Assembly (NCBI GenBank): GCA_964627195.1
Contig: CAZVJU010000003.1
Coordinates: forward strand, 14,854-78,853
Source of the DNA: an uncultured Gammaproteobacteria bacterium
GTDB taxonomy: Bacteria > Patescibacteriota > Microgenomatia > UBA8517
Reading direction: 5' to 3'
Length of the DNA: 64,000 nucleotides
In this document: positions 1-64,000 of the stretch, piece after piece
Numbering within the stretch: position 1 is the stretch's first letter
Layout: each line of letters opens with the position of its first letter
Translations under genes and position numbers: made by a program
The notes under the pieces: model-generated
Database searches by the model: none
What the model saw: only the letters and a program-made list of their open reading frames with translations
What the model was told of the DNA's origin: nothing

Positions 1-2
1 AT

Positions 3-752
3 AGCGATAGCTTAGGAAGAGTTACTGAAACAATAAAAAAACAAAACATTGATGGTATTGAATTCGATATACATGCCACCTCAGATGGAAAAATAATAGT
101 TAGGCATGATTTTGCAATCGAAACAGATTCTGGTTACAAGTGGATAAAAGAACTCTCTTTTAAGAAGTTAAGGAAAAACATAAGTGAAAGTGACTGTCCA
201 ACTCTTGAAGATATAGTTGAAGCAATAGGAAAAACGGACAAAATTGTTGATATCGAAATAAAACAGTCAGATATAGCAAATAGAATTATCAGTAAATACA
301 AAGAAACGACGATTTATAAACAATTCATTTTTACAACTCTATATGAAAACATATACAAAGAAATCATCGAGAGTGATCCAGATATAGCTTGGATGTACGG
401 ATATCCACGCGATAGAGGTAAAAATCTTACTAACCGTTGGTGGGCACAAATAATAGTTAAACCTGCTGTATTTTTAATAAAGCACTCACTTCCTAAGAAG
501 ATATTGGAAATGATGCGGGTTATTCCAACTGATTTTTTTAGCTTTTACAACAAAGTTATCAGCAAGGATTTGGTAGAAAATATTCACGGAAAAAACAAGT
601 TTGCAATAGGTGCAACTATCAGTTTAAATAACGATACCGGATCAGAAAAATCTCTGGAGCATATGACTAGAATGTTAGTCAATGGCATTGATTTGATAAA
701 AACTGACAATCCTGAATGCTATTTAACAGCGTTGAAGAATAGTTTACTCTAA
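3..752 (+). CDS. Glycerophosphodiester phosphodiesterase (GDPD) family protein, 5' end cut by the window edge
   Basis: The open frame runs from the window edge. The translation has GDPD-like blocks: GIEFDIHATSDGKIIVRHD, IVDIEIKQ and C-terminal NGIDLIKTDNPE. The ORF track lists only an internal Met at 393. Confidence 0.6.
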   Translation, partial: SDSLGRVTETIKKQNIDGIEFDIHATSDGKIIVRHDFAIETDSGYKWIKELSFKKLRKNISESDCPTLEDIVEAIGKTDKIVDIEIKQSDIANRIISKYKETTIYKQFIFTTLYENIYKEIIESDPDIAWMYGYPRDRGKNLTNRWWAQIIVKPAVFLIKHSLPKKILEMMRVIPTDFFSFYNKVISKDLVENIHGKNKFAIGATISLNNDTGSEKSLEHMTRMLVNGIDLIKTDNPECYLTALKNSLL

Positions 753-1507
753 TAACGTTTTTCTAACCACTTAAAAATACTATTAATACTTCGTGAATTA
801 AGTTGTTGTTTAAAGTAGTTTAAAGACATATCGTCAGGAAAATGCTTTATGTCTGTATCTACTATTAATAGATCATCAACATTCTTTTTAAATAAAGATG
901 TTACTTCCTTATAAGAAATTTTATTGTCATTTTTGTTCATTATTAAAATATATGGTTTGTTTAACCAATATTCTCCGGAAAAACTAAAAATAATGTTTGC
1001 TGTATCGATAAAGGTTTTGGGATCAATTTCGTTAATTATAACTTCAAGAACCTCCTTATCGGCAAATTTTAAAAATATTCCTAAATAATTCTTTTTCCAA
1101 ATATAATCATAAATATTTAATCTCTTTATAATATTTGTTAATAATTGATAGTAAATTAATTTGTATTTTTTTATTTTAAATACCTTCTTGTTAATAAAAG
1201 GTTCTATTGCAATAACTGATTTGCAACACTCATCAACTTTCATTTTACTTACGACGCAATGACTGAAACTCATACTCCCTAAAATATACTTATCTAGGTT
1301 TATTTTCCTAATTTCCTTTTCCATATATTCTGCATAACCATCGATTGAAATTTGTTTTAGAGGTGTAACTAAGTTTCTGAATCCAGGAAGATCAATAAAA
1401 TATACATTAAAATATTCTGATAAAAAATCTACTAAACCTTTTAAAATAATGCTGTTGGTAGGGAAGGAGTGAGTTATGACCAAATTATACTTTTTCTTCA
1501 TATTCAC
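749..1507 (-). CDS. Alpha/beta-fold hydrolase (putative)
   Basis: 252 aa. It has a nucleophile-elbow-like LGSMSFS and a pattern consistent with an a/b hydrolase. The call is weak. Confidence 0.35.
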   Translation of the reverse strand: MNMKKKYNLVITHSFPTNSIILKGLVDFLSEYFNVYFIDLPGFRNLVTPLKQISIDGYAEYMEKEIRKINLDKYILGSMSFSHCVVSKMKVDECCKSVIAIEPFINKKVFKIKKYKLIYYQLLTNIIKRLNIYDYIWKKNYLGIFLKFADKEVLEVIINEIDPKTFIDTANIIFSFSGEYWLNKPYILIMNKNDNKISYKEVTSLFKKNVDDLLIVDTDIKHFPDDMSLNYFKQQLNSRSINSIFKWLEKRY

Positions 1508-1602
1508 TAATGTTAAAAGTATAAAAAATTACAACAGGTTTTAATAGGAGATAAAATATAAGGTCATACTCCCAGGTGTGTACAGTCACTTCGCAAACGC
1601 GA

Positions 1603-1938
1603 TCAGAGTACTATCGTCTCCTTCACATACTCTTTAACTTTGGATTCAAGATAACTTTTCACTTTTTCCCAATCAATTGCCTCAATCATATCCGGATCGG
1701 GATCTTTGTCGGCATCAAAGAAATAAGAAATGGATTTAAGTAAATGGAGTTTTTGATAATTCACACCTTTAAATTTACTTTCCAGCTTTTTAAAAATGTC
1801 CTCCAAAGAAAATTTCTGAAGAATGAAATAAAGATCAATAAAATCCTTCTTTGATCCGCGCGACGAAATTGCCGTAACTTTCATACAGGCAATATCTAAA
1901 ACCTGTTTTGTTTCTGGGTAAAGGGTTTGCGGATACAT
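1603..1938 (-). CDS. AbiEii-type nucleotidyltransferase-toxin-like C-terminal fragment (hypothetical)
   Basis: 111 aa with a KDFIDLYFIL motif resembling the C-terminal signature of the AbiEii/DUF1814 family. The nucleotidyltransferase N-terminal part is absent. It sits in frame-adjacent position to the upstream ORF with a 1-nt gap. Confidence 0.3.
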   Translation of the reverse strand: MYPQTLYPETKQVLDIACMKVTAISSRGSKKDFIDLYFILQKFSLEDIFKKLESKFKGVNYQKLHLLKSISYFFDADKDPDPDMIEAIDWEKVKSYLESKVKEYVKETIVL

Positions 1939-1939
1939 G

Positions 1940-2191
1940 TCAATTTTTCCTTATCCACTCCATAGTATAGAGCAAAAAAATTTCCTGTTTTAGGTGATAT
2001 TTTTTACTGGTAATCAAAACTTTAACTATTTCTTTCTTACCAAAAGTATCGGTAATCCAGTTTAAAGCATTAAAGTCCACGTATTCCAATACTCTTTCTA
2101 TGATAAAGTTTTCAGATTGAGCCGTAAGGTCAGTTTTTTTTACATCCCAGAGAAGTCTGGACACGAAGGAAGGTATCTTCATCTTATCCAT
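1940..2191 (-). CDS. Small hypothetical protein (DUF6922-like), directly upstream of the AbiEii-like fragment
   Basis: 83 aa with a WDV...IIERVLEYVDF pattern. It is separated from 1603..1938 by a single nucleotide, so a frameshift or pseudogene is possible. Confidence 0.3.
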   Translation of the reverse strand: MDKMKIPSFVSRLLWDVKKTDLTAQSENFIIERVLEYVDFNALNWITDTFGKKEIVKVLITSKKYHLKQEIFLLYTMEWIRKN

Positions 2192-2252
2192 ATTATATCA
2201 TTTCCGAAGCTGATAAAAACTTAGTCTGAATTTAATAATTTTTGGAATTTAC

Positions 2253-2281
2253 TTGACAATATTATTTCGGTAAACTATATT
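2253..2281 (+). promoter_or_regulatory. Sigma70-like promoter (TTGACA-N17-TATATT) driving a roughly 340-nt ORF-poor transcript upstream of the MNT/HepT module
   Basis: TTGACA at 2253-2258, a 17-nt spacer, and TATATT at 2276-2281. Confidence 0.5.
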
Positions 2282-2541
2282 CTCTTATTATTATGTGCAT
2301 ATGCGAAACTTGTAAGAGGGAGGTAAGTATTAGAAAAGATCCTTCTTCCGGTGTGAGGACCCCCATCCTCCATAATCCTCATGGTGAAGGAGGTCAGATT
2401 TCAATAATACACTATGGTATTTTACGAACCATCACTCCATGCAGAGATGCTGGTTACACTTGCAAAGCGCGAGTTGAATTAAACACTCAGTCTCGTCCTC
2501 CTGAAATTCCTTAAAGAAGCAAATTATTTATCAGACCTATG

Positions 2542-2559
2542 TGACCCAAAGTTATTTCA
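2542..2559 (+). repeat. 18-bp direct repeat tgacccaaagttatttca (copy 1), upstream of the MNT/HepT module
   Basis: Identical 18-mer occurs again at 3451..3468. Confidence 0.8.
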
Positions 2560-2630
2560 TTTCGGACTCGCAAATTAGTCAATTTATGGTTGCGATATAA
2601 TTTCAGATGTAATACTTTTTGGTGCTATAA

Positions 2631-3041
2631 TTGGTTTGTATGAAAATCAATAAATTCAAACTGGATGAAATAAGAAAAAGGCACAATCTACTTCTTATTC
2701 TTTTGCATGGATCACACGTCAGCGGGAAAGTTCATGTAAAAAGTGATGTGGATATTGCTATTGTGAGGAAAGATGACAGACAAAAACTAAAGCTCCTTGA
2801 ACTTATAAAAGATTTATCTGCGACACTCGAAACAGATAAAATTGATGTAAGTGATCTAACTCATGCCGATCCTCTTTTTTTATATTCTGTTGTCATAAAG
2901 TCCAAGCTTCTTTCAGGAGAGAAGAATAACTACGACGCACTTTTGAGACTTGCTTTTCATAAATACAGCGACTATCTCCCCTACCTAGAAAAAGAAAGAG
3001 AACTGGTAATAGAAAAAATTAAATCCTATGTCACCAATTGA
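2631..3041 (+). CDS. mntA: Nucleotidyltransferase (MNT-type antitoxin, MntA-like)
   Basis: The GS-x9-DxD minimal nucleotidyltransferase motif is present (LLHGSHVSGKVHVKSDVDIAI). It overlaps the downstream HEPN gene by 14 nt. Confidence 0.75.
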   Translation: MVCMKINKFKLDEIRKRHNLLLILLHGSHVSGKVHVKSDVDIAIVRKDDRQKLKLLELIKDLSATLETDKIDVSDLTHADPLFLYSVVIKSKLLSGEKNNYDALLRLAFHKYSDYLPYLEKERELVIEKIKSYVTN

Positions 3042-3453
3042 CAAACAACTTATTATCAGAAAAGCAAAATTAATAGAAGAGGATCTAAGTAAACTTAAAG
3101 AATTTGAAAATGTCTCTTTAAGCAAATATATTGATTCGCTGGAAATTCGTTTGCAAGTTGAAAGGCTTCTTGAACGAATAGTCGGAAGGATAATAGACAT
3201 TAATTATCATATTTTAAAAGAAGATTTTAATATTATGCCGACTGACTATTATAAATCTTTTACTAGGCTTGCCGAAGAAGAAATTATTGATAAAAAGTTT
3301 GCGGAGGAACTTGCTCAATCAACAGGATTAAGAAACGCTCTTGCTCACGAATATGATGCTATTGATGATAGTCAAGTGCATGCCTCAATTAAAACAACTC
3401 TCTCACAAGTTCCCCAATATCTCGACATAGTTTTAACAAAATACTCCAATTGA
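3028..3453 (+). CDS. hepT: HEPN-domain toxin (HepT/DUF86-like)
   Basis: The Rx4-6H HEPN motif RNALAHEYD is present. It is the small partner of the MNT gene in a typical type VII TA arrangement. Confidence 0.75.
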   Translation: MSPIDKQLIIRKAKLIEEDLSKLKEFENVSLSKYIDSLEIRLQVERLLERIVGRIIDINYHILKEDFNIMPTDYYKSFTRLAEEEIIDKKFAEELAQSTGLRNALAHEYDAIDDSQVHASIKTTLSQVPQYLDIVLTKYSN

Positions 3454-3468
3454 CCCAAAGTTATTTCA
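3451..3468 (+). repeat. 18-bp direct repeat tgacccaaagttatttca (copy 2), starting at the HepT stop codon
   Basis: Identical to 2542..2559. The TGA of the repeat is the HepT stop codon. Confidence 0.8.
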
Positions 3469-3598
3469 CAATGCTTTAGCAACGCCAAGCTTTGCTTACC
3501 GAGTCCAACTCGGCCAAGCTCCGCTTTTGACGCAGTCTTAAACTTGTTTATTTCGAACCGACAGCTTAGTAAATTTGTGGTGTTAATAACAAGTTTGT

Positions 3599-3919
3599 TC
3601 ATTCTTCCGCTTCAAGATTCTCTGTTTCTTTTTCTACTCCTACAATTGATAAATTTTCAGAGCATTCTTCTCCGTTATGGTTAAACATTATATTAACTAT
3701 TCTTACGCTTCCTGCTTTCCATCTTCCTCTGTTTTCTAATACTATTAAAAAATCGGCAGGCGAAATATGAGTGTAACCTCCATTTCCGTCCGGTAAACGA
3801 GTTCCATTTTTGCTTATCGACATTATTAATGATTCACCAGGATTTAAAAACGGTATTAATTTGTTTTTACCTTTACTATCCCATTCGTAATTTACATGTA
3901 GAGAATCCTCTGGGCTCAT
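3599..3919 (-). CDS. Hypothetical protein
   Basis: 106-aa ORF with no recognisable motif. Confidence 0.3.
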   Translation of the reverse strand: MSPEDSLHVNYEWDSKGKNKLIPFLNPGESLIMSISKNGTRLPDGNGGYTHISPADFLIVLENRGRWKAGSVRIVNIMFNHNGEECSENLSIVGVEKETENLEAEE

Positions 3920-4139
3920 AATTACATATTGTACAAATAAATTTGACTAATTAATCAGGAAAAGTGTTAATTCACACCCTAGAATGTACTAAACAGATAC
4001 ATCCGGTTATCACTAAAATCTAATCTTTTCCGGGGTGAGTCCTCTGGGTTCAGGGTGAAACACCTAATCGAGAGCATTTTAAGGACTTACGAACGATTAA
4101 AAGAGCTTGGCTTCATTTACTCCAATGGCAAAATTGTGG

Positions 4140-5321
4140 TTACAGATCTGTCGCGAGTATTGCCTCAGGATGATTATTGAATTGGTGAGTAATGACGAAG
4201 TTTTCCTTAATATTTAGAGACGAACTTCGGCGTTTTAATGTGGAGACATCTTGTGACGACACCGTAAACTTTACTTCAAAAGCAGTACTGCTATCTGCTA
4301 TAAAATCAATTTCACTGGCGCCTTCTTTGTTGTAGTAAGTTAATTTGTATTTATTTCTAAAATTCTGAAATACACTTTGCTCAAATAATTGACCTTGAGA
4401 TGCTTTTCCGAGCACATTTATGATACCTAAATCGCAAAGAAACAATTTCTTACTCCCCGCAGCCTGACGATCAATGCTGGCTGAAAATTTTGGAAGGAGT
4501 GTAATGAAATAAGTTTGTTCAAGAAATGACAGATAATTATAGATTGTTTCTCTGGAAACTGATAAATCACTTGCTAATTTCAGTATTTCAATTCTGGATC
4601 CAACTCTAGGGACAAGCATTAAAATTAAATCTCTTAATTTCGACATATCTTTAAAATCAGCTAAATTCTTAGCATCTTTTTCAAAATACGAAGTAAAGAT
4701 TTCAGAAAGCATTTTACGTTTACGATCCTGATTATCTTCCAATACAACCGAAGGAAAACCTCCAAATTCCATAAATTCATCAAAATAAGGAATGAGTCGT
4801 TCATAAGCTACTTGGTTTTTGTTGTTAGCCATCTCTATAAATGTATCTTTTTGATTTCTGTTAATCTTTTTAAATACCAAAAACTCTGTAAAGTTCAATG
4901 GAAATAGTTCAAAAATCATTTTTCTACCGGCAAGAGATTCAGGAAAAAGATTTCTTAGATAATAACTACTCGAGCCTGTCAGGAAAAACTTAACGTCCCA
5001 GTGGTCATATAGATATTTTACAACTCTGCTTAAATCGGGGAGATTTTGAACTTCATCGATAAAAATATACGCTTTAGACTTATTTGAAATTTCATATTCT
5101 GCCAAATTGTTCCATACTGTATCGTAATTTTCTTCTTCAAAAATTTTACGGTGAATAGGATTCTCCATATCAAGCATCGTTTTATTATTTGAATCAACCA
5201 TACTGTAGAGATGGCGAAGAGCGGTTGTTTTACCCACCTGGCGCATACCTGTTATAACGGTAATTTCCTTCGTTTTGAGTTCAGTTTCCAGTTGTGAAAA
5301 AAGTTGCCTAGGGTATAACAT
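4140..5321 (-). CDS. AAA+ ATPase with DUF4143-type C-terminal region (island-associated ATP-binding protein family)
   Basis: Walker A ITGMRQVGKTT and Walker B FIDEVQ are present. The architecture is typical of the AAA_14+DUF4143 family. Confidence 0.7.
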   Translation of the reverse strand: MLYPRQLFSQLETELKTKEITVITGMRQVGKTTALRHLYSMVDSNNKTMLDMENPIHRKIFEEENYDTVWNNLAEYEISNKSKAYIFIDEVQNLPDLSRVVKYLYDHWDVKFFLTGSSSYYLRNLFPESLAGRKMIFELFPLNFTEFLVFKKINRNQKDTFIEMANNKNQVAYERLIPYFDEFMEFGGFPSVVLEDNQDRKRKMLSEIFTSYFEKDAKNLADFKDMSKLRDLILMLVPRVGSRIEILKLASDLSVSRETIYNYLSFLEQTYFITLLPKFSASIDRQAAGSKKLFLCDLGIINVLGKASQGQLFEQSVFQNFRNKYKLTYYNKEGASEIDFIADSSTAFEVKFTVSSQDVSTLKRRSSSLNIKENFVITHQFNNHPEAILATDL

Positions 5322-5411
5322 ATGTCTGATGATAGCTTACATAGCCGGGGGGTATATGTCAAGTAGTACGAAGATTATCAAGCCTACTGGTATGGAACAC
5401 TTTTAGCCTAA

Positions 5412-5434
5412 TATATCACACAAGGTGTGATATA
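5412..5434. repeat. REP-like palindrome tatatcacac-aag-gtgtgatata
   Basis: Perfect palindrome. It belongs to the TATCAC-N-GTGATA family seen at seven other sites. Confidence 0.6.
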
Positions 5435-5474
5435 GCTTCACACATCCGGTAAATAAGCCGTTTTTGTTGAAGTG

Positions 5475-5547
5475 TGACCCCACTGGGACTCGAACCCAGG
5501 TTTATAGGATGAGAACCTATTGTCCTAGACCACTAGACGATGGGGCC
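5475..5547 (-). tRNA. tRNA-Glu (anticodon CTC)
   Basis: The reverse complement folds as a 73-nt cloverleaf. The acceptor is GGCCCCA/TGGGGTC, the T-arm is CTGGG-TTCGAGT-CCCAG, and the anticodon loop is TTCTCAT. No CCA is encoded. Confidence 0.85.
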
Positions 5548-5667
5548 TTCATTCAAACTTTCTTTTCCAAAGAAAGTTTGGTAAAGCAAAGAAAACACCC
5601 AAAATACTAAGACTATTTTAGCTTAGTTGAAGCTGAAAGACAATTAAACCCTTCGGTGAACTCAGGT

Positions 5668-8172
5668 TTAACTCGCAGCTATGAAGGTAGAACGGGGAAA
5701 AACACGGTCTTTTTTCTTTTCTTCAACAACCGGCCACTTTTTCAGGGCAATCTTAAGTACTTCCTCCAAGCGGGAGACAAATAGAAATTTTATATCTTTC
5801 TGAACGCTTGCGGGTATATCTTCCATATCCTTCTTATTATCCTTGGGAAGAATTATTGTCTTTAACCCGGCTCGGTGACCTGCTATTACTTTTTCTTTTA
5901 CTCCGCCGATTTCAAGCGCACGACCGCGTAAAGTAATCTCGCCTGTCATGCCGACATTTCGTCTGACCGGAATTTTGGTTAAGGCCGATACCAGTGCTGT
6001 CGCCATCGCAATGCCTGCAGACGGACCGTCTTTTGGAACTGCCCCTTCAGGAACATGAATGTGGACATCAATATTGGCGACAAATTCTTCTTTTAGATTA
6101 AGTTCCTGCCAATGAGCTTTGGCCCAGGTAAAGGCCGCCTTGGCCGACTCCTTCATAACTTCCCCAAGTTGACCGGTTAAAGTCAGCTTCCCCTTGCCCG
6201 GCATCAGAGCTACTTCTATAAAAAGAATTTCGCCGCCCGAAGCCGTGACGGCAAGGCCGGTTGACATGCCAACTTCATCAACCTTTTCAGCAATTAGGGA
6301 ACTGAATTTCTGGGGCCCTAAAAATTTTCTTACGTCAGCATTTTTTATTATCATAGGAAACTTTTTCTTCTCTGCGACCAAGCGCGCGATTTTTCGACAA
6401 ACCGTTGCAAGATTTCGTTCCAAATCCCTTACTCCGGCCTCTCGGGTATATCGATTAATAATTTCATTCAAAGCATTTTTGGCCATTTTAATTCCCTTAT
6501 CTTCGAATCCATGAAGCCTAAGTTGTTTTGGCCACAAAAATTCTTCGGCGATTTTATATTTCTCATCCTGGGTATAGCCGGGGAAACGAATTACCTCCAT
6601 TCTGTCCCGAAGCGCGCTTGGAATTTTTTCCAAAACGTTACCGGTGCAAATAAACATCACTTGCGATAGATCAAAGGGAACTTCCAAATAATGATCCGAG
6701 AATTCTCTATTTTGTTCTGGGTCGAGAGCTTCAAGAAGTGCCGATGACGGATCTCCTCGAAAGTCTACTCCCAATTTATCGATCTCATCCAACATAAAAA
6801 TAGGGTTTCTGGAACCAGCATTTTTAATGCCTTGGATTATTCTTCCTGGGAGAGCACCAACATAGGTTCTCCTATGGCCTCGAATTTCCGCTTCATCCCG
6901 AATTCCGCCAAGAGACATCCTAACAAATTTCCTGCCGAGAGCTCTCGCAATTGACTTGCCGATAGAAGTTTTACCGACTCCGGGGGGTCCGATAAAACAA
7001 AGAATCGTAGGTTGGGAATCTTCTTCTTTATCTTTTTCAGTTTCTGATTGAGTTAAATTTTCACCTTGTTTAGATTTTTTTTGCGAGTTTTTTTTATGAC
7101 TCTTTTTAATTTGCATCACCGCAAGATATTCCAATATCCTCTCCTTGGCCTTATTGAGTCCAAAATGATCGTTCTCAAGAATTTCTGCAGCTTTTGAAAT
7201 GGAAACGTTATTAGGGGTAGCCACACTCCAAGGCATGTCGCAAAGCCAATCAAGATAGTTCCTGATGTAACCTCCCTCCGGATTGTGAGGTGAAAGCTGG
7301 TTAAGTCTTTTAAGTTCTTTTTCTGCTTTTTCCCGAACGTCTTTCGGCATACCAACTTCTTTGATTTTTTGTCTGTATTCTTTAAACTCTTCGGTTGATA
7401 AATCTCCTTCTTCACCTTCACCCAACTCTTCTTCGATAGTCCTTTTTTTCTCGCGAAGCATGGCTTTGCGCATTTGATCCTCAAAGCGTTTTTGAGTTTT
7501 TGAAGATATGGTATGTTCGAGCTCAAGCACGTTTACCTCCTGGGAAAGATTCTCCAAAACTTTTTGGAGCCGATCCTTTAAAGAGGTCATCTCCAATAGT
7601 TCCTGTTTTCCCTTCATTTTGGTTTCAAGAAGTGACGCAACTTGGTCCACGAGTTCATTCGGTTCTACCTTCCCGGAAACCAGCTTCATAACGGCCATTA
7701 TTTCGGCTTGCTTACCAAGGTTGATCGATTTTTTGAAAAGATCGGAAATTTTGTTTGCAAGAGCTTGAATTTCCTCGGCTGTTCCTTTCACTACTGTAGG
7801 AACTTCCTCAACTTTCGCAATTAAGTGGGGTTCTGTAGAAGTCATTTCGATTAACCTTATTCTGGCTTGGCCCCTAACTACTGCATGGATTTCACCTTCC
7901 GTAGACATCATTTGGGTTATAGTTGCTATAGTCCCAATTTTAAAAAGGTCTTCAAAATCAGGGTCAGGAATTCGAGCATCTTTCTGGGTAAAAATGCCTA
8001 CCACCCTATCTTCCTGAAAAGCAGTATTTATTGCTTCAACGCTTTTCTTCCTTCCGAAGGAGAGAACTGCGTCCGTGTGGGGAAAAACTACCGATCCGCG
8101 GATAGCGACAATCGGGATCTGCCTATAGATTATAGTTTTTTCAAGTTCAACTTTTGTTACTTCGTCTGCCAT
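5668..8172 (-). CDS. lon: ATP-dependent protease Lon
   Basis: AAA+ Walker A GPPGVGKTS is present, along with the S16 catalytic Ser context DGPSAGIAMATAL. A Lys/Glu-rich low-complexity insert lies before the AAA domain. Confidence 0.95.
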   Translation of the reverse strand: MADEVTKVELEKTIIYRQIPIVAIRGSVVFPHTDAVLSFGRKKSVEAINTAFQEDRVVGIFTQKDARIPDPDFEDLFKIGTIATITQMMSTEGEIHAVVRGQARIRLIEMTSTEPHLIAKVEEVPTVVKGTAEEIQALANKISDLFKKSINLGKQAEIMAVMKLVSGKVEPNELVDQVASLLETKMKGKQELLEMTSLKDRLQKVLENLSQEVNVLELEHTISSKTQKRFEDQMRKAMLREKKRTIEEELGEGEEGDLSTEEFKEYRQKIKEVGMPKDVREKAEKELKRLNQLSPHNPEGGYIRNYLDWLCDMPWSVATPNNVSISKAAEILENDHFGLNKAKERILEYLAVMQIKKSHKKNSQKKSKQGENLTQSETEKDKEEDSQPTILCFIGPPGVGKTSIGKSIARALGRKFVRMSLGGIRDEAEIRGHRRTYVGALPGRIIQGIKNAGSRNPIFMLDEIDKLGVDFRGDPSSALLEALDPEQNREFSDHYLEVPFDLSQVMFICTGNVLEKIPSALRDRMEVIRFPGYTQDEKYKIAEEFLWPKQLRLHGFEDKGIKMAKNALNEIINRYTREAGVRDLERNLATVCRKIARLVAEKKKFPMIIKNADVRKFLGPQKFSSLIAEKVDEVGMSTGLAVTASGGEILFIEVALMPGKGKLTLTGQLGEVMKESAKAAFTWAKAHWQELNLKEEFVANIDVHIHVPEGAVPKDGPSAGIAMATALVSALTKIPVRRNVGMTGEITLRGRALEIGGVKEKVIAGHRAGLKTIILPKDNKKDMEDIPASVQKDIKFLFVSRLEEVLKIALKKWPVVEEKKKDRVFPRSTFIAAS

Positions 8173-8230
8173 GAATTAAATATATTTTAGCAGTCTATCC
8201 TCTTGTTTGCTAAAAGTCAAGAGTCTTTCT

Positions 8231-8734
8231 TCACTTTACTAACTTGAACAAATGAAGTTTGTCGATAATATAGGCCACACATAACCCCAAAATAGCTCCT
8301 GCGAAAATGTCTGTATAAGAGTGAACATTCCCCAAAACTCTCCCTAAACCTACTAAGAATGCGCTTGCCAAAAAGAAAAAGCCAATCTTTTTATCATGCA
8401 ACCACACACTTACAGCCAGCGCGAATGCTGAGGCTGCATGGGATGACGGAAAAGCGGAATCGAAAGGTACCGTCAAGGTCATCGGAATACTCCCGTTAAC
8501 TTCAAAGGGTCGTGAAATCGGAAATAAATTTTTTATCATTTCGGCGATAACCCATGCGAGTAAGGTTGCGAAAAGCGCGTGGAAAGCTTCCTCCCTCTTC
8601 ACTCTCCCATCAAAGAGCCAAAGCCCCAAAAGTCCCGCAAACATGAACCAAATCAAAAAACTCGCTAAAAAAGTTACGGAAATTGACGTCTGACCGGAAA
8701 GAACTGCAGGGTTCATATTAGTCGTGAATAACAA
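8231..8734 (-). CDS. PAP2-family phosphatase (membrane)
   Basis: The PAP2 motifs KNLFPISRP, PSSHAAS and HSYTDIFAG are present in a multi-TM protein. Confidence 0.7.
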   Translation of the reverse strand: MLFTTNMNPAVLSGQTSISVTFLASFLIWFMFAGLLGLWLFDGRVKREEAFHALFATLLAWVIAEMIKNLFPISRPFEVNGSIPMTLTVPFDSAFPSSHAASAFALAVSVWLHDKKIGFFFLASAFLVGLGRVLGNVHSYTDIFAGAILGLCVAYIIDKLHLFKLVK

Positions 8735-9410
8735 TGCGTGTCCCCAGGTTATCGGCGCTTGAATAAACTATGTTCTTGCCTTCGGGAAGAACCGGCGAGG
8801 CCCAATAGTAAAGCTTTTCTGCAATAGGTGTGGGAAGATTAACACATCCATGGCTCCGCGGCGTTCCAAAATCGTTATGCCAGTAGGTTCCGTGTAACCC
8901 ATAACCCCTCCAATTAGGAACTTTACTGTTGCCGAAATACATCACATACGGGACATTCGGTAAATTATAATAATATCTGCCGCTTCCTCCTTCCATCTTT
9001 GTGGCTCTAAGTTTAATCCAAATTCTAAATTCACCTACAGGAGTCGGGGTCCCAGGGAGTCCGCTGGAAACACGTGTTTCCAGAAACAAATTACCACCAT
9101 CCCACGCTTGTAACTTTTGTTCCGACAAATCAACTTCAATGTAGCGATCGCCATTTGTTGTTCCGAGTACTCTGTCTGCATCCGGCGCAGATGCGATCAT
9201 GGGAGGAACCTGAAGTCTTTGCCCCTCAAAAATTGCCAGTTTCTGAGTAGGATCATATTCTCCGGCATAGTTTACGCTCTGGCAGGCACTTATGTCGTCG
9301 CTCTTAGTTTTTACTTTCTGAACAGTACTATTATCCCTGAAATTCAAAGTCAGGAAAAAAGAGAACATCAGGACAGAGCAAGATAAAATGATTAGAAAAT
9401 TTTTCTTCAT
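8718..9410 (-). CDS. L,D-transpeptidase (YkuD domain), secreted
   Basis: N-terminal signal sequence. The catalytic block is YGLHGTYWHNDFGTPRSHGCVNLP. Confidence 0.75.
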   Translation of the reverse strand: MKKNFLIILSCSVLMFSFFLTLNFRDNSTVQKVKTKSDDISACQSVNYAGEYDPTQKLAIFEGQRLQVPPMIASAPDADRVLGTTNGDRYIEVDLSEQKLQAWDGGNLFLETRVSSGLPGTPTPVGEFRIWIKLRATKMEGGSGRYYYNLPNVPYVMYFGNSKVPNWRGYGLHGTYWHNDFGTPRSHGCVNLPTPIAEKLYYWASPVLPEGKNIVYSSADNLGTRIVIHD

Positions 9411-9444
9411 TTAACTACCTACTACTAATATATCTAATATCTCT

Positions 9445-9846
9445 TTGTTTTTCCAATTGACAAGATTATACTTACTGGGTATGGGGTTAAGACATCCGAC
9501 AGCAAAGAGTTTCACTTATGCTTTCCAAGGGATAAAAACTGCATTCAAAAGAGAGCCGAATTTCAGAATTCATCTCTTACTGGCAATTTTTGTTCTTTTA
9601 TCGGCAACTTTATTAAAGTTTTCTCTCATTGAATGGCTTATATTGGCATTTACAATAACCTTTGTAATTACATTGGAGCTTCTTAATACTGTTCTGGAGG
9701 CGATGGTAAATCTCATTAGTCCTAATATCTCCGAAGAGGCGCGTGTCGCAAAGGATGTTGCGGCAGGAATGGTACTTGTGATATCAGCTTTAGCCGTTGT
9801 AGTCGGCTTACTCCTTTTTGTACCAAAAGTTCTTAATCTTTTCTAG
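9445..9846 (+). CDS. dgkA: Diacylglycerol kinase (prokaryotic DgkA family)
   Basis: About 130 aa with three TM segments. The NTVLEAMVN and AKDVAAGMVL blocks are present. Confidence 0.7.
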   Translation: MFFQLTRLYLLGMGLRHPTAKSFTYAFQGIKTAFKREPNFRIHLLLAIFVLLSATLLKFSLIEWLILAFTITFVITLELLNTVLEAMVNLISPNISEEARVAKDVAAGMVLVISALAVVVGLLLFVPKVLNLF

Positions 9847-9851
9847 AATCT

Positions 9852-10592
9852 CTAAAGAAAAAACGTCAGGATACCTAAAAGTGCAGCGTAAAACCCGAAA
9901 ATTTTGAATTTTGAATTTTTGAGAAGCTGCATTGTCCAAGAAATAGACATATAACCAAAAACGGCAGAGGCTATAAAACCCAAAATCAAAGAAGAACTAT
10001 TAGTGGATAGCTCGTTTCTTGCATGGTAAAGCTCCAGTGCATTTGCGCCTAAAATCGCAGGAACCGACAGGAGAAACGAAAATTGAAGTGCTTCCTGGCG
10101 GGCTATTCCTCTTTTGAGCGCGGCAAAAATCGTTGCACCCGAGCGCGAAATTGCCGGTACTATTGCCAATGCCTGACCAATGCCGATTATAAAAGAGTCT
10201 CCGGCAGATATAGTTTTTTTAGTACCTGCTAATTTATCTATCCAAAAACATAATACCGAGGTAATAAAAAACTGGATTCCAAGAATTGCCCCGACTTGTG
10301 TAAAACTATTCTCCAGGGTTGTCCTAAACAGTAACCCGAATAAAGCTGCAGGGATGCTTCCAATAATTAGTAAAGTGAGGTAAGAAAAATCTATATGGAA
10401 AATTTTCTTTCTAAAAAAGATTAGAACAGAAAAAAGAGTCCCAAAATGCAAAACCACATCGAAAAGCACTCCGGGCTGTGAAAATCCGGGAATAAAATGT
10501 TGGGCAAGAACCAAATGCCCGGAAGATGAAACCGGCAGAAATTCAGTTAAGCCCTGGATAATGCCTAAAATTATCACCCAAAAAATAGTCAT
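9852..10592 (-). CDS. uppP: Undecaprenyl-diphosphatase UppP/BacA
   Basis: The N-terminal GLTEFLPVSSSGHL signature is present in a multi-TM protein. Confidence 0.9.
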   Translation of the reverse strand: MTIFWVIILGIIQGLTEFLPVSSSGHLVLAQHFIPGFSQPGVLFDVVLHFGTLFSVLIFFRKKIFHIDFSYLTLLIIGSIPAALFGLLFRTTLENSFTQVGAILGIQFFITSVLCFWIDKLAGTKKTISAGDSFIIGIGQALAIVPAISRSGATIFAALKRGIARQEALQFSFLLSVPAILGANALELYHARNELSTNSSSLILGFIASAVFGYMSISWTMQLLKNSKFKIFGFYAALLGILTFFL

Positions 10593-10598
10593 AATAAT

Positions 10599-11264
10599 TT
10601 AGTGAACTTCTTCAAATCGTGCATGTGTGTAAAAATCAGGGTCGGATTGTAATATTATTTCTTTAGGATTTTTAATCTTATCGATATTAATTACACCTTC
10701 CATATGGTCAAACTCGTGTTGAAAAACACGATTCATCATTTTCCCAACATCAGTATCATCTTTTGTATCCCAGTGTTTTAGATTACCGTTTTCGTCATAA
10801 TAATCAAACTCTATCCAAGAAGACCGTACCGTGGGAACTATAACAGGACTCGCACTCATACACATCTCCGGATATTTTAAAAGTTTCTTGGAATATTCAG
10901 TAACTTTTGGATTAATAAATACTTCAAGATCCTTTAAACCAACCTCCCTTTTATTCTTAATATTCTTTATCGTTTGCCCCGTATAAATTATTGAAAACCG
11001 CTCAGGAATCCCAAGTTGCACGGCCGTGACTCCCCGCCCGTAGCCGGTTTGTTTTCTGTATTTAATTAGGCACTTTTTGACATAGCGAATTTTTGCTTTT
11101 GTTTCCTGTGAAATAATTTTATTGACAGGAATGTGTTTTGAAGGCTTTCTCAAGTCAGCAAGTTCACCAATTTGATGAATAAAACTACCAACTTTACTAG
11201 CCTTGGTAAAAACTTGTGTTTTAAACTGAAAAAATTTAGGGAGTACCGGAGCCCATTTTGCCAT
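10599..11264 (-). CDS. def: Peptide deformylase
   Basis: The three PDF motifs are present: GRGVTAVQLG, EMCMS and QHEFDHMEG. Confidence 0.85.
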   Translation of the reverse strand: MAKWAPVLPKFFQFKTQVFTKASKVGSFIHQIGELADLRKPSKHIPVNKIISQETKAKIRYVKKCLIKYRKQTGYGRGVTAVQLGIPERFSIIYTGQTIKNIKNKREVGLKDLEVFINPKVTEYSKKLLKYPEMCMSASPVIVPTVRSSWIEFDYYDENGNLKHWDTKDDTDVGKMMNRVFQHEFDHMEGVINIDKIKNPKEIILQSDPDFYTHARFEEVH

Positions 11265-11291
11265 AAGCGAATTATAACAAAATTTAGCTTT

Positions 11292-11960
11292 TTAGGATCT
11301 TCTATCTTTCAATACGAAAAGTACAAGCGCATCAATTACTATCGGTGCCAGGAAAAAAACATTGGCGTTCTTTAATAGCTCTATTGCAGATTCACTGAAA
11401 GACAAATCGGTCAGATTAACAGGAATTCTGATCCCCAGAACAAAAAGAAATGCAATTACGAAAAGACTGAAAAGGAAAAGAACAAGCGCGCCTTCCATAT
11501 CCTTTTTACTTGCAAACATAGAGTTTGCCACTTCAAAAATAAGTATGCCTGCCAAAATATTGCCCCACCATACATCACTAAAACGATCTGTCAAAATCAA
11601 ATAAAGGATAGTAAATATTATTAAAATTCCGAAAATAAAAGGCGCAACGCCAATCAAAAACCTGCGAACAGGGTCTGTTTTACCTATCCCGACGCTACCC
11701 AAATCTACCCCGCCTCCCTCTTCTTTAAACTTGGGTAAAAGTTCCAATTCACCCACCGGAACTAAAAGAAAAAGAGCAGCCAGAAAGTGAGAAATTTCGT
11801 GGATAAAAGTCCCGGGCAAATATACAACGGCAAAAAGGTACATGCTCCAATTTCTCCTTTTTGTAACTTGAAAGAAGAAATGAAAAACCTTCTGGTTGAC
11901 TCTTCGTGATAAAAAATAAAGACCGGTAATTTCCAAGAGAAGAAATAGTATGTAAACCAT
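11292..11960 (-). CDS. Membrane protein with an HExxH motif (putative zincin-like metallopeptidase, DUF3267-like)
   Basis: Multi-TM protein. FIHEISHFLAA contains HExxH. Confidence 0.4.
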   Translation of the reverse strand: MVYILFLLLEITGLYFLSRRVNQKVFHFFFQVTKRRNWSMYLFAVVYLPGTFIHEISHFLAALFLLVPVGELELLPKFKEEGGGVDLGSVGIGKTDPVRRFLIGVAPFIFGILIIFTILYLILTDRFSDVWWGNILAGILIFEVANSMFASKKDMEGALVLFLFSLFVIAFLFVLGIRIPVNLTDLSFSESAIELLKNANVFFLAPIVIDALVLFVLKDRRS

Positions 11961-11990
11961 TATCTCTTAAGTGTAGCAAGTATTAATTTC

Positions 11991-12053
11991 TTTCACACCG
12001 GGTGTGTGATTCAAATTGATAATTATAAATAGGGATCACACACCCGGTGTGGC
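11991..12053. repeat. REPIN-like doublet: two 17-bp REP-like units in inverted orientation (cacaccgggtgtgtgat / atcacacacccggtgtg) separated by about 20 nt
   Basis: The two units are exact reverse complements. The doublet lies in a divergent intergenic region. Confidence 0.7.
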
Positions 12054-12095
12054 TTAATTGTAGATTAGCATTAAGTTACATGCTAATGTGATAAT

Positions 12096-13295
12096 ATGAA
12101 AATCGTTTTGCCCAAAAGGCCTCCGAAATTTCGTTTTGATAGACATATCCCTATTATTGTTACTCTTCTTTTAGTAATCGGTGTGGGTTATTATTTTTTT
12201 AGTAACAAAACAACAGGGCTTCAAAAGTTAATCACAACTATAACCGCGGAGAAAGACAAAAATCTGGAGGAGTTAAATAAAATTAGGACGGAATTGGAAA
12301 CGCTTAAAGGCGAAGATCAGCTAAAAAGAAATAACGAGCTCCAGGCGGAAATTCAAAATATTGAAAAGTCGTACGACAAGGCAGTAACTATTTACGAAGA
12401 TTTGTTGGATTTGAAGGCCAAAACGAAGGATACCAAAACTCTTGACGAATTATTCGCAAAATCTCTGGCCCACTTAGCACAAAGGGATTTTAGCGCTGCA
12501 AATGCATCTTTGACCGGCCTTTCAACAAAAATTAAAGAGGAAGATACAAAGCTTGCTGCAAGTTTTACCATACCCCAGAGCATCCCCCAATCTAACGCTC
12601 CCCCAGGCTCAGGGTATGTGAGACAACAGGTTCAAACCGATACCGGAAGCTTCATGGTAAGCATCATTGCGGCTGATCTCGGAAGCACAAAAGTCATTGT
12701 CGACACTGCTGCCGATTCGGACTGCTCAAACGAGTGTCCTACACTGCCACTTGCAACCTATGTATCACGAACCGGTGCATTTGCCGGTGTAAATGGTTCT
12801 TACTTTTGCCCCGCAGATTATCCGTCGTGTGCAGGTAAAACAAATACATATGATCTTCTCGCCATGAACTATAAAAAGACCTATTTTAATTCGGGAAATA
12901 ATGTCTACAGCAACAATCCGGCAGTAATTTTCGGTGATAGCTATATCCGATTTGTCTCTTCGGCGTCTCAATGGGGCAGGGATACTTCGCCTAACGGAGT
13001 TTTATCAAACTATCCGCTTTTAGTAGCTGGAGGTAACATTACTTTTGGCGGAGACGATGACCCCAAAAAGGGCAGCAAGGGGGCAAGAAGCTTTGTTGCC
13101 AATAAAGGCAATACTGCTTTTATCGGTGTCGTCCATAATGCCACAGTTGCCGAATCAGCCCGAGTTATGAAATCTTTAGGAATGGAAAATGCACTCAATT
13201 TGGATGACGGTGGCTCGACTGCATTATGGAGTGGGGGTTACAAAGTCGGCCCCGGCCGCAATCTCCCCAATGTAATACTTTTTGTGAGAAAATAG
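12096..13295 (+). CDS. Phosphodiester glycosidase (NAGPA-like, DUF2233) family protein, N-terminal TM anchor plus coiled coil
   Basis: The C-terminal block ...ALNLDDGGSTALW is typical of the NAGPA family. An N-terminal TM segment is present. Confidence 0.6.
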   Translation: MKIVLPKRPPKFRFDRHIPIIVTLLLVIGVGYYFFSNKTTGLQKLITTITAEKDKNLEELNKIRTELETLKGEDQLKRNNELQAEIQNIEKSYDKAVTIYEDLLDLKAKTKDTKTLDELFAKSLAHLAQRDFSAANASLTGLSTKIKEEDTKLAASFTIPQSIPQSNAPPGSGYVRQQVQTDTGSFMVSIIAADLGSTKVIVDTAADSDCSNECPTLPLATYVSRTGAFAGVNGSYFCPADYPSCAGKTNTYDLLAMNYKKTYFNSGNNVYSNNPAVIFGDSYIRFVSSASQWGRDTSPNGVLSNYPLLVAGGNITFGGDDDPKKGSKGARSFVANKGNTAFIGVVHNATVAESARVMKSLGMENALNLDDGGSTALWSGGYKVGPGRNLPNVILFVRK

Positions 13296-13332
13296 GCTTG
13301 TTAGCCCTCAACTTGGTATAATTATCATCACT

Positions 13333-13959
13333 ATGTATAGTGAAGTATTTTTTGACGTCGAGACAAAAAAGTTATTTGGGGATATTGAGGGAGACGATCC
13401 GGGAGATCTGGGAGTTTCAATAGTATCGGTTTATTCCAGGAAAATTGATGTAAACTCGAGCGTCAGTGGTGAGCAAAGTCGAACCATCGAAGGACAAATT
13501 CAAAGCTTTTGGGAAAAAGATTTTGCTAAAATGTGGCCAATTTTCCAGGAAGCTGATCGGATAATTGGCTATAACTCTCTGGGATTTGATGTTCCTACTT
13601 TACGGCCGTATACAAATTTTCCATTCGCAAAACTTCCTCACTTTGACATCATGGCAAGAGTGAAAGAAGTCTATGGTCATAGAATTCCGATGGATGCAAT
13701 TGCCAAAGAAACACTGGACAGGGAAAAGACAGATGTAGGTTTAAACGCTGTTTTTTACTGGCAAAAAGGCGACGCGGAAAGCCTGGAAAAACTCCAGAAA
13801 TATTGCGAGGCAGATGTGTTAATTACCCGAGATATCTACGATTTCGTCCTCAAAAATAAGCATCTTCTTTTCAAAGACAAATGGAATACCATCCGAAAAG
13901 TCGAGTTAGACTTTTCGTATCCCAAAGAAGCCACCGAAAAACAAGAAGGTTTATTTTAA
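13333..13959 (+). CDS. RNase H-fold 3'-5' exonuclease-like protein (YprB/RNase_H_2-like)
   Basis: FFDVET, IGYNSLGFDVPTL and YCEADVLITRDIYD blocks resemble DEDD-type exonuclease motifs. Confidence 0.5.
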   Translation: MYSEVFFDVETKKLFGDIEGDDPGDLGVSIVSVYSRKIDVNSSVSGEQSRTIEGQIQSFWEKDFAKMWPIFQEADRIIGYNSLGFDVPTLRPYTNFPFAKLPHFDIMARVKEVYGHRIPMDAIAKETLDREKTDVGLNAVFYWQKGDAESLEKLQKYCEADVLITRDIYDFVLKNKHLLFKDKWNTIRKVELDFSYPKEATEKQEGLF

Positions 13960-14007
13960 AAACTATATTCACCTTGCAGGGGTTACCCTTTAAAGGTCGT
14001 TGCACAT

Positions 14008-14538
14008 TTATTTTGTCCAAAAGTTGTTAAGAAGAGTTTCAACTTTTTCTTTCTCTTTAGAATTGTTTAGTGGAAAAGAAGCAATGAGAATATAATCATA
14101 CTGATTGGAATCATTTCCAAATAATATAAATTCCGATAAGTGCAAAGTTTCATTTATGTTTAATCCTACAACTTCTGCCTGGCAAGTATAACCACTTAAT
14201 TCATTTATTTTAACCTCAGAAAAACTGTAATTTTTAGGATTCTGTTCTTTGAGAACATCCCTGCATAGATTTTCCATAGATTGCCTATCCTTATTTTTAT
14301 TCACGCTCTTTAGTACAGGAGATATTCCAAAATATGAAATTATTTTATTGTTTTTATACGTTCCTAAGGACATATACACGCCTTCTTTTGGATCCAGAAC
14401 ACCCCACCCTCTTGTATCAAGAAGCATAAACTTATACGTTTTGTCCTCATATGCATGTTTATAAAAGTTGTAGTATAAAAGAAGTCCTAAAATACCTAAA
14501 ACCACAAATATAAGTAGAACAAGTAGAAGCTTTTTCAC
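14008..14538 (-). CDS. Hypothetical membrane-anchored protein
   Basis: N-terminal TM segment, no recognisable motif. Confidence 0.3.
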   Translation of the reverse strand: MKKLLLVLLIFVVLGILGLLLYYNFYKHAYEDKTYKFMLLDTRGWGVLDPKEGVYMSLGTYKNNKIISYFGISPVLKSVNKNKDRQSMENLCRDVLKEQNPKNYSFSEVKINELSGYTCQAEVVGLNINETLHLSEFILFGNDSNQYDYILIASFPLNNSKEKEKVETLLNNFWTK

Positions 14539-14653
14539 AATCTCATTTTAGTTAGGTTATCTGTGAAAGTAAAGAATCGACCATATAAAACTACTTTTAA
14601 AAAGTGTTATTGGACGCAAATTCAGTTCTTCTGACCGTAGATTTACTTGACAT

Positions 14654-16381
14654 CTATCCGAAGGTAAAAGCATAAAGTTCGAGGTTGGAATCGAGGAATT
14701 CAAGTTTTAATACGTGTTGGCCGGGTTTATCGAGCTTCACTAATTTATAGAGCCTATCAATATCAACGCTAACTACCCCATCTTTTACGTCATCTCCCGC
14801 ATTACTCCCTGTAAGTAACTTATCATCCAAAGTTACCCGAACTTTTCCCTCCGTTTTCCCTTTTGGTCGCATCACCAAAAACACATCCTTTGACTCAAAT
14901 GCCAAAACTAGAGTGGAACCAGAAAACGGCATCGACCCTTCCTCCTCTATTTGCCAATCTCCTGACAGTGCAAAATGGTTGATGACTAAGTCTTCGGGTA
15001 ATTCATAAGTCTTTTTCTCGTCCCTAGCTAATTCATTCGGTGTTGCAAAGTAACCCATTCGGCCGTATCCAAGATAAAGCTCAGGTGTTCTTGTAGTGAT
15101 TTGGTACTTCGGATTATTAACTCCCTCTTTTATCTCAACTCCGGTTTCTGCTAAAAGCGCTTGAATCACCTCTTCGGTTTCATCATATTCGCCTTCGCCA
15201 AAATGAGTGTAGCGGATTTTGCCGTTCTTATCGACAATATACTTAGCTGGCCAGTAGTGATTGTCATAAACCCGCCATGTGGCATAATTATTATCTTGCA
15301 TCACAGGATATTTAATTTCAAAGTCCTCGATTGCTTTTTGAACATTCTCGGGAGATTTTTCAAATTCAAACTCGGGAGTGTGAACCCCGATTATTACCAA
15401 TCCTTTGTCGGCATACTTTTCGTACCAATCTCTTAAATAAGGCAAGGTTCGAATGCAATTAATACATGTGTAGGTCCAGAAATCTACCATCACAACTTTC
15501 CCTCGAAGCTCTTTCAAAGTCAGAGGTTTAGTATTGAACCAATCGCCGCCAGGAATTAGCTCTGGTGCATTAACCCCTGAATCATCAAGTAAATTAAACG
15601 TCGGCTTTCCCATATCTTCTTCACTCACCTCACCTCCATCTAGTCTATCAAGAGCGCGCCGAATTGTCTCGTTATCTTCGAAGCTAGTTAATCCTGTTCC
15701 ATAATTCGGAAATTTATCCAAGATAAAGGTTTGAAATTTTCTGTCAATGTTAAAAAATATCGCAAGTGCGGTCAATATCATCAAAACTCCGAAAGCTTTT
15801 TGAATCTTTACAGTATTACGAGTAAGCCAAGGAACTTTATTTAGTAAATTTCTGCCTCCATACACTATCGCAAGCATGGGAATTGCGGTTCCAAGCGAAT
15901 AAGAAAATGTAATTAATGCGGCTTGACCGGAAACGCTTCCCGTTATTGCAAGAGAAATAATCGAGGCTAAAATCGGACCAACACACGGCGTCCAGACTAA
16001 GCCAATACTCGCACCGATCAAAACCCCGCCGACAAAGCCTGAATCTTCTTTTAGTTTGGGACTGAATCTGGAGAAATAGGTAAAGAAACGCTCTAAAAGA
16101 GCCTGAAAATTCGGAAGTAAAAGTCCCAAGCCAAAAATGAGAATTATAATAATCGAAAAACTTCGCAAAGCGCCAGCCGGAATTCCCAAAGATTTAACTA
16201 TCAAACTCAAAAAAAGCGTAAAAAATGTGAAGCTTATGATAAACCCGGTTACCACCCCTAACGGCCTTTTCTTACTGCCCGTTAATGAGCTGGACAAAAT
16301 AACTGGCAAGATAGGCAAAATGCAGGGAGAAAGAATAGTTACCACCCCGGCAAGAAATGCAAATAGAATAAGCAAAATCAT
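14654..16381 (-). CDS. DipZ-like protein: CcdA/DsbD transmembrane domain fused to a thioredoxin-like domain
   Basis: N-terminal multi-TM region with CxxP-type Cys residues. The redoxin block FWTYTCINCIRTLPYL...VIGVHTPEFEFEK is present. Confidence 0.75.
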   Translation of the reverse strand: MILLILFAFLAGVVTILSPCILPILPVILSSSLTGSKKRPLGVVTGFIISFTFFTLFLSLIVKSLGIPAGALRSFSIIIILIFGLGLLLPNFQALLERFFTYFSRFSPKLKEDSGFVGGVLIGASIGLVWTPCVGPILASIISLAITGSVSGQAALITFSYSLGTAIPMLAIVYGGRNLLNKVPWLTRNTVKIQKAFGVLMILTALAIFFNIDRKFQTFILDKFPNYGTGLTSFEDNETIRRALDRLDGGEVSEEDMGKPTFNLLDDSGVNAPELIPGGDWFNTKPLTLKELRGKVVMVDFWTYTCINCIRTLPYLRDWYEKYADKGLVIIGVHTPEFEFEKSPENVQKAIEDFEIKYPVMQDNNYATWRVYDNHYWPAKYIVDKNGKIRYTHFGEGEYDETEEVIQALLAETGVEIKEGVNNPKYQITTRTPELYLGYGRMGYFATPNELARDEKKTYELPEDLVINHFALSGDWQIEEEGSMPFSGSTLVLAFESKDVFLVMRPKGKTEGKVRVTLDDKLLTGSNAGDDVKDGVVSVDIDRLYKLVKLDKPGQHVLKLEFLDSNLELYAFTFG

Positions 16382-16585
16382 AACTACTTAATAACTCTTA
16401 AATTTTTATATAGCTAAATACTAGCATGTTACTGGAGAAAAATTAATCTCAACTATGATTTGGGTCACGATTTTCTGAACTACAGGTCTTCTGTGATCAC
16501 CACCAAAGTCGCAGAGAAGCGTGAGTTTTTGGTATAATTCAACTTAATATAGTGGCCGACGTAGATTCGGCCATTATTTTCGCAT

Positions 16586-16659
16586 TGAGGGATCTGCTAA
16601 TGGTAGGCAAGCGGACTCTGAATCCGTTAATCTAGGTTCGAATCCTAGTCCCTCAGCCA
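16586..16659 (+). tRNA. tRNA-Gln (anticodon CTG), CCA encoded
   Basis: 74-nt cloverleaf. The acceptor is TGAGGGA/TCCCTCA, the T-arm is CTAGG-TTCGAAT-CCTAG, the anticodon loop is CTCTGAA, and it ends in a discriminator G followed by CCA. Confidence 0.85.
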
Positions 16660-16663
16660 AATC

Positions 16664-17194
16664 ATGAAAATTATAATTAAACTCAAATATTTATTCCTCT
16701 TATTCTTCTTTCTGTTTGCCCTATTGTCAAATTATTATTTAGGTTCAAGAAATATTCAAAACGCTGCAAATGACAATTTCAATGGAGGAATATGTTACGC
16801 ATGTCAATCATGTAAAGACGTATATGAAATATGTCAAAAGAGATTTGGTTTTGATATCTATAATCTTATTTACTCTCTTATTCCTATTTCTTTTGTAATT
16901 GCTCTATTTAATAACATATATTTAAAAAGCAACCTATATAGAACGATTAAACAAAGTATATTATTGGGAATGATATGGTTAATATCTATTGAAATAATAG
17001 TAAGGATATTCCAGATCCCGGTACTTTATACTCATTTCCTTGAGGGTAGACAAAGTTTACATTATCAATTCTTTACATTATTTCCCGAATTTATTGTGAT
17101 TTTTTCTATATTTCAATCAATTATTTCAGGTGTATTTGGTTATTTCGTAGGTAGCATTACAAAACATTTCATATTAAGAAAAGTAGTAAAATAG
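16664..17194 (+). CDS. Hypothetical AT-rich membrane protein immediately downstream of tRNA-Gln
   Basis: 176-aa multi-TM protein with very low GC. It starts 5 nt after the tRNA. Confidence 0.35.
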   Translation: MKIIIKLKYLFLLFFFLFALLSNYYLGSRNIQNAANDNFNGGICYACQSCKDVYEICQKRFGFDIYNLIYSLIPISFVIALFNNIYLKSNLYRTIKQSILLGMIWLISIEIIVRIFQIPVLYTHFLEGRQSLHYQFFTLFPEFIVIFSIFQSIISGVFGYFVGSITKHFILRKVVK

Positions 17195-17228
17195 GTTCTA
17201 ATAGCGTACAAAGTGCGCAGCCAGTAAG
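17195..17228 (+). repeat. About 34-nt 3'-end element, copy D (gttctaatagcgtacaaagtgcgcagccagtaag)
   Basis: Matches the consensus of copies at 20167, 21781 and 23020. It starts immediately after a stop codon. Confidence 0.6.
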
Positions 17229-17253
17229 AATTGGAGAGAGGTCGGGAGGTAGC

Positions 17254-17337
17254 GCTTTCCGCGCCCGCCTCCGCGGAAAGCGGTAATCACCCGGTAATCA
17301 CCCGGTAATCACCCGGTAATCACCCGTCAGGTGATAT
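17254..17337 (+). repeat. GC-rich hairpin (gctttccgcg...cgcggaaagc), then 4 tandem copies of the 11-mer cggtaatcacc, ending in a REP-like palindrome atcacccgtcaggtgatat
   Basis: Read directly from the sequence. The REP unit is the inverted partner of the units at 18061 and 18107. Confidence 0.7.
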
Positions 17338-17340
17338 ACA

Positions 17341-17369
17341 TTGACACAACTCGGAAATAGACATAGGAT
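17341..17369 (+). promoter_or_regulatory. Putative promoter for the transposase gene (TTGACA-N17-TAGGAT)
   Basis: A perfect -35 with a weak -10, ending 10 nt before the ATG. Confidence 0.3.
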
Positions 17370-17378
17370 ATTATTAAT

Positions 17379-18044
17379 ATGTCTGGAAAAAGAAATGTCA
17401 TATTTGCCAAAAACGAAATCTACCACCTTTTTAATCGTTCAAATGCTAACGAATCGATTTTCGTAAAGAAAAAGGAAATCACAAGATCTCTTAACTTGAT
17501 GTCATTTTACAGATTTAATCAAAGTTTGAGATTTTCTTTTTTTGACAGACTTCCTGAAGAACAAAAAGATAAGTATTTGGAAAAGACTTTAGGAAACGTA
17601 CCAAATGTTGACATACTTTCCTACTCCTTAATGCCTAACCACTTTCATTTACTCATAAAGCAAACAAATGAAAAAGGAATAAAAAATTATCTCTCTAATT
17701 TCCAGAACAGCTTTGCGAAATATTTTAATATAAAAAATAAAAGGTTTGGAACTCTTTTTCAGAGACCTTTTAAGGCTAAACATGTAGAATCTGACGAACA
17801 ACTTCTTCACATATCAAGGTACATCCATCTTAATCCTGTTACATCCTATATGATGGAGTTTGAGAATTTGAGAAGTAGTGACTTGACCTCTTTACAATTA
17901 TATTTAGATAAAAAGAAGTCTTGGGTTAATACTGATCTAATTATTAATTTAATAGGTTCGGTATCAAAATACGAAAAATTTGTGAAAGATCATGTTGACT
18001 ATCAAAGAAAATTAAGTAAAATCAAGCACTTGTTATTAGATTAG
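17379..18044 (+). CDS. IS200/IS605-family Y1 HUH transposase, REP-associated (RAYT-like)
   Basis: The HUH motif LMPNHFHLLI is present, along with the C-terminal catalytic-Tyr block LFQRPF...ISRYIHLNPV, which parallels LWQRSY...YI.NP of TnpA IS200. The gene is flanked by inverted REP-like palindromes. Confidence 0.8.
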   Translation: MSGKRNVIFAKNEIYHLFNRSNANESIFVKKKEITRSLNLMSFYRFNQSLRFSFFDRLPEEQKDKYLEKTLGNVPNVDILSYSLMPNHFHLLIKQTNEKGIKNYLSNFQNSFAKYFNIKNKRFGTLFQRPFKAKHVESDEQLLHISRYIHLNPVTSYMMEFENLRSSDLTSLQLYLDKKKSWVNTDLIINLIGSVSKYEKFVKDHVDYQRKLSKIKHLLLD

Positions 18045-18130
18045 TAAGGTGTGTGAACCAATATCACCTGACGGGTGATACGTAGATTAGTAAGGTGTGT
18101 GAACCAATATCACCTGACGGGTGATACGCC
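18039..18130 (+). repeat. 2 x 46-bp tandem direct repeat (gattagtaaggtgtgtgaaccaatatcacctgacgggtgatacg), each containing a REP-like palindrome
   Basis: The two copies differ only at their last 2 nt. The first copy overlaps the transposase stop codon. Confidence 0.8.
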
Positions 18131-18152
18131 TCAAGAGCTAATATATCAAAAT

Positions 18153-18173
18153 ATATCACTCCCGGCGTGGATT
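18153..18173. repeat. REP-like variant tatatcactcccggcgtggat, followed by a tRNA T-loop-like ttcgaacc
   Basis: Same TATCAC...GTG family, with an imperfect right arm. Confidence 0.45.
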
Positions 18174-18195
18174 CGAACCTAATAAGACTTAATTC

Positions 18196-18870
18196 CTAAA
18201 GTTTGTAATTCGAAACTATCTCGTAACTGGCGTAGGGCACGACTTCATCATCAAAAAGGCACATTTTTATTTCCGGCCAGCAATTATCTAAAGCTTTGAT
18301 TTCTTGAATCGAGTACCACTTCACTCCTTCCAGTAACTTCATTGATTCTTTTTCGGTAGGGGTTATTTCAACCTGAAACATGACCTGACCGTCATCAAAA
18401 AGGGATTCACCATCAAGGGTTTTAACGATTTTAGCGTGAAGAGATTTATATTCAAATCTGACTGAGGGGATTTCAATCCCAGTATTCTCTTTAAAGAGTC
18501 TCACTAAGGCAGCTTCCATCGGTTCACCAAACATAGGCCGGCCACTGGGGAAGTTATAGAAATTAATTTTGGCGGTAGGGTGACTTTTTAGTAAATAGTT
18601 GCCGTGACCATCGTGAACAATAAAGCCACAAAAAAAGGTTTTTATTCCCTGCTCACTCAGATCAGATAATTCATAGTTATAAATTTCCTTAATTCCGGTT
18701 GGGGTAATAGCATAGGTATTGTCTTCTTTTTCGATAAATTGATTCTCCAGCAACTGGTTCAGGTGGAAGACTATATTGTTTTCGAAGTTATATCCCCGGG
18801 TTAAAGCCGCATATTTCTGGTTATTTTGTTGGGCAAGCCTTTTAAGTAATACCTTTTGGGTACGGTGCAT
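18196..18870 (-). CDS. wHTH-Nudix-like protein (N-terminal winged-helix-like region plus degenerate Nudix box), paralog 1
   Basis: The block GRPMFGEPMEAALVRLFKENTGIE fits a degenerate Nudix box Gx5Ex7R..E..GI. Much of it aligns by eye with 24670..25344, which has the same 224-aa length. Confidence 0.5.
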   Translation of the reverse strand: MHRTQKVLLKRLAQQNNQKYAALTRGYNFENNIVFHLNQLLENQFIEKEDNTYAITPTGIKEIYNYELSDLSEQGIKTFFCGFIVHDGHGNYLLKSHPTAKINFYNFPSGRPMFGEPMEAALVRLFKENTGIEIPSVRFEYKSLHAKIVKTLDGESLFDDGQVMFQVEITPTEKESMKLLEGVKWYSIQEIKALDNCWPEIKMCLFDDEVVPYASYEIVSNYKL

Positions 18871-19136
18871 AATTTAGTGTAGTTTACTACTCTAGATACG
18901 TTCCTTGGTAGTTGATAAATTACCGCCAAGTATGGAAAACTTAATGGGACAATTAACCGAAGAGGAGCTAGTCAAACACTTATCGCCGGTTGAAAAATGA
19001 CTTTATCGGTCAAGTGATAGGCAAGAGCAGTTGAATATTCTCTGTAATTCAAGTTGGGTTAATACTATCGGCCTTATCATTGAAAAGACGGCCGGACTTG
19101 GCCACCCAACTGATATAATTTTAGGAGGATAAACTT

Positions 19137-19505
19137 ATGTTTAAACAAATGTTTGCTAACTGCATTTTAGTCAAAGATTTTGAAAAATCTTTAGATTTTT
19201 ATCAAAACACATTAGGTTTGGAGCTAAATACCAGAGAGGGTAACTTTGCCAATTTTAAAATTGATAATATCGAGTTGGCGATCATGCAGCAAGACCAAGC
19301 CACCGAAATGCTGCCTAAAGATTTCATGAATAGCGGTGGAAGTGTACTGCTTTGTTTTCAGGTAAGTGACGTGGATAAAACTTGTTCGGACTTGCAAGCC
19401 AAAGGTATAAAGTTTATTTCCGGTCCCAAAGTGACTTCCTGGGGGCAAACCGTAGCCTATTTCCTTGACCCGGACAATAATATTTGGGAAATCTCCAAAA
19501 AATGA
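19137..19505 (+). CDS. VOC/glyoxalase-bleomycin-resistance family protein, paralog 1
   Basis: 122-aa VOC fold pattern. It is preceded by an AGGAGG RBS and is paralogous to 25447..25824. Confidence 0.65.
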   Translation: MFKQMFANCILVKDFEKSLDFYQNTLGLELNTREGNFANFKIDNIELAIMQQDQATEMLPKDFMNSGGSVLLCFQVSDVDKTCSDLQAKGIKFISGPKVTSWGQTVAYFLDPDNNIWEISKK

Positions 19506-20134
19506 TTAAAGCAATTATTTTTGATTACGATGAAACGCTGGTGCAAACTCTTGATGCCCGGATCCAGGCTTATATCCAGTTGGCTAAACAGGAATATCAC
19601 TTTGATTTAAAAGAGGAGGCGATTAGAAAGGCTTTTGGATTACCATACGAGGTGTTTATTAAAACCCTTTTTAGCGAGGTTGATAGCGTCGAGAATATTA
19701 TTGGCAACTATCAAAAAATCACTCCCAATTTTCCCAATAAAGCCTACCCCCAAGCAGTGGAGACCGTCAATAAATTATTGACCAAATATTTGGTGGGCAT
19801 TATAAGCGGCTCAAGGCGAAAAATGATGATAGAGGATTTACATAAGCTCCAATTCCTGGTGGATAAATTCTTTTATATTCAGTCTGGGGAAGACACTGCT
19901 GTTCATAAACCAGATCCAAAAGTGTTTGACCCTTTAATTCAAAAGCTAAAGACTTTGGCTATTAAACCGAAAGAAGCTTTATATGTCGGCGACGACTTGC
20001 GGGACCGTGAAGCCAGCACCAAAGCGGGGATGCAATATATCGCAATTGCCAATCACACCACAGAGGCTAAGGTGTTTGAAAGTCAGAAGATTCCTTATGT
20101 CTTGAGTTTCGATGAACTTAACCGTAAATACTGA
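19502..20134 (+). CDS. HAD-superfamily hydrolase
   Basis: Motif I is IIFDYDETL and motif IV is VGDDLRD. The start at MIKAII overlaps the VOC stop as ATGA. The ORF track places an upstream Met at 19484. Confidence 0.75.
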   Translation: MIKAIIFDYDETLVQTLDARIQAYIQLAKQEYHFDLKEEAIRKAFGLPYEVFIKTLFSEVDSVENIIGNYQKITPNFPNKAYPQAVETVNKLLTKYLVGIISGSRRKMMIEDLHKLQFLVDKFFYIQSGEDTAVHKPDPKVFDPLIQKLKTLAIKPKEALYVGDDLRDREASTKAGMQYIAIANHTTEAKVFESQKIPYVLSFDELNRKY

Positions 20135-20166
20135 AAGCAGGGTATGTCCGGTTACCCATGTAGTAG

Positions 20167-20195
20167 GTTCGAATAGAGTCCACGCAGGCCAGCAA
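20167..20195 (+). repeat. About 34-nt 3'-end element, copy A (degenerate: gttcgaatagagtccacgcaggccagcaa)
   Basis: Shares the GTTCGAA...GTCCAC...CAGCC.AGCAA blocks with copies B, C and D. Confidence 0.5.
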
Positions 20196-20371
20196 ATTCA
20201 AATTTCCAGAAAAGAAAATTTGCTACCGATATTGTATCCTTATGTTTCCATATTAAACTGGTTCGGCCCCCCAATTGACCTTTTCTTTTGAGCTACCATA
20301 ACTTTAAATGAATATTACTTGCAACAAGGATATTTGTTTGATTACGTTACCTATATAAGAATGATGTAATG

Positions 20372-21274
20372 TTAACGTTCCTTACTCAATCCAATGCGAA
20401 TTGAGGCTTGACCTTCTTTCACTACCTTATCAATAACAATAACTCGTTCCATAGGCTCCATTTCTCTTACACTTCTAGCCTCATTTATCTGAAAAACACC
20501 ATTTTCAATCTCTCTTAATGCGGCAATTGTATTTGCAATCATGATGCCATTGTCGCCATCTTCTGCATAATATAAATACGGCCGATGATAGACGAGACCA
20601 TCTTCTCTGCTTCCTCTTCGTAATCCATATAATTTCAAGTTATTACCTTCTTTTCTTAACAACAAAGAATGAATTAGAGTCGGAATTTCATGCAATATCA
20701 TAGTCGCATTTACGTCTGATTCTGCTAGGATATTTTCAATCCAGTTAATTGTAAAAAGCACTCGATCATCTCTATTGAAATCTTGCGTACATTTTTTAAT
20801 ACCTAACCTTTCCGCAATTTCTGGAATTCGTTTACTCGTTTTTGGACTTTCCTCCAGGACCCACGATAAATTAGCGCAAACCGCTAACCCAGTAGTATCA
20901 GTAAAGCCAATGGCTGGGCTTTCTGTTTTATCCCAAGCCTGTGTTTGTTCAGCAAAAACGAATTGAAACTTAGTTTCACTTAATCCGCACGCATCAAATA
21001 CCTCAAACAAACTGATATTTGAAGAGTAAGTTGCTGTTAGTAACTGGCTATTTGTTAGAAATGTATGTTTAGTTAGAGATAATGAATACCTTTCGTCCAT
21101 TATCTTCATTTCTTCGAAATAACAGTCGTCAAAATTTGCGATTAACATCCCCATCGTTGTTCCAAAATCAGCGTAGTGTCCGGGTTTATGATAATTTCTC
21201 ATTTGCTCAAGTGCAGATGAGACATTACCTAATGCTATAGGTTTATTGTGAATATATGATAAGACAGTAGACAT
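20372..21274 (-). CDS. Hypothetical protein (300 aa), unrecognised family
   Basis: Long clean ORF with composition distinct from the neighbouring AT-rich small genes. No motif recognised. Confidence 0.4.
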   Translation of the reverse strand: MSTVLSYIHNKPIALGNVSSALEQMRNYHKPGHYADFGTTMGMLIANFDDCYFEEMKIMDERYSLSLTKHTFLTNSQLLTATYSSNISLFEVFDACGLSETKFQFVFAEQTQAWDKTESPAIGFTDTTGLAVCANLSWVLEESPKTSKRIPEIAERLGIKKCTQDFNRDDRVLFTINWIENILAESDVNATMILHEIPTLIHSLLLRKEGNNLKLYGLRRGSREDGLVYHRPYLYYAEDGDNGIMIANTIAALREIENGVFQINEARSVREMEPMERVIVIDKVVKEGQASIRIGLSKER

Positions 21275-21459
21275 GATGAAGAATTATAAACAAAACAGAC
21301 TAAGTCTGCAAACTGTTTAAATTGAGGAAGAGTTTGATAATTAATTGTCGCCAATAATTCGTTTCAAGGTATGAAGTATTTCAAAAATAGATTTAATATT
21401 CTTCCAGATGTGGTTCCACCTACGGACAAGCTCGCCAGCCAAGATGTATAATTGAATAA

Positions 21460-21780
21460 ATGAAAAAGTCTTTGTTAACTTCACTATTGTTTGCATTTAT
21501 ACTTCTCAATCTCAGTTGGTTTTATGCAAAAAGTGTTACTTGCAGTGGTGGTTCACTTTCAGTAATCAGTTTTGCTAATGGTTGCCAGCCAGGACAAATA
21601 GTATATTATGTCCGCGGTTTTCCTATTGAATTCTTTTGGAGTAACAACACCGGCTTTGTACTTTTTTGGTATTTAATTGACTATTTAATATTTTTTATTT
21701 TTGTTCAATTGTTATTAACAATTATTAGGTTATTTAAATTAAAGCTATCAGATAGTTCTAATGATAAGTTAAGAAAATAA
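21460..21780 (+). CDS. Small hypothetical membrane protein
   Basis: 106 aa with 2 TM segments. It is followed directly by 3'-element copy B. Confidence 0.35.
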   Translation: MKKSLLTSLLFAFILLNLSWFYAKSVTCSGGSLSVISFANGCQPGQIVYYVRGFPIEFFWSNNTGFVLFWYLIDYLIFFIFVQLLLTIIRLFKLKLSDSSNDKLRK

Positions 21781-21814
21781 GTTCGAACAGCGTCCACAGT
21801 TCGCAGCCAGCAAT
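21781..21814 (+). repeat. About 34-nt 3'-end element, copy B (gttcgaacagcgtccacagttcgcagccagcaat)
   Basis: Starts at the nucleotide after the TAA stop. It has an internal inverted repeat cgaac...gttcg. Confidence 0.65.
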
Positions 21815-21898
21815 GAACAAATTATCTCGGTTTGCCAAGCTAATACAAACCCGGAATGGTAAATTTAACACGCTAAAATTACGAAGTATAATTTAATT

Positions 21899-22690
21899 GT
21901 GAGACGTTTTTTACTGATAGTTACATTTCTGATTTTTTACGTCTTGTTTCTGAGATTACCTGTCTTAAAAACAAAGGTGCAAGGAAACAATTTCTACTAT
22001 AGGGATTTATTGGGATTTATTTATACACGACATTCTAGTTGTGGATGGATAGGGCCATGTTCTCATTGGGATGTGCCATTATTAGGTATACACAGTTTCA
22101 CATTTAAAACTTTAAAGTATAGTGGGTTGGATTGTTTAGATGCTTACGCAAAGTCAAACACTGCCCTTTACTATTTAGGCGAAAAACAACATCAGGTCAA
22201 AAGCCCCGCAACTTTTGAGTTAATGAATAATATGTATGCTAAAGATTCAGCAAACGTTTATAAACTTTGCGAACTAGAAGTTTTAAACATCGCCGAGCCG
22301 GATCGGTTTATAACAGTAGGGCCTGTTTGCTCAAAAAGCACCACCAGTGTTTACTGCTTTCAAAAAGAAGTAGAAAATGCAGATATAAATTCTTTCGAAC
22401 ATGTGTGGAGAGGATATTACAAAGATAAAAACAAGATTTATTTTTTAGGTAAACCATTAGGTGAGATCGATCCTGATACTTTCGAGTTATTGTCATGGGG
22501 ATACCTTAAAGATAAAAATGCCATTTTCTTTTTCGACGAGAATGCAAAGGAGTTAACCGAATTAAAGAGCGCGGATAAAACCACTTTTAAAGTATTAACT
22601 GAAATGTATGCAGTTGATGCTTCACACGTTTTCAAAAGCGGGATTGTGTTATCACATACAAATCCTAAAATCTTTAAAGTACCTCAATGA
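21899..22690 (+). CDS. DKNYY-repeat family protein, N-terminal TM anchor
   Basis: Repeated YxxDxNxVY/F blocks: AKDSANVYKL, YKDKNKIYFLG, LKDKNAIFFFD and YAVDASHVFKSG. GTG start. Confidence 0.55.
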   Translation: MRRFLLIVTFLIFYVLFLRLPVLKTKVQGNNFYYRDLLGFIYTRHSSCGWIGPCSHWDVPLLGIHSFTFKTLKYSGLDCLDAYAKSNTALYYLGEKQHQVKSPATFELMNNMYAKDSANVYKLCELEVLNIAEPDRFITVGPVCSKSTTSVYCFQKEVENADINSFEHVWRGYYKDKNKIYFLGKPLGEIDPDTFELLSWGYLKDKNAIFFFDENAKELTELKSADKTTFKVLTEMYAVDASHVFKSGIVLSHTNPKIFKVPQ

Positions 22691-23019
22691 CACTAAACGG
22701 TTCCAGACCGGCCTGCTCAGCAAATAATATTAAGACAAAAACATCCGTACGAATTTGCTATCATTTGCTTATGGGTAGAGTACAGAATTTTTTGAGGCCA
22801 AGTATTAGAAGAATAATATTTGCGTTAATAATATGGCTTGTATTGTGGCTTGTGTCCTATTTTTTTACCGCCAAATGTTTCTTAGCTGACTGTATAAGCG
22901 ATGGTCAAATGACTTCCTGCTGTAGTTCTCTTGAAAATAAAATCGCTGAACTTTTCTACACTATCAAGTTATCTTTTCCAGTAATCGCATACTTATTGTC
23001 TTGTAAATTAACAAAATAG
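22687..23019 (+). CDS. Small hypothetical membrane protein
   Basis: 110 aa. It overlaps the upstream gene by 4 nt and is followed directly by 3'-element copy C. Confidence 0.35.
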   Translation: MTLNGSRPACSANNIKTKTSVRICYHLLMGRVQNFLRPSIRRIIFALIIWLVLWLVSYFFTAKCFLADCISDGQMTSCCSSLENKIAELFYTIKLSFPVIAYLLSCKLTK

Positions 23020-23052
23020 GTTCGAACTCTGTCCACAGTTCGCAGCTCAGAT
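23020..23052 (+). repeat. About 34-nt 3'-end element, copy C (gttcgaactctgtccacagttcgcagctcagat)
   Basis: Starts at the nucleotide after the TAG stop. It has an inverted repeat cgaact...agttcg. Confidence 0.65.
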
Positions 23053-23341
23053 TCCAGCGAGGTGACCGTGGTCTCTTAAAAAGCCCATGTTCTCGCCACA
23101 AGTCGGAAATATTTAAGTCGACATTCGTACTACACCCTCGTTGTCCAGTAAAATGCCATGAAATAGGCATATTTTGATAAGTTATAAGGATAGATCGGTG
23201 ATATTTTAAGCAGAAATTCTCTCTGGAAGCCAAGTATGGCGTTCATGACTTAATTCACCCATAAAATAGGATTCGAACCAAACTATCCTATATTTTATAG
23301 AAAATGACCTGAATTTTTATATTTTTTGCTATAATCCGTCT

Positions 23342-24046
23342 ATGGCTCAGGAAAAAGAAATAAAAATACTTTTAAACATCGATCTTGACGAATTTGTAAA
23401 AAGAATTCAGAAAAAAGGTTATAAATTACAACACATATTAAAACAAACTGATATCTATTTTGATACCAAAAACTGGTTTCTTTATAAAAACATTGCTGCC
23501 CTCAGGTTAAGGCAAATAGACAATAAAGACAGCTCGTTCTCTTTTAAGAAAGTTTTTTATTTACCCAAGAAAAAGGACTATTACATTGAAGAAATTGAAG
23601 TTAAGTTTCCATTTAAGGACTATGCCAAGCTGAAAGAAATTTTCGAAAGAGTAAATATACCATTTAAGGAAAGTGTTTTTAAAAGTGGATCTGAACTCAC
23701 AAAGTACTTATCTGGCTACAAATATTTTGACAAGCAAAAGATGCCAAAAATAAGAAGCGTATATTCCGATGGAGAAGATGAAATAACAATTGATAATGTC
23801 GAAAACGTAGGAATAATAGTTGAGTTGGAATGTCTGGAAAACGATCCTTTCCATATAATTAAAACTATTTTGAAAAACAAAGAATGGAACAGAAGTTTAG
23901 AAGGGACAAGCTATATTTGGTTAAGAAAGGTGAAAGGCTTAACTTCGCATTTGTCGAACTTGGAGAGATTCAAAACCGAACCTGATTGGAATGTTTGGGA
24001 AAACGAAAGAGCTATGTATACCAAAATGCTGAATGGTAAAATGTAA
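23342..24046 (+). CDS. CYTH-domain protein (class IV adenylate cyclase / triphosphate tunnel metalloenzyme family)
   Basis: The N-terminal ExExK signature is present (QEKEIKIL). The length and pattern fit a CYTH fold. Confidence 0.6.
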   Translation: MAQEKEIKILLNIDLDEFVKRIQKKGYKLQHILKQTDIYFDTKNWFLYKNIAALRLRQIDNKDSSFSFKKVFYLPKKKDYYIEEIEVKFPFKDYAKLKEIFERVNIPFKESVFKSGSELTKYLSGYKYFDKQKMPKIRSVYSDGEDEITIDNVENVGIIVELECLENDPFHIIKTILKNKEWNRSLEGTSYIWLRKVKGLTSHLSNLERFKTEPDWNVWENERAMYTKMLNGKM

Positions 24047-24084
24047 AGATAAGATAATTTGAAACTGACTTATTAAATAAATTA

Positions 24085-24483
24085 ATGTCGCTTAATATTA
24101 AAGAGATCGGAAAACTTTTTAAAACAGAGATTGTTTACTTGGCAACTTCTGATTTACAAGGCAATCCGCACGTAAAACCGATTTGGTTTGTGTACTACAA
24201 AGGAAAAATCTGGTTTGAAACAGATATTATTACAAGAGCTTTCAAAAACATCAAGGAAAATAACAAAATTATGCTCTGCTTTGGAGGACGTGAGACTTAT
24301 CTAATCTGGGGAAGCGTTAAATGGTATAAAGAAAAAGATGCACAAGTTCCTTTCAGAAAAATGTTTTGGGAGAAGTATGGTAAAGATATGGACGATAGTT
24401 ATATCACCGAAAAAACCAGAATTTTTGAGGTGATAATTACCAAAGAAATGTCCTGGCACTACGCCGACCAAAACTGGGAATAA
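24085..24483 (+). CDS. Pyridoxamine 5'-phosphate oxidase-like FMN-binding split-barrel protein
   Basis: The block VYLATSDLQGNPHVKPIWFVYYKGKIWFET is typical of the PNPOx-like family. Confidence 0.6.
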   Translation: MSLNIKEIGKLFKTEIVYLATSDLQGNPHVKPIWFVYYKGKIWFETDIITRAFKNIKENNKIMLCFGGRETYLIWGSVKWYKEKDAQVPFRKMFWEKYGKDMDDSYITEKTRIFEVIITKEMSWHYADQNWE

Positions 24484-24523
24484 TTCTCCACTTTTCCCTA
24501 ACCAATTGAAACTAAATAGTTTC

Positions 24524-24642
24524 ATAGAAGTCCACAGCTAAAGCCGTGGTCCTTCGAGCTTCATTCGCCTTAGGCGAATGAATTTTCAATGATTCAATTC
24601 ATCCACGTCCAAAGACGTGAACTTCTTGAATTAGCTTAAAAG
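24524..24642 (+). repeat. MITE-like multi-hairpin element, copy 1 (119 nt)
   Basis: Terminal inverted repeats agaagtccac / gtgaacttct. Internal hairpins are ccacagc..gccgtgg, cattcgcc-tta-ggcgaatg and cacgtc-caaa-gacgtg. Copies also at 27473 and 62196. Confidence 0.75.
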
Positions 24643-24669
24643 TATTAACTTTTGAAGTAGGTTAATAAC

Positions 24670-25344
24670 TCAATCTAGAATATAATCTGATACAAATTCA
24701 TATTGTAAGTAATTGGCTCTATTATTTTGAACTAATAAGATATCTAACTCTGGCCATTTATTAGTTAGGTCTCTGATTTTCTCAAGGTTCATCCATTGAA
24801 TCTGTCTTCCCAGTTCCATTTTCGATCTATGGCTAGGATTTACGATTACTTGATAAATTGCAAAAGCGTCATCAAATAAAACTTCACCGGTTGATGTTTT
24901 TATAGTCTTTAAATGTAAGCTTAAATACTTGAAATTATTTGACTCAACTTCTAGACCAGTGTTTTCATAGAAAATACGAATTAAAGCTTTTTCAGTGTTT
25001 TCCCCAAAATGAGGCTTTCCACTCGGTAAGTTATAGAAATTTGTTTTTCCTCCCGGATGCTCCTTTACCAAAAAGTCATCTCCTGATTTACACACGAAGC
25101 CGATAAAAAATGTTTTGAAACCAGTGTCAGTTAATGAACTTAAATCGTATTTAGCAATTTCTTTAATTCCCACGGAACTAATCTTGTAAATATTGCTTGT
25201 CTTTTCTATAAATCCTTTTTTCAGGAGTTGTTTTAAGTGGAAGACAATATTATCTTCAAAGCTATAACCCCCTGTTAAAGAAGAATACTTTTGGTTGTTA
25301 TTTATTAACAGCCTCTTAAGAAATATCTTTTGGATTTCATGCAT
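24670..25344 (-). CDS. wHTH-Nudix-like protein, paralog 2
   Basis: 224 aa, alignable by eye across most of its length with 18196..18870. Same divergent arrangement with a VOC gene. Confidence 0.5.
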   Translation of the reverse strand: MHEIQKIFLKRLLINNNQKYSSLTGGYSFEDNIVFHLKQLLKKGFIEKTSNIYKISSVGIKEIAKYDLSSLTDTGFKTFFIGFVCKSGDDFLVKEHPGGKTNFYNLPSGKPHFGENTEKALIRIFYENTGLEVESNNFKYLSLHLKTIKTSTGEVLFDDAFAIYQVIVNPSHRSKMELGRQIQWMNLEKIRDLTNKWPELDILLVQNNRANYLQYEFVSDYILD

Positions 25345-25446
25345 AAATAGTAAGCTTAATTATAAGGCAACTTGGTGTAGCCGACTACCCTAGATAAATT
25401 AGTGTCAAAACGGTATTCTAGCTATGTTTGGAAGGAGGTGAGACCC

Positions 25447-25824
25447 ATGTTTAATAAACTATTCGCTGTTTGCCTTTTGGTTAATGATTTTGAAAAATCT
25501 TTTAAGTTTTATAAGGAAACCTTAGGACTAAAAGTAAAATCTCAAGAGGGAAAATTTGCTAATTTTAAATTAGGGGAAACCGAACTTGCTGTTTTCCAGA
25601 AAGATGAAGCAATAGCGATGTTCCCCAAGGAACATATGGGGAGTGGAGGTGGTGTTTCAATTGGTTTTCAAGTAGATAATGTAGAAAGAACTTGTAAAGA
25701 GTTAAAATCAAAAGAGGTAGAAATTTTTGAAGGACCAAAAAAAACTCCCTGGGGTCAGGAAGTGGCATATTTCAAAGATCCTGATGCAAATATCTGGGAG
25801 ATTTCTGAGCCTTTTGAAGAGTAA
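25447..25824 (+). CDS. VOC/glyoxalase family protein, paralog 2
   Basis: Homologous to 19137..19505. The start at MFNKLFAV is preceded by a GGAGGTGA RBS. The ORF track gives a longer ORF from 25402. Confidence 0.65.
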   Translation: MFNKLFAVCLLVNDFEKSFKFYKETLGLKVKSQEGKFANFKLGETELAVFQKDEAIAMFPKEHMGSGGGVSIGFQVDNVERTCKELKSKEVEIFEGPKKTPWGQEVAYFKDPDANIWEISEPFEE

Positions 25825-25832
25825 AGGCAACT

Positions 25833-25988
25833 ATGAAACTGGAGAAAAAAGAAACAATAGAGATAGCACCCATGTCTCCATTTCATTTTGACTCAACTTT
25901 TTTAAACCAGGTCACTTTCCGAGCAGTGATACCAAATGGGAATCAGGAAAAAGATGGCAAACCATGCTTTGGCGAAGAGAGAGGTTAG
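25833..25988 (+). other. 51-codon ORF fragment in a different frame that looks like the displaced N-terminus of the downstream HhH-GPD glycosylase gene
   Basis: Translation MKLEKKETIEIAPMSPFHFDSTFLNQVTF... resembles a glycosylase N-terminus. It overlaps the start of 25964..26785. Confidence 0.35.
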
Positions 25989-26785
25989 GATTGATTTATC
26001 AAAACGCTGGCAGCGACAAAAAAACCAAGATCAAGGTATCAGTTTACTCAAACAAAGTTTTCAATTCTGATTTCCTAGAAAGTTTAAAAAAGGAAATAAT
26101 CTGGAGGTTCAATCTCGACCTTAATTTAGCAGAATTCTACAAAGACGTTGGAAACGACCCACTTCTGTCTCCCATTATTAAAAAGTTCTACGGTCTTCGG
26201 CCAATGCATTACGGCTCATTATATGAGTATTTAATTATTGGCATTGTCCTTCAGAACGCGGTTGTCAGAAGAAGCGTTAGTATGCTTCAATCACTTTTTG
26301 AAAGATATGGTGAATTGTTTGAGTATGATAGCCAGAAACTTTGGTGCTACTGGGAACCAAAAGTTCTGGCTAAAGTAGATGATCAGGAATTAAGAGACTT
26401 GAAGGTGGGATACAGAGCAAAATCACTAATCAGAGTTTCTGAAATGTTTGCAGAGGGAGGAATTGATGAAGTGGGACTACGGAATAAAACCAAAGAGGAA
26501 CAAGAGAAGGTCCTAATTTCTCTTTATGGAGTCGGTCCCGCCACGCTCAGTTATATTATGTTTGATGCTTTTCACCATTGGGACTACTTAAGGACTATTT
26601 CTCCATGGGAGCAGAAGATTTATACACATATCTTTTTCAACAAAGACCATGAAAAAGAACTAGTACCAGTTACTAAAATGCTAAAACGCTTTGAAAGATG
26701 GGGGGGGGATGGAAAGCATTGGCTGTTCATTATGTGTGGGAAGATATTTGGTGGAAAAGAAGGAATCAACACATCGCTTGGTTAG
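25964..26785 (+). CDS. HhH-GPD superfamily DNA glycosylase (AlkA/Ogg-like), probably frameshifted at its 5' end
   Basis: Helix-hairpin-helix LYGVGPATLSYIMF followed by a catalytic Asp region. Confidence 0.65.
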   Translation: MLWRRERLGLIYQNAGSDKKTKIKVSVYSNKVFNSDFLESLKKEIIWRFNLDLNLAEFYKDVGNDPLLSPIIKKFYGLRPMHYGSLYEYLIIGIVLQNAVVRRSVSMLQSLFERYGELFEYDSQKLWCYWEPKVLAKVDDQELRDLKVGYRAKSLIRVSEMFAEGGIDEVGLRNKTKEEQEKVLISLYGVGPATLSYIMFDAFHHWDYLRTISPWEQKIYTHIFFNKDHEKELVPVTKMLKRFERWGGDGKHWLFIMCGKIFGGKEGINTSLG

Positions 26786-26883
26786 AAAAGCTAATTAGGG
26801 TATAAAAATTGGTTCCTAGTGTATCTTAACTATCTTCTCCAAAGTAGTTATAATAGATTCAGAATCGACTAAATTACCTAATT

Positions 26884-27450
26884 ATGAAGAAAGTTGTAAT
26901 AATACATTGCTGGGAGGGATATCCAGATTACTGTTGGTATCCACAGACTAAAAAAGAATTGGAAGACAAGGGTTTTGAAGTGATTGTTCCTCAAATGCCG
27001 GAGACCGCCATGCCTAGGCTGTCACTCTGGCTTCCCAAACTTCAGGAACTGGCTCCCAATCCCAATGAAAATTTGTATCTTGTGGGCCATAGCGCTGGTG
27101 TAATCACTATTATGAGGTATTTAGAAAATCTTAAAGAAAATCAACAAATAGGCGGAGTAGTATTTGTTGCCGGTTTTACTGATGATTTGGGTTATAAAGA
27201 GTTGAGTAATTTTTACGAAAGTCAGCTGAATTTTGAAAAAATAAAATCCGGTGCAAAACACTTTGTTGCGATACATTCTGATGATGATCCTTACGTCTCT
27301 CTCAAATACGGAGATATTTTCAGGGAAAAATTAGGAGCAGAAGTAATTATCAAGCATAATATGAAACACTTTTCAGGAGCGGGAGATAATGAAGAAAGTT
27401 GTACTTCTTTACCCGAAGTAGCACAGGCCATTATCAAATTAAGCAGTTAG
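26884..27450 (+). CDS. YdeN/RBBP9-like serine hydrolase (alpha/beta fold)
   Basis: GHSAG nucleophile elbow and Ser_hydrolase-like layout, 188 aa. Confidence 0.6.
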   Translation: MKKVVIIHCWEGYPDYCWYPQTKKELEDKGFEVIVPQMPETAMPRLSLWLPKLQELAPNPNENLYLVGHSAGVITIMRYLENLKENQQIGGVVFVAGFTDDLGYKELSNFYESQLNFEKIKSGAKHFVAIHSDDDPYVSLKYGDIFREKLGAEVIIKHNMKHFSGAGDNEESCTSLPEVAQAIIKLSS

Positions 27451-27472
27451 TTATAAGCAGGTTTGAAACATA

Positions 27473-27621
27473 ATAGAAGTCCACGGCTTTAAGCCGTGGT
27501 CCTTCGAGCTACATTCGCCACAGGCGTTTGAATTTTCAATGATTCAATTCATCCACGTATAAGCAAAGCTTGGCACCGCTTCGCGTTGTAAAGACGTGGA
27601 CTTCTTGAATTAGCTTAAAAG
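27473..27621 (+). repeat. MITE-like multi-hairpin element, copy 2 (149 nt, with a 31-nt internal insertion)
   Basis: Same termini and hairpins as copy 1. The first hairpin is perfect: ccacggc-tttaa-gccgtgg. There is an extra ataagcaaagcttggcaccgcttcgcgttgt inside the third hairpin. Confidence 0.75.
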
Positions 27622-27662
27622 GTTCTAGATTGGACTGACCAGTCAGTAAGAAGTAAAAATAT

Positions 27663-27697
27663 CCAGGTGTGTCTATCTGTATCACTCCTGATGTGAT
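27663..27697. repeat. Composite REP-like element: ccaggtgtgtctatct followed by tatcactcctgatgtgat
   Basis: Both halves recur at 30969-30984 and 31075-31094. There they are separated by a hairpin-rich 90-nt insert. Confidence 0.6.
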
Positions 27698-29193
27698 TTG
27701 ATATAGAGGTAAAAGGGAAGAGAATCGGAGTCCAACTTCTTTAAGTTGGGTAGATTAGCCTGGTCTGATAATAATATTCCATCATTCGGTAAAGTTTCCT
27801 TTTGTTCGTCTATTACACCGGGTAGTTTGGGAAAATAGATTGCTCTTGCGAATAGTTCGGGGTCTTTAATGTTTACGCCATCCAATCGTGCTACTCTGGT
27901 AGACAAAAAAGGCTGCAATTGTCTTTCCTTTACCTTTAGGTAAAGCTCTTTATATGGCTTATTGTAATCTTCAAGATGGTAAAAGATGTGATAAGTATCT
28001 TTGGGGTAGATAAACATATAATACCGCCAGAAATCAAAGTAATTAATCGTTATTAAGAAAAATAAAATGAAGCCAGTGTATTTAAATAAGCGATTTTTGT
28101 TATCTAATATCATTTTGATCCCTAGTGTAAAAAATATTGAGTAGAAAGGGACCATATAAAGTAAGCGATGTGCAAAAAAGGTTGAACCCACAAAACCAAA
28201 CAGGAGAGGGGAAATAAGAAAAGTTATCCCAAGTAATCTTAAATAATCAGAACCATTCCTGAATGTTTGATATATGCCGATTGCAAATATGGGCAGAGTG
28301 GATAAAAGGAACATCCCATGGCGCAGGGTTGATTGGACCAATAATTTATCGCCGGTAATAAATAAAAACGAGATGTCAAAGCTGGCTAAATAATAATAAA
28401 AGAAACTATATAGTGAGCTAATATTAAAACTTACACGATTTAGTACGGCGCCTCCGTAATAGTGTTCTAATAATGGAATTACGGCAAAAAACGGGAGCGC
28501 GGTTAAGGTAAATGTAAAAAGCGGTACTAAAAACTTCTTTCTAGTTAGAGTTTTTAAAGAAAGTTTTTGAGCCGGCCGGTTGAGATAAGAAATGTAGCCA
28601 ATGCTAATTAAAATCCAAATAGCTACCAACGGTCTTATCCCACCGTATGCATAAAAACCAGTACCCAAACTGAGAGCTGCAAAGATTAAATATTTATTAT
28701 CAAAACTTCGTCTGTATTTGAATAAACTGATTAGCCAAAGCAAAACAAAAGTAACCACAATCATATGTTCATATGGTGTATGAGTTACGATCATTACTTC
28801 AGGAATAATTATAAAAGAGATTAAGGTTATAAATGCGGATTTTTTGTCAAATAAAAGCCTGGCAAAATATAAAGTCAGAAGGGCAGAAATAACCGTAATT
28901 ACTACAGTTGCCAAACGCAATACGTAAACAGAAGGACCGAAGAGTTTAAAAAGCAAGGCAACCAAATACTGCATATATGGCGGATACCAAGTTACATTAT
29001 TTGATCCGAGAATAAATAGTGGTAAAAATCGTCCATGCGCATCGCGTAAGTTTTGAGCTAGTAAAATGCCATTATAGCCGTATGATGCCTCGTCTTCAGT
29101 AATACCGTTTGGAGTATCGGCAAGTCGGAAGGAGAAGAAAATAAATAAGAAAATTATTAAAATGCCTATAGAAAGGAAGGTTTTCGGTTTCAT
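27682..29193 (-). CDS. GT39/GT83-type (PMT/ArnT-like) integral-membrane glycosyltransferase
   Basis: 503-aa polytopic protein. The N-terminal DE-containing loop GITEDEASYGYNGILLAQNL is typical of PMT_2/ArnT-like enzymes. Confidence 0.65.
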   Translation of the reverse strand: MKPKTFLSIGILIIFLFIFFSFRLADTPNGITEDEASYGYNGILLAQNLRDAHGRFLPLFILGSNNVTWYPPYMQYLVALLFKLFGPSVYVLRLATVVITVISALLTLYFARLLFDKKSAFITLISFIIIPEVMIVTHTPYEHMIVVTFVLLWLISLFKYRRSFDNKYLIFAALSLGTGFYAYGGIRPLVAIWILISIGYISYLNRPAQKLSLKTLTRKKFLVPLFTFTLTALPFFAVIPLLEHYYGGAVLNRVSFNISSLYSFFYYYLASFDISFLFITGDKLLVQSTLRHGMFLLSTLPIFAIGIYQTFRNGSDYLRLLGITFLISPLLFGFVGSTFFAHRLLYMVPFYSIFFTLGIKMILDNKNRLFKYTGFILFFLITINYFDFWRYYMFIYPKDTYHIFYHLEDYNKPYKELYLKVKERQLQPFLSTRVARLDGVNIKDPELFARAIYFPKLPGVIDEQKETLPNDGILLSDQANLPNLKKLDSDSLPFYLYIKSHQE

Positions 29194-29439
29194 TTTCGAA
29201 ACAGTTATAGTTACAAGTATACATATTCTAATGCTTTCTGTTTAGATATAATTTACAACTCTCCATACCATTTTTGCTCTAATTCAATGGCGTATATCTC
29301 TTTATATTATCAACATGATGTTTATATTATGATAATAGAGATAAAGTAATAATAATGATGGTCAAAGGTACTAAAAGGTACCTTTGACAACATTTTCCAT
29401 TACGAAGAAAGTTGCGAATTATAGGGCTGGATTGATATA

Positions 29440-30753
29440 ATGCTCTCCATGTTACCAAAACAAAGAGAACGAGCTCCACAGATACCAGAATTTGTACACA
29501 AAGAGGTATTGTCGAACGGACTTCGAGTATTGGTTCACGAGATGCCGTGGGCGCAATCTGTTTCCGCAAGGTTCTTGGTAAAAGCGGGGCCCCGATATGA
29601 AGACGAAGTTACGACTGGCTCTGCCCATTACTTGGAACATATGTTCTTTGAAGGTAGCCAAAAGTATCCCTCACGCAGAGAGCTTGATAGAGCAGTTGAG
29701 AGCAGGGGCGGTGACCATAGTGCATACACTGACAAAGAGTATGTCATGTACCAAGCGAAACTTCCTACTGAAAGCGCAGATTTTGCTTCAGAATTTGTAA
29801 GGGAACTTGTCTTCAATCCAGTAATGGCCGAGGAGGCAGTTGAGCGAGAAAAAGGAGTAATTAGTGCTGAACTGCGAAGGTCAATCGATACGCCAGCTCA
29901 ACATAGATGGAACTTGTTGCGTCAACATGTGTGGAGTGGGCATCCTTTAGGACATAATACTCTGGGAACTTTTGATTCAATAGAGCGAATCAGCCGTCAA
30001 GATTTGCTAGGTTATCATACAAGGTTCTACCGACCCAACAATGCAATTTTAGTTGTGGTTGGCAATATCACCACACCGAGAGCGATTGATTTGGTGGCTC
30101 GGGATTTTGGTAGCCTTACGGCATCAGGTGACCAACTTCCTTCAATTCCTGCACCGATACAATCTGTTGACTCCAGAGTGCTGGTTGAAGAAAGAGATAT
30201 AAAGCAAGCACATCTTCTATTGGCTTTTGCAACTGATGGTCACGGTGAAAGCAGTCCCGTACTACCACAGATTCAAGTACTTTCAAGAATGCTACGCAAT
30301 AACATTTTCCATAAATTCGTATACGATTTAGGGTTCTCCTATTCGGCGGGATGTTATCCGTGGCTAGTCAGTGATAGTGGAAATATGGTTATCACCGTCG
30401 AAGTAGCACCAGAAAATACAGACCAGGCGGTAACAAGAATGGTTCAGGAAGTGAACAGCTTGAAAGTTGATGAGGAATCCGTACAAGAAGCAAAAGCAGG
30501 GGTTGTCAGCGATACTATTTTGAATCTTGCTGACACAGATGTATATGCTCATTTCATTGGAAAACAGGAGTTGTATACAGGAGCAGTAAAATCACCAGAA
30601 CAAGTGAGGGCAGATATTCAATCAGTTTCAGTCGAAGACATTCAGAAAACGAAAAGAACTCTACTGACTCGAAATAATGCAGCCATGGTTGTTCTTGGCC
30701 CAGTGCCACAGGGTAAAGCAAAAGAACTAGATGACATGCTAGTTTTTGCATAA
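29440..30753 (+). CDS. M16-family zinc peptidase (pitrilysin/insulinase-like)
   Basis: The inverted zincin motif HYLEHMFFEG (HxxEH) is present. Confidence 0.85.
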   Translation: MLSMLPKQRERAPQIPEFVHKEVLSNGLRVLVHEMPWAQSVSARFLVKAGPRYEDEVTTGSAHYLEHMFFEGSQKYPSRRELDRAVESRGGDHSAYTDKEYVMYQAKLPTESADFASEFVRELVFNPVMAEEAVEREKGVISAELRRSIDTPAQHRWNLLRQHVWSGHPLGHNTLGTFDSIERISRQDLLGYHTRFYRPNNAILVVVGNITTPRAIDLVARDFGSLTASGDQLPSIPAPIQSVDSRVLVEERDIKQAHLLLAFATDGHGESSPVLPQIQVLSRMLRNNIFHKFVYDLGFSYSAGCYPWLVSDSGNMVITVEVAPENTDQAVTRMVQEVNSLKVDEESVQEAKAGVVSDTILNLADTDVYAHFIGKQELYTGAVKSPEQVRADIQSVSVEDIQKTKRTLLTRNNAAMVVLGPVPQGKAKELDDMLVFA

Positions 30754-30968
30754 CACTACAATAAGCTCGACTTCTTCAAGTACGAGTTTCAAAAAATATC
30801 TCGCAGACTTCTGAGCTGTTATATTGATTTTGGATGGCAGATTTTCAGGGTGGGTAGGGGCCACCTTGCAAAGGCTAATGCGGGTTGGGGTTGAATCGGA
30901 TATGAAAGTGTCTCAAGTTGTTCTTCGAAGTAGGTTGTGACATACTCAACCAATGCCAGCAACAAAGT

Positions 30969-31094
30969 CCAGATGTGTCTATCTACAGATGTCACATTTT
31001 GAAATCGGACTAAAATGTGACATATGCTATAGAAATCACCACTAATATAGTCCTACTTCATAATGTGATTTCTATATATCACTCCTGGTGTGAT
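30969..31094. repeat. Interrupted composite REP-like element: ccagatgtgtctatct, two nested inverted repeats, then tatatcactcctggtgtgat
   Basis: The inverted repeats are tgtcacatttt/aaaatgtgaca and atagaaatcac/gtgatttctat. Compare the compact version at 27663-27697. Confidence 0.55.
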
Positions 31095-31149
31095 TAACTC
31101 TCGACCACCATCAATAGTAAAAATAATCATTTTATACTAAAATACCGTT

Positions 31150-31968
31150 GTGATTAGTGTTATCACACCATGTAAAAATATTGTTAGCGACGGCCGCGAA
31201 CCGTTTTTTAGAAAGATGTTTACTAGTCTGTTTAACCAGACCTATCGTGACTTCGAACATATTGTAATTGATGGAGCTTCAACAGATGGTACCTTAGATT
31301 TATTGCAAGAGTATAAACATAAACGATGTATCAATACCCTTGTCTCTAAGAAAGACAGAAATGTACACGAAGCCATGAATAGAGGAATTAGATTGGCACA
31401 GGGAAAATTCATCCATGTGATGAATTCAGATAACTATTTTCCTGATGAAAATTTTTTCTCTATCTCATTACAAGCGATAAAAGATAACCATGCCGATTTT
31501 ACTCACGCAGATAGAAGTATTGAAACTAGAGAAGGTAAATTCGTTGGAATAAAGCGAGGAGATGAACGCTCCGCGTTCTTCAGAATGCCTTTTAGATACC
31601 AAACTATGCTTATACGAAAAGGGGTGTATGACGAAATTGGCCCGTTTGATGAAAAATACGATATAGCAGCAGATTATAAGTTCATGCTGGAAATGCTACT
31701 TTCGGGAAAAAAGGGTCTTTATATTCCCAAAGTTTATATTTGTTCACTTGATGGAGGAATTACGTCAGACAGACCCAAAGTAATAAGAGAGGTTACCCAA
31801 GTATTATATGAATGCTACGGTAAACAATATGGGCTGACAAAAGATGATTGCCAGGATATCTATTTACGGAAAATATCTCCCGACTTGTTATCCAAAATTA
31901 ACGTACATATTCCAGATGAAAGAATAAAAGAATCTCTTAACTTCTGCTATGAATTATCACTTCACTAG
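31150..31968 (+). CDS. Family 2 glycosyltransferase
   Basis: GTG start. VISVITPCKN...DGASTDGT matches the GT2 N-terminal signature. Confidence 0.8.
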   Translation: MISVITPCKNIVSDGREPFFRKMFTSLFNQTYRDFEHIVIDGASTDGTLDLLQEYKHKRCINTLVSKKDRNVHEAMNRGIRLAQGKFIHVMNSDNYFPDENFFSISLQAIKDNHADFTHADRSIETREGKFVGIKRGDERSAFFRMPFRYQTMLIRKGVYDEIGPFDEKYDIAADYKFMLEMLLSGKKGLYIPKVYICSLDGGITSDRPKVIREVTQVLYECYGKQYGLTKDDCQDIYLRKISPDLLSKINVHIPDERIKESLNFCYELSLH

Positions 31969-32133
31969 GAATGAATTCGGAAACAGAATTAGCACAAAGG
32001 AAAAGAAAAGAAGAACAATGACATACTCCTCGCAGCAGAGCTGCGAAGGTATCTTACGATACAGTATGTCTTCTTGAATCTGCTCATCCTGCGCTGCAGA
32101 GCAACGAGGTATTCGCAGGTTCTAGAATAAAAA

Positions 32134-33159
32134 ATGGTTGCTACAGAGAAATTGCCTGCATTAAATGCCCCAGTTGAAAATTTTTCGCGTGGATTATTTC
32201 AAGCAGAAATTCCTGGATTGGGTAATCCTATTCGGGGTAAAGTACGTGATAACTGGATAATTAATAAGGGAAGTCAACAATTCAGGTTGATGGTGACAAC
32301 CGACCGTCAGTCTGCCTACGCCCGAACTGTTTGTACTGTTCCGGGCAAAGGACAGATTTCCAACCTCATTTCAGCATTTTGGTTTGAACATACCAAAGAT
32401 ATTATCCCAAATCATATGATAATGGTTCCTCATCTAAATATTCTTCTTGCAAGACAGGCAAAAGCTGTCGTTCCTGTTGAGGTTGTATTAAGAAGGTATT
32501 TGGCAAGAGGAATATCACCGACGTCGGTATATCACAATTATTTTAATCTAGGGAGAAGAGAGATTTATGGGATAAAGTTTCCTGATGATTTACGAGTTGA
32601 TCAGGAGTTTCCCATGGGAACAATACTCACGCCGACAACTAAAGCTAGAAACGGGCATGATCAAGAGTTAACGAATATTCAGGCGTGCGAGCTAGCAGAC
32701 GGTAACCTGAGAGATGGAACTTGGGATAAAGTAAAATCTTCAGCTTTTGAAATTTTTGAAAGGGCTAGAGCCTTCAGCCTAAGTAGAGGTCTAATTCTTG
32801 CGGATACAAAGATGGAATTTGGTCTTGATTCAGAGGACAATCTGATACTAATTGACGAAGTTCTTACTCCGGAATGTTCTCGATTTTGGCCTTGTAATAA
32901 ATACGCTGACCGATTTACCAGCGGAGAAAATCAGGATATTGACAAGGATGTATTGCTTAGATGGCTTATAAATAATGGGTTTGTTGGGGAAGGAGTAGTT
33001 CCCAAAATTCCAAGTGATGTAATTAATCAAATGGCTGAAATATACGAAGTTCCGTACAGGATGATTATGGGAAAAGATTTATTACCCTTAACTGATTCCA
33101 AATTGGTAAGTGAAGTTGCTTCCCAGTGTGTTTATAAGCTTCTTGAAGATAATAATTAA
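32134..33159 (+). CDS. purC: Phosphoribosylaminoimidazole-succinocarboxamide (SAICAR) synthase, long form
   Basis: The blocks GKVRD, RLMVTTDRQSAYARTV, LILADTKMEFG and LIDEVLTPECSRFW are present. Confidence 0.85.
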   Translation: MVATEKLPALNAPVENFSRGLFQAEIPGLGNPIRGKVRDNWIINKGSQQFRLMVTTDRQSAYARTVCTVPGKGQISNLISAFWFEHTKDIIPNHMIMVPHLNILLARQAKAVVPVEVVLRRYLARGISPTSVYHNYFNLGRREIYGIKFPDDLRVDQEFPMGTILTPTTKARNGHDQELTNIQACELADGNLRDGTWDKVKSSAFEIFERARAFSLSRGLILADTKMEFGLDSEDNLILIDEVLTPECSRFWPCNKYADRFTSGENQDIDKDVLLRWLINNGFVGEGVVPKIPSDVINQMAEIYEVPYRMIMGKDLLPLTDSKLVSEVASQCVYKLLEDNN

Positions 33160-33257
33160 CTCGCCCTGTGAGAGATAAGTTTTCCACACATAGTTGTGAA
33201 TTGGCTTGGCACAAGTTGAGTTTAAAGGTGAGGCTAAGCAGCAATATACCCCATAGT

Positions 33258-33286
33258 CGATTGACTTATCGAATAGTGGGTAGTAT
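33258..33286 (+). promoter_or_regulatory. Consensus sigma70-like promoter (TTGACT-N17-TATAAT) about 280 nt upstream of the DEAD-box helicase
   Basis: ttgact tatcgaatagtgggtag tataat. It implies a long AT-rich 5' leader. Confidence 0.5.
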
Positions 33287-33566
33287 AATAATATTTGTTT
33301 GGCAGATTGAAGTGAGAAATCTGCTTAAATAGTAAGTTTTATTTCTAAGTTTTAAGATATATATATCCCCAGTTTAGTATTTAGTCAAAAAAGGATTTTT
33401 GTATATCTTCGCAATTTGCGCTGCGTATAGCGCACAAGCGGTAATATATAAAAGATACCTAAAGTATATTAATTATTTTGCTACCCGTATCTAATCTTTC
33501 CGCTACTTAACGTACATCTTTCATTTAGGCAGTTTTGTCACTTCAATTTGGTCACTCTAAAATCAT

Positions 33567-34763
33567 ATGTATAGAAAATTTAATCAAAGGTTTAGCCGGG
33601 GAAGAAATTTCTCCAATTTTAGGGCAAGTGCCGGGCGCGGAAACGGCAGAGGAAGAGTCAAATCCTTTGATCCCACAAACTTTATTAATACGCCTCAGGT
33701 TAAAAATGGCTTAAGTGACTATACGATATCCCACACTTTTAGCGATTTCCGGATTTCGGATACTCTAAAAGAAAATATTTCACGCAAAGGCTATAAAACT
33801 CCCACCCCAATTCAGGATCAGGCAATTAACCCCATCCTTGAGGGAAGGGATTTAATCGGCATCGCCAACACAGGAACCGGTAAAACCGCCGCATTTTTAA
33901 TTCCGCTTATTGATAAGGTTGCTAAGGATCGTAGGCAAAAAGTTTTAATAATTGCACCGACTCGTGAGTTAGCAACACAAATTAAGGATGAACTTATCGA
34001 TTTTTCGAGAAACGTCGGAATATACTCTGCTCTTTGCATCGGCGGAGCAAATATCAGAAGGCAGGTTTACGATCTATCCCGAAATCCGAATTTTGTAATC
34101 GGGACCCCCGGAAGACTGCTGGATTTGCTAAATACCCGCTCCCTCAACCTATCAACTTTTGCTACGGTTGTACTTGACGAAACGGACAGAATGGTTGATA
34201 TCGGATTTATCAAAGACATAAAGTACATTATCTCCCTGTTGCCAAAACCGCGCCAATCGCTTTTTTTCTCGGCGACGGTAAGTAGAGGGGTTAGAGAAAT
34301 TTTAGAAAGCTTTGTCCAAAATCCTGTCACAGTCTCTGTTAAAACCGGCGAAACAGCTGAAAATGTAAGCCAAGAGGTTGTTAAGGTGGGCAATCCCAAT
34401 GCAAAAATCGAGGAATTGCACAAGCTTCTTATAAAAAAAGAATATGAGAAGGTTCTCGTCTTCGGAAGAACAAAACATGGAGTTCAAAGGCTCTCAGATG
34501 AGCTTATCAAACGGGGCTTTAAGGCAGATGCGATTCACGGCAATAAAAGACAAAGCCAAAGGAATAGAACCTTGGAAAAATTCAAGGCTAACACTATTCA
34601 GATTCTTATCGCAACTGACGTTGCCTCAAGAGGCTTAGATATTCCGAATGTCAGTCATGTAATAAACTATGATTTACCCGAATCTTACGAGGCATATGTT
34701 CACAGGATCGGTCGAACAGGGCGGGCTGACAAGAGAGGGACTGCTCTCACTTTTATTGGGTAA
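33567..34763 (+). CDS. DEAD-box ATP-dependent RNA helicase (DExD variant DETD) with an N-terminal RG-rich tail
   Basis: Q-motif TPTPIQ, Walker A GTGKTAAF, box II VLDETD, SAT and HRIGRTGRA are present. Confidence 0.9.
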   Translation: MYRKFNQRFSRGRNFSNFRASAGRGNGRGRVKSFDPTNFINTPQVKNGLSDYTISHTFSDFRISDTLKENISRKGYKTPTPIQDQAINPILEGRDLIGIANTGTGKTAAFLIPLIDKVAKDRRQKVLIIAPTRELATQIKDELIDFSRNVGIYSALCIGGANIRRQVYDLSRNPNFVIGTPGRLLDLLNTRSLNLSTFATVVLDETDRMVDIGFIKDIKYIISLLPKPRQSLFFSATVSRGVREILESFVQNPVTVSVKTGETAENVSQEVVKVGNPNAKIEELHKLLIKKEYEKVLVFGRTKHGVQRLSDELIKRGFKADAIHGNKRQSQRNRTLEKFKANTIQILIATDVASRGLDIPNVSHVINYDLPESYEAYVHRIGRTGRADKRGTALTFIG

Positions 34764-34778
34764 ACTCTGCCGGAGCCA

Positions 34779-35954
34779 ATGACTACAAGTATAACCACTT
34801 TTGACGTATTAGTTATCTACACCGAAAAACTTGCCATTAGTGCCAATTCTCCCTTAGAAGGTACTCCTGCACCATTCGCCAAAGAATCAGCTAACGCAAA
34901 TTACAATATTGTTTATGCCTACTTTCTCAAAACCTGCCGGAGATTTAATTTAAAAGCGGCCTTTGCAACCTCAGCCGATATAATCGGCGCCGGCTTAGTC
35001 AAAAGTTATTGGCTTTTTGATAATGGTACTTGGCTAAAAAGAGACAAGGTCGGTTTTTCTGAATTAATTTTTGATAAATTTTTTCCTACGAGTAAGAAAA
35101 TCAGAGTTAGTCGCAATTTACTTTTCTCTTCAAAAAAGGTGAAATCTTTTAGTAACCCCCACCTTTTTAATCTTTGTTTTGATAAACAAAAAACTTACAA
35201 TAAGCTCCGGAAATTTTCTATTCCCACGGTAACCATAAAAGGGGCAACCAGAAAAGGCGTTACTGAAGCCTACAAGACTCTTACCGAGAAAGTGGCTATT
35301 CATCCCCACAAAGACGATTTTTCCGACGAAATTATTATGAAAGACAGATTTGGAGCTGGTGGAAATAACGTCTACAAATTTAAAGCCAGTCAAAGACTTA
35401 AAATGATTGCGGTAATGAAAAAGCACAAAAAGAAATCGTTTATCGCTCAGCCGTTTGTAAAATTTAATAAAGGTTTCAGCTATAAAAACTCTCCAGTTTC
35501 GACTGATATCAGGATGATCTATTTCGGCAAAAAAATAGTTCAAACATATATAAGAATGGCTAAACCGGAAGAGTTTAGGTGTAATGAACATCAAGGGGGG
35601 CTTTTAAAATATTTACCAGTAAGGGAAATGCCTCCTAAGGTGGTGGCATTTTCAAATGATATTGCCAAAATTCTAAACGAGAGATCATCTTTTTTTACAC
35701 TTGACTTTATTATCAGCAATACCAGAAACGTTTATCTTCTCGAAGCAAATACCGGACCGGGGTTAGACTGGAATCTAAAAATCAAGGAAAACGAAATTGA
35801 AGCCAAGAAATTGATAAGACTTGTTGTCAAAGAATTAGCCAAAAGGGTTAAACTTCCAATCACTACTTCTAAAAATAAGGTTGAAAATATTAAAGTAGGT
35901 GTTCCGGGTGCTAGCGAATACACGGTAGTACCAAATCTGTTATCGCCACTTTGA
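34779..35954 (+). CDS. ATP-grasp-fold protein (hypothetical ligase)
   Basis: C-terminal block VYLLEANTGPGL resembles the ATP-grasp (L/I)E(V/A)N..PG motif. MKDRFGAGGNNVYKF is a glycine-rich loop. It starts 16 nt after the helicase stop. Confidence 0.45.
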   Translation: MTTSITTFDVLVIYTEKLAISANSPLEGTPAPFAKESANANYNIVYAYFLKTCRRFNLKAAFATSADIIGAGLVKSYWLFDNGTWLKRDKVGFSELIFDKFFPTSKKIRVSRNLLFSSKKVKSFSNPHLFNLCFDKQKTYNKLRKFSIPTVTIKGATRKGVTEAYKTLTEKVAIHPHKDDFSDEIIMKDRFGAGGNNVYKFKASQRLKMIAVMKKHKKKSFIAQPFVKFNKGFSYKNSPVSTDIRMIYFGKKIVQTYIRMAKPEEFRCNEHQGGLLKYLPVREMPPKVVAFSNDIAKILNERSSFFTLDFIISNTRNVYLLEANTGPGLDWNLKIKENEIEAKKLIRLVVKELAKRVKLPITTSKNKVENIKVGVPGASEYTVVPNLLSPL

Positions 35955-35993
35955 ACTGACTATTTTTAAGTTATTAACTTCTTTCGAAGAGAT

Positions 35994-37232
35994 CTAAAAA
36001 TAAATTTGAAATACTTTTAGGTAAGACAGAAGTAAATGCGGCATAAGATAACGGGTTTTCACCGACTCATGAGCCTTTTGCGAAATTGACTGCATTTTAT
36101 CCTGGTTGGCAAGAACATATACTATTTTTTCTGCAGCTTCCTCTACCGAGTTAACTAAAAATCCATTTTCGCCATCCTGAATCTGTAGTTGTATTCCTCC
36201 AACCCGTCCTCCGATAACAATAGCCCCTTTCCACATGGCTTCGGTTACCGTTAGTGCAAAGCCCTCTTTGATAGACTTTTGCAGAATAACATCTGAGGCA
36301 GTTTGAAATGCATCTACAAACCTATCGTTATCCTGCATATTAATGAAAAATAAAATACCTTCTTTACTTTTTGCATATGCTTTTACTTCCTCCGCAATTT
36401 GCACTCCTTCAGGATCATCGGATGCCATCTGAGCCACAAACGCTAGTTGCAAATTCGGAACCCGCGCTTTTGCCAGCTGACACGCATCTATCACCCCAAT
36501 AGGATCTTTCCAGGGATCAAGGCGGGAAACTTGGGTTACAAGCGGTTTTGTTACATCTACTCCTAAACTTGTGAGTAAAAGTTTTGCTTCGTCTTTAGTC
36601 ATCAACTTATTTTTAGGTGCAAAAGGATCTATAACCGGAGTTATCAAACTTACTTTCTCCCCAGCTATACCATCGTGGACAAAATCCTGCATAGTAAAGA
36701 TAAAACGATCAAACTTCTGCAAATAATCAAAAATAAAACTCCATACAGCTTCGTTGGGAGTCGAGGTATCAATATGACACCGCCAAATGACAAGTTTGGG
36801 CCGATTTTTCATAAAAGCCACTGCCGCTGCGGGTTGTGGATCATGAACAATAAGGACATCTGTTTCTATTTCATCCAAAAGTCTTGCACACACTTTGTTG
36901 TGCTCAAGATACAAGTGTTTTTCTTGAGGAGTTAAATCACCCGCTTTGCCTTGAAGGAAATTATGAATTTTTTTGGTTACTTCGAAAAAAGCCATATCCG
37001 GAGGAATAACATACCAGCCACAGGATAGACCAAGGTCCCGCCACAAGGGAACTTCGCTCGGCAGCATTTCGGCTACTCCGCCCCCTAGAGCAGTTGCGTT
37101 AACTTCTGCGATCTTTAAGTTTTTTGACTTTTGAGCTAGAGTGGTAAGTGACTCGACAACATCAGGAATAAGACTGTTGTAGTCTACCAATTTTTTCTCA
37201 GCAACAGATACTTCTTGTAATGCCAGCGACAT
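35994..37232 (-). CDS. GT4-family glycosyltransferase, TreT/trehalose-synthase-like (retaining)
   Basis: C-terminal EGFALTVTEAMWKGAIVIGG...GENGFLV and N-terminal VNATALGGGVAEML are present. The likely start is MSLALQEV at 37232. The ORF-track start at 37328 would overlap the upstream gene by 89 nt. Confidence 0.6.
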   Translation of the reverse strand: MSLALQEVSVAEKKLVDYNSLIPDVVESLTTLAQKSKNLKIAEVNATALGGGVAEMLPSEVPLWRDLGLSCGWYVIPPDMAFFEVTKKIHNFLQGKAGDLTPQEKHLYLEHNKVCARLLDEIETDVLIVHDPQPAAAVAFMKNRPKLVIWRCHIDTSTPNEAVWSFIFDYLQKFDRFIFTMQDFVHDGIAGEKVSLITPVIDPFAPKNKLMTKDEAKLLLTSLGVDVTKPLVTQVSRLDPWKDPIGVIDACQLAKARVPNLQLAFVAQMASDDPEGVQIAEEVKAYAKSKEGILFFINMQDNDRFVDAFQTASDVILQKSIKEGFALTVTEAMWKGAIVIGGRVGGIQLQIQDGENGFLVNSVEEAAEKIVYVLANQDKMQSISQKAHESVKTRYLMPHLLLSYLKVFQIYF

Positions 37233-37239
37233 ACGTGAT

Positions 37240-38358
37240 CTATTCTTCAGCCCAAACCCCTTTGAGGATATCTCGCGTGGTTTGCATCTCTTTGAGCGTC
37301 TTTTCACTAAGCTTTGCTCTCTCTTCAAATATTTCTATCACTTTTTGGTACGCAAGTTCATATTGCCTCGCCATGATTTTATAATTAAAAAGATTTCTCG
37401 CCCGCTCGGAAATATATCTTCTATCCATAGAAAAAAGTTGATCCATATGGTGGTAACCCTGAACAAAGTCTTCGACCAAAAGCCCTGTCCTACCCTCTTC
37501 AATAAGCTCAGGCATAGAGCCCTTTTCAATAGCCAGAGTCGGCGTACCACAGTATGCTGATTCCAAAACAGTTAAGCCAAAGGGTTCGCGAAAACCAGTT
37601 GGATGCAAATTTACCCGAGCGTTACTAATTAGTTCAATTTTTTCCTGCATACCGATTTCACCAAGGTTTTCAACAAGAGGATGCGCTAAATAGGGCTTAA
37701 TAACTTTTTCAAAATAGTCTTTGCCTTGGAAATCCAGTTTGCCGGCAATCTTAATTTTCATTCCAAGCCTTAGTGCCAATTCAATTGCAAGATGTGGATT
37801 TTTCTCCTGGTCATAGCGACCTATAAAACACAAATAATCCTGAGGTTTTTCAACAAAAGGAAATTCTTCGGGGTCAAGACCATTATAACAAACCCCAACG
37901 TACTGAAGATCAGGAAATCCTTCCTGCTGGTTTTCCGAAATAGAAGCGTAAAAAAGCCCTTCGCGCTTTTCAAAATATTTTAACTGCGAAAAAAGAAATG
38001 GACCATGAAGAGTCGTCAGATTTGGAAATTCCTGAAAGTCTATAAGATCATACGCGTTGGAATGAATTATGTCGACGTGAGGTAAAATAGCTCTTAATAT
38101 TTTCTTCATTCTTTTATGAATTTCAGCAACTCTCCTTTCTATCGTAATATTTTCCTCCACATCCTTGCCAAAGAAAGTATGTTTTTCACAAATGGGAATA
38201 AGTTTGCAGGGTACTTGAGAATCACCCGGTGCAAGTAAGGTCACTTCATGACCTCTTTCCATAAGTCCCTTGATAAGGAAATAAATCACACGCTCAGTAC
38301 CACCGTATTTTTGGGGAGGAACCTCAACATAAGGTTCCGCAAGCATAGCAATTTTCAT
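37240..38358 (-). CDS. GT4-family glycosyltransferase
   Basis: N-terminal MKIAMLAEPYVEVPPQKYGGTERV and the conserved C-terminal E..G..LE GT4 pattern are present. Confidence 0.7.
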   Translation of the reverse strand: MKIAMLAEPYVEVPPQKYGGTERVIYFLIKGLMERGHEVTLLAPGDSQVPCKLIPICEKHTFFGKDVEENITIERRVAEIHKRMKKILRAILPHVDIIHSNAYDLIDFQEFPNLTTLHGPFLFSQLKYFEKREGLFYASISENQQEGFPDLQYVGVCYNGLDPEEFPFVEKPQDYLCFIGRYDQEKNPHLAIELALRLGMKIKIAGKLDFQGKDYFEKVIKPYLAHPLVENLGEIGMQEKIELISNARVNLHPTGFREPFGLTVLESAYCGTPTLAIEKGSMPELIEEGRTGLLVEDFVQGYHHMDQLFSMDRRYISERARNLFNYKIMARQYELAYQKVIEIFEERAKLSEKTLKEMQTTRDILKGVWAEE

Positions 38359-38377
38359 ACATTAAAGCAGGCTTAAT

Positions 38378-40234
38378 TTGAGATTATTACTTGTATATAA
38401 TACTACAAAGGTAATAATATTAGAAGCTATCCAAGCTACGAGAAGAATTATGGTCTATTATATTAAAGAAAATTTTTATTTTGATATCGACAAATATAAC
38501 CAACTTAGGATAACCGGACCACAAAATCACCTTCTTCTTGGCTTGACCATTCCCGAAAATGTCAAAATTGAAGTTGAAAAGTATAACCTTCACAAGAAGC
38601 AGCTGGTCGTAAAATTAAAGCTTTCTACAAAAAAATTAACTACGCCAATTCCTATTGTCACAGACATTCGAACCATAAGAACTTACACAGAAAATGTCCG
38701 CCCTCAACCAACTTATGGAGAACTGATAGAAAAAAATATTGAAGAGTTGGTCCCTCAGACAATTAGACAAGTTAAAAGAAAAGGAAAGATCGTTCTCAAG
38801 TTTGCCAAAACGTACACCGACGAACGGGGAAAAATACGAAGGTACGGGGCAAAATTTATTCTTCCGCCTGATTCCAGCGCAAAAATTGACGGGAAAAAGT
38901 TAACGATAACCTCTGATAAAAATATTTTTTTAACCATTAAAACAATTACAAATGTAACTGTTTCTCAAAAACTTCGCTCCTTGGTTTTTGTTCCTGAAGA
39001 AGATATTAGTCGGGATCTATTTAATAAAACCTTATTAGACCTTTACCAAAAAGCAGGTAAAGATGTTGAATATCTAGTTCGAACTCAAAAAACGAGCAGC
39101 TTTGAGTATGGCACAATATTCCCACGAGACTGGATTGAGTCAGCGGATCTGGGACATGGAGACTTCAGCCCTGAGACTATTGATTATATGTATTCTCAGG
39201 CTATGAAAAATATCTCAGAAACGGGCGAAGGCTGGCACGAAGAACTGGTGGGCTCATACCGAATGAAAGCGGGTTCTAAAAATTTTATCGATAGAAAGAT
39301 GATTGACATAGAACCACGCTACATCATCGGTATGAATTTCGTGACAAAGTCTTTCCTGCTGAATAAAGAAAATAGAAGAAAGCTAAAATTGGTGGCAAAT
39401 TACATACTGCGTAACGCCGAAGAAAAAGAACTTATAACATTTAAGCGAACACATCGTGCTCGCGATGAATACTATCCTGTTGGTAATTGGCGAGACAGCG
39501 GCAATGCATTTCCCGGGCAAAAATCCCCCTTGGCTCCTTATGATGTCAATTGTGTTTTTTATCCAACCAGTTTGAAAATAATCCGAGAATACTGTACCTT
39601 TTTCCAAATCCGCAATCTTAATTGGTTGGATGAAATCTTCGAGAAATGGCAATTGAATAAACAAAAATATCGTATGTATCACCCATATGACACAGTGGGG
39701 TATGCACTAGCAATTCACGGAAAGAAAAATAAACAACTTACAGTGTCACACCTGGACGAGGCATATGACTTATTCTACGGAAATCCAAATCTTGAAGAAG
39801 TTGTAAGCTTTGCAATTAAGTTAGCAGATCCTGATTTTTTCTATACCCCCGTGGGACCAATCCTAGTAGCAAATGATGAGGAAGAATACTCAACCGGCCA
39901 ATATCACGGTAAGGTTATTTGGCCAAAACAAGCCGCATTTGCAATCGCGGGGTTAGTAAGGCAATTCAGAAGAGGCATCTTGGAAAACTGGCCGAATGAT
40001 GTTTTAGAAACAATCAAAGATGTAATTAAAATAACCTGTGAAGCTTGTTTTCGAGGCTGGGAAGAATTGGGCGTAATACCTGAGCTTTACTACTATGACA
40101 AAAAAGGTAACTGTGCAAGACTCTATACAGATCAGCAAAACTATGAGGGACCAATGAGTTTTCTGCAGCTTTGGAGTTTAGTCGGAGCTAGGCGGATTAT
40201 GCGTGGATATCAGTTTATGAAGCTCCATGGCTAA
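38378..40234 (+). CDS. Six-hairpin (alpha/alpha)6-type glycoside hydrolase-like protein (GH63/GDE-like), hypothetical
   Basis: About 600-aa protein with blocks GNWRDSGNAFPG, VIWPKQAAFAIAGL and YEGPMSFLQLWS. It is divergent from the GT4 pair. The true start may be the internal Met at about 38450. Confidence 0.4.
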   Translation: MRLLLVYNTTKVIILEAIQATRRIMVYYIKENFYFDIDKYNQLRITGPQNHLLLGLTIPENVKIEVEKYNLHKKQLVVKLKLSTKKLTTPIPIVTDIRTIRTYTENVRPQPTYGELIEKNIEELVPQTIRQVKRKGKIVLKFAKTYTDERGKIRRYGAKFILPPDSSAKIDGKKLTITSDKNIFLTIKTITNVTVSQKLRSLVFVPEEDISRDLFNKTLLDLYQKAGKDVEYLVRTQKTSSFEYGTIFPRDWIESADLGHGDFSPETIDYMYSQAMKNISETGEGWHEELVGSYRMKAGSKNFIDRKMIDIEPRYIIGMNFVTKSFLLNKENRRKLKLVANYILRNAEEKELITFKRTHRARDEYYPVGNWRDSGNAFPGQKSPLAPYDVNCVFYPTSLKIIREYCTFFQIRNLNWLDEIFEKWQLNKQKYRMYHPYDTVGYALAIHGKKNKQLTVSHLDEAYDLFYGNPNLEEVVSFAIKLADPDFFYTPVGPILVANDEEEYSTGQYHGKVIWPKQAAFAIAGLVRQFRRGILENWPNDVLETIKDVIKITCEACFRGWEELGVIPELYYYDKKGNCARLYTDQQNYEGPMSFLQLWSLVGARRIMRGYQFMKLHG

Positions 40235-40277
40235 ACTCGTGGTTTTCTCGCTTTGATGATCAAAAACGCTTGTTTCG

Positions 40278-40604
40278 CTAACCAAAAATTTTTTTAACAA
40301 GAAGAGTAAAGTTTAAACCTTTATGTTTAGTTTTGCCTTCACTTTTTTTGGACCATACGGAAAGTATTAACCACTCATTTCTCTCATTCTTTTTAGCAAC
40401 TACTTCTATTCGGACGTTATCAAGCGTTTTGTGATAAACCCAGACGTTTTTGGAGTTTGCATATCTAGATTGATCGGGGGCTCGCCATGTAGCCCAAGCA
40501 TCACTCTGTTTAATTCCACGTTCTCTCATCCTGGCAAGAGCATGATTCGTCCAAATTACCCCGCCAAATTTATTGTCCACGCTTCCCTTTCCCTCTAATC
40601 TCAT
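40278..40604 (-). CDS. DUF4258-like small protein (putative toxin-like)
   Basis: The block IWTNHALARMRERGI resembles the DUF4258 signature. It overlaps the upstream small ORF by 35 nt. Confidence 0.35.
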   Translation of the reverse strand: MRLEGKGSVDNKFGGVIWTNHALARMRERGIKQSDAWATWRAPDQSRYANSKNVWVYHKTLDNVRIEVVAKKNERNEWLILSVWSKKSEGKTKHKGLNFTLLVKKIFG

Positions 40605-40908
40605 GAAGTATTTCTGCTTCTATACTTTTAATTTCATTTCTTAATAACTCTTCAATATCCCCTTTTATCATCTTATTAAGATAGACTATGTGAGTATCAC
40701 TGTAAGGAGACTCATGAAAGCTTAATAAAAACTCTTCATGGTGCTCACGGGGTAAGATATCCAGAATTGAAGCTAAAACTCTATGATGAATAATTTCATC
40801 AATCAGTTGCCAAAGTTCCTCACGTTCTTCGGCTAAGTCAGTTACATTTTTTATTTCCCTATCAACTTCCTCAAATATTATCAGGTGATCGTAAAAGATT
40901 CTACTCAT
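40570..40908 (-). CDS. Small hypothetical protein, upstream partner of the DUF4258-like ORF
   Basis: 112 aa, acidic. Operon-like overlap with 40278..40604. Confidence 0.3.
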   Translation of the reverse strand: MSRIFYDHLIIFEEVDREIKNVTDLAEEREELWQLIDEIIHHRVLASILDILPREHHEEFLLSFHESPYSDTHIVYLNKMIKGDIEELLRNEIKSIEAEILHEIRGKGKRGQ

Positions 40909-40971
40909 AATAAATTAATGTATCTTTTGGCATATGCGATAAATCGCATCTGTAGAAAATTTTTGACATAT

Positions 40972-41934
40972 TTAGTTTCTTAGCATTGCTATATCTAAGT
41001 TATTATACTCGACCGGACCAAGTGGAACTTCATTTTCCGGATCGTCCACAAAAAAAATAATTACAGGCCCCTTTTTGTAAGCGCTGCCCCCTAAAGATTG
41101 CATCACTTCAGGACTTCCGCCGTAGTGTTTACCCGTCCAAGCTGCAGGACCAGAATCAGCGATAGAAGCGATAACTGCATTGCCGTTTTCAGTATTAACG
41201 ATAAGCACTTTTCGGTACTTATACCAATTTTTTAAGTAAGGTTGTCTTCTGTCCCAATCCGACAAATAAAGGGTCTGGACGACTGCATACCATTTCTCTG
41301 TATCCTCCAACTCTTTCGTTAATGCCTGTTTAGACTGGGCGAAATAGCCCCAAGCCGAAAGTCCCGGCGCCATACCTTCCCGGATAACTTTGTTGCCCCC
41401 ATGATCCTGTAATCTGTCACCGGGGAAACGTCTTAAATGCTGCTCTATTCCAATAATACCGTATGTCGTATTTAAGTGTTCGGACTCCAATGTTGCGCGC
41501 GCAGGAACCCCAATCACATTTTGGAAAACCTGTTCTAAAAGTTTTTCCTCGGTACGGGATAGCGGACGTACTCTCCCGGGCAAACTTGAGGAAAGTGTAT
41601 CTACAAGAATCTCTTTCGAGTTCTCAGTACTCGAACCAGCAGTGGCAAATTTCTGCAAAATTTCATAAGAGGGAGGTAATAACTTTAATTCAGTTGGTAA
41701 ATTAAATAAAAGTGCGCCAGTGAGAGCCCCTGTGCCAATAAGTTTAGCAGAATGCTCACGGATTTTACCGATATCAAGTCCTTTTGATTTGAAAAACTCC
41801 TCAGCATGAAAATGTCTCTCCTTGATATGCCTTTTCGCTTCTAAGTTTACTAACTTTAGCCTTTGCCTCAATAATTCTGCATCCACTTTATTGGCAGCAA
41901 TATCAAAATACGTTTGTGTGGGCAGCTTTCCCAT
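40972..41934 (-). CDS. Hypothetical protein (possible 3D/DPBB-like C-terminal domain)
   Basis: 320 aa. The C-terminal VIASIADSGPAAWTGKHYGG...VIIFFVDD is weakly reminiscent of 3D-domain proteins. Confidence 0.3.
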   Translation of the reverse strand: MGKLPTQTYFDIAANKVDAELLRQRLKLVNLEAKRHIKERHFHAEEFFKSKGLDIGKIREHSAKLIGTGALTGALLFNLPTELKLLPPSYEILQKFATAGSSTENSKEILVDTLSSSLPGRVRPLSRTEEKLLEQVFQNVIGVPARATLESEHLNTTYGIIGIEQHLRRFPGDRLQDHGGNKVIREGMAPGLSAWGYFAQSKQALTKELEDTEKWYAVVQTLYLSDWDRRQPYLKNWYKYRKVLIVNTENGNAVIASIADSGPAAWTGKHYGGSPEVMQSLGGSAYKKGPVIIFFVDDPENEVPLGPVEYNNLDIAMLRN

Positions 41935-41950
41935 AAATAGTTGAAAGTGG

Positions 41951-43327
41951 TTAGTTATTTGATAATACTATATTAATTCTTTTTAGCGTTTCTTCCTTGC
42001 CTAAAAGTATAATCGACTCGTTAATCGGCGGAGTAAATCTTTGACCTGTAATGGCAATTCTCAAATCCATGAAAAAGTCTCCAGTCTTGAATCCGTTTTT
42101 ATCAATTTGTTTCATTAAACCATCGTTTAGATCCTTCAAAGACCAAGAGTCTAAGTTATCAAGTACATCTGTTGCGATTCCCAAATGTGTTTTCCAATTC
42201 CTGCCCAGCATTTTGGTTTCTATACTCGGCTTCTCAAAGAAAAAGCCCGCAATAGTTTCGAAATCACTAAGTTTTGTGATCCTTTCTTTGATCAAAGGAA
42301 TAATTTTCTTAACCAAATTTTTATCAGCTTTATTCGGTGCAAATGGGAGCACTAGCTTGATTAACTCTTCGTCAGTCTTTTGGCGAATATAATAACCATT
42401 AAACCAATCAAGTTTTTCTTTATTGAAAAGGGGATTAGACTTTTGAAAACCGAAAGAATCGAATAGTTTGATAAATTCGTCCAAGGTAAAAAGTTCACGA
42501 TTATCCTTGGGCGCCCAACCGAGAAGGATCGTAAAATTAAAGATTGCTTCCTTCAAATAACCTTCATCTTCTAATTGTCTAATAGAGGTTGATCCTTTTC
42601 TTTTGGCTAATTTACCCCCTTCGGCGGATTGAATATCAGTTAGATGGCCGATTTCCGGTCTGTTATATCCTAAATAGTCATATAAAAGTAAATGAATAGG
42701 CGTACTGGGCATCCAATCATAACCTCGTAAAACATGAGTTATTTTCATATCATTATCGTCATAAGTCGCTGCCAGGTGATAGGTCGGAAGTTCACCTAGT
42801 ACCTTTGATTTAAGAAGTGTTGCATCAAATACGGTATTTGAATCCCAGCTTATATCTTTATCGAAAACAAAATCGCGGTATGTTATCTTCTGGTTATCGG
42901 GAATTTTTATTTTTATGGCACCTTCTTTAAGTCCTTTATCCCTGCATGGATCTCTTAAAATCTTCGTATAACCACTATGTTTTGCGTCTCTTGCTGAACA
43001 TTGACAGTAAAATGCTTTGCCTTCTTCGACCAGTTTTTCAGCGACTCTTTTATAAATCCCCTCTTTTGCCCTTTCTGATTGGACGTAATATTCATTCCAC
43101 TTCATCCCGAAATCTGAAATCATCTTTTTAATTATTTCTACAGCCTCTGGCACATATCTTCTTTGATCAGTATCCTCAATACGCAATAAAAAATCTCCCT
43201 TATTATGTTTAGCCAGAGCATAAGCATAAACACACGTTCTTAAATGGCCAATATGGGGCATTCCTGTCGGACTTGGAGCAAATCGCGTTCGTACTTCTTG
43301 AAATTTAGAAGATTTTAACTCAGCCAC
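41951..43327 (-). CDS. gltX: Glutamyl-tRNA synthetase
   Basis: RFAPSPTGMPHIGHLRT (HIGH), LRIEDTD and KLAKRKGS (KMSKS-like) are present. Confidence 0.9.
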   Translation of the reverse strand: MAELKSSKFQEVRTRFAPSPTGMPHIGHLRTCVYAYALAKHNKGDFLLRIEDTDQRRYVPEAVEIIKKMISDFGMKWNEYYVQSERAKEGIYKRVAEKLVEEGKAFYCQCSARDAKHSGYTKILRDPCRDKGLKEGAIKIKIPDNQKITYRDFVFDKDISWDSNTVFDATLLKSKVLGELPTYHLAATYDDNDMKITHVLRGYDWMPSTPIHLLLYDYLGYNRPEIGHLTDIQSAEGGKLAKRKGSTSIRQLEDEGYLKEAIFNFTILLGWAPKDNRELFTLDEFIKLFDSFGFQKSNPLFNKEKLDWFNGYYIRQKTDEELIKLVLPFAPNKADKNLVKKIIPLIKERITKLSDFETIAGFFFEKPSIETKMLGRNWKTHLGIATDVLDNLDSWSLKDLNDGLMKQIDKNGFKTGDFFMDLRIAITGQRFTPPINESIILLGKEETLKRINIVLSNN

Positions 43328-43370
43328 AATTGAATTCTACCACGAGTACAGTTATACTCAAAAGAGCTTT

Positions 43371-44444
43371 ATGGCTTCACTTACCCAAATATCCATTTCC
43401 GCGAGGAAGGTAATCCGCTACGGAATTTACCTTATTATACTTTTAGTTATTTTACGTTTTGCTTTTAACATAAGCCTGAACTTATATAGAAGGGTATTCC
43501 CGCCCAGAGAACCGGCACCAACAGTTGCTTTCGGAAAATTACCGAAATTGGCTCTCCCAGATAAACCTAAAGCGGAAAATATAAACTATACTCTTGAACT
43601 AGTAGGAGGCGATCTGCCGAAATTGCCTGAACAGACTTTGGTTTACGAAATGCCGGCTTTCCAGTCCGACATTAAAGTAATCGATGATGCCAAAAGAAAA
43701 GCAAACCAGCTAGGGTTTAACCCAGATGGTAAAGTGCTGGTTGAGAGCATTCCAAATGTTTATGTATTTAAAAAGGGAGCAACTCCGGCAACACTCACCA
43801 TGAATGTAATAACAGGAATATTTTCTATAAGCTACAACATTAATGAAAACCCTAATATTTTTGAAGGCACTCCTGGACAACCTGAGACATCTGTCGATTT
43901 TGTTCGGAATTACTTAAAAGGATTTTTATCAGAAGACCTAACCTCCGGTCCCGGAACTACCGAACTTCTCCGCTATGAAGGTGGTAAGTTTGTCCCTGCA
44001 GTTAGTATCTCTGAGTCAAACGCAATTAAAGTAAATATTTTTAGAAAAGGCTTTGGAAAAGACGGAAGTATACCGAGTGTAACTCCTGACATGCCAGAAG
44101 CTAATGTTTGGTTTATTTTAGCCGGCCGCTCCAGAACACCAATTGCGGCTGAATACCACTCTTTCCCCATTAACACGTCAAAAATTGCGACCTATCCATT
44201 AAAGACAAGTGAGAAAGCGTGGGAGGAGTTAAAGGAAGGAAAAGCATATTTCGCAAATATTGGTGAAAATAGTTCAGGAGTCATTATCAGAAAAATCTAC
44301 CTGGCTTATTACGATGCAGGGCAGTACGCTCAATATTACCAGCCGGTTATTGTCTTTGAGGGAGATAATAAGTTTTTTGCTTTCGTCCCTGCAGTAATAG
44401 ATGAACACTATGGAAGAGAACAAGCTACAACTACTGCGCAATAG
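43371..44444 (+). CDS. Hypothetical membrane-anchored protein
   Basis: 357 aa with an N-terminal TM segment and no recognised motif. Confidence 0.35.
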   Translation: MASLTQISISARKVIRYGIYLIILLVILRFAFNISLNLYRRVFPPREPAPTVAFGKLPKLALPDKPKAENINYTLELVGGDLPKLPEQTLVYEMPAFQSDIKVIDDAKRKANQLGFNPDGKVLVESIPNVYVFKKGATPATLTMNVITGIFSISYNINENPNIFEGTPGQPETSVDFVRNYLKGFLSEDLTSGPGTTELLRYEGGKFVPAVSISESNAIKVNIFRKGFGKDGSIPSVTPDMPEANVWFILAGRSRTPIAAEYHSFPINTSKIATYPLKTSEKAWEELKEGKAYFANIGENSSGVIIRKIYLAYYDAGQYAQYYQPVIVFEGDNKFFAFVPAVIDEHYGREQATTTAQ

Positions 44445-45363
44445 ACCTTTGCACACTCCACCAATCGAAATTAGTAAAGACCCAGTCAATAAGTTCTTTT
44501 GTTTCACCAAACCTATCCTCGCTCCCCAAAAGGGCAATCATAACCTCCCTTTCGTCTCGTTCTATGTAGGTAACCAAATTTTCATGTGAGTCCGGAGTCC
44601 AGCCTGTTTTTACCCCTATTACGCCATCAACCTCTCCCAGCAATTCGTTAATATTATAAAGTCTATGTGATATCTTCCCATCATAGCTATAAACTATCTT
44701 TTCTTTTGTACCCACCATCTCCCGAAAAATAGGATTTTGCATGGCGACACTTGATACGCGCACGAGATCACGAGCGCTGGTTACCTGTCCTTTACCGTCA
44801 AGTCCCGATGGATTATAAAAAGATGAATGATCCAAATGCAACTCCTCGGCTTTCAGATTCATAGCAGTGATAAAGGAAGCACGTCCACCGGGATAGTTTT
44901 TGGCCAAAACCTCCGCGGCGTCGTTGGCGGAAAAAACTAAAAGGCCGTACAGTAGATCCCCAACTTTTATTTTCTCGCCAACTACAAGTTTCATCTTTTG
45001 GCCTTCTACTTGTATCTCTGCACCTGCTGTTACTAACTCATCCGGGTGATAATAATCCATTGCAACCAAAGCGGTGACAATTTTTGTCGTTGATGCAGGC
45101 AGAAGTCTGTCATCGGGATTCTTTTCGTAAAGCGTAACTTCAGAAGGAAGATCAACTACTAAGATTGACTGGGCAGAAAGATTTGGAGCATCAAACTCAT
45201 TTACTAAAACAGGGATCGGAGAGAGACTTGTATCCTGATTTTCTCCGAGAACTTCAGTTTTTAATTCTTCATTCTTGGGAATGTAAAGAGGAATTCTTGT
45301 TATTGCTAAAGTCGAAGTTGCTATAAAAAAAAATGAGATCATCGCTAAAAGCAAAAGTTTCAT
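44431..45363 (-). CDS. D-alanyl-D-alanine carboxypeptidase (S11, PBP5-like)
   Basis: Signal peptide. SxxK (ASTTK) and SxN (FSAND) motifs are present. Confidence 0.75.
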   Translation of the reverse strand: MKLLLLAMISFFFIATSTLAITRIPLYIPKNEELKTEVLGENQDTSLSPIPVLVNEFDAPNLSAQSILVVDLPSEVTLYEKNPDDRLLPASTTKIVTALVAMDYYHPDELVTAGAEIQVEGQKMKLVVGEKIKVGDLLYGLLVFSANDAAEVLAKNYPGGRASFITAMNLKAEELHLDHSSFYNPSGLDGKGQVTSARDLVRVSSVAMQNPIFREMVGTKEKIVYSYDGKISHRLYNINELLGEVDGVIGVKTGWTPDSHENLVTYIERDEREVMIALLGSEDRFGETKELIDWVFTNFDWWSVQRSIAQ

Positions 45364-45408
45364 GTTCTTACTCTAAAATGAAGATGAACATTTTGCAAGA
45401 CTCCAGTA

Positions 45409-46755
45409 TTACTTTTTCTTTTCCTGAGGTTTCTGTAAAGTTGACAAACGGATGTCTACTCTTTCCATATCACGAGGAAAGAGACTCGCCTCGCGGATAT
45501 TTCCTAATCCAAGTATATGCATAGTAATTCTTTCCGATCCAAATGAAAAACCACCTTCGGGGGGCATACCGAACCTAAACGCTTGCAAATAAAGTTCTAG
45601 TTTTTTCGGATCAACATTTCTTTCCTTTGCCATTTTCAATAACGTATCATAATCGTTTATTCTTCTGCCACCCGTCATCCATTCGGTTCCTCTTCCCAAT
45701 AAATCAAAACTCATCGTATATTCTGGGTCTTCAGGATCTTGGAATGTATAAAAAGGCCTTTTCTTAGTTGGATAATGAGAGATGAAAATAAGGTCACTCC
45801 CCTTCTCCTCTAAAGACCACCTACAAATTTCTTTCTCATCTTCTGGCTCCAAGTCGGGTTCCTTGCGATTGTCTCGACCAGTGCGTCTAAAAATTATTTC
45901 TTGTGCTTCCCTTAACTTAATCATTGGAATATCATCGGTAAACTTGGGAGTTGTGGCACCAAACTTTTCTAAAATTTCTCCACACTTTTTTTCAACTTCT
46001 TTAAGCATAAATTTTATTGTGTATTCGGCCATTTCCTTAACATCAAAATAGCTATCGATAAACCCAAATTCTGCATCAAGGGTTGTTACCTCAGTTAAGT
46101 GTCGTGTTGTTACAGAGGGTTCTGCTCTTAGAGTTTTGTTAACCGAAAATACCCTCTCGTACGCACCAACCAAAATTTGTTTATAGAGCTGTGGACTTTG
46201 TGATAAATATACTTCATGGTTGAAATAGGGAACTTTAAAAACCTCAGCTCCCCCTTCAACAACCTCGGGAATAAAAACTGGCGCCTGGAATTCAAAGAAT
46301 TCTCTCTCTTTAAGTGCTCGCCTAAAGGCGTCAATAACAACTTCCTGAACTTTAAAGATAGCGTTTATTTTTGAATTTCTTAAAGTAAGTGGGCGGTAAT
46401 CAAGAAGTGTAGGTAAAGAAACATCCAAGTCTTCCTTTCCCATATCTATAGGTAGTTCATGTGCAGATGACAACAAATTTACCCTTTCCGCCTTAATTTC
46501 GACTTTACCTGTTGAGATACTGGGGTTGATCAAATTTTCAGGTCTCTTTTTGACTTCACCTTCTATTTCAATAACGTACTCTATTCCCAATGAAGAATAA
46601 TCACTTCCCATTCCGACGACTTGAATAATTCCTGTTCGGTCACGCAAATCAATGAAAGTAATTTTTCCGTGGTCGCGTTTTGTATTTACCCACCCAGCGA
46701 GTTTTACCTTTTCTCCAATTTTAGTGAGTGTATCTTTTACTAATGTTCTCTCCAT
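45409..46755 (-). CDS. aspS: Class IIb aminoacyl-tRNA synthetase, most consistent with archaeal/eukaryal-type aspartyl-tRNA synthetase (AsnRS not excluded)
   Basis: N-terminal OB anticodon-binding domain (KLAGWVNTKRDHGKITFIDLRD), LSQSPQLYKQ, motif 2 RAEPSVTTRHLTEVTTLDAE and motif 3 GMPPEGGFSFGSERI...FPRD are present. Confidence 0.6.
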   Translation of the reverse strand: MERTLVKDTLTKIGEKVKLAGWVNTKRDHGKITFIDLRDRTGIIQVVGMGSDYSSLGIEYVIEIEGEVKKRPENLINPSISTGKVEIKAERVNLLSSAHELPIDMGKEDLDVSLPTLLDYRPLTLRNSKINAIFKVQEVVIDAFRRALKEREFFEFQAPVFIPEVVEGGAEVFKVPYFNHEVYLSQSPQLYKQILVGAYERVFSVNKTLRAEPSVTTRHLTEVTTLDAEFGFIDSYFDVKEMAEYTIKFMLKEVEKKCGEILEKFGATTPKFTDDIPMIKLREAQEIIFRRTGRDNRKEPDLEPEDEKEICRWSLEEKGSDLIFISHYPTKKRPFYTFQDPEDPEYTMSFDLLGRGTEWMTGGRRINDYDTLLKMAKERNVDPKKLELYLQAFRFGMPPEGGFSFGSERITMHILGLGNIREASLFPRDMERVDIRLSTLQKPQEKKK

Positions 46756-46798
46756 ACCCCTATTTTACTATAGCTTCAGGAAAACCGTAAACCCCCGT

Positions 46799-48316
46799 TT
46801 ACTGATGAATTAAGCTGGAGTTAACTTTTCTCAAATATTTGTTAATTTCTTGGCGAGCTTGGGTAGTTACGACAAACTCTAGCCAATGTTTATTTGGTAA
46901 TTTCGGATTCTTAGACTTTATTATCTCAACAACCCGACCGTTTGTTAATTTGTAACTCAAAGGAACAATTTTTTCATCAACCTTGGCCGCTTTTACATAC
47001 TCGCCCAGATCAGTATGAACGGCATAAGCATAGTCAATAGGTGTGGAATTTACCGGCAGATCATAAACATCCCCCTTAGGAGAAAAAACAAAAATTCTTT
47101 CAGAGAGAGCGTCAAATTTAACTGCCCTAAGGAATTCTTTGGAATCAGCAATTTCTTTTTGCCACTGAGCCAACTCCCTTACCCAAGAAAATTTATCAGA
47201 GCCCTGCGCCCACTTTCCCTCATCAATATCCTTAGAGTTCAATTTACCTGCAGATTTGAGAGAGGAAAGGCGCCAATGGGCGGCGGCTCCGTATTCAGCT
47301 TCTTCATGCATGGCAAAAGTTCTTATCTGAATTTCCACTATATTTCCACCGGGACCAAAAACTTTAGTGTGAATAGAGCGATAACCGTTGGGCTTGGGAA
47401 TAGCTATAAAGTCATTAACGGCAATCTGGGGGACAGGTTTGTAAAATTTATGGGCAACACCTAAAGCAATATAACACTCCGAAGCCTCTTGCACTAAAAT
47501 TCTCAAAGCAACTACATCGTTTATCTTTTTAAAATCCCAACTGATCTCTGACCTTTGCAGTTTTTTCCATAAGGAGTACAAACTTTTTTTCCTTCCGTAA
47601 ACTTGGGCGGTCACACCTTCTTTATTTAATGCCTTAAGAAGAACTTTCTTCATCAGAATAATTTTTCTCTCGGCATTTTTGTAGTAAGGCGATGAAAGAT
47701 CAACCACCTTTTCGTAATCTTTTATATAGGCATACTGAAAGGCCATATTCTCAATTTGATCCTTAGCCTCCGCCATACCTAATCTTTCAGCAAGCGGTGC
47801 ATAAATCTCCAAACTGTTCCTGGCATAGTCAACTTTTCTTTCTTCGGGTAAGTACTCCAGTGTTTTTAAATTATCTAGTCTTTCTGCCAAACGCAAGAAA
47901 ACAATTCTCAGGTCTTTCGCAATCGCCAAAAACATCTTGCGCAAATTTTCCACAAACAACTCTTCACTACTTCCTTTAAGTTTTATTTTCGACACTTTAG
48001 TTACTCCTTCCACCAAAGCCAGAATTTCCTCACCGAAGCCTTGAAGAACATCTTTGGCAGTAGCCGCACCGTGCTCAATTGTGTCATGCAATATCCCGGC
48101 GGTTATCGTCGCAAGATCCATCCTCCACGAAGCTAATATTAATGCGGTTTCCAGAGGATGCCAAATAACTTCTTCCCCGGAATATCTTTTCTCTCCTGCG
48201 TGGGCCAATTTCGCAAACTCAAAGGCACGCCGAAGAGTTGTAAAATCACCAGTGGCATTATAGTCACGAATTATGCTTAGTAAATCTTTAAATCTCTTTT
48301 CTAATCTTTTTTCCAT
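46799..48316 (-). CDS. rel: Bifunctional (p)ppGpp synthetase/hydrolase (RelA/SpoT homolog; HD + synthetase + TGS, no ACT)
   Basis: HD block HPLETALILA...GILHDTIEH. Synthetase block RSIHTKVFGPGGNIVEIQIRTFAMH...AAHW. TGS block VFSPKGDVYDLP. Confidence 0.9.
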   Translation of the reverse strand: MEKRLEKRFKDLLSIIRDYNATGDFTTLRRAFEFAKLAHAGEKRYSGEEVIWHPLETALILASWRMDLATITAGILHDTIEHGAATAKDVLQGFGEEILALVEGVTKVSKIKLKGSSEELFVENLRKMFLAIAKDLRIVFLRLAERLDNLKTLEYLPEERKVDYARNSLEIYAPLAERLGMAEAKDQIENMAFQYAYIKDYEKVVDLSSPYYKNAERKIILMKKVLLKALNKEGVTAQVYGRKKSLYSLWKKLQRSEISWDFKKINDVVALRILVQEASECYIALGVAHKFYKPVPQIAVNDFIAIPKPNGYRSIHTKVFGPGGNIVEIQIRTFAMHEEAEYGAAAHWRLSSLKSAGKLNSKDIDEGKWAQGSDKFSWVRELAQWQKEIADSKEFLRAVKFDALSERIFVFSPKGDVYDLPVNSTPIDYAYAVHTDLGEYVKAAKVDEKIVPLSYKLTNGRVVEIIKSKNPKLPNKHWLEFVVTTQARQEINKYLRKVNSSLIHQ

Positions 48317-48379
48317 AAATTTTTTTTACACAAGTACAAATATGCTGTGTATGTTGGATTGACACATCCTAAAAATAAT

Positions 48380-50089
48380 TTAGTTGCTAACCTTAATATC
48401 CTTAATTTTCAGTTGTATGTTTGTAGACCCGTTCCAAATATTTTCTTCGACAGTAAAGGCAATATCGTAAAACCCTTCCTGCAAAATATTGGAAAAGAAA
48501 TTGCCCCAGCCGAAACCGATCGCCTGAAAAATGTGACCATCTTTTTCTATTACAATTTTTAGATGTTTCCCTTCTTGCCCAACAGTTCTTGCATCGACTA
48601 GTCGAACTCTTCGAGTCGCAAAGGTAGGTGTCGGATTACCGATGCCACTTGGGTCAAATTCTTTGAGTTTGGCAACTAAACTTTCATCAATTAAAGCAAA
48701 AGAAAGCTCGCAATCAATCTTTAATTTTTTAGTTAATAAATCATCTGTCAAAAGTTTCTCCGCAATTTTTTCAAATTTCTCCTGAAAGATCTTAATTTTT
48801 TTCGTTTCAATACTAAACCCTGCAGCCATAGGATGACCCCCGCCACCCAAAATAATACTATCCAGCTTTCTTATCGACTCGATAATATTAAATCCGGAAA
48901 TTGACCGGGCTGAAGCCTTGGAAATTTTCTCGCCGCGCGCGAAAACTATTGCTGGCCGGTAAAACTCTTCAACCAATTTAGCAGCCGCAAGACCTATAAC
49001 TCCCTCGTGGTAGCTTTCATGCGCCAAAACGATTGCTCCTTTCCAAATACTTTTTTGTGCAATATCTCTAGCATGGAAAACCACTTCGTCCACAACTCTT
49101 TGCCGTTCACGATTAGTCTTTCCTATATATTTGGCGAGTTCCCGAGCCTTCTCATAGCTTTTTGTACACAAAAGCCTAAGTGAATCAATTGCATGTTCCA
49201 ATCTTCCCATTGCATTTATTCTGGGAGCAATGACAAAATTAACTTCGTAGGTTCCTATCCCTCTACCATGTAAGACCGTGTCTTTAAAGGTATCTAAACC
49301 AGCCTCTGCAAAAAGCGCTAATAATCCTACTCTTTTTGTTCTGTTTAATTCTTCCAATCCATACTTTGCAAAAGAGCGGTTTACCTCAACGAGCGGAAGT
49401 TGGTCGGCAATTGTTCCGATCCCTGCCAGTTGCAAAGAATTTTGTAGCTGGAAGCTGGCAGCCGGTAGCTTGGACAAAATTTCTCTTGCTAATATCCAGG
49501 CAATACCTGAGCCGCTTATTTTATCTGTATGAATAATCGAATGTGCCTTAGGAAGTTTCTTCCCTTTCTGATGATGATCGGTAACTATAACATCAATACC
49601 CAGATCACTAGCTTTAACAACAGCTTCGTTTGCAACAATTCCGTTATCAACAGTTATTATTAACTTTAGTTTTGGATATTTGGTCTTTAGCTTATTAACA
49701 GATTCGCCATTCAGCCCATAACCTTCGGAGAATCTATCCGGTATATAAGGTAGTACTTTTTTGGTATAGGAGTACAAACATTCCCACAATATTGCAGTTG
49801 CGCAAATCCCATCAGCATCATAATCACCGTAAACTAGTATTTCCTCTTTGTCTTTAATTGCCTTTTGGATTCTTCTTAGCGCTTGTGATATTTCTTTGGC
49901 GCTTATACCTAAACTGTTAATGGTAATCTTTTTGGGATGCACTGATTTAAAAAAGTCCTTTCTTTGTGTGGCAGTCGTCAACCCCCGATTGTCCAAAAGA
50001 ATGGCAATGATATCTTTATTTTTAAGCTCTTTACCTTTTTTACTATCGGGTTTATATACTATTTCCCAAATTACATCTTTATTTTTCAT
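48380..50089 (-). CDS. recJ: Single-stranded-DNA-specific exonuclease RecJ
   Basis: DHH family motifs are present: GDYDADGICATAIL, TVDNG and DVIVTDHHQ. Confidence 0.9.
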   Translation of the reverse strand: MKNKDVIWEIVYKPDSKKGKELKNKDIIAILLDNRGLTTATQRKDFFKSVHPKKITINSLGISAKEISQALRRIQKAIKDKEEILVYGDYDADGICATAILWECLYSYTKKVLPYIPDRFSEGYGLNGESVNKLKTKYPKLKLIITVDNGIVANEAVVKASDLGIDVIVTDHHQKGKKLPKAHSIIHTDKISGSGIAWILAREILSKLPAASFQLQNSLQLAGIGTIADQLPLVEVNRSFAKYGLEELNRTKRVGLLALFAEAGLDTFKDTVLHGRGIGTYEVNFVIAPRINAMGRLEHAIDSLRLLCTKSYEKARELAKYIGKTNRERQRVVDEVVFHARDIAQKSIWKGAIVLAHESYHEGVIGLAAAKLVEEFYRPAIVFARGEKISKASARSISGFNIIESIRKLDSIILGGGGHPMAAGFSIETKKIKIFQEKFEKIAEKLLTDDLLTKKLKIDCELSFALIDESLVAKLKEFDPSGIGNPTPTFATRRVRLVDARTVGQEGKHLKIVIEKDGHIFQAIGFGWGNFFSNILQEGFYDIAFTVEENIWNGSTNIQLKIKDIKVSN

Positions 50090-50139
50090 ACGAAGTTACG
50101 AACTAACCAAATAACTAATATCTGAAGTATAATAGTATC

Positions 50140-51561
50140 ATGCCGAAAGTAGAAATACCCTCAAAAGTTAAAGAAATTATAGAAACATTTGACAAAGCCG
50201 GCTACGAAATTTATCTGGTCGGAGGTGCAGTGCGCGATATCTTCATGGGGAAATTAGTTTACGACTGGGACTTCACAACTGATGCTACACCAGAACAAAT
50301 ACTTAAGCTTTTTGATAACGCATACTACACTAACGACTTCGGAATGGTCGGAATACCAAGCGACAAAGAAGATGAGAGGCCGTACGAAATAACAACCTTT
50401 AGAACTGAGTATGGCTATTCTGATGCACGACGGCCCGACAAAGTGCAGTGGGGAAAAACACTGGAAGAAGATCTGAAGCGCAGGGATTTCACGATAAATG
50501 CAATGGCTTTGCAGCTAAAAGCTGCAGAACAAAATACAAAGGACAAAGGACAAAGGAATTCCTCTTTGGGCTTTGTTGTTTGCACTTTGCGCTTAATAGA
50601 TATATTTGATGGTCAATCTGATATTAAAAATAAGCTCATCCGTGCTGTCGGAGACCCCACTGAGCGTTTTTCCGAAGACGCGCTTCGCATGCTTCGCGCA
50701 CTGCGCATCGCTTCCGAGTTAGGTTTTAGAATTGAGGAAAATACTTTCAAAGCAATTCAGGTAAACGCCGCTTCAATCACTAAAATCTCAAAAGAAAGAG
50801 TCAGAGACGAAATTATTAAAATTCTCAAGTCAACACATCCTTATGATGGCATCTTACTTCTCAAAAACTCACTTTTAATGCAGGAGGTCCTACCGGAAAT
50901 GGAAAAAACGTTCGGAGTAGAACAAAAATCACCCGGCAGACATCATATTTATGACGTCGGAACACACAGCCTTTTTTCGTTTAAATACGTCTCGGAAAAA
51001 AATTCGGATCCTATTGTCCGCTTGGCAACTTTAATCCATGACATCGGTAAACCTCAAACTTACAAAAAGCTGGATACCGGAGTAATTACTTTTTATAACC
51101 ACGAAATTATTAGCGCTCAAATCGCAAAACGCATTGCTGACCGGCTGCGTTTTTCCAGTAAAGATAAGGAAAAACTGTACACCTTAGTGAGATATCATCA
51201 ATTCAGTGTCGATGAACGCCAGACTGATTCAGCGCTACGAAGATTTATCCGAAAAGTCGGCTTGGAAAATATCCCTGACATGCTTGATTTGAGAATCGGG
51301 GATAGATTAGGCGGAGGTGCGAGAGAGACTTCCTGGCGACTTGAAGAATTTAAAAAACGCCTAATTGAAGTTCAAAAGCAACCTTTTACTGTCCGCGATT
51401 TGAAAATAGACGGTAATGATGTGATGAAAATTCTGGGAATTGCCCCCGGGCCGGAGGTTGGTGAAGTACTCCAGAAACTATTCGATTACGTAGTTGAAGG
51501 CAAAATTGCCAACGAGAAAGAAATTTTAGTGGAAAGATTAAAGGAACTCAAGAAAGGTTAG
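50140..51561 (+). CDS. cca: CCA-adding tRNA nucleotidyltransferase with HD domain
   Basis: PolyA-pol head domain GGAVRD...DWDFTT and the HD domain HDIGKP are present. Confidence 0.85.
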   Translation: MPKVEIPSKVKEIIETFDKAGYEIYLVGGAVRDIFMGKLVYDWDFTTDATPEQILKLFDNAYYTNDFGMVGIPSDKEDERPYEITTFRTEYGYSDARRPDKVQWGKTLEEDLKRRDFTINAMALQLKAAEQNTKDKGQRNSSLGFVVCTLRLIDIFDGQSDIKNKLIRAVGDPTERFSEDALRMLRALRIASELGFRIEENTFKAIQVNAASITKISKERVRDEIIKILKSTHPYDGILLLKNSLLMQEVLPEMEKTFGVEQKSPGRHHIYDVGTHSLFSFKYVSEKNSDPIVRLATLIHDIGKPQTYKKLDTGVITFYNHEIISAQIAKRIADRLRFSSKDKEKLYTLVRYHQFSVDERQTDSALRRFIRKVGLENIPDMLDLRIGDRLGGGARETSWRLEEFKKRLIEVQKQPFTVRDLKIDGNDVMKILGIAPGPEVGEVLQKLFDYVVEGKIANEKEILVERLKELKKG

Positions 51562-51634
51562 TAAATAACGTTACAATGATTCAAATCATTGTAACAAAAT
51601 AAATCCAAAACTTATCAATAGGGATCGCACACTT

Positions 51635-51931
51635 ATGTTGGAAAAGAGCGCAAAAATAGTAAGGGCTTTTGATGCTGATTTGACCGGGATTATATCCCAA
51701 TTTTTTAAACGTTATGCACCTTTAAAAGAGCTTCCATTCTTTACGTCGCATCTTACTGACTTTACGAAGATAATAGTCTATAGCCTTTTTATTCTTATCC
51801 CTCTCCTTTTCCTGAAAATACTGTTTCCCTACAAAAGACGCTTCACCTATCCTATCTTTTTTGTCCTCGGAGTAATCGGTATTTCTTTAGTAGGAATTTT
51901 CTTAGGCTTCATGCAACTCCTATACGCTTAA
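51635..51931 (+). CDS. Small hypothetical membrane protein
   Basis: 98 aa with 2 TM segments. Confidence 0.3.
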   Translation: MLEKSAKIVRAFDADLTGIISQFFKRYAPLKELPFFTSHLTDFTKIIVYSLFILIPLLFLKILFPYKRRFTYPIFFVLGVIGISLVGIFLGFMQLLYA

Positions 51932-51934
51932 AAA

Positions 51935-52777
51935 CTAAGGTAGGGTTTCGCAGACTTGTCCATCGCCGTCGCGATCGAGTTTGTGAACGTCATTGGCAGT
52001 TCCACCACAGGCCTCAAACGCAGATTGAGCTTCTGCCTGAGTCTTAAAATCCGTGCAGTTATAGGTATTCTTGCCACATTCCCATGTTCCTGCGGACTGT
52101 ATCACTGTAACGACTGGTTTTGTGATATCAGCTTCTCTACTTCCACTTTGTCCGGCATTTTCACTTGAATCATTTGCGCACTTACTCCAAAGGCCGCGAT
52201 TTTTCTCCCGAGCATCTTTTTCTGCTTGTCTAAATAAGTCCGAGTACGCTACATCCGGCGGGTAAGTGGCGGCAGTCGCATATCCCTCGTATACCAAATT
52301 CTCATTAACAAAAATCCCTTGCCTCACCGTAGTATCTTGCGAAGGCGGGTCAACATAAACATACCGCAATAATCTCCCATACCTATCTGTCTCCGAAACG
52401 TCTTTTTCCAGACGAACTTCTTTACCCAAAACGAGCTCCTTATTTCTCGCAGTTGCTTCATCGGCAAAGCATTCTTTTCCTTGTGAAACTTCCGGAGTAT
52501 CAATACCGATATAGCGCAGAGTTTTTCCGCTATCTAAAACAATCGTATCTCCATCGACAACTTTAACCACTTTTACTAAATCTGAATTTTCAACCTGCTC
52601 GCCTATTACTTTCGGAGTAGCTTGAAAATTGCCACTTTGGACAGAGTCCGACACGCCATTCTCCGACAAGTCTTGAACAACAGGCCTTTTAACTTTTGCT
52701 ACCAATACAAAAATAAGAAGTGCATTAAGAAGAATTGAAATAACGCTAATGAGTTTTCTTTTAGTCATCACCCTCAA
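51935..52777 (-). CDS. Thermonuclease (SNase-like) with C-terminal Excalibur Ca-binding domain, membrane-anchored/secreted
   Basis: SNase blocks VVDGDTI, RYIGIDTPE, DRYGRLLRYV and LVYEGYA. The C-terminal DRDGDGQVCE is an Excalibur motif. Confidence 0.75.
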   Translation of the reverse strand: MRVMTKRKLISVISILLNALLIFVLVAKVKRPVVQDLSENGVSDSVQSGNFQATPKVIGEQVENSDLVKVVKVVDGDTIVLDSGKTLRYIGIDTPEVSQGKECFADEATARNKELVLGKEVRLEKDVSETDRYGRLLRYVYVDPPSQDTTVRQGIFVNENLVYEGYATAATYPPDVAYSDLFRQAEKDAREKNRGLWSKCANDSSENAGQSGSREADITKPVVTVIQSAGTWECGKNTYNCTDFKTQAEAQSAFEACGGTANDVHKLDRDGDGQVCETLP

Positions 52778-52818
52778 TTTTAGCCTATGTATGATATATC
52801 AATATATGTAACATTTGA

Positions 52819-53694
52819 CTACTTTTTAAGACGTAACTTCTGAGAAACCTCATCCCAGATTACAAGAAGCGGGACAGCGACAAATGGTGAGGAATAAGTT
52901 CCCAGTACTGTCCCTATAAAAAGGGCGATAGCAAACCATTTTACAGTTGACCCCCCAAGAAGAATAAGTGCAAAGAGCATAAAGATTATGGTGAAAGAGT
53001 TATTCAAAGAACGAACCATTGTTTGGCTAACTGCTTTATTGGCCAGATCAACTAAGTTGCCTCCAACTTTTTTCTGAGATTCTCTGATCCGGTCATAAAC
53101 AACGATTGTATCGTGAACGGAAAACGACAGAGTAGTTAAAACCGCCGTAACAAAAAGAAAATCAACCTCGGCTGAAAAAAAATGACCGAAAAGGGCAAAC
53201 AAACCGATTAAGTTGAATGTATCATGAAACATCGCGAGAATAGCCGACGTACCAAACATAAAACTTTTAAATTGATAAGCAACCCAGAAAAGTAAAAGTC
53301 CCGCAGCAATACCTATGGCAATGAAAGTCTTTTTAATTAACTCCGGTCCGATGGATGGACCAACCGTTTCAAAACGCAACTCTTCAAAGCTCTTGCCTGT
53401 CTTATCCAACGCAGATTTAAATTTATCTTTTTCCTCAGTGTTTAAAGGGGACAAACGAAAAACGTATTGATTTTCCCCTGTTATTTGAATAGAGGAAACT
53501 TCAATACCTTCGCCCTCGACATTTTTTGAAACTTCTTCTGTAGAAATAGCTTCCTGGAATTTATATTCCGCTATCGTTCCTCCTTTAAAATCTACTCCGA
53601 GATTAAATCCCCACGCAAGTAAACTGTAAAGTCCGACGGCAATCAGTATGCCTGAAATTACAAAATAAATTTTTTTATACTTCATCCAGTCCAT
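52819..53694 (-). CDS. secF: Protein translocase subunit SecF
   Basis: Six-TM SecF pattern adjacent to secD. Confidence 0.85.
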   Translation of the reverse strand: MDWMKYKKIYFVISGILIAVGLYSLLAWGFNLGVDFKGGTIAEYKFQEAISTEEVSKNVEGEGIEVSSIQITGENQYVFRLSPLNTEEKDKFKSALDKTGKSFEELRFETVGPSIGPELIKKTFIAIGIAAGLLLFWVAYQFKSFMFGTSAILAMFHDTFNLIGLFALFGHFFSAEVDFLFVTAVLTTLSFSVHDTIVVYDRIRESQKKVGGNLVDLANKAVSQTMVRSLNNSFTIIFMLFALILLGGSTVKWFAIALFIGTVLGTYSSPFVAVPLLVIWDEVSQKLRLKK

Positions 53695-53700
53695 AAGTTG

Positions 53701-55026
53701 CTATCGCTCCTTAATAAATACCCTTAACAAATTTCTCGAAACAACAATGCCTGTAAACAAACTGATTGCAATTCCGAGAGATAAGGTAATTGCAAACCCT
53801 CTTACAGGACCCGACGTGTGGAGATATGACAAATCCAAGGGGTTTGCCAGGATAAAAGCGGTAACCAGGGTTGCGATATTTGCATCTCTTATCGACTCCC
53901 AAGCTCTCCCAAACGAAACTTCCAAAGCATTAGCGTAAGTCCTTTTAATCCTTTCCTCTTTAAATCTTTCAAAAATTAAAATGTTCGAGTCCACTGCCAT
54001 ACCAACTGATAAAAGAAATCCAGCTATGCCAGGCAAGGTAAGGACAACAGGAATAAGTTTATAAAGAGCCAGAGTCAAAAGCCCGAAGATGATAAGTGCA
54101 ATGTCAGCTACAACTCCCAACTTTCCGTAGGCCAGTATCATGAAAAGTAGCACCATAAAAAGGCCAACCAATCCTGCTCGTATGCTTTTGATAACAGATT
54201 CGGAACCTAGGGTTGCCCCGACTGTGCGCTGTTCGACTAAATTAACTGTAACCGGAAGTGCACCAGCGTTCAGCTGAATTGCCAGATTTCTGGCCGCATC
54301 TAGAGTAAAATCACCGGATATTATTGCTGAGCCACCGGTAATTTTTTCTTGGACAATCGGCGAGGAAACCGGAACAGTGTCAAGAAAAATGTGAACCGGT
54401 TTTCCAACATTCCTCTCTGTAATGTCTGCAAACTTTTGTGCACCGGCGGCGTTAAATTCTAAAGATACCACCGGTTTTCCGGTATTTGTATCAAAAGTAA
54501 CTGCTGCCTTTTTCAAGTCCGCTCCTGTAAGATCAGTCGGTTTGTAAAATGTCGGATCTTCTTCTGTACCGGGTTCAGCAAACATCAGTTGAGCAGTTTG
54601 ACCAATGATTTCGATTGATTGCCGGGTATCTTTTACTCCAGGAAGTTCAACAATTACCCTATCTTTACCTTCAAAAGAAGAAATCTGAACATTGGGTTCA
54701 GAAACTCCGAAAAGATTGACTCTTCGCTCGATAACATTTCGTAGACTCTCCAGGGCTGTCTTTCTGTCAGTTGCCGATAGTCCGCTAGTTTGCGCTTCAA
54801 AAACAAGGTGGCTTCCACCTGCTAAATCAAGCCCAAGAACCAAATCGAAATTTTTACGGAGAGAAATTTTCCCTAAGTCAAAGTTTAAACCCGGCCGTAC
54901 GATATTCTTTTCTAAATTTATCGGTCCCCTTTGGAAATTTACTGAAATTTCAGGAGGCAAACTGATATATCCAGCTACCAAGGTTAATACAAAAATAAAT
55001 ATGACTTTGCGAAGTGGGGTAAACAT
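53701..55026 (-). CDS. secD: Protein translocase subunit SecD
   Basis: GLDLAGGSHLVFEA and the C-terminal multi-TM SecD/SecF fold are present. Confidence 0.9.
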   Translation of the reverse strand: MFTPLRKVIFIFVLTLVAGYISLPPEISVNFQRGPINLEKNIVRPGLNFDLGKISLRKNFDLVLGLDLAGGSHLVFEAQTSGLSATDRKTALESLRNVIERRVNLFGVSEPNVQISSFEGKDRVIVELPGVKDTRQSIEIIGQTAQLMFAEPGTEEDPTFYKPTDLTGADLKKAAVTFDTNTGKPVVSLEFNAAGAQKFADITERNVGKPVHIFLDTVPVSSPIVQEKITGGSAIISGDFTLDAARNLAIQLNAGALPVTVNLVEQRTVGATLGSESVIKSIRAGLVGLFMVLLFMILAYGKLGVVADIALIIFGLLTLALYKLIPVVLTLPGIAGFLLSVGMAVDSNILIFERFKEERIKRTYANALEVSFGRAWESIRDANIATLVTAFILANPLDLSYLHTSGPVRGFAITLSLGIAISLFTGIVVSRNLLRVFIKER

Positions 55027-55031
55027 TATTA

Positions 55032-55616
55032 TCAGCCGACCAACTCTGCTTCATCTCCAATAACCATAATCCTACTTCCGGAAAGAATTCCGGACAAGAA
55101 GGGATCACGCCGTTTTTTTCTAAATTCAAATTCTTCTCTGCTCATCACAGTATAATTTATTTCCTTGCCGCGTTTTGACTCCTCTTTCCGAATTATGGCC
55201 GCAAGCTCCGGCAAAACTATCTCTCCTACAACAAGGATATCAACATCCTCATCGTGTTTTTTCTCTTTTCTCCTAACAAATCGCCCCGAAAACATGATAA
55301 AACTTACCTTACCAATTTTATTTTTGTTTGTAATTATGTCAGCCCCCAGACCTTTAGTCTTGGCAACAATTGACATTAGATCGCCAAAAAGGGGGTAGTC
55401 TGTCCGCATCCAGTAATACAATCTGTTTCCTCGAGACTCTTTCTTTACTAGTGCCGCTTTTTCAAATCTATCTAACTCCCGTCTGACAGCATTAATTTCT
55501 TCATGAATCTCACGAACTATCCCTCTAACATGATAAATTTCGCTTGTATCAGCTAAAAAAAGCTCCAATATCTTTATTCTTACTTTCGAAGTAATTATAT
55601 CTGACAAATCGGCCAT
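55032..55616 (-). CDS. wHTH transcriptional-regulator-like domain fused to a degenerate nucleotidyltransferase-like domain (hypothetical)
   Basis: The N-terminal ArsR-like helix KVRIKILELF and an internal HDEDVDILVVG Pol-beta-like block are present. Confidence 0.35.
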   Translation of the reverse strand: MADLSDIITSKVRIKILELFLADTSEIYHVRGIVREIHEEINAVRRELDRFEKAALVKKESRGNRLYYWMRTDYPLFGDLMSIVAKTKGLGADIITNKNKIGKVSFIMFSGRFVRRKEKKHDEDVDILVVGEIVLPELAAIIRKEESKRGKEINYTVMSREEFEFRKKRRDPFLSGILSGSRIMVIGDEAELVG

Positions 55617-55644
55617 TTATTTGAGGGCAGAAAAACGCGAGTCG

Positions 55645-56880
55645 TTAATAACTTATATCATTTCCTGCTGGAACAGCTTCAATCCAAATTTCTCCGCGAA
55701 CGAAAGTTATTTCAGCTCCTTTAGAATCAAAAAACCTCGTTCTATCGTTCTGAGTTCTTTTCTTCCAAGCAGCTTCTACTACATCTCCGTTTTGGAATAC
55801 CAGTGCCTTACCTTCGCCGGTTGTGGTATAGAACATGTGACCCTCTTTGTCAACTTCACCCCGCTCTTTAACAAATTGAATTACAACATTCTTAGTGCTA
55901 ATAGTCTGTTTGGTCTCAAAATCCTGATGCTCTTTACCTCCATTGAGCCGAATATACTTATTGCCTGTCTTGTCATACTTCCAACTCACATCATAGTCTC
56001 CCTTGTTGCTCCAAAATTCAAAAGAGATATCAGTATATTTGGAGTCGGTTAAAGGTTTCTCATCGGCAAATTTCCAACCTACAAAATTCTTAGTCCATGG
56101 ATCACCTTTAGAGTCTTCATATGCAAAACCCCTCTTTGTAGCTTCTTCAAATATTTTGTCCGTGTAGCCTTCATACGAATGCTCCCAAGCGGCTTTTTCT
56201 CCCAAGCGATATTGATTCCTAACTACTGCCGGCACACCCAAATTCGTACCTGCATCCATTGCATTCCCCTGTGAAACCCTCCAACCCAATTTAGCAAGAA
56301 GTTTAAAGGCATCAACTTCCGGTGCTATATCACCTCTGGGTTTAACTCCTGAAGGACAATTCACCGGATCATTGCAGATATTGTTTGCTCCGCCAGAATG
56401 CACAAAAATGGGATACTTACTGTATTCTGCCGCCCAGTCAACAAAATAAACGCGCACGCTTCGGATTGGCGCAATTCTTATATCTTTGACAGACGTGCCG
56501 CAATAAAGTACTGCCAAAAATCTTGTTATCCCACCTTCCGCTACAGCTTCATAAACTACGTCAGCGTATGATAAGCCCGACTGTGGTCTCGCCTCTAAAC
56601 TATTCTCAACCATGGCAGTCATAGGCCGCCGACTCTCCCATATATCTCTTTCCGGTTTACTAAACATTTTCCCATTTATCGGACATTCTTCAGTTTTTGG
56701 TAAATTCGGATCTATTCTTTCTCTACCTTCAGCAACGACTTTCTCAACTTCCTCAAGTCCACCCTTCATGGAAGAAAACAGTGCCCAAGAAGTACCTAGC
56801 GAAAACAAATAAAGGCCCAATAAACTTACAAAAACTCTGAAGCTTTTAGCTGAAATTAATTGTAAAATCTTGTCTTTCAT
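55645..56880 (-). CDS. DUF3048-domain protein (YerB-like), secreted/lipoprotein-like
   Basis: The block RPMTAMVENSLEARPQSGLSYADVVYEAVAEGGITRF matches the DUF3048 N-domain signature. Confidence 0.5.
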   Translation of the reverse strand: MKDKILQLISAKSFRVFVSLLGLYLFSLGTSWALFSSMKGGLEEVEKVVAEGRERIDPNLPKTEECPINGKMFSKPERDIWESRRPMTAMVENSLEARPQSGLSYADVVYEAVAEGGITRFLAVLYCGTSVKDIRIAPIRSVRVYFVDWAAEYSKYPIFVHSGGANNICNDPVNCPSGVKPRGDIAPEVDAFKLLAKLGWRVSQGNAMDAGTNLGVPAVVRNQYRLGEKAAWEHSYEGYTDKIFEEATKRGFAYEDSKGDPWTKNFVGWKFADEKPLTDSKYTDISFEFWSNKGDYDVSWKYDKTGNKYIRLNGGKEHQDFETKQTISTKNVVIQFVKERGEVDKEGHMFYTTTGEGKALVFQNGDVVEAAWKKRTQNDRTRFFDSKGAEITFVRGEIWIEAVPAGNDISY

Positions 56881-57362
56881 ACTGGTTTGCTCTTTAATGC
56901 TAATTTTAGACTCTTTTTCTCCTCTTCCGAAAGCTCTAGTTCACCTTTCCCGGTCTTTATACTTTTGACATACACTCTTGTCCTTTCACGCGTATGCAGT
57001 CCTGTTATTATAACTCCATTTTCGTTGGCATCCAAAAGTGCTAATGCAAAACTATGGTCCCCGCCAAGTTCTTTAAAGGGGTTAAACCTAACCAAACCTA
57101 CTTTTTGAACGTGTACCCTTTCCTCTTTCTCAAACCTTCTTAATATGCTAAAAACCTCGCTGAGATTTTTACTGTTCTCTTGCTCTTTTTCAAGCACTTT
57201 TTCAAGAATTGTAATAAGGTTATCCTTACCGACATCTCGCGAGAGCTGTCTGAAATGCCGTAGGGTTTGAATTACTATGGCAGTGAGCACTCCAAGCCAT
57301 ACAAAAACAAAAATCTGGATAAACAGATTTGTTGCCGGCGTAAAGAAAACTACATCTTGCAT
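56877..57362 (-). CDS. DUF4446-like membrane protein
   Basis: N-terminal TM segment plus VRFNPFKELGGDHSFALALLDANENGVIITGLHTRERTRVYVK. Confidence 0.45.
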   Translation of the reverse strand: MQDVVFFTPATNLFIQIFVFVWLGVLTAIVIQTLRHFRQLSRDVGKDNLITILEKVLEKEQENSKNLSEVFSILRRFEKEERVHVQKVGLVRFNPFKELGGDHSFALALLDANENGVIITGLHTRERTRVYVKSIKTGKGELELSEEEKKSLKLALKSKPV

Positions 57363-57478
57363 ATGGTAAAGAACTTGATGGGTAAATTAATGACTCAAAC
57401 ATTTTTACATCTTGTCATAAGCCTGTCAAGAAGGTATAAACAAGTTGATTTGCTCCGACCGATTAAGACGGAGTTAAA

Positions 57479-57775
57479 ATGAAAGAGGTAATGACTAAAA
57501 GACGCACACGAAAACAAAAAGAAAAAGCCAAACACACGTTCACAATTAGCTGGGACGGAGGCTACAAAGAAAGATCCGCAGATTCGAGTGTCAAGAGGCA
57601 ATTAGCAAGGCCTTCGAGGCAATCTCCAAGTAAAATTGCCGAAGACGAAAAAGCCAAACTTTTGGTAAAAGATGTGAATTTAGCTTCAACGAAGAAAGAT
57701 ATTATCAAAAGTTTGATTCTGGCTGGCTTCATTCTCGCTTCGGAAGTAGTGCTATACTTGGTTTGGAAGGTTTAA
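57479..57775 (+). CDS. Small basic hypothetical protein with C-terminal TM helix
   Basis: 98 aa, Lys/Arg-rich N-terminus. Confidence 0.3.
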   Translation: MKEVMTKRRTRKQKEKAKHTFTISWDGGYKERSADSSVKRQLARPSRQSPSKIAEDEKAKLLVKDVNLASTKKDIIKSLILAGFILASEVVLYLVWKV

Positions 57776-57814
57776 AATCTTCTGCCCTAACGAGAGGAGG
57801 TGAAGTTCATAAAT

Positions 57815-57952
57815 ATGTATTGTGTAAAATGTAGAGCAAAAAGAGAAGGTAAGAATCAGGAAACTGTCACAATGAAAAATGGCAAGAAAGCAATGAGAGC
57901 TGTCTGTGAGGTTTGTGGCACCAAGATGTTCAAAATCATGGGTAATGCCTAA
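57815..57952 (+). CDS. 45-aa zinc-ribbon protein (two CxxC pairs), below the ORF-track length cutoff
   Basis: A strong RBS GAGGAGGTGA lies 7 nt before the ATG. The translation is MYCVKCRAKREGKNQETVTMKNGKKAMRAVCEVCGTKMFKIMGNA and resembles DUF5679-type small proteins. Confidence 0.5.
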   Translation: MYCVKCRAKREGKNQETVTMKNGKKAMRAVCEVCGTKMFKIMGNA

Positions 57953-57976
57953 TCTTCTTTTTTCAAAAGAAACTTT

Positions 57977-58007
57977 CAAGAGAACCGAGCATGACTTGGT
58001 TCTCTTG
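57977..58007 (+). terminator. Perfect 10-bp stem hairpin (caagagaacc ... ggttctcttg) followed by GTTT, a possible terminator after the zinc-ribbon gene
   Basis: Read directly. The downstream T-tract is weak. Confidence 0.35.
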
Positions 58008-58027
58008 GTTTAAAAATATTTGTATAT

Positions 58028-58642
58028 ATGACTAGCAACTTCAGAAAAGTATTTTCGATCTTCAAAAAGTACTACAAATTAGTTCCACTAGAATATTTTA
58101 AGAAAGATCCGTATAAAACATTAATTTCAACAGTCCTTTCCTCACGTACAAAAGATGAAACCACACTTGAAGCTTCTAAGAGACTATTCCAAAAAGCCCA
58201 TAATATTAAAACACTTCACCAATTAAGCAATTTAACAATTCAACACTTAATCTTTCCGGTGGGTTTTTATAAAACTAAGGCAAGACATCTTAATATGCTT
58301 GCCGAAAAGATGTCAGAAGAATTCAAAGGAAAAATACCAACTAATCGCGAAGATCTAATGAAACTCCCGGGCGTTGGGAGAAAAACAGCAAACCTTGTAT
58401 TAAACCGGGCTTTTGGAGTTCCGGCTATAGCGGTTGACACTCACGTTCACAGAATCTCAAATTTATTAGGTTGGGTCAAAACACAAACTCCGCAAGAAAC
58501 TGAGAAAGAATTGGTCAAAATACTTCCGAAAAAATACTGGAGCGATATGAACCGTCTTTTCGTATCAATCGGCCGCCAGTTTACTACAAAGCAAAAACTT
58601 GAAGACTTTTTAAGAAGATATGATTTAGTTGCTGGCAACTAG
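58028..58642 (+). CDS. Endonuclease III-like HhH-GPD glycosylase lacking the C-terminal Fe-S Cys cluster
   Basis: LPGVGRKTANLVL (HhH) and VDTHVHRI are present. No CxxxxxxCxxC block follows. Confidence 0.7.
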   Translation: MTSNFRKVFSIFKKYYKLVPLEYFKKDPYKTLISTVLSSRTKDETTLEASKRLFQKAHNIKTLHQLSNLTIQHLIFPVGFYKTKARHLNMLAEKMSEEFKGKIPTNREDLMKLPGVGRKTANLVLNRAFGVPAIAVDTHVHRISNLLGWVKTQTPQETEKELVKILPKKYWSDMNRLFVSIGRQFTTKQKLEDFLRRYDLVAGN

Positions 58643-58645
58643 TAG

Positions 58646-59281
58646 TTAGTAGGCTGTGATTGCGACGGCGAAGGTGTTTTGGGCATAAATACAACTCCAA
58701 ACGTATTCTCCCCCTTCCAAAAGTTTTTTATGACCCAGGGTGTTTTCCCACAAAGAAACAGTTTTTTCCGGCGTCTCTCCCCCCATGGCCAAAAACTCTG
58801 CCATGTTTCCATACTTCTCGAAAATCCATTTTAAATCAACTCGTCTCTCCGCCATATTGCTAAATCCTACATGACCATCTAATTTGCCTAGTTCCAGTAG
58901 TTCGTTTAATCGAATTGAGGCAATTGTACAAAGCTCATCTCTCTGCTGGAGTGGATTAACACCCCGTTCCCCTCTTTTGTTATTAACGGCTGCCCACAGT
59001 TCAGGCCCACCCCAGTCAGCTTTTCGTGTAATCGCAACTTTAGGCAACAGTGTAGGTTGCGGGGTAGGTGTAGTAGTCGGACTGGGAGATATGTCAGATC
59101 TTTGCTCAATCAACTGGGCAAGTAATTCCTCTCCGCCCTTTCTCTTCCCGGCAACATAACCTTGCATTAAACCTAAGATATAGATAGCCAGAAACAAAGT
59201 AACAATAAAAGAAATAGCTAACACCGAGAGGATATTATCCGCAATGTATTTCACTGATATTTGTGTCTTAAAAAAGTTCAT
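58646..59281 (-). CDS. CAP/SCP-domain (YkwD-like) secreted protein with TM anchor and Pro/Thr linker
   Basis: CAP-like blocks are present after a PTTTPTPQPT linker. Confidence 0.55.
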   Translation of the reverse strand: MNFFKTQISVKYIADNILSVLAISFIVTLFLAIYILGLMQGYVAGKRKGGEELLAQLIEQRSDISPSPTTTPTPQPTLLPKVAITRKADWGGPELWAAVNNKRGERGVNPLQQRDELCTIASIRLNELLELGKLDGHVGFSNMAERRVDLKWIFEKYGNMAEFLAMGGETPEKTVSLWENTLGHKKLLEGGEYVWSCIYAQNTFAVAITAY

Positions 59282-59284
59282 ATC

Positions 59285-59722
59285 TCAAACAATTATGGTT
59301 ACAGGGCCATCCAATTTAGCTTGGATCTTCATATATTCTCCGAAACTTCCTGTCTCAACCTTCACATTAAGACTCCTAAGTTTAGCGATAAAATGGTCGT
59401 ATATTTTCTTAGCGTATTCGGGTCTGGCCGCCTTAATAAAGGAGGGCCTATTGCCGCCACTTGTATCAGCATACAAAGTAAACTGGGATACAGCCAAAAC
59501 CTCACCTGCCACTCCTTGAATAGAAAGGTTCATTTTGTCTTGCTGATCTGCCATTATACGCATTTTTGCTAATTTTTCAGCTAAAACTGCTGCGTCTGCC
59601 TCTGAATCTTTTTCACCGATGCCGACTAAAACTAGAAGCCCTTTGCCGATTTCGCCTACTAATTTAGTTGTCTTGGCAACCTCAACTGAAGCACTTTCAA
59701 CCCTTTGTATGACCAAGCGCAT
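59285..59722 (-). CDS. dtd: D-aminoacyl-tRNA deacylase
   Basis: MRLVIQRV start, SQFTLYAD and C-terminal GPVT are present. The ORF track gives a longer ORF to 59758. The start is chosen by family alignment. Confidence 0.85.
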   Translation of the reverse strand: MRLVIQRVESASVEVAKTTKLVGEIGKGLLVLVGIGEKDSEADAAVLAEKLAKMRIMADQQDKMNLSIQGVAGEVLAVSQFTLYADTSGGNRPSFIKAARPEYAKKIYDHFIAKLRSLNVKVETGSFGEYMKIQAKLDGPVTIIV

Positions 59723-59754
59723 AGACATATTGTATTTCAGGAAGGGTCTCTTGT

Positions 59755-59967
59755 TCAAATTTTGGGGTTTTTGCCTTTCTCAAGAATTTCCCAAAAATAC
59801 TTAATGATGAAGATTATCCAACCTACAACTATCACTAAAAAAATAAAATTAAAGACAAATCCCTGCGGTCTCACATAAGCATACAATAAGCCGATTACAA
59901 AAATAAACAATAGTCCCCCCAAAAAAACAAAATACTCCGCTATAAATCGGATAACTTTTTTAAACAT
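59755..59967 (-). CDS. Small hypothetical membrane protein
   Basis: 70 aa with 2 TM segments. Overlaps the track ORF 59285..59758 (dtd region) by 4 nt. Confidence 0.3.
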   Translation of the reverse strand: MFKKVIRFIAEYFVFLGGLLFIFVIGLLYAYVRPQGFVFNFIFLVIVVGWIIFIIKYFWEILEKGKNPKI

Positions 59968-60061
59968 TTCTCACTTAAATCATAGCTCTTTTTAGTCCTT
60001 CTGTCTTCTCTGAAGTTTTCAAAAATATATGACAAGTGATACTAAGTTTGATGCTTTATAA

Positions 60062-60598
60062 TTACTCTTCAACTATTAACTTTCCAATTTGTCCCATTTT
60101 TCTATGTTGGCCAACTGAACAATAATATTCAAACGTACCAACTTTATCTGCAACAAAGTTAATAGTCGTAGTTTCTCCTGCTTTGATTACCTCTCCATCA
60201 ACTGCCAGTTCATCAATATTAAAATCATGCATCATATCTTTTGCGCTGAGGATAACTTGAACTGTTTGACCTTTTTTTACCTTGACTTCTTTGGGATTGT
60301 AGTAGAAACTTCCTGCCTCAATATTTATAGTTTGTACTTGAGAATTATTTTCAACAGCCACCTCATCACCAACTATAGTCGGTTCTGTGACACTTGATTT
60401 CACACCCTGAACAGATTCTTGAGACGAAGCACTAGTAGTCGCTTGCTTTCCCAAACGTTTTACTAAAAACGTACCAACAACTACGAGCAGCACAATCGCA
60501 ATTCCCCAATAAAGCATAGGATTTGTTGATTTCGGATTTGGGGACACTTGCGTCTGTTGTAACTCTACGTTTTCTTTATCTTCATGCATAGTTATCAC
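60062..60598 (-). CDS. Cupredoxin-like (Cupredoxin_1) domain protein, membrane-anchored
   Basis: Candidate Cu ligands: His in MMHDF and Cys/His/Met in YYCSVGQHRKMGQIG. TM anchor present. Confidence 0.55.
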   Translation of the reverse strand: MITMHEDKENVELQQTQVSPNPKSTNPMLYWGIAIVLLVVVGTFLVKRLGKQATTSASSQESVQGVKSSVTEPTIVGDEVAVENNSQVQTINIEAGSFYYNPKEVKVKKGQTVQVILSAKDMMHDFNIDELAVDGEVIKAGETTTINFVADKVGTFEYYCSVGQHRKMGQIGKLIVEE

Positions 60599-60705
60599 CT
60601 CCTATCGCAGAGATATTATATGTGCCCAAGATCGCTTAGTCTACCAGGCAAAACTGAGGAAAGGCTGAAAATAGAACTGATATTGTATAATAGGACTAGT
60701 TATAT

Positions 60706-62196
60706 ATGCAATTAACACAAAAGGGTAAAGTTTACGCGTTAATTCTTCTCACCTCAGCACTTTTTTCGATTTCTGTAGTTACTTTCGGGTTTTTCCCCTA
60801 TTTTGGCCTCTCCGTATCCTTTATTGCTTTTATCTTTTTAGCCTACTATATAAAGAAAGATAAAACTCCGCTCGCTAAAATGTTCTTTCTTATTGCTCTT
60901 ATTCTGTCTGTCTTTTTAGCAATAAGAAGCGAGGGTGGGATAATTCTTCTTAATCTTGGCGCAATTTTCTACTTCGGAGCGCTTACACTACTATCCGAAA
61001 AGGAAAGTAGATTGGATAATTGGATTTATATATTTATAGCGCCTTTTTTTCTTTTTTCAAAAAGTCTTTTTACCAAAAATGACTATAATTTTGAATTAAA
61101 AAATTCTTTGACAAGAAAAGAAGGAGCTGAAAAAGTCATAAATTCACTTGTCGTAACCCTTGTAACCATATTAGTATTGGTCATTATTATCCCACTATTG
61201 GCTTCCGTAAACCCTTTCTTCGAAAAAATAGTTAGTAATCTGATAGACACACTTAGGCTACGGGATATTAAAATTACGGAAAAGTTATTCGAATGGAGTC
61301 TGAGGCTGGCATTTTTCTTTTTTCTCGTACTAATCGTCCCCAAATTGGCAACTTTTGTTAATAAGAAGTCTGGTCTTTCAGTCCTTTCATATCCGTCTTT
61401 TAATCTTTTAGTACCGAAAATTGCAGTAGCCTTGGTATTATCATTATTTTTTGTAACTCAACTTCAATTATATTTTTCTTCCGCCCAAACGCTGCAGGAT
61501 TTGGGGTACACCTACTCAAAATACACAAGAGAAGTTTTTGCTCAACTTTCGTTTGTGGCCGTTATTATCTTAGGCCTGATATATAACGATCAAACGAAAC
61601 AAAAAATAAATAGAAATTTAACCGTAGCGCTGGCAATTCAAGGGCTATTTCTAACATTTATGGCCTACAAAAGCGTTTATGAATATAGTATGGCCTGGGG
61701 TTTTACTTATAAAAGACTATTCGGTTTTACTATTGCCACTTGGATTTTGGGTGTATTTGCCATCTATCTGTTTACTTTTTACAGAAATCTTGGAAAAGGC
61801 ATATTCATCGTCCGGACTCTCATTTTCTCAGGACTAGTTCTTATTGCAGTAAACGCTTTAAACTTTGACTACCTCATCTATCATTTTCGAAAAGCTTCAA
61901 CTGGACAGGGAGTTGATCACAAGTATCTCACACGACTCTCAAGCGACTCCCTTTCATACAAAAATCAGCTTTACGAAATTACCCAGATATCCTCGGAAAC
62001 ACTAAGTGAGTCAGAAAAAAACCAAGCCGCCTCATACGGTTTATGGATGCTGCTTTATAAGATCGAACGATTACAGGAAAAATATGACAAACTTGATGTT
62101 CGAGGTTTTAACCTGCTGGAATATTTGCAATATCGGCAAATCAAAGATATAGACACCCAAATAGTCAGAAATAAATATGGGTTGCCTTTCCGCTAA
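60706..62196 (+). CDS. Polytopic membrane protein (DUF4153/4173-like), hypothetical
   Basis: 496 aa with more than 10 TM segments. Its stop codon overlaps the start of MITE-like copy 3. Confidence 0.35.
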   Translation: MQLTQKGKVYALILLTSALFSISVVTFGFFPYFGLSVSFIAFIFLAYYIKKDKTPLAKMFFLIALILSVFLAIRSEGGIILLNLGAIFYFGALTLLSEKESRLDNWIYIFIAPFFLFSKSLFTKNDYNFELKNSLTRKEGAEKVINSLVVTLVTILVLVIIIPLLASVNPFFEKIVSNLIDTLRLRDIKITEKLFEWSLRLAFFFFLVLIVPKLATFVNKKSGLSVLSYPSFNLLVPKIAVALVLSLFFVTQLQLYFSSAQTLQDLGYTYSKYTREVFAQLSFVAVIILGLIYNDQTKQKINRNLTVALAIQGLFLTFMAYKSVYEYSMAWGFTYKRLFGFTIATWILGVFAIYLFTFYRNLGKGIFIVRTLIFSGLVLIAVNALNFDYLIYHFRKASTGQGVDHKYLTRLSSDSLSYKNQLYEITQISSETLSESEKNQAASYGLWMLLYKIERLQEKYDKLDVRGFNLLEYLQYRQIKDIDTQIVRNKYGLPFR

Positions 62197-62262
62197 TAGA
62201 AGTCCACATCTTATGCCGTGGTCCTTCGAGCTACATTCGCCTTCGGCGAATGAATTTTCATT
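62196..62262 (+). repeat. MITE-like multi-hairpin element, copy 3 (truncated: left arm plus first two hairpins)
   Basis: atagaagtccacatcttatgccgtggtccttcgagctacattcgccttcggcgaatgaattttca. It diverges where the convergent gene 62258..63025 ends. Confidence 0.65.
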
Positions 62263-63025
62263 TCAAATTACTTCTTTTCCTAAATAAGTTAAGGCTTGTT
62301 TTTAGTTCCTCATGGGTATTTATTCCAATGCCGATATAGTCAAAAGAGACATTTACAGGAACCACTTTATATCCCATATCTTTGGCTATTTTAATTAAGT
62401 CAGTTAAGTAATATTCGCCACTGACAGGTGATTTCTTAATCCTTTTGAGTCCCTCGACAATAAAATTATAGCGGAAACAATAAAGTCCAGCGTTTAGTTC
62501 TTTTATCTTCCTCTCCTCTTGGTTTGCATCTTTTTGTTCTACAATTCCCGACACATTGCCGCTTTTATCCCGGATAATCCTACCCCAGGCTAACGAATCC
62601 GGGTTTTCATAGTCGCAGGTTAACAGACTTATTACTTTGTCTTTTTCATCCAGTTCATAACTTAATTGAACTATAATTTCCGGAGTATAAAACATCATAT
62701 GATCTCCGTAACCAACCCAAACTTTTTCCGGTTTCCAACCTTTCTCTTTTATCTTTTCCACTGCTATTTTAACTGCATGACCCGTTCCCAATCTAACCTT
62801 CTGCAGTGCAAAGTATATTTTGCTATCACCTTTTAAAGCTTCAATTACGCTTTCCGATTGCAAACCTACTATCACAATTGTCTTATCGGCAACTTGTGAA
62901 AACAAATCCGTACCATACTTAACCAAAGGCTTACCTCCAAATTCAACACTGGTTTTGTTAAATAGAGTTGTCTTGAATCTTTTTCCTTTTCCTCCTGCAA
63001 GTACAATACCAATATTCATAGGCAT
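62258..63025 (-). CDS. Sugar-phosphate nucleotidyltransferase (NTP_transferase family)
   Basis: The N-terminal block GIVLAGGKGKRF is present. Confidence 0.7.
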   Translation of the reverse strand: MPMNIGIVLAGGKGKRFKTTLFNKTSVEFGGKPLVKYGTDLFSQVADKTIVIVGLQSESVIEALKGDSKIYFALQKVRLGTGHAVKIAVEKIKEKGWKPEKVWVGYGDHMMFYTPEIIVQLSYELDEKDKVISLLTCDYENPDSLAWGRIIRDKSGNVSGIVEQKDANQEERKIKELNAGLYCFRYNFIVEGLKRIKKSPVSGEYYLTDLIKIAKDMGYKVVPVNVSFDYIGIGINTHEELKTSLNLFRKRSNLK

Positions 63026-63040
63026 GAGTATAATACCACT

Positions 63041-63706
63041 TTAAGGCAAACAATTCGGCCAGATTCCGCCTTTTCCTATGGACAAAAGAAAAGACGCTGT
63101 CTGAACAGCTTCTTCAGCATTTAAACGAAGGGTGGGATCAGCATCTTCCCCTATCAAAAGTCTGTTATTTTTCCAGGTATTTGTGGAGAATTGATATAGA
63201 CCTAGATAATCGCCATTCTTCGCCCTTGGGTTAAAATCCGACTCACAATCTGCAATATGCCTTAACGCATTGGGATCAACTGCATACTGGCCGGCAAATC
63301 TTTCGATGAACCCCTGGATCTCTTCCGAGGTATATTGCGGCTGCAGTACAAGACTGGGTGTAGGAACTCTAGTCGGAGTAGATGAAGGGTTCGCTGTTGG
63401 AGTTAAAGTAACAGCTAAAGTCGGTTTTAAGGTTGGAGTTCGAGTAGGAACCTCTGAAGGCTCAGGTGATTCAATAGGTAGAGATGTTGTACTCTTAGAC
63501 ATAACTAGCTTCTCATCTTCGTCTGGAATAGTAGTTATTTCAGACAATTGATCTTCTAATACTTGTTTACCAAAGTACTCTTTGGCCAAGCTCTGCTTAT
63601 TATCAGAAATTGAATTTGGCTGAAGCAGCACGTTTTGCGAGGACAACAGAGTATAAGCAGAGACCACAGAAATAATTGTGGAAAACAAAAATACTAAAAA
63701 GGGCAT
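63041..63706 (-). CDS. Rpf-like transglycosylase-domain protein with Pro/Thr-rich linker
   Basis: IADCESDFNPRAKNGDYLGLYQFSTNTW parallels the Rpf/transglycosylase-like motif CESGGNW...GLYQFS..TW. Confidence 0.55.
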   Translation of the reverse strand: MPFLVFLFSTIISVVSAYTLLSSQNVLLQPNSISDNKQSLAKEYFGKQVLEDQLSEITTIPDEDEKLVMSKSTTSLPIESPEPSEVPTRTPTLKPTLAVTLTPTANPSSTPTRVPTPSLVLQPQYTSEEIQGFIERFAGQYAVDPNALRHIADCESDFNPRAKNGDYLGLYQFSTNTWKNNRLLIGEDADPTLRLNAEEAVQTASFLLSIGKGGIWPNCLP

Positions 63707-63730
63707 TGTACGGTAAATTATATCTCAGTT

Positions 63731-63997
63731 TTACTGCTTTCTCTCAACTTTAATAGTACATCCGGTAACAAATGCAGCAATTGCACCGAGAGCCGCAAAC
63801 ATAGGGGCCAAAAGAGCACCAACCACGCCGACAGTTAATGGAAAAACAACCAAAGTTTTTCCCTTCCTATCTATAATGGAAATTTTTCTGACATTACCTT
63901 CGCGTATCAGCTCTTTAACCTTCTTCAATAACTCTCCCCCATTAACATTAAAGGACTCTTCGTGGATACTTTCCGATTCTTTATCTACTTTTACCAA
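63731..63997 (-). CDS. DUF4342-like small protein
   Basis: FPLTVGVVGALLAPMFAALGAIAAFVTGCTIKVE matches the DUF4342 signature. It lies close to the window edge. Confidence 0.45.
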   Translation of the reverse strand: MVKVDKESESIHEESFNVNGGELLKKVKELIREGNVRKISIIDRKGKTLVVFPLTVGVVGALLAPMFAALGAIAAFVTGCTIKVERKQ

Positions 63998-64000
63998 ACT

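Follow-up and report, generated by a model that had tools for sequence, protein, structure and literature searches.

Organization of the Y1 locus

The stretch of DNA analysed here (64 kb in length, referred to below as the window) contains a single gene for a Y1 HUH tyrosine transposase/nuclease of the class-2, RAYT/TIRYT-like kind, which lies between two inverted ends, each built around a short hairpin, and is accompanied on both sides by tandem repeats (Table 1). The 221-aa product carries both of the sequence blocks named in a preliminary description of this DNA, LMPNHFHLLI and ISRYIHLNPV, and with them the HUH motif (H88-F-H90), the catalytic tyrosine Y148, and the pair N152-P153. A second Y1 gene was sought throughout the 64 kb and none was found; the ORFs of 221–222 aa at 10599, 11292, and 63041, which were considered as further Y1 genes, are all unrelated.

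Table 1. Coordinates of the Y1 gene, its ends, and related features in the window
Feature	Position	Strand	Details
Diverged solo end, hairpin TATATCACAC-AAG-GTGTGATATA and TTCACAC box	5413..5455	+	R1 27.2 bits, E = 8e-6
Inverted doublet of 13-nt hairpins, CACAC-CGG-GTGTG / CACAC-CCG-GTGTG	11994..12051	.	Intergenic
GC-rich hairpin, 11-bp stem, outside the 11-mer array	17253..17282	.	Part of the element: uncertain
Tandem 11-mer (CGGTAATCACC)x4	17281..17324	+	Repeats the left hairpin's outer (left) arm; three or four copies in the population
Left end: hairpin ATCACC-CGTCA-GGTGAT (17319-17335), ATACA, TTGACAC box (17341-17347)	17317..17359	+	R1 48.9 bits
Promoter-like site TTGACA-17 nt-TAGGAT	17341..17369	+	Consensus scan, 10/12 matches
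Y1 HUH tyrosine transposase/nuclease gene, class 2 (RAYT/TIRYT-like)	17379..18044	+	221 aa
Entire right end duplicated in tandem, exact 46-bp unit	18037..18128	+	One or two copies in the population
Right end copy 1: GGTGTGTGAA box and hairpin, inverted counterpart of the left end	18039..18081	-	R1 44.9 bits
Second, identical copy of the right end	18085..18127	-	R1 44.9 bits; inverted repeat
Hairpin-only relative TATCACTCCCGGCGTGGAT	18154..18172	+	26 nt outside the right end; same variant as the L038 left hairpin
Diverged solo end, AGGTGTGTC box and TATCAC-N7-GTGAT	27657..27699	-	R1 23.2 bits, E = 1.3e-4
Hairpin-only relative TATCACTCCTGGTGTGAT	31077..31094	+	Intergenic
Marginal end-like match, doubtful	33181..33224	+	R1 15.8 bits, E = 0.02 (rough E-value)

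The palindromic 19-mer ATCACCCGTCAGGTGATAT stands at 17319-17337 on the + strand and, reversed, at 18061-18079 and 18107-18125, so that the presence and the opposite orientation of the units on the two sides are as first described, the right-hand end coordinates having been given 2 nt too long. Its core, ATCACC-N5-GGTGAT, occurs three times in the window against 0.05 occurrences expected by chance. The inverted repeat reaches beyond the palindrome and is longer than had been recognized, with 85% complementarity over 33 nt (17319-17351 versus 18047-18079). The four tandem 11-mers and the GC-rich hairpin to the left, and the exact 46-bp duplication to the right, were correctly reported; the GC-rich hairpin is not seen at the homologous position in the other lineages examined, and the 46-bp unit includes the last codon and the stop codon of the Y1 gene (GAT TAG).

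An alignment of the left end with 17 other ends is nearly gap-free (see below), and as single-stranded DNA this end folds at -5.2 kcal/mol. It also contains the -35 hexamer of a -35/-10 pair that is placed 10 nt before the ATG of the Y1 gene and, judged by its sequence, is likely to serve as the promoter of that gene; TTGACA and TAnnnT are found again at the homologue loci L011 and L014. A search of 16400-24700 with Rfam returned nothing relevant. Just outside the right end, directly after the hairpin at 18157, the sequence GGATTCGAACC (18165-18175) equals the reverse complement of the tRNA T-loop consensus; it was considered as a tRNA remnant or attachment site and dismissed, as ARAGORN finds no tRNA, the stems are unpaired, and there is no tRNA-like fold.

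The protein and its family

The identification of the protein as a Y1 HUH enzyme is upheld by Pfam Y1_Tnp (PF01797), which matches residues 73-150 with 33.9 bits (gathering score 23). The narrower RAYT equivalog model of NCBIfam, REP_Tyr_transpos (NF047646), gives 45.8 bits and stays below its cut-off of 80, and this part of the expectation raised by the preliminary description was not borne out. In an alignment of 37 members, H88, H90, Y148, N152, P153, Y15, H16, N19, Q109, N110, and S171 are invariant. The stretch Y148-IHL-N152-P153 thus constitutes, in all 37 homologues, the Y---NP signature by which class 2 TnpAY1 proteins (RAYT sensu lato) are defined, class 1 being defined by Y---Q (Quentin et al. 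2018, PMC6006769).

Structure comparison agrees with this placement: the fold matches both TnpA-REP and IS608 TnpA, the best match being TnpA-REP (PDB 4ER8), which fits better than the TnpA proteins of IS608, ISDra2, or IS200. The earlier characterization as RAYT-like rather than IS200-like therefore stands, on the strength of both the Y---NP motif and the structural match. The kinship with TnpA-REP is visible at the fold level only, since a search of PDB sequences with the family profile yielded nothing beyond E = 0.04 to ISDra2 TnpA and spurious matches to CdtB. Pfam detects no C-terminal HTH/DnaA_C domain in the protein at E ≤ 1, and the structural model has three short C-terminal helices there (residues 186-214). 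Searches of PADLOC and PHROGs gave no match.

A database search with the protein retrieved 3398 proteins at E ≤ 0.001, and the best 120 of these are about 221 aa long and, where named, all come from Patescibacteria/Microgenomates (Woesebacteria, Gottesmanbacteria, and the "Microgenomates group"). Exhaustive phmmer found at least 179 cluster representatives (50% identity) at E ≤ 1e-30, a number that rises to 13,100 at E ≤ 1e-3. The host is a Patescibacteria/Microgenomates bacterium with a tiny genome.

Some sources label the protein "transposase", and it is natural to ask about an ordinary autonomous insertion sequence of the IS200/IS605 family that happens to be present once. The Pfam match and the hairpins in the ends speak for such an element, and the IS200/IS605 TnpA proteins (IS608, ISDra2; subclass 1.1) indeed share the HUH/Y1 core fold and the use of subterminal DNA hairpins. 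These relatives, however, have Y---Q, a core of about 150 aa, non-inverted ends, multiple copies, and often tnpB, none of which is found in the window element, whose protein has Y---NP, measures 221 aa, and fits TnpA-REP better, whose ends are inverted repeats, and which has neither an adjoining tnpB nor identical copies in other contexts. We regard this explanation as highly improbable.

Anatomy of the ends across homologues

The window was compared with the loci of eight homologues that share 52-75% identity with its protein, and 18 ends from nine lineages (proteins 48-75% identical to that of the window) were aligned. All eight loci have flanks of the same build, and the bracketing of the gene by inverted hairpins, noted before in the window, is an arrangement conserved in nine lineages. 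The shared plan consists of an outermost 13-nt hairpin of the CACCC-N3-GGGTG type, followed after 9-10 nt by the box ACAC(A/C)C, which reads TTGACAC at the left end, and the same order is mirrored on the right; the alignment of the 18 ends is almost free of gaps. The hairpin loop is alike at both ends in most lineages and differs between lineages, and in the window lineage the loop-closing pair has been lost while the stem gains A-T and T-A at its foot. The terminal inverted repeats (TIRs) measure 33-43 nt, with a box, GGTGTGTG or GGGGTGTC, that is one position off the published GGGGWSAS. A conserved foot tetranucleotide GT[AG]G (GTAG or GTGG) is absent from both sides of the 18 aligned ends.

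Occurrence of hairpins and ends away from the gene

The preliminary description held that the same palindrome family is dispersed across the window and that the Y1 gene is the probable source of activity for a family of REP elements. All three exact copies flank the gene, and no other exists in the 64 kb. A scan of species-representative genomes for the 19-mer, in a collection that does not include the source genome, returned only chance matches in GC-rich genomes, and a scan of JGI metagenomes returned a single true match (L029, a 1.6-kb contig of the same locus), the rest being due to chance. The chance matches in L018, L021, L024, L025, and L033 fall in a conserved FabG-like coding stretch (…Y-I-T-R-Q-V-I-S-V-N-G-G) of GC-rich Proteobacteria, which illustrates that exact scans for short palindromes collect coding convergences.

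Relaxed forms of the hairpin are over-represented, with five matches to CACNC-N3-GNGTG in the window (0.19 expected) and seven sites of TATCAC-N7-GTG (0.29 expected), all of them intergenic or at gene ends. The enrichment is limited to this constrained hairpin geometry, given that the loose pattern TCAC...GTGA is not enriched in the window (11 versus 8.7 expected). The 18 ends served to build a covariance model, R1, and a filter-free search of the window with it found, beyond the three flanking ends, two significant diverged solo ends and one marginal match (Table 1). The first solo end is intergenic, downstream of tRNA-Glu, and folds as single-stranded DNA with z = -4.2, and the second overlaps the stop codon of the ORF 27682..29193 (-). 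The inverted doublet has a REPIN-like shape; it is not significant with R1, which also detects no ACAC box in it.

At the homologue loci, R1 finds ends additional to those of the gene itself only in L014 and L036, and none in six of the nine lineages. In L014 there is a solo right end together with about 25 nt of the 3' end of the Y1 gene, and L036 has 5-6 extra end copies in 20 kb, which include doublets and a gene-less combination of a left and a right end of about 125 bp (8103-8228) in which the stop-codon region is retained.

These data bear directly on the classical RAYT/REPIN explanation favoured in the preliminary description, namely a domesticated, immobile, and vertically inherited RAYT that mobilises REP/REPIN hairpins present in high copy number throughout the genome. 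The RAYT-like fold, the inverted hairpin flanks, and the single locus are what it would lead one to expect, and the intergenic enrichment of the two constrained hairpin patterns, the inverted doublet, and the extra copies in L036 can be counted in its favour. Against it, the exact palindrome is confined to the gene in 64 kb and to the locus in the metagenome that holds the locus, full ends elsewhere in the window amount to 2-3 diverged copies, and six of nine lineages have no extra ends; the GT[AG]G foot is absent, the REP_Tyr_transpos score is under its cut-off, and the locus is not conserved in relatives. Its motifs, moreover, are those of subclass 2.1, which was REP-less in the published survey (PMC6006769). 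We consider this explanation unlikely. The derivatives of the element in the window, which apart from the 2-3 diverged end-like copies comprise a few hairpin-only relatives, are few and old and do not form a high-copy REP family, so that a low-copy version of the idea of a source gene is at best what remains.

Two further observations concern the occurrence of such ends on other contigs. Several homologue contigs stop in or near Y1 ends: L037 starts within the left end, 44 nt ahead of the gene, L041 breaks off 77 nt past the gene, and the starts of L042 and L043 likewise fall in or just outside a Y1 end (short-read contigs), breaks which are expected if such ends are repeated in those genomes. 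In addition, the contig Ga0272448_1021400 (L031, GC 0.36; site 1123-1141) is a CRISPR array of 70 repeats with the repeat GTTTCAATCCTTGTTTTCTTGGAAGATGGTTTGAGAC, and one of its spacers, ATTATATCACCTGACGGGTGATTGTGAGCTACAAT, matches 21 nt of the end hairpin of the window (TATATCACCTGACGGGTGATT). Unless the match is due to chance, some CRISPR system may have sampled DNA with a Y1-type end.

Genomic context and conservation

The exact Y1 protein occurs on 18 contigs from several samples and has one shared neighbourhood, listed for 10 of 11 distinct places. Each of the homologues examined, the closest two (75% and 67% identity) included, has a different neighbourhood, and the housekeeping genes found at a distance of 2.5 kb in L011 are 23 kb away from the Y1 gene in the window. 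The HAD-glyoxalase-NUDIX block adjoining the element is kept in two Shapirobacteria-like relatives, in which no Y1 gene or R1-type end is present within 16.7 kb and 6.8 kb, respectively. Taken together, the differing neighbourhoods and the block without a Y1 gene indicate that the unit moved, or was gained and lost, on the timescale of divergence between genera. The earlier suggestion of a vertically inherited single-copy gene agrees with the one gene in 64 kb and the one context of the exact protein, while the locus, which differs in every relative examined and is empty in the two that keep the adjoining block, speaks against it.

Beside the element lies a divergent pair of genes (18196-19505) encoding a 224-aa wHTH-NUDIX-like protein and a glyoxalase, of which a paralogous copy is found about 6 kb away (24670-25824; tblastx 46-54% identity). 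In L017 the Y1 gene is likewise followed by a gene of 224 aa, which was compared with the downstream 224-aa gene of the window and does not match it.

Hypervariable repeats at the ends

The end repeats vary within the population to which the window belongs, which is present in, for example, ERZ4903072, the ERZ27254xxx series, and SAMN03842437. Eleven copies of the locus were compared, all identical in the sequence of the gene and with 0-4 mismatches per ~5 kb (12 in 7 kb for one of them), and among these near-identical contigs all four combinations of three or four 11-mers with one or two 46-mers occur. The element ends, in other words, change faster than point mutations accumulate. Assembly artefacts are an unlikely source of these alleles, because the repeats are shorter than the k-mers of the assemblers. 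The same is seen in a second lineage with identical genes, where (TGATAGGGTG)x3 in L014 corresponds to x2 in L015. Duplications beside an end are in fact present in nine of nine lineages, either as repeats of the outer arm at a spacing of 10-11 nt (window, L041, L042, L038, and L014) or as duplications of a whole end (window, 46 nt; L036, 62 nt; L039, 25 nt). This recurrence suggests that the ends are hot spots, the cause of which could be the enzyme working on them or slippage promoted by the hairpins.

Slippage is also an ingredient of a purely regulatory explanation, according to which the left flank is an operator or promoter and the right flank a structure at the transcript end, the Y1 protein has been recruited to a different task on single-stranded DNA, and the repeats come from plain slippage. 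It gains from the well-placed -35/-10 pair and the recurrence of TTGACA in homologues, from the repeat units being short and perfectly tandem, which favours slippage, and from a conservation of the protein that is close to that of housekeeping genes (62% identity, compared with 55-70% for the genes of the GluRS block in the same genome pair). It does not account for the same box and hairpin standing inverted at the right end, where a promoter is not needed and where there is no T-run terminator, nor for the solo ends and the gene-less left-right unit that occur away from any Y1 gene, and the borders of the 46-bp duplication lack microhomology. On balance, a solely regulatory role of the flanks seems to us quite improbable.

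Relation to known class 2 systems

Judged by a comparison of motifs with the published table, the window protein is, among the described systems, closest to subclass 2.1/TIRYT. Subclass 2.1 is characterized by NH[YF]H, FQ, and Y[IV]HLNP, proteins of about 238 aa, a conserved Ser after the Y motif, and the absence of REPs in the published survey (PMC6006769); it corresponds to the Group 1 RAYTs (Bertels et al. 2017, PMC5581495) and probably to the TIRYTs, or "TIRtrons", which are associated with TIRs rather than with classical REPs (Di Nocera et al. 2013, PMC3733652), their genes having long terminal inverted repeats of which many contain GGGGWSAS (PMC3733652). In the window protein the corresponding features are NHFH, LFQ (for WQ/WE), YIHLNP, and S171 in 221 aa. 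Both systems have proteins of about 220-240 aa with a C-terminal extension that includes the conserved Ser, a low copy number, and long imperfect TIRs, some of them self-complementary and some forming small repeat families. The differences are that the box of the window element (GGTGTGTG or GGGGTGTC) is not exactly GGGGWSAS, that the 13-nt hairpin at the outer edge of the TIR, with its tandemly repeated outer arm, has not been described in subclass 2.1/TIRYT, that Pfam reveals no C-terminal HTH/DnaA_C in the window protein, and that the host belongs to the Patescibacteria, with a genome of about 1 Mb.

The REPtron of Escherichia coli TnpA-REP (RAYT, PDB 4ER8; subclass 2.2/Group 2) is more distant, with a sequence identity of only 9-10%; unlike it, the window ends have no GTAG guide tetranucleotide, stems of 5-7 bp instead of the long bulged REP stems, and no hundreds of dispersed REPs.

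Class 2 genes have been found mainly in large genomes, and the Patescibacteria/Candidate Phyla Radiation lay outside the surveys (PMC6006769, PMC5581495, PMC3733652). A literature search retrieved no paper linking RAYT, REPIN, or TIRYT with these bacteria. The occurrence of such a gene in a Patescibacteria host of ~1 Mb is for these reasons a modest surprise, and the remark in the preliminary description that a RAYT-like system would be unusual in a host of this kind was a fair one.

Proposed nature and working of the element

The explanation that we consider probable is that of a low-copy class-2 Y1 HUH element of the TIRtron/REPtron type, belonging to a clade specific to Patescibacteria. It brings together what is observed: the enzyme family and fold, the conserved anatomy of the ends, the lack of high-copy dispersal in the window, a locus that is not conserved, and end repeats that are hypervariable. 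The element would comprise one gene, encoding a single-strand DNA endonuclease/ligase of RAYT fold, between two inverted ends of ~43 nt, each made of a 13-nt hairpin (CACCC-N3-GGGTG family, in the window AT-CACC-CGTCA-GGTG-AT) and an ACAC(A/C)C box 9-10 nt inwards, with the left end doubling as the carrier of the likely -35 hexamer of the gene.

By analogy with TnpA-REP and IS608 TnpA, the protein presumably acts on the ends that flank it. The enzyme would bind the hairpins in single-stranded DNA, for example in the lagging-strand template, cleave beside them by means of Y148, a metal ion being coordinated by H88, H90, and N152, and then rejoin the strands. Over evolutionary time the whole unit would have moved to new loci, leaving as by-products the solo ends, the tandem duplications of whole ends, and, in at least one relative, gene-less mini-elements of a left and a right end. 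The end repeats, too, would be by-products of enzyme activity and not of plain replication slippage.

Several points weigh against the TIRtron/REPtron reading. The hairpins are short and of modest stability (about -5 kcal/mol as single-stranded DNA, z about -2), and the TTGACA box is perhaps conserved merely as a promoter. Slippage alone can vary the number of tandem repeats, the enzyme being unneeded for this, and the loss of synteny at 55-75% protein identity could reflect general rearrangement in fast-evolving genomes.

A stronger version of the same reading holds that the element is active at present, its enzyme repeatedly nicking and rejoining its own hairpin ends; we think this doubtful. 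Such activity would explain why the outer-arm repeats (spacing 10-11 nt) and the whole-end duplications arise independently in each lineage and vary between otherwise identical genomes of a population. If it is true, a minimal RAYT-type system would exist naturally in the ~1 Mb genomes of Patescibacteria, and the ongoing processing of ends in it could be read directly from metagenomes. The CRISPR spacer that matches the end hairpin is a hint that targeted DNA can carry such ends as well.

Significance

RAYTs and TIRYTs, the enzymes of Y1 class 2, are widespread, and both their activity in vivo and their benefit are unclear. The element in the window represents a well-conserved clade of them in reduced genomes of ~1 Mb, with an anatomy that is unusually plain (a single gene with two ends of 43 nt and a hairpin of 13 nt), which makes it a compact candidate for the biochemistry of hairpin-guided cutting of single-stranded DNA, and its rapidly changing ends are a potential population-genomic marker in uncultured bacteria. 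The general view of class-2 Y1 elements is unchanged by it: the clade is new and the kind of system is known.

Other repeats in the window

Two further repeat families were noticed in the course of the analysis. A repeat of ~45 nt, AAAATAGGTTCGAACAGCGTCCACAGTTCGCAGCCAG, marks the 3' end of each of three genes on the + strand (17179-17221, 21765-21807, and 23004-23046), the first copy lying a short way upstream of the Y1 element. A CGAAC...GTTCG hairpin is part of this repeat, for which Rfam has no match. An intergenic repeat of 80-150 nt, unrelated to the Y1 ends, is found at 24522-24642, 27471-27621, and 62194-62280, and with its internal hairpin, TTCATTCGCC-TTA-GGCGAATGAA, and its terminal inverted sequences, AGAAGTCCACG and CGTGGACTTCT, it has the look of a MITE or of a structured RNA.

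Follow-up and report, generated by a model that had tools for sequence, protein, structure and literature searches.

NrtR regulators join an N-terminal Nudix domain of the ADPR-pyrophosphatase type to a winged helix-turn-helix (wHTH) at the C-terminus and control an NAD regulon (Rodionov et al. 2008, PMC2330246). In this family, a degenerate Nudix signature goes together with the loss of hydrolysis and the gain of effector sensing (PMC2330246), and the NrtR of S. sobrinus, an ADPR/NAD regulator, is described in one paper as N-wHTH/C-Nudix (PMC12735969). MarR-family repressors, in turn, are typically dimeric and autoregulating, bind 16-22-bp palindromes in divergent spacers and target detoxification or resistance genes. 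Among small VOC-fold proteins, the TnmS type sequesters drugs (reviewed in PMC9854587).

The window, that is, the whole 64-kb stretch of DNA analysed here, carries two modules in which a wHTH-Nudix protein faces a VOC gene. The reading we favour, and consider fairly likely, is that each wHTH-Nudix protein is a one-component regulator that would bind a palindrome, sense a ligand and control itself together with its cargo operon. The data point to an uncharacterised regulator family in Patescibacteria/CPR, ultra-small bacteria with poorly known gene regulation.

Two wHTH-Nudix proteins with a degenerate Nudix box

The two modules comprise the following genes:

Regulator 1 (type 1): 18196..18870, minus strand; 224 aa, characterised by ORF, Pfam, AF2 and Foldseek
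Small ORF: 18932..19132, plus strand; 66 codons, between operator 1 and VOC1, stopping 4 nt before the VOC1 ATG
VOC1: 19137..19505, plus strand; 122-aa single-domain VOC protein (Glyoxalase_2/Ble-like)
HAD-IA phosphatase: 19502..20134, plus strand; about 210 aa, DxDxT motif FDYDETL, type-1 second cargo
Regulator 2 (type 2): 24670..25344, minus strand; 224-aa paralogue of identical architecture
VOC2: 25447..25824, plus strand; 125-aa VOC protein, GGAGGT Shine-Dalgarno upstream of its ATG
Ogg/AlkA-like HhH-GPD gene: 25833..26785, plus strand; type-2 second cargo, frameshifted in the window

The ORFs of the original prediction all lie where it placed them, and the two minus-strand proteins are paralogues as it proposed, with 50% identity over their full length in pairwise alignment (E=1e-83). 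Regulator 1 consists of a winged helix (residues ~1-65), a low-confidence linker (~66-77) and a Nudix-like domain (~78-219) in a full-length AF2 model of pLDDT 84. Modelled alone, the N-terminal domain reaches pLDDT 88 with the topology H-beta-H-H-beta-beta, and wHTH repressors make up nearly all of its top Foldseek matches (TM up to 0.81). Specifically, the PDB matches comprise MarR-family, AspA/PadR-like, IclR and IdeR repressors, some of them in DNA complexes (TMq 0.6-0.81), with E-values of only 7.5e-3 to 5e-2 for this small domain. By its predicted structure, the N-terminus is a winged helix, and a DNA-binding fold is present, as had been suspected. Sequence-level matches are weak in Pfam, NCBIfam and PADLOC: DUF7347/HTH_45 match regulator 1 weakly, every Pfam wHTH match stays below its gathering score, and a profile of the N-terminal domain found no matches among PDB sequences.

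The C-terminal domain of regulator 1 matches Pfam NUDIX at 24.5 bits (gathering cut-off 21.1), and Foldseek relates it to GDP-mannose mannosyl hydrolase (GDPMH), YmfB, NUDX1 and MutT (E=4e-9). The Nudix-box strings originally quoted are correct, reading G110-x5-E116-x7-R124-L-F-K-E128-N129-T-G131-I in regulator 1 and GKPHFGENTEKALIRIFYENTGL in regulator 2. Profile realignment, which sets the family RLFxEN against the canonical REMREE of 3ID9, bears out that the box is degenerate and catalytically incomplete. The family has R-[LIM]-F-x-E-N in place of REUXEE, and two of the three catalytic Glu are therefore gone. The 224-aa proteins are probable DNA-binding regulators in which a disabled Nudix enzyme fold forms the proposed sensor domain, and this wHTH-Nudix family seems confined to Patescibacteria.

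Could the Nudix domain still be an enzyme? The box keeps G110, E116, R124 and E128, and the best structural match, GDPMH, is an active enzyme whose Nudix signature is likewise atypical; some catalytic activity, residual or unusual, is therefore possible. The proteins would then be bifunctional enzyme-regulators, in which a non-canonical hydrolase is tethered or regulated by the wHTH. Such a combination has parallels in NadR/BirA-type enzyme-repressors and in NrtR members with an intact signature, such as the active NuhA (PMC2330246), and 23 of 136 superfamily representatives, albeit only these, keep all three Glu of the REUXEE box. We nevertheless regard it as rather unlikely, given that the position after the Arg is always L/I/M instead of Glu, that the final Glu is replaced by an Asn (N129) invariant in 15 sequences, and that activity is barely detectable in the NrtR homologue Slr1690, whose signature is perturbed (PMC2330246).

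Cargo genes and a palindrome in the divergent spacers

On the cargo side, VOC1 and VOC2 are mutually paralogous (55% identity, E=7e-54) and divergent from their regulators, as predicted. Both match Pfam Glyoxalase_2/Glyoxalase (E=4e-20 to 5e-23), with a further Ble-like_N match in the module VOC, and for VOC2 the ATG at 25447 suits all orthologues (MF[NK]K[LM][FY]A) as a start better than does the ORF lister's choice, the GTG at 25402. The module VOCs share an invariant Cys in strand beta-1. It is doubtful, however, that they are enzymes, as neither canonical metal-binding His is present. The best solved-structure relatives of VOC2 are annotated 'glyoxalase/bleomycin resistance' (5UMP/5W27/5UJP, E ~2e-9), and it also matches a mitomycin-binding protein (E=1e-4).

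The overlapping HAD hydrolase expected downstream of VOC1 is present (Pfam HAD_2, E=3e-29); its NCBIfam matches are all sub-threshold, PpaX and phosphoglycolate phosphatase being the best. Its start is most likely ATG 19502, in a 4-nt ATGA overlap with the VOC1 stop, rather than TTG 19484. The gene calls of L008 show the identical overlap, and a HAD gene follows the VOC gene in L001, L002, L008, L011 and L012. The original prediction found this second cargo gene in copy 1 and overlooked the HhH-GPD partner of copy 2, in which a 1-nt frameshift within a T6A3 run (~25898-25906) leaves a 51-aa ORF (25833..25988) and a 273-aa ORF (25964..26785). The gene is unbroken in L014, L007 and L015 and 72% identical to those of L014/L018. 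Its best PDB matches are Ogg-type glycosylases (4EJY, E=5.6e-13; CacOgg; hOGG1), and its Pfam HhH-GPD score is 24.5 bits, under the 26.2 cut-off.

The 266-bp spacer of copy 1, previously treated as plain intergenic DNA, holds a conserved small ORF, 50% identical (E ~6e-18) to an intact 71-aa ORF in the same place in L011; the spacer DNA of the two loci does not align, and the ORF has no Pfam match. It is probably the first cargo-operon gene in the sub-clade of module 1. The copy in the window may be a pseudogene, as it contains an in-frame TGA at 18998-19000 and TGA is an ordinary stop codon within the window.

A search of the divergent spacers for a common operator motif, as originally suggested, found a conserved 22-bp palindrome (CTAGnGTAG-N4-CTACnCTAA), a candidate operator to which the regulator would bind:

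Predicted operator 1: 18874..18895, no strand assigned; 22-bp palindrome TTAGTGTAGTTTACTACTCTAG, in regulator orientation CTAGAGTAGTAAACTACACTAA
Predicted operator 2: 25372..25393, no strand assigned; TTGGTGTAGCCGACTACCCTAG, in regulator orientation CTAGGGTAGTCGGCTACACCAA

The first lies 3 nt from the regulator 1 ATG, 36 nt upstream of the small-ORF ATG and 241 bp from VOC1, with the small ORF and its stop codon in between; the second lies 27 nt from the regulator 2 ATG, with a TATAAT between them, and is followed after 53 nt by the VOC2 ATG. Across loci, the palindrome lies upstream of the regulator ATG at a distance of 0–27 bp, and its GTAG-N4-CTAC core at 3–32 bp. This core occurs just twice in the window against 0.41 expected, and once per related locus at a constant position. 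Information content is 1.51 bits per position in the palindrome versus 0.36 in the flank. Both half-sites are conserved and the central N4 is variable, the pattern expected for a protein-binding site and not for an RNA stem. In most loci the palindrome ends 0-5 nt from the regulator ATG, leaving no room for a Shine-Dalgarno sequence, so that it may partly reflect a leaderless-promoter element.

A further reading, to which we give somewhat less credence than to an enzyme-regulator, builds on this last point: Nudix, VOC and HAD would act in succession on one metabolite, and the palindrome would be a bidirectional-promoter or leaderless-start element. Nudix pyrophosphatases and HAD phosphatases are commonly paired, the palindrome abuts the ATG, and a search of both spacers for sigma-70-like promoters detected none. 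Neither the wHTH fold nor the degenerate Nudix box fits such a pathway, though, a promoter element needs no dyad, and the divergent orientation is constant even where the second cargo differs (HAD, HhH-GPD or another protein). It is also at odds with a sister wHTH-Nudix subfamily in Saccharibacteria (for example P0192, annotated 'NUDIX hydrolase'; 25% identity to the module regulators, E=8e-11), which has an unrelated partner and a different palindrome in the equivalent position. Specifically, it is always divergent from one 380-420-aa PRK-family kinase, and the palindrome ATTTGA-N-TCAAAT abuts its regulator ATG.

Age of the modules and proposed regulation

A VOC gene lies head-to-head with the regulator in all related loci whose upstream sequence is available, about 12 of them independent; these loci come from genomes and metagenomes of Shapirobacteria, Dojkabacteria, Saccharibacteria and Doudnabacteria. 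The pairing and the spacer palindrome are kept together across CPR phyla. Phylogenies of both gene pairs, as originally suggested, agree on the main split that defines the type-1 clade. Type 1 carries VOC and HAD phosphatase, type 2 VOC and the Ogg-like HhH-GPD protein. VOC1 is 72-75% identical to type-1 VOCs of Shapirobacteria and metagenomes and only 55% to VOC2, which in turn shares ~70% with type-2 VOCs elsewhere (68-72% for L005, L007 and L014-L016). Regulator 2 shares 64% identity with its counterpart in L014, a locus whose cargo is likewise VOC and HhH-GPD, versus 50% with regulator 1. Closer orthologues in other phyla, agreeing trees and different cargo therefore indicate, by sequence comparison, two old paralogous module lineages. 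The original proposal of a duplicated module under diversification in a repeat-rich region, taken as a recent local duplication, to which the 6-kb spacing and a nearby IS200-like element lend some appeal, is contradicted by the identities, the differing cargo, the agreeing trees and the lack of DNA similarity beyond the short operator, and is highly improbable. The small repeats are real (REP/IS200-type and intergenic elements) and unrelated to either module.

With the one-component regulator as the favoured reading, the winged helix would bind the 22-bp palindrome, presumably as a dimer. Given that the candidate site is close to the regulator start and also lies upstream of the first cargo gene by only ~35-55 bp, one bound dimer would control both promoters, combining autoregulation with control, presumably repression, of the cargo operon (small ORF, VOC and HAD in module 1; VOC and HhH-GPD in module 2). 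The Nudix fold would serve as a small-molecule sensor, most plausibly of a nucleotide-type ligand whose binding would alter DNA affinity, as ADP-ribose does with NrtR. The constant cargo is a small VOC protein whose nearest solved relatives bind DNA-damaging drugs. This kinship and the variable second cargo make an inducible detoxification or damage-response unit the most likely function.

Comparison with known systems

The sister subfamily shares with the module regulators the PF24038 + PF00293 architecture, a divergent conserved partner and an ATG-abutting palindrome, and differs in its kinase partner and palindrome sequence. Its Nudix box mostly reads RExxEK, so that just one Glu is lost.

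Drug-sequestering VOCs (MRD 1KMZ/1KLL, bleomycin-binding proteins and 5UMP/5W27/5UJP/5UMQ) are single VOC domains of ~120-140 aa, match VOC2 best among PDB sequences and, like the module VOC, lack the His residues with which glyoxalase I/Fos enzymes bind metal. Identity is low, however (E ~1e-9 to 1e-4), and the invariant beta-1 Cys has no assignable counterpart in them. We take 5UMP/5W27/5UJP/5UMQ to be enediyne-sequestering proteins of the TnmS1-3 type, reportedly the subject of work by Chang et al. in 2018.

MarR-family repressors (HpaR 7EL2, AbfR-DNA 5HLG, MexR 1LNW) are the best fold matches of the N-terminal domain. They are, however, all-in-one domains of ~140 aa in which helices flanking the wHTH form both the ligand pocket and the dimer interface, whereas the module regulators lack these helices, continue into a separate Nudix domain and have no Pfam MarR match.

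The resemblance to NrtR is one of composition and size (about 225-240 aa): both fuse a wHTH to a Nudix fold with a decayed catalytic signature. NrtR uses its Nudix domain as effector sensor, as proposed here, binds palindromic operators and is encoded beside its targets, just as the module regulators have a candidate palindrome and adjacent cargo. Yet the domain order is reversed (Nudix-N/wHTH-C in NrtR, wHTH-N/Nudix-C here), and the Nudix domain is nearest to MutT, GDPMH and NUDX1 rather than ADPR-pyrophosphatase-like. Moreover, the wHTH, unlike that of NrtR, matches DUF7347/HTH_45/MarR-like folds, and the putative regulon is VOC+HAD or VOC+HhH-GPD instead of NAD or sugar genes. As such, the original term 'NrtR-like' is apt as a functional analogy and not as family membership, and the module regulator is most simply read as a fusion that arose independently of NrtR.

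The two gene pairs and the fold of their regulators

The open reading frames claimed for both modules are present, and pairwise alignment bears out their paralogy. Specifically, the two 224-aa minus-strand proteins are 50% identical end to end (E=1e-83), and the two plus-strand VOC proteins share 55% identity (E=7e-54). The gene downstream of VOC1 is a HAD gene as predicted (Pfam HAD_2, E=3e-29), and its start overlaps the VOC1 stop as ATGA (19502-19505), a 4-nt overlap that recurs in the gene calls of an orthologous Shapirobacteria locus.

18196..18870 (-), regulator 1
18874-18895, predicted operator of module 1
18932..19132 (+), small ORF of module 1
19137..19505 (+), VOC1
19502..20134 (+), HAD gene
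24670..25344 (-), regulator 2
25372-25393, predicted operator of module 2
25447..25824 (+), VOC2
25833-26785, HhH-GPD gene downstream of VOC2

Pfam, AF2 models and Foldseek place a domain of the winged helix-turn-helix (wHTH) type at residues 1-65 of the regulators and a Nudix domain at residues 78-219; the full-length AF2 model, built from the family alignment, has a mean pLDDT of 84. Modelled alone, residues 1-72 reach a pLDDT of 88 with the topology H-beta-H-H-beta-beta, and of the 50 best PDB fold matches that Foldseek gives for the N-terminal domain, almost every one is a winged-helix DNA-binding protein (TMq 0.6-0.81). They take in MarR-family repressors, DNA-bound AbfR being one of these, as well as the AspA-DNA complex, IclR, IdeR and a PhiH1-repressor-like protein. 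Sequence matches to such domains are weak (DUF7347 at E=5e-4, HTH_45, Sso10a and PADLOC WH models), and since the profile of the N-terminal domain gave only chance matches against PDB sequences, the DNA-binding call rests on fold comparison. By fold, then, the N-terminus is the winged helix that had been proposed.

The C-terminal part adopts the Nudix alpha/beta/alpha fold (Foldseek E=4e-9, probability 1.00), with GDP-mannose mannosyl hydrolase (GDPMH) as best match, followed by YmfB, NUDX1, MutT and Dcp2; by sequence and profile, its best matches are the MutT/Nudix proteins 3ID9, 4V14 and Ndx1. In the two copies, Pfam NUDIX (PF00293) scores 24.5 and 23.1 bits, narrowly exceeding the gathering score of 21.1. 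The original prediction had called the Nudix box degenerate, and realignment did not recover a complete one: set against the canonical GX5EX7REUXEEXGU, the family box reads G110-x5-E116-x7-R124-[L/I/M]-F-x-E128-N129-x-G131-[I/L/V], and RLFxEN is aligned opposite REMREE of 3ID9 in the profile alignment. Two of the three glutamates of REUXEE are lost, the first to L/I/M and the third to an invariant Asn, and the middle one is kept. A Nudix domain that is still active, as part of a non-canonical enzyme-regulator, would suit the retained signature residues (G110, E116, R124 and E128) and the fold match to GDPMH; given the two substitutions, we regard it as distinctly unlikely.

A homology search returned 13 close relatives, all of about 224 aa, and the two named organisms among them are Parcubacteria and Shapirobacteria. 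An exhaustive profile search for the wider superfamily gave 505 representatives at E<=1e-3, of which 150 were listed; the majority of these 150 have a length of about 215-240 aa and are aligned over both domains. Among 136 full-length representatives, all three REUXEE glutamates are present in 23, the form RExxE-x in 37 and none in 24. One well-sampled branch combines PF24038 with PF00293, and a Saccharibacteria MAG is the sole named organism in it. This sister branch, annotated 'NUDIX hydrolase', 'MutT' or 'YjhB', aligns with regulator 1 across both domains at 25% identity (E=8e-11). Public databases label these proteins either as hydrolases (MutT, YjhB, NUDIX hydrolase) or as hypothetical, and for wHTH-Nudix proteins the hydrolase labels are probably misleading.

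A palindrome in the divergent spacers

When all divergent spacers are aligned in the orientation of the regulator, one block is common to them, the 22-bp dyad CTAGnGTAG-N4-CTACnCTAA. The shared operator motif that was to be sought in the window thus has a candidate in both of its spacers. The 64-kb window has two copies of the GTAG-N4-CTAC core and no more (18879-18890 and 25377-25388; 0.41 expected), and each related locus has a single copy, always at that spacer position. In most loci the core ends 3-10 nt before the regulator ATG; in module 2 and in L014, a related locus elsewhere, it lies 31-32 nt before the ATG, with TATAAT in between. The first cargo gene, cargo being the genes divergent from the regulator, has the palindrome about 35-55 bp upstream of it. 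Across 13 non-redundant loci the palindrome carries 1.51 bits per position, as against 0.36 in the adjacent spacer. Both half-sites are conserved and the central four bases vary (TAAA, TCGG, CCGA, CCAA, AGAG, CTTA), as is typical where a protein dimer binds and not of an RNA stem. One genome, furthermore, holds two paralogous regulators with nearly identical predicted half-sites, which may leave room for cross-talk.

A sigma-70 promoter scan found no site in either divergent spacer, with a count not above that of shuffles, so promoter positions can only be inferred. An Rfam scan of 17000-27500 returned nothing credible; no known riboswitch or sRNA therefore accounts for the long spacer of copy 1. 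The available data might also be read as co-functioning pathway enzymes whose shared dyad is merely a promoter feature; the position of the dyad close to the regulator start and the empty sigma-70 scan would agree with this, and the wHTH fold, the degenerate Nudix box and the constant divergent orientation with a changing second cargo gene make it improbable.

In module 1 and in the related locus L011, the first cargo gene is a small ORF between operator and VOC (18932..19132 (+) in the window, 1146-1358 (-) in L011). It encodes 66-71 aa, is found in this sub-clade only and is 50% identical between the two loci, which do not align as DNA. Both in the window and in L010, a metagenome contig identical to it here, the ORF contains an in-frame TGA (18998-19000) in place of an Arg codon of L011. 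Identification as a LuxR-type HTH or MazG-like protein was rejected, as there is no Pfam match.

The sister subfamily provides a contrast. Its regulator is divergent from a 380-420-aa PF00485 PRK-family kinase in three independent loci, and its spacers lack GTAG-N4-CTAC and carry another conserved dyad, ATTTGA-N-TCAAAT, abutting the regulator ATG. The same architecture and operator position with another operator sequence and target is the picture expected of transcription factors that are paralogous and have diverged, and as judged from sequence, regulator, block and kinase form a second candidate regulator-operator-target set.

Sister-subfamily block GTATAGAAAGTwTAATTTGAsTCAAAT, abutting the ATG (Saccharibacteria)
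L019, 3408-3500
L020, 3414-3500
L022, 3400-3500

Module lineages and their cargo

Genome and metagenome scans added 16 loci to the two of the window (about 12 are independent), and a VOC homologue stands head-to-head with the regulator in every locus that has upstream sequence. This divergent pairing was seen in Shapirobacteria, Dojkabacteria, Saccharibacteria and Doudnabacteria; L010, from a JGI metagenome, matches the copy-1 locus at 100% protein identity.

Types of cargo divergent from the regulator (L numbers, related loci in other genomes and metagenomes)
Type 1: VOC + HAD; module 1, L001, L002/8/9, L011, L012/13
Type 2: VOC + Ogg-like HhH-GPD gene; module 2, L007, L014/18, L015, L016
Type 3: VOC, alone or followed by an overlapping protein of no assigned family; L003-L005

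With type-1 VOCs from other loci VOC1 shares 72-75% identity, as against 55% with VOC2, and between VOC2 and type-2 VOCs the identity is about 70%; regulator 2 shares 64% identity with the L014 regulator, as against 50% with regulator 1. The neighbour-joining trees of regulator and VOC have the type-1 clade in common. With each copy nearer to its orthologues elsewhere, the proposal that the two copies mark a module under diversification does not stand: on these sequence comparisons, they are old, co-diverging module lineages coexisting in one genome. A recent local duplication, for which the two copies 6 kb apart and the small repeats nearby would speak, is contradicted by the identities and the trees and is hardly credible.

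Several further observations concern the surroundings of the modules. The third cargo type includes a conserved 141-184-aa protein overlapping the VOC stop (L004 3063-3488 (-), L005 3124-3678 (-)) with a W-x-ILDGLHR-x-CKQV motif and no Pfam match; a ParB/Srx identity suggested by ILDGLHR was dropped for want of Pfam support. L006 (CAYHSW010000104.1, 1.8 kb), labelled 'uncultured Gammaproteobacteria', matches the groundwater contig L015 with identical tblastn identities and operator/spacer sequence, carries an otherwise CPR-only gene, and is probably a mis-binned contig. Between the modules lie a 300-aa protein without Pfam or NCBIfam match (20372-21274 (-)), a CYTH-domain protein (23342..24046) and a PNPOx-like protein (24085..24483), the latter two within 23342-24483 (+); no link of these genes to the modules was found in the other loci.

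The stretch immediately 3' of regulator 1 contains a gene like those of IS200/Y1 transposases (17379..18044; Pfam Y1_Tnp E=3.9e-8). On either side of it are 33-nt inverted repeats that have hairpin cores (17319-17351 versus 18047-18079 and 18093-18125), and the stretch also has a 46-nt perfect tandem duplication (18037-18128) and an 11-nt tandem repeated four times (17281-17324); together, 17281-18128 looks like a REP-associated tyrosine transposase (RAYT) with REP elements. An intergenic element of about 100 nt occurs at 24541-24642, directly 3' of regulator 2 with a terminator-like hairpin at 24560-24582, and at 27491-27621 (93-97% identity). A 43-nt intergenic repeat ending in GTTCGCAGC has three copies (17179-17221, 21765-21807, 23004-23046; 74-100% identity).

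VOC proteins are built from paired beta-alpha-beta-beta-beta modules, and glyoxalase I and Fos-type members bind metal through His/Glu/His/Glu (or His/His/Glu). Both window VOCs match Pfam Glyoxalase_2/Glyoxalase/Ble-like_N (PF00903/PF12681; E=4e-20 to 5e-23), with all NCBIfam enzyme equivalogs far below their cut-offs. Set against the GloA sequence, both His ligands are replaced, H5 by Ala in 13 of 13 VOCs and H74 by L/S/V/C, and E122 is kept; strand beta-1 has an invariant Cys. Among solved structures, those nearest to VOC2 are 5UMP, 5W27, 5UJP and 5UMQ (E about 2e-9), which we take to be enediyne-sequestering TnmS-type proteins, followed by a mitomycin-binding protein (E=1e-4). Sequestration by TnmS has been described (PMC9854587).

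The HAD protein retains an intact DxDxT motif (FDYDETL) besides its profile match, and NCBIfam gives it no specificity. Phosphoglycolate phosphatase, an identity that would suit bleomycin-type damage, was rejected as speculative at 51 NCBIfam bits against a cut-off of 225. Ogg/AlkA-type HhH-GPD proteins are marked by the HhH motif, a Gly/Pro loop and a catalytic Asp, with a Lys in bifunctional Ogg. The type-2 protein has homologues among the Ogg-type glycosylases (4EJY, with E=5.6e-13, CacOgg and hOGG1), and its HhH-GPD Pfam score of 24.5 bits is below the gathering score of 26.2. It has no aligned catalytic Lys, with GVGPAT in place of GVGxK, and no aligned catalytic Asp, with ISPWEQK where Ogg has P-x-D-V. 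Both replacements are kept in orthologues (window 25964-26785; L014 1140-2010; L007). From its sequence, the protein may be a non-catalytic lesion binder or use another carboxylate, and a nearby conserved Glu might substitute. In the window the gene is split by a 1-nt frameshift in ACTTTTTTAAACC (about 25898-25906); it is one continuous ORF in the orthologues L014, L007 and L015. The T_TTT_TTA at this point has the form of a -1 slippery heptamer, at which slippage by -1 would give back a colinear protein; a homopolymer deletion, assembly error or pseudogene is the simpler reading. Taken together, VOC and HAD or HhH-GPD cargo suggests a detoxification or damage-response module.

A model and its relation to known families

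DNA binding, repression and sensing are inferred from comparative genomics and predicted structure, and the model that we consider probable is a dimeric, ligand-controlled wHTH-Nudix regulator acting on the 22-bp dyad. The dimer would bind the dyad, which would overlap the promoter or 5' end of the regulator gene as well as the promoter of the cargo. Binding of a small ligand, probably of nucleotide type, in the inactivated Nudix pocket would then change DNA affinity, resulting in induction of VOC + HAD or VOC + HhH-GPD.

A bolder reading, which we hold only tentatively and think unlikely, sees a large, so far unrecognised superfamily of Patescibacteria one-component regulators, a restriction judged on the named members seen here, with the (mostly inactivated) MutT-like Nudix fold as nucleotide sensor throughout. 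Each subfamily would pair one divergent target with a palindromic operator of its own, placed at the start codon of the regulator. In the subfamily of the window, the sensor would respond to a genotoxin or to a nucleotide that is damaged or modified, and turn on sequestration plus repair, through a drug-binding-type VOC and a phosphatase or Ogg-like DNA-lesion protein, as a compact inducible genotoxin defence in ultra-small symbionts. A known anti-phage defence system was rejected on the PADLOC scan, in which the regulators gave only weak generic winged-helix/Nudix-like matches (E>=1.6e-5) and the cargo none.

Patescibacteria (CPR) have tiny genomes and few recognisable regulators, and to our knowledge very few of their transcription-factor regulons have been described. 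Comparative genomics here yields a complete testable CPR unit, with a regulator family, a predicted 22-bp operator, targets and a contrasting sister subfamily. If the VOC binds a genotoxin or electrophile, the module would furthermore show how episymbiotic bacteria handle toxic metabolites of hosts or neighbours.

Among known regulators, the locus logic resembles that of MarR repressors, and the wHTH fold with recognition helix and wing is shared as well (TMq up to 0.81). However, MarR proteins are single domains of about 140 aa with flanking dimerisation helices, whereas the window regulators have only about 65 residues before Nudix and no Pfam MarR/MarR_2 match at E<=1.

NrtR proteins combine an ADP-ribose-pyrophosphatase-like Nudix domain, degenerate in signature in most members, with NrtR boxes and a regulon of NAD biosynthesis or salvage (or pentose) genes, and are released from DNA by ADP-ribose (or arabinose). 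The window regulators share the degenerate signature, but their Nudix domains are nearer to MutT/Nudix, GDPMH, YmfB, NUDX1 and Dcp2, and the NrtR structures 2FB1 and 2FML are not among the top 50 Foldseek matches of the full-length model. The conserved neighbours here, instead of NAD or pentose genes, are VOC plus HAD, HhH-GPD or an unassigned gene. In one Shapirobacteria locus (L008 6100-10675), and there only, the genes after the regulator encode NAD synthase, a CTP_transf_like (NMNAT-like) protein of 618 aa and a further NUDIX protein. The arrangement is reminiscent of NrtR regulons, and a NAD link was set aside because the NadE and NMNAT-like genes are not kept in other loci. In NrtR, an N-terminal effector domain that is Nudix-like, with a decayed signature, precedes the characteristic C-terminal wHTH, operators are palindromic and ADP-ribose releases the protein from DNA (PMC2330246). 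The domain order here is the opposite. The NrtR-like regulator of the original prediction therefore stands as a functional parallel (wHTH, decayed Nudix, palindrome) and falls as family membership (domain order, Nudix type, regulon). We rate the regulators as an independent wHTH-Nudix fusion, confined to CPR on the evidence here, with a predicted operator and regulon. This points to a second recruitment of the Nudix fold as a sensor domain, separate from that in NrtR and in the opposite domain order.

Follow-up and report, generated by a model that had tools for sequence, protein, structure and literature searches.

A hairpin-ended repeat, probably a non-autonomous mobile element, in a groundwater Parcubacteria-like population

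The repeat described here, present in three copies in the window (the whole stretch of DNA that was analysed, 64 kb), is considered, with a probability of about 0.7, as a non-autonomous mobile repeat of the MITE/REPIN class, carried by a groundwater Parcubacteria-like population of the candidate phyla radiation (CPR). Selfish repeats of this kind are ordinary; the host is what is unusual. MITEs are defined as non-coding elements of 50-800 bp with terminal inverted repeats of at least 10-15 bp and a target-site duplication of 2-10 bp (PMC11602168). The element has the small size (full-size forms of about 118-149 nt), the non-coding nature (no ORF), the several copies with unrelated flanks and the insertion polymorphism between strains of such elements. 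It departs from a textbook MITE in that its right inverted repeat stands 16 nt away from the end, a clear-cut target-site duplication was not observed, and an autonomous partner was not found. The window, the fetched loci and exact-pattern matches in genome, metagenome and viral collections yielded no cognate autonomous IS or transposase with these ends, in a search by which diverged partners would be missed.

Read along the + strand, the element consists of ATA, the left module, the core, hairpin 2 followed by TTTTC, the right module and a 16-nt tail (Table 1). The left module is generally composed of the head AGAAGT and a 7-bp GC-rich hairpin, CCACGGC..GCCGTGG; it is mirrored, ~55 nt away, by the right module, composed of the hairpin CCACGTC..GACGTGG and ACTTCT. 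These hairpin-forming end modules (~25 nt, ~80% alike) contain an inverted core of 11 nt, AGAAGTCCAC...GTGGACTTCT (exact; GTGAACTTCT in copy 1), which begins 2 nt from the left end but stops 16 nt short of the right end, a position atypical for a DDE-type MITE. In the anatomy of the family, the invariant core reads TCCTTCGAGCT and the tail TGAATTAGCTTAAA(AG). The 18-mer GCCGTGGTCCTTCGAGCT is exact in all three window copies, for 0.01 chance matches expected. The sequence-only reading, which had first described the repeat, had given three copies at these positions, common inverted repeat ends and a 31-nt insertion in copy 2, and it is borne out on each of these points.

Table 1. Coordinates of the element copies, of their parts and of the RAYT-like gene in the window
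Feature	Position	Strand	Description
Copy 1, short form, 119 nt	24524-24642	+	Between a PNPOx-like gene (24085-24483, +) and a NUDIX gene (24670-25344, -)
Copy 2, long form, 149 nt	27473-27621	+	Between a Ser_hydrolase gene (26884-27450, +) and a PMT_2 gene (27682-29193, -)
Copy 3, 5' 65 nt only	62196-62260/62	+	Left module, core and hairpin 2; between DUF4153 (60706-62196, +) and NTP_transferase (62258-63025, -)
Left end module, copy 1	24526-24549	+	Head AGAAGT and hairpin CCACAGC-TAAA-GCCGTGG, with one A.C mismatch; inverted-repeat core at 24526-24535
Invariant 18-nt core, copy 1	24543-24560	+	GCCGTGGTCCTTCGAGCT
Hairpin 2, copy 1	24560-24582	+	TTCATTCGCC-TTA-GGCGAATGAA, then TTTTC; terminator-like on the + strand
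Right end module, copy 1	24603-24626	+	Hairpin CCACGTC-CAAA-GACGTGA and head ACTTCT, inverted
3' tail, copy 1	24627-24642	+	TGAATTAGCTTAAAAG; beyond the inverted repeat, present in every complete copy and retained by the 73-nt deletion form
31-nt segment of copy 2	27559-27589	+	Apical loop of the last hairpin; also in copy D (L045/L046)
RAYT-like Y1 gene	17379-18044		Only transposase-like gene in the window; Y1_Tnp E = 4e-8, NCBIfam REP_Tyr_transpos E = 5e-12

Insertion sites and polymorphism between strains

Exact-pattern scans of aquifer metagenomes provided four more insertion sites (A-D) with unrelated flanks, hence at least seven sites in total, a count that is to be read with the fact that exact-match scans would miss diverged copies. 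The sole genuine match among 185,579 species genomes was a Parcubacteria contig starting at the element, and a profile search detected no diverged copies in the ~0.5 Mb of sequence that it covered. At all seven sites, copies 1-3 included, the ends of the element are identical, the flanks are unrelated, and similarity stops sharply at the same bases. Seven known sites are far below typical MITE or REPIN families.

Two propagated size classes were distinguished, a long form at two loci (copy 2 and D) and a short form at three (copy 1, A and C), in addition to a 73-nt form (B) which has an internal deletion and both ends kept. Since the 31-nt segment is common to copy 2 and D, the long form is a propagated subfamily. 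Most of the genes that adjoin the copies are accessory (NUDIX, glyoxalase, glycosyltransferases, a toxin-antitoxin pair).

The site of copy 1 is empty in the strain contig L051/L063, with intact flanking genes; this strain is divergent (left flank 94% identical) and the footprint of the site is not clean. The relative L100 (79% identical) is devoid of copy 2, and its similarity ends at ...AACATA, the left end of that copy. Copy A splits an AlkD pseudogene (...LLILGNQ / element / KADKNLKAKI) at a place where intact homologues have three residues, and this site was occupied in 9/9 contigs examined. The MITE reading proposed earlier thus holds in the broad sense of a mobile repeat, with further copies in unrelated contexts, an empty site, a pseudogene copy, deletion derivatives and subfamilies.

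Target-site duplications, which it had been suggested to catalogue, were not detected outside the conserved block when the six complete sites were compared. TA is present inside both ends of the block, and the junction bases are invariant, ATA at the left (7/7) and TTAAA at the right (6/6). Reconstruction of the reading frame at site A fits either a TA duplication (QYKKAD) or no duplication beside TTAAA (QFKKAD). Insertion would take place into an A/T-rich pentanucleotide, either as A/TA/AA with TA duplicated, or just 5' of TTAAA without duplication.

Folding and position of the copies beside genes

A gene 3' end lies at most 61 nt away at six of the seven sites. Convergent genes flank the three window copies: the gap from the upstream + strand stop codon is 40, 22 and 0 nt for copies 1, 2 and 3, in agreement with the 0-40 nt first reported, and the minus-strand stop lies 28 nt from the right end of copy 1, 61 nt from that of copy 2 and within copy 3. 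The first base of copy 3 is the last A of the TAA of the + strand DUF4153 gene, and the TGA of the - strand NTP_transferase gene (62258-62260) falls inside the copy. The statement that the element always stands just downstream of a + strand gene is not confirmed and describes one side only, a - strand convergent gene being present at all three places and other copies being found inside a same-strand decayed pseudogene (A) or, between co-directional genes, antisense to both neighbours (B, C and D).

The folds are more stable than those of shuffled sequences (z = -5.9, -3.7 and -2.8 for copies 1, 2 and 3), and the + and - strands of the element fold equally well. Covariation was nil: 0/37 pairs changed on both sides (10 rows, 7 loci), the covariation score equals that of shuffles, and paired cells amount to 92.3% versus 92.2%. 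Several stem differences break pairs: hairpin 1 has an A.C in copy 1 and two mismatches in copy 3, and copy 2 has AA>TT in its hairpin 2. The earlier claim that stem differences preserve pairing is not confirmed by these counts, and the example given for it (cattcgcc-tta-ggcgaatg versus cattcgcc-ttc-ggcgaatg) is a difference in the loop only. Rfam 15 returned nothing at the gathering threshold and, at E<=10, only BSnc120 (23.6 bits for a cut-off of 114). There is no evidence that the shape is conserved as a functional RNA, and selection on structure or on a 3'-UTR RNA is not supported.

A functional 3'-end RNA or terminator, in which the hairpins would be kept to end transcription or to protect flanking mRNA 3' ends, mobility being secondary, is considered improbable. 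Its arguments, besides the strong folds and the convergent neighbours, are that both truncated forms (copy 3 and B) retain hairpins 1 and 2, that a SNP between L045 and L046 restores a T-A pair in hairpin 1, and that hairpin 2 of copy 1 with TTTTC (+ strand) and hairpin 1 of copy 2 (- strand) pass a terminator consensus scan, which gave 6 sites in 4 kb versus 2.3 expected. However, the 3'-end location is also expected from purifying selection alone in a compact genome, the orientation to flanking genes is mixed, one copy lies in a dead gene, and the strain without copy 1 has its flanking genes intact, in addition to the nil covariation and the lack of an Rfam match. For a mobile repeat, copies would survive mainly beside gene 3' ends, where harm would be least, and the hairpins, whichever way they are oriented, would probably act incidentally to block transcription or to stabilise RNA 3' ends.

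In copy A the right arm is changed from ACTTCT to ATGAAT, which makes a perfect 12-bp palindrome; such a change would be as expected from hairpin-templated correction, and points to hairpins forming in DNA.

Affinities with known repeats and route of mobilisation

The element was compared with four groups of small bacterial repeats. As in REPINs/BIMEs (Pseudomonas, Enterobacteria; mobilised by RAYTs), two inverted palindromic GC-rich modules with short non-palindromic heads surround a spacer, the copies lie mostly outside genes and close to gene 3' ends, either strand can form the hairpins, there is no clear target duplication, and a RAYT-like HUH gene is present in the same genome; the arrangement of AGAAGT-CCACGGC..GCCGTGG and CCACGTC..GACGTGG-ACTTCT is the REPIN layout (PMC3337134). 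Unlike REPINs/BIMEs, the element includes a further hairpin inside and is asymmetric through its 16-nt 3' tail, it is known from three copies in 64 kb and about seven sites in all instead of tens to hundreds per genome, the RAYT-like gene adjoins a different palindrome, and the host is a CPR bacterium. A literature search found no report of REPINs or RAYTs in CPR.

Correia elements (Neisseria) and RUP (Streptococcus pneumoniae), which are TA-targeting MITEs, are likewise non-coding and intergenic, ~100-150 nt long, with ~25-nt inverted repeats, two size classes differing by an internal segment and occasional gene disruption; the TA at both element junctions is compatible with a TA duplication, and the copies cluster with other small repeats, as the pneumococcal BOX/RUP/SPRITE do (PMC10969869). 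In contrast to them, the right inverted repeat is not terminal, and no cognate IS630-like or other IS is known. PATEs derived from IS200/IS605 resemble the element by sub-terminal hairpins at unequal distances from the ends (~5-8 nt versus ~16-22 nt), by the lack of an obvious duplication, and by the invariant A/T-rich bases abutting the ends (ATA, TTAAA), which could be a target or cleavage motif. [quoted passage not shown] ERIC/IRU and SPRITE-type repeats are also imperfect palindromes of ~100-130 nt, transcribed with their neighbours and often located at 3' ends, with hairpins that can influence the fate of the mRNA (PMC10969869); they have no sequence similarity with the element, which has a U-tract only at hairpin 2, on one strand.

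The enzyme that copies the element would act in trans, from a gene at another place in the genome, and would recognise the end modules made of head plus hairpin. A REPIN-like route, via single-stranded DNA and an HUH/Y1 transposase, is tentatively favoured, at somewhat below even odds, because each end combines a palindrome with a non-palindromic head, and because one end is inverted relative to the other. A DDE-type MITE route comes next, as somewhat less likely.

It is more doubtful still that the element is a REPIN whose specific mobiliser is the RAYT-like Y1 transposase of the window. This gene carries HUH (HFH) and YIHLNPV motifs in addition to its Y1_Tnp and REP_Tyr_transpos matches, and, as RAYTs do, it occurs as a single copy in a fixed context; the element, for its part, has the REPIN layout. 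However, its NCBIfam score (45.8) is below the family cut-off of 80, and its flanks carry another REP type, whereas RAYTs are flanked by their own (PMC3337134). This other palindrome, of type ATCACCCGTCAGGTGAT (AGGTGTGT-N13-ATCACCTGACGGGTGAT), is unrelated to CCACGGC..GCCGTGG and has solo copies of its own at 27665-27705 and 30970-31095; the gene is thus not flanked, within the window, by the REP type of the element.

Exchange between copies

The copies are mosaics of each other, the four combinations of hairpin-1 type and hairpin-2 type all occurring (4/4). Two hybrid junctions were identified: contig L049/L058 joins the left flank of copy 2 to the right flank of B, and contig L069/L071 joins the left flank of C to the right flank of copy 3. 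L071 is a k=127 contig, and the exact repeat common to its two parents is only 51 nt. The crossover points of hybrid contigs and mosaic copies fall in the invariant core interval, between hairpins 1 and 2. Many contigs end inside the element, where assemblies break, and the hybrid contigs could partly be assembly chimeras, the ANAN16 scaffolds being most open to that. It is probably the identical core of 26-28 nt that lets the copies recombine.

A bolder form of the REPIN-like route, held to be improbable, is that this CPR bacterium harbours in the element a true REPIN-type replicator, with single-stranded hairpin intermediates and a domesticated HUH/Y1 transposase, the core of the element doubling as a preferred crossover that swaps accessory genes between co-existing strains. 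One RAYT-like gene, with a REP array of its own, is already present in the genome. If this reading were true, REPIN-RAYT systems would reach well beyond Proteobacteria, into ultra-small genomes in which mobile DNA is believed to be scarce.

That the invariant core is a site-specific recombination site, at which a dedicated recombinase swaps flanking genes between strains, is very unlikely. Both hybrid junctions and the mosaic copies do place crossovers in the invariant 18-28-nt core, and the genes beside the copies are largely accessory; but this core is the longest identical tract, where homologous recombination is expected anyway, neither the window nor the fetched loci encode an integrase or a recombinase, no reciprocal products of the junctions were seen, and the element has no attC-like R''/R' boxes. 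Integron attC sites are delimited by R''/L''...L'/R' boxes (RYYYAAC ... GTTRRRY), with an IntI integrase nearby. The ends of the element read ATAGAAG... and ...GCTTAAA and no integrase is present in the window, and an attC site was rejected.

Finally, the copies could be read as remnants of larger gene-plus-flank segmental duplications, to which the paralogous NUDIX/glyoxalase pair at 18196-19505 and 24670-25824 (the latter near copy 1) could have pointed. The flank alignments refute this reading, the sequences to the left and right of the element being unrelated at 7/7 sites, and the 18196-19505 pair has no element copy.

Anatomy, distribution and setting of the repeat

The three copies proposed by the sequence-only reading were recovered on the plus strand of the window at 24524-24642 (119 nt), 27473-27621 (149 nt) and 62196-62260 (only the 5' 65 nt). 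All three contain the 18-mer GCCGTGGTCCTTCGAGCT without mismatch (chance expectation 0.01 matches), and a profile built from all known copies detected no diverged further copy within the window. Folds are far more stable than those of shuffled sequence, with z = -5.9, -3.7 and -2.8 for copies 1, 2 and 3. In the loop of the last hairpin, copy 2 carries 31 nt (27559-27589) instead of 2 nt. The conserved block begins with ATAGAAG and finishes with GCTTAAA(AG), and similarity is confined to it; since the flanks are unrelated, the copies are not duplicated gene-plus-flank segments, a possibility that the sequence-only reading had left standing.

Parts of the element in copy 1, neighbours of the window copies, and copies on metagenome contigs (L-numbers)
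Feature	Position	Strand	Description
Left module, copy 1	24526-24549	+	head AGAAGT, then hairpin CCACAGC-TAAA-GCCGTGG
Invariant core, copy 1	24543-24560
Hairpin 2, copy 1	24560-24582		followed by TTTTC
A/T-rich helix, copy 1			encloses right module
Right module, copy 1	24603-24626		hairpin CCACGTC-CAAA-GACGTGA, then ACTTCT; mirrors left module
Tail, copy 1	24627-24642		16 nt, outside inverted repeat
Copy 1 neighbours			PNPOx / NUDIX, convergent
Copy 2 neighbours			Ser_hydrolase / PMT_2, convergent
Copy 3 neighbours			DUF4153 / NTP_transferase, convergent
Copy A	L042:1197-1314		short form
Copy B	L043:3871-3943		73-nt form; stretch between two TGAATT direct repeats deleted, both ends kept
Copy C	L038:4563-4680		short form
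Copy D	L045:25-171, L046		long form; 31-nt segment same as in copy 2

The window is ordinary chromosomal DNA encoding Lon, GluRS, a class II aaRS, RelA/SpoT, RecJ, the CCA-adding enzyme and SecDF, as well as cell-wall and glycosylation genes and two tRNAs. A position downstream of a plus-strand gene had been described for the element; this is true of all three window copies and incomplete as a description, since all lie between convergent genes. Copy 3 makes up its entire intergenic gap, and its bases are used by the stop codons of both neighbours. For copies B, C and D both flanking genes are on the opposite strand, and copy B occupies a 79-nt gap within an apparent operon. GC skew in the window tracks gene orientation and is uninformative on the replication strand.

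A scan of 185,579 species genomes with the 18-mer gave one genuine match, in GW2011_GWB1_42_6 (Parcubacteria group bacterium), where contig LCEC01000011.1 (L031:1-900) opens exactly at the element. This contig shares 510 nt with the window at 99.4%, up to the middle of the NUDIX gene, and then runs into pheT, either by chimeric assembly or by rearrangement. The other 34 of the 35 hits are each a lone match in a GC-rich genome, attributable to chance (the one checked, L012, is unrelated coding sequence). Near-identical contigs originate from groundwater metagenomes. Together these matches suggest that the host is an aquifer-dwelling member of the candidate phyla radiation. The search for further copies was fruitful in the JGI metagenomes, where one exact-pattern scan gave 12 matches on 11 contigs and, once orthologues of the window were removed, four new sites (A-D). 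Scans of viral collections gave no genuine match (contig L047 being a chance match within a GC-rich phage gene), and BLAST against phage and plasmid collections gave zero matches. The left flanks of A, B and D carry the motif GCAAC(C) at 3-12 nt from the element (ACAACC at C), and the left flank of copy 3 (62180-62195) has its inverse, GGTTGCC; the motif may reflect a target preference or be accidental, with about 0.1 such 5-mers expected by chance.

Fold conservation and evidence for mobility

Selection on the structure, suggested earlier from differences said to preserve pairing, found no support in a covariation test that covered five helices in 10 rows drawn from 7 loci. Among 37 helix pairs, 26 are invariant, 8 depart by unpaired cells only and none is changed on both sides; the proportion of paired cells (92.3%) is close to that of column shuffles (92.2%), and the example originally cited is a loop difference. 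Pair-breaking stem changes are present in hairpin 1 (G>A in copy 1), in copies 3, A and D (GG>AT) and in hairpin 2 of copies 2, A and D (AA>TT), while a SNP between contigs L045 and L046 restores a T-A pair, in one instance only. Plus and minus strands fold comparably well overall (copy 1: -39.8 kcal/mol for the plus and -49.1 kcal/mol for the minus strand), wobble-compatible transitions show no significant strand bias (3 for the minus strand, 1 for the plus strand), and in copies C and D local hairpins compete with long-range pairing between the element ends. No relevant Rfam family was found for the element, at the gathering threshold or at E<=10. With copies about 90% alike, the palindromic design is thus inherited from a young common source, and covariation shows no sign of selection maintaining the fold. 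Hairpin 2 plus TTTTC is terminator-like as judged from sequence, and blocking of transcription or stabilisation of 3' ends is probably an incidental effect of the hairpins. A diversity-generating retroelement, retron, omega-RNA or attC site was rejected in view of no reverse transcriptase, TnpB/IscB, integrase or Rfam hit.

We consider the element to be a selfish non-autonomous mobile repeat, with a probability of about 0.7. Long and short forms are each present at at least two loci and both have thus propagated. Empty sites in related strains were sought by exact-protein look-ups of five flanking genes, which revealed one empty allele, at the copy 1 site: in contig L051/L063, 24527-24661 is absent and the junction reads ...GTTTCATA-TAGTAC-TTTATAATTCAATC, the right side being 99.9% and the left side 94% identical to the window. 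At copy 2, the closest relative found (contig L100) matches the window after the stop codon up to ...AACATA and diverges at the element start; its Ser hydrolase is 79% identical, too distant for the right side to yield a nucleotide-level footprint. Each of the nine contigs inspected at site A, which come from several samples, carries the element.

Copy A lies in a decayed AlkD (DNA_alkylation) pseudogene (L042:929-1812), in which an N-terminal fragment (...LLILGNQ) is followed by the element and the frame resumes at KADKNLKAKI, with more stops and frameshifts downstream. Intact AlkD homologues have three residues at this junction, which implies a target origin for about 5 nt at the block ends. 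The left junction is ATA before GAAG at 7/7 sites and the right block end is TTAAA at 6/6 sites. No target-site duplication flanks the block; inside it, a TA duplication within A|TA|AA would fit site A (restoring QYKKAD), and insertion beside TTAAA without duplication would fit equally (restoring QFKKAD). The empty copy 1 allele has diverged too far to discriminate between the two.

Mobilising enzyme and exchange between copies

No DDE transposase or integrase is encoded among the 55 ORFs of the window and the 10 ORFs beside copies A-D; the 221-aa ORF beside copy A, equal in length to the RAYT-like ORF, is an unrelated PIG-L deacetylase. The RAYT-like gene (17379-18044, 221 aa) matches Y1_Tnp, scores below cut-off for the NCBIfam REP-associated tyrosine transposase, carries the motifs HUH and YIHLNPV, and keeps the same context across 18 contigs. 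Its flanks bear a palindrome type of their own, AGGTGTGT-N13-ATCACCTGACGGGTGAT (a single inverted copy to the left, two tandem 46-mers to the right), which has no relation to the element. Since RAYTs are each paired with a particular REP type (PMC3337134), the gene is not an obvious candidate for mobilising the element.

The end modules, each a head plus a GC-rich palindrome and mutually inverted, have the REPIN layout, and an HUH/Y1-type enzyme with its gene elsewhere in the genome is tentatively favoured as the copying agent. In the right arm of copy A (L042:1263-1306), ACTTCT has become ATGAAT, giving a perfect 12-bp hairpin (TTCATCCACGTC/GACGTGGATGAA) and a weakened inverted repeat, an apparent hairpin-templated correction in single-stranded DNA of the quasipalindrome (template-switch) type. 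Movement by a DDE-type MITE route is held to be somewhat less likely. Inverted repeats of that type do not require internal palindromy. Of the MITE interpretation first offered only the general class of non-autonomous mobile repeat was retained, the inverted repeat not being terminal, the duplication unproven and a partner IS not found. Some other route takes up the remaining probability.

The variants are mosaics of hairpin-1 type (GGCTTTAAGCC or ATCTTATGCC) and hairpin-2 type (ACA/TTTG or TTC/AATG), all four combinations being present (copy 2, B, A/D and copy 3). Hybrid contigs are of two kinds: L049/L058 has copy 2 sequence on its left flank and B sequence on its right, and L069 and L071, from two samples, run from the C left flank into the truncated right side of copy 3. 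As L071 is a k=127 contig and the exact tract shared by its parents is only 51 bases, junction-spanning reads must exist; the evidence is weaker for ANAN16 scaffolds. Crossovers fall in the invariant core, itself the longest stretch of identity, and no reciprocal hybrid products were seen. The interior of the element is the endpoint of many contigs, and its copies mark flank exchange and assembly breaks in aquifer metagenomes, which is of practical use for genome curation and strain tracking.

Known families and neighbouring small repeats

Among known repeats the element is nearest to REPINs/BIMEs, Correia and RUP MITEs, IS200/IS605-derived palindromic elements and ERIC/SPRITE-type repeats, yet for each of these it lacks one or more of the defining properties; unlike REPINs, it is without cognate RAYT flanks and has a low copy number. 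It is only a new family of the general mobile-repeat class, of modest interest for mobile-DNA evolution, representing no new kind of RNA and no new mechanism. Candidate phyla radiation (CPR) bacteria have genomes of about 1 Mb, and a literature search turned up no description of MITE- or REP-type repeats from this group; small non-autonomous repeats do occur in such genomes, with three or more kinds in this window, and are gained and lost between co-existing strains.

The array of the RAYT-like gene (17282-18128) comprises four tandem 11-mers GGTAATCACCC (17282-17325), the palindrome ATCACCCGTCAGGTGAT (17319-17335) and the two 46-mers (18037-18128), strains varying by one 46-mer (gap to the next gene 151 or 105 nt); together, in this CPR genome, they resemble a REPtron. 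The RAYT-type palindrome also occurs solo at 27665-27705 (44 nt right of copy 2) and at 30970-31095 (upstream of a GT2 gene), the latter copy being interrupted by a nested insert with two hairpins, about 85 nt long (30985-31068), that is also present beside copy B in another contig (L037:2126-2224). BOX/RUP/SPRITE repeats of pneumococcus have the same habit of clustering and nesting.

A 43-nt repeat (..AAAATAGGTTCGAACAGCGTCCACAGTTCGCAGC) at 17179-17221, 21765-21807 and 23004-23046 starts exactly 15 nt ahead of the stop codon of small ORFs (176, 106 and 110 aa, no Pfam match), and assemblies also break there (contig L059 ends at 23025). Small "housecleaning" genes (HAD, PNPOx, CYTH, HhH-GPD, Ser hydrolase) are abundant at 17-27 kb, and a divergent pair of NUDIX (minus strand) and glyoxalase (plus strand) paralogues occurs twice (18196-19505 and 24670-25824), the NUDIX paralogues being about 44% identical across 117 aligned residues. 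The low-GC first 4 kb of the window contains an AbiEii fragment and an MNT/HEPN (Polbeta plus HepT-like) toxin-antitoxin pair (1603-3453). An SLT-domain gene shows an indel polymorphism of about 94 nt between strains at 63378-63513 (contigs L067/L074 versus the window), and a 58-nt near-perfect palindrome (CACACCGGGTGTGTGATTCAAATTGATAA / its complement) lies between two divergent genes at 11994-12051.
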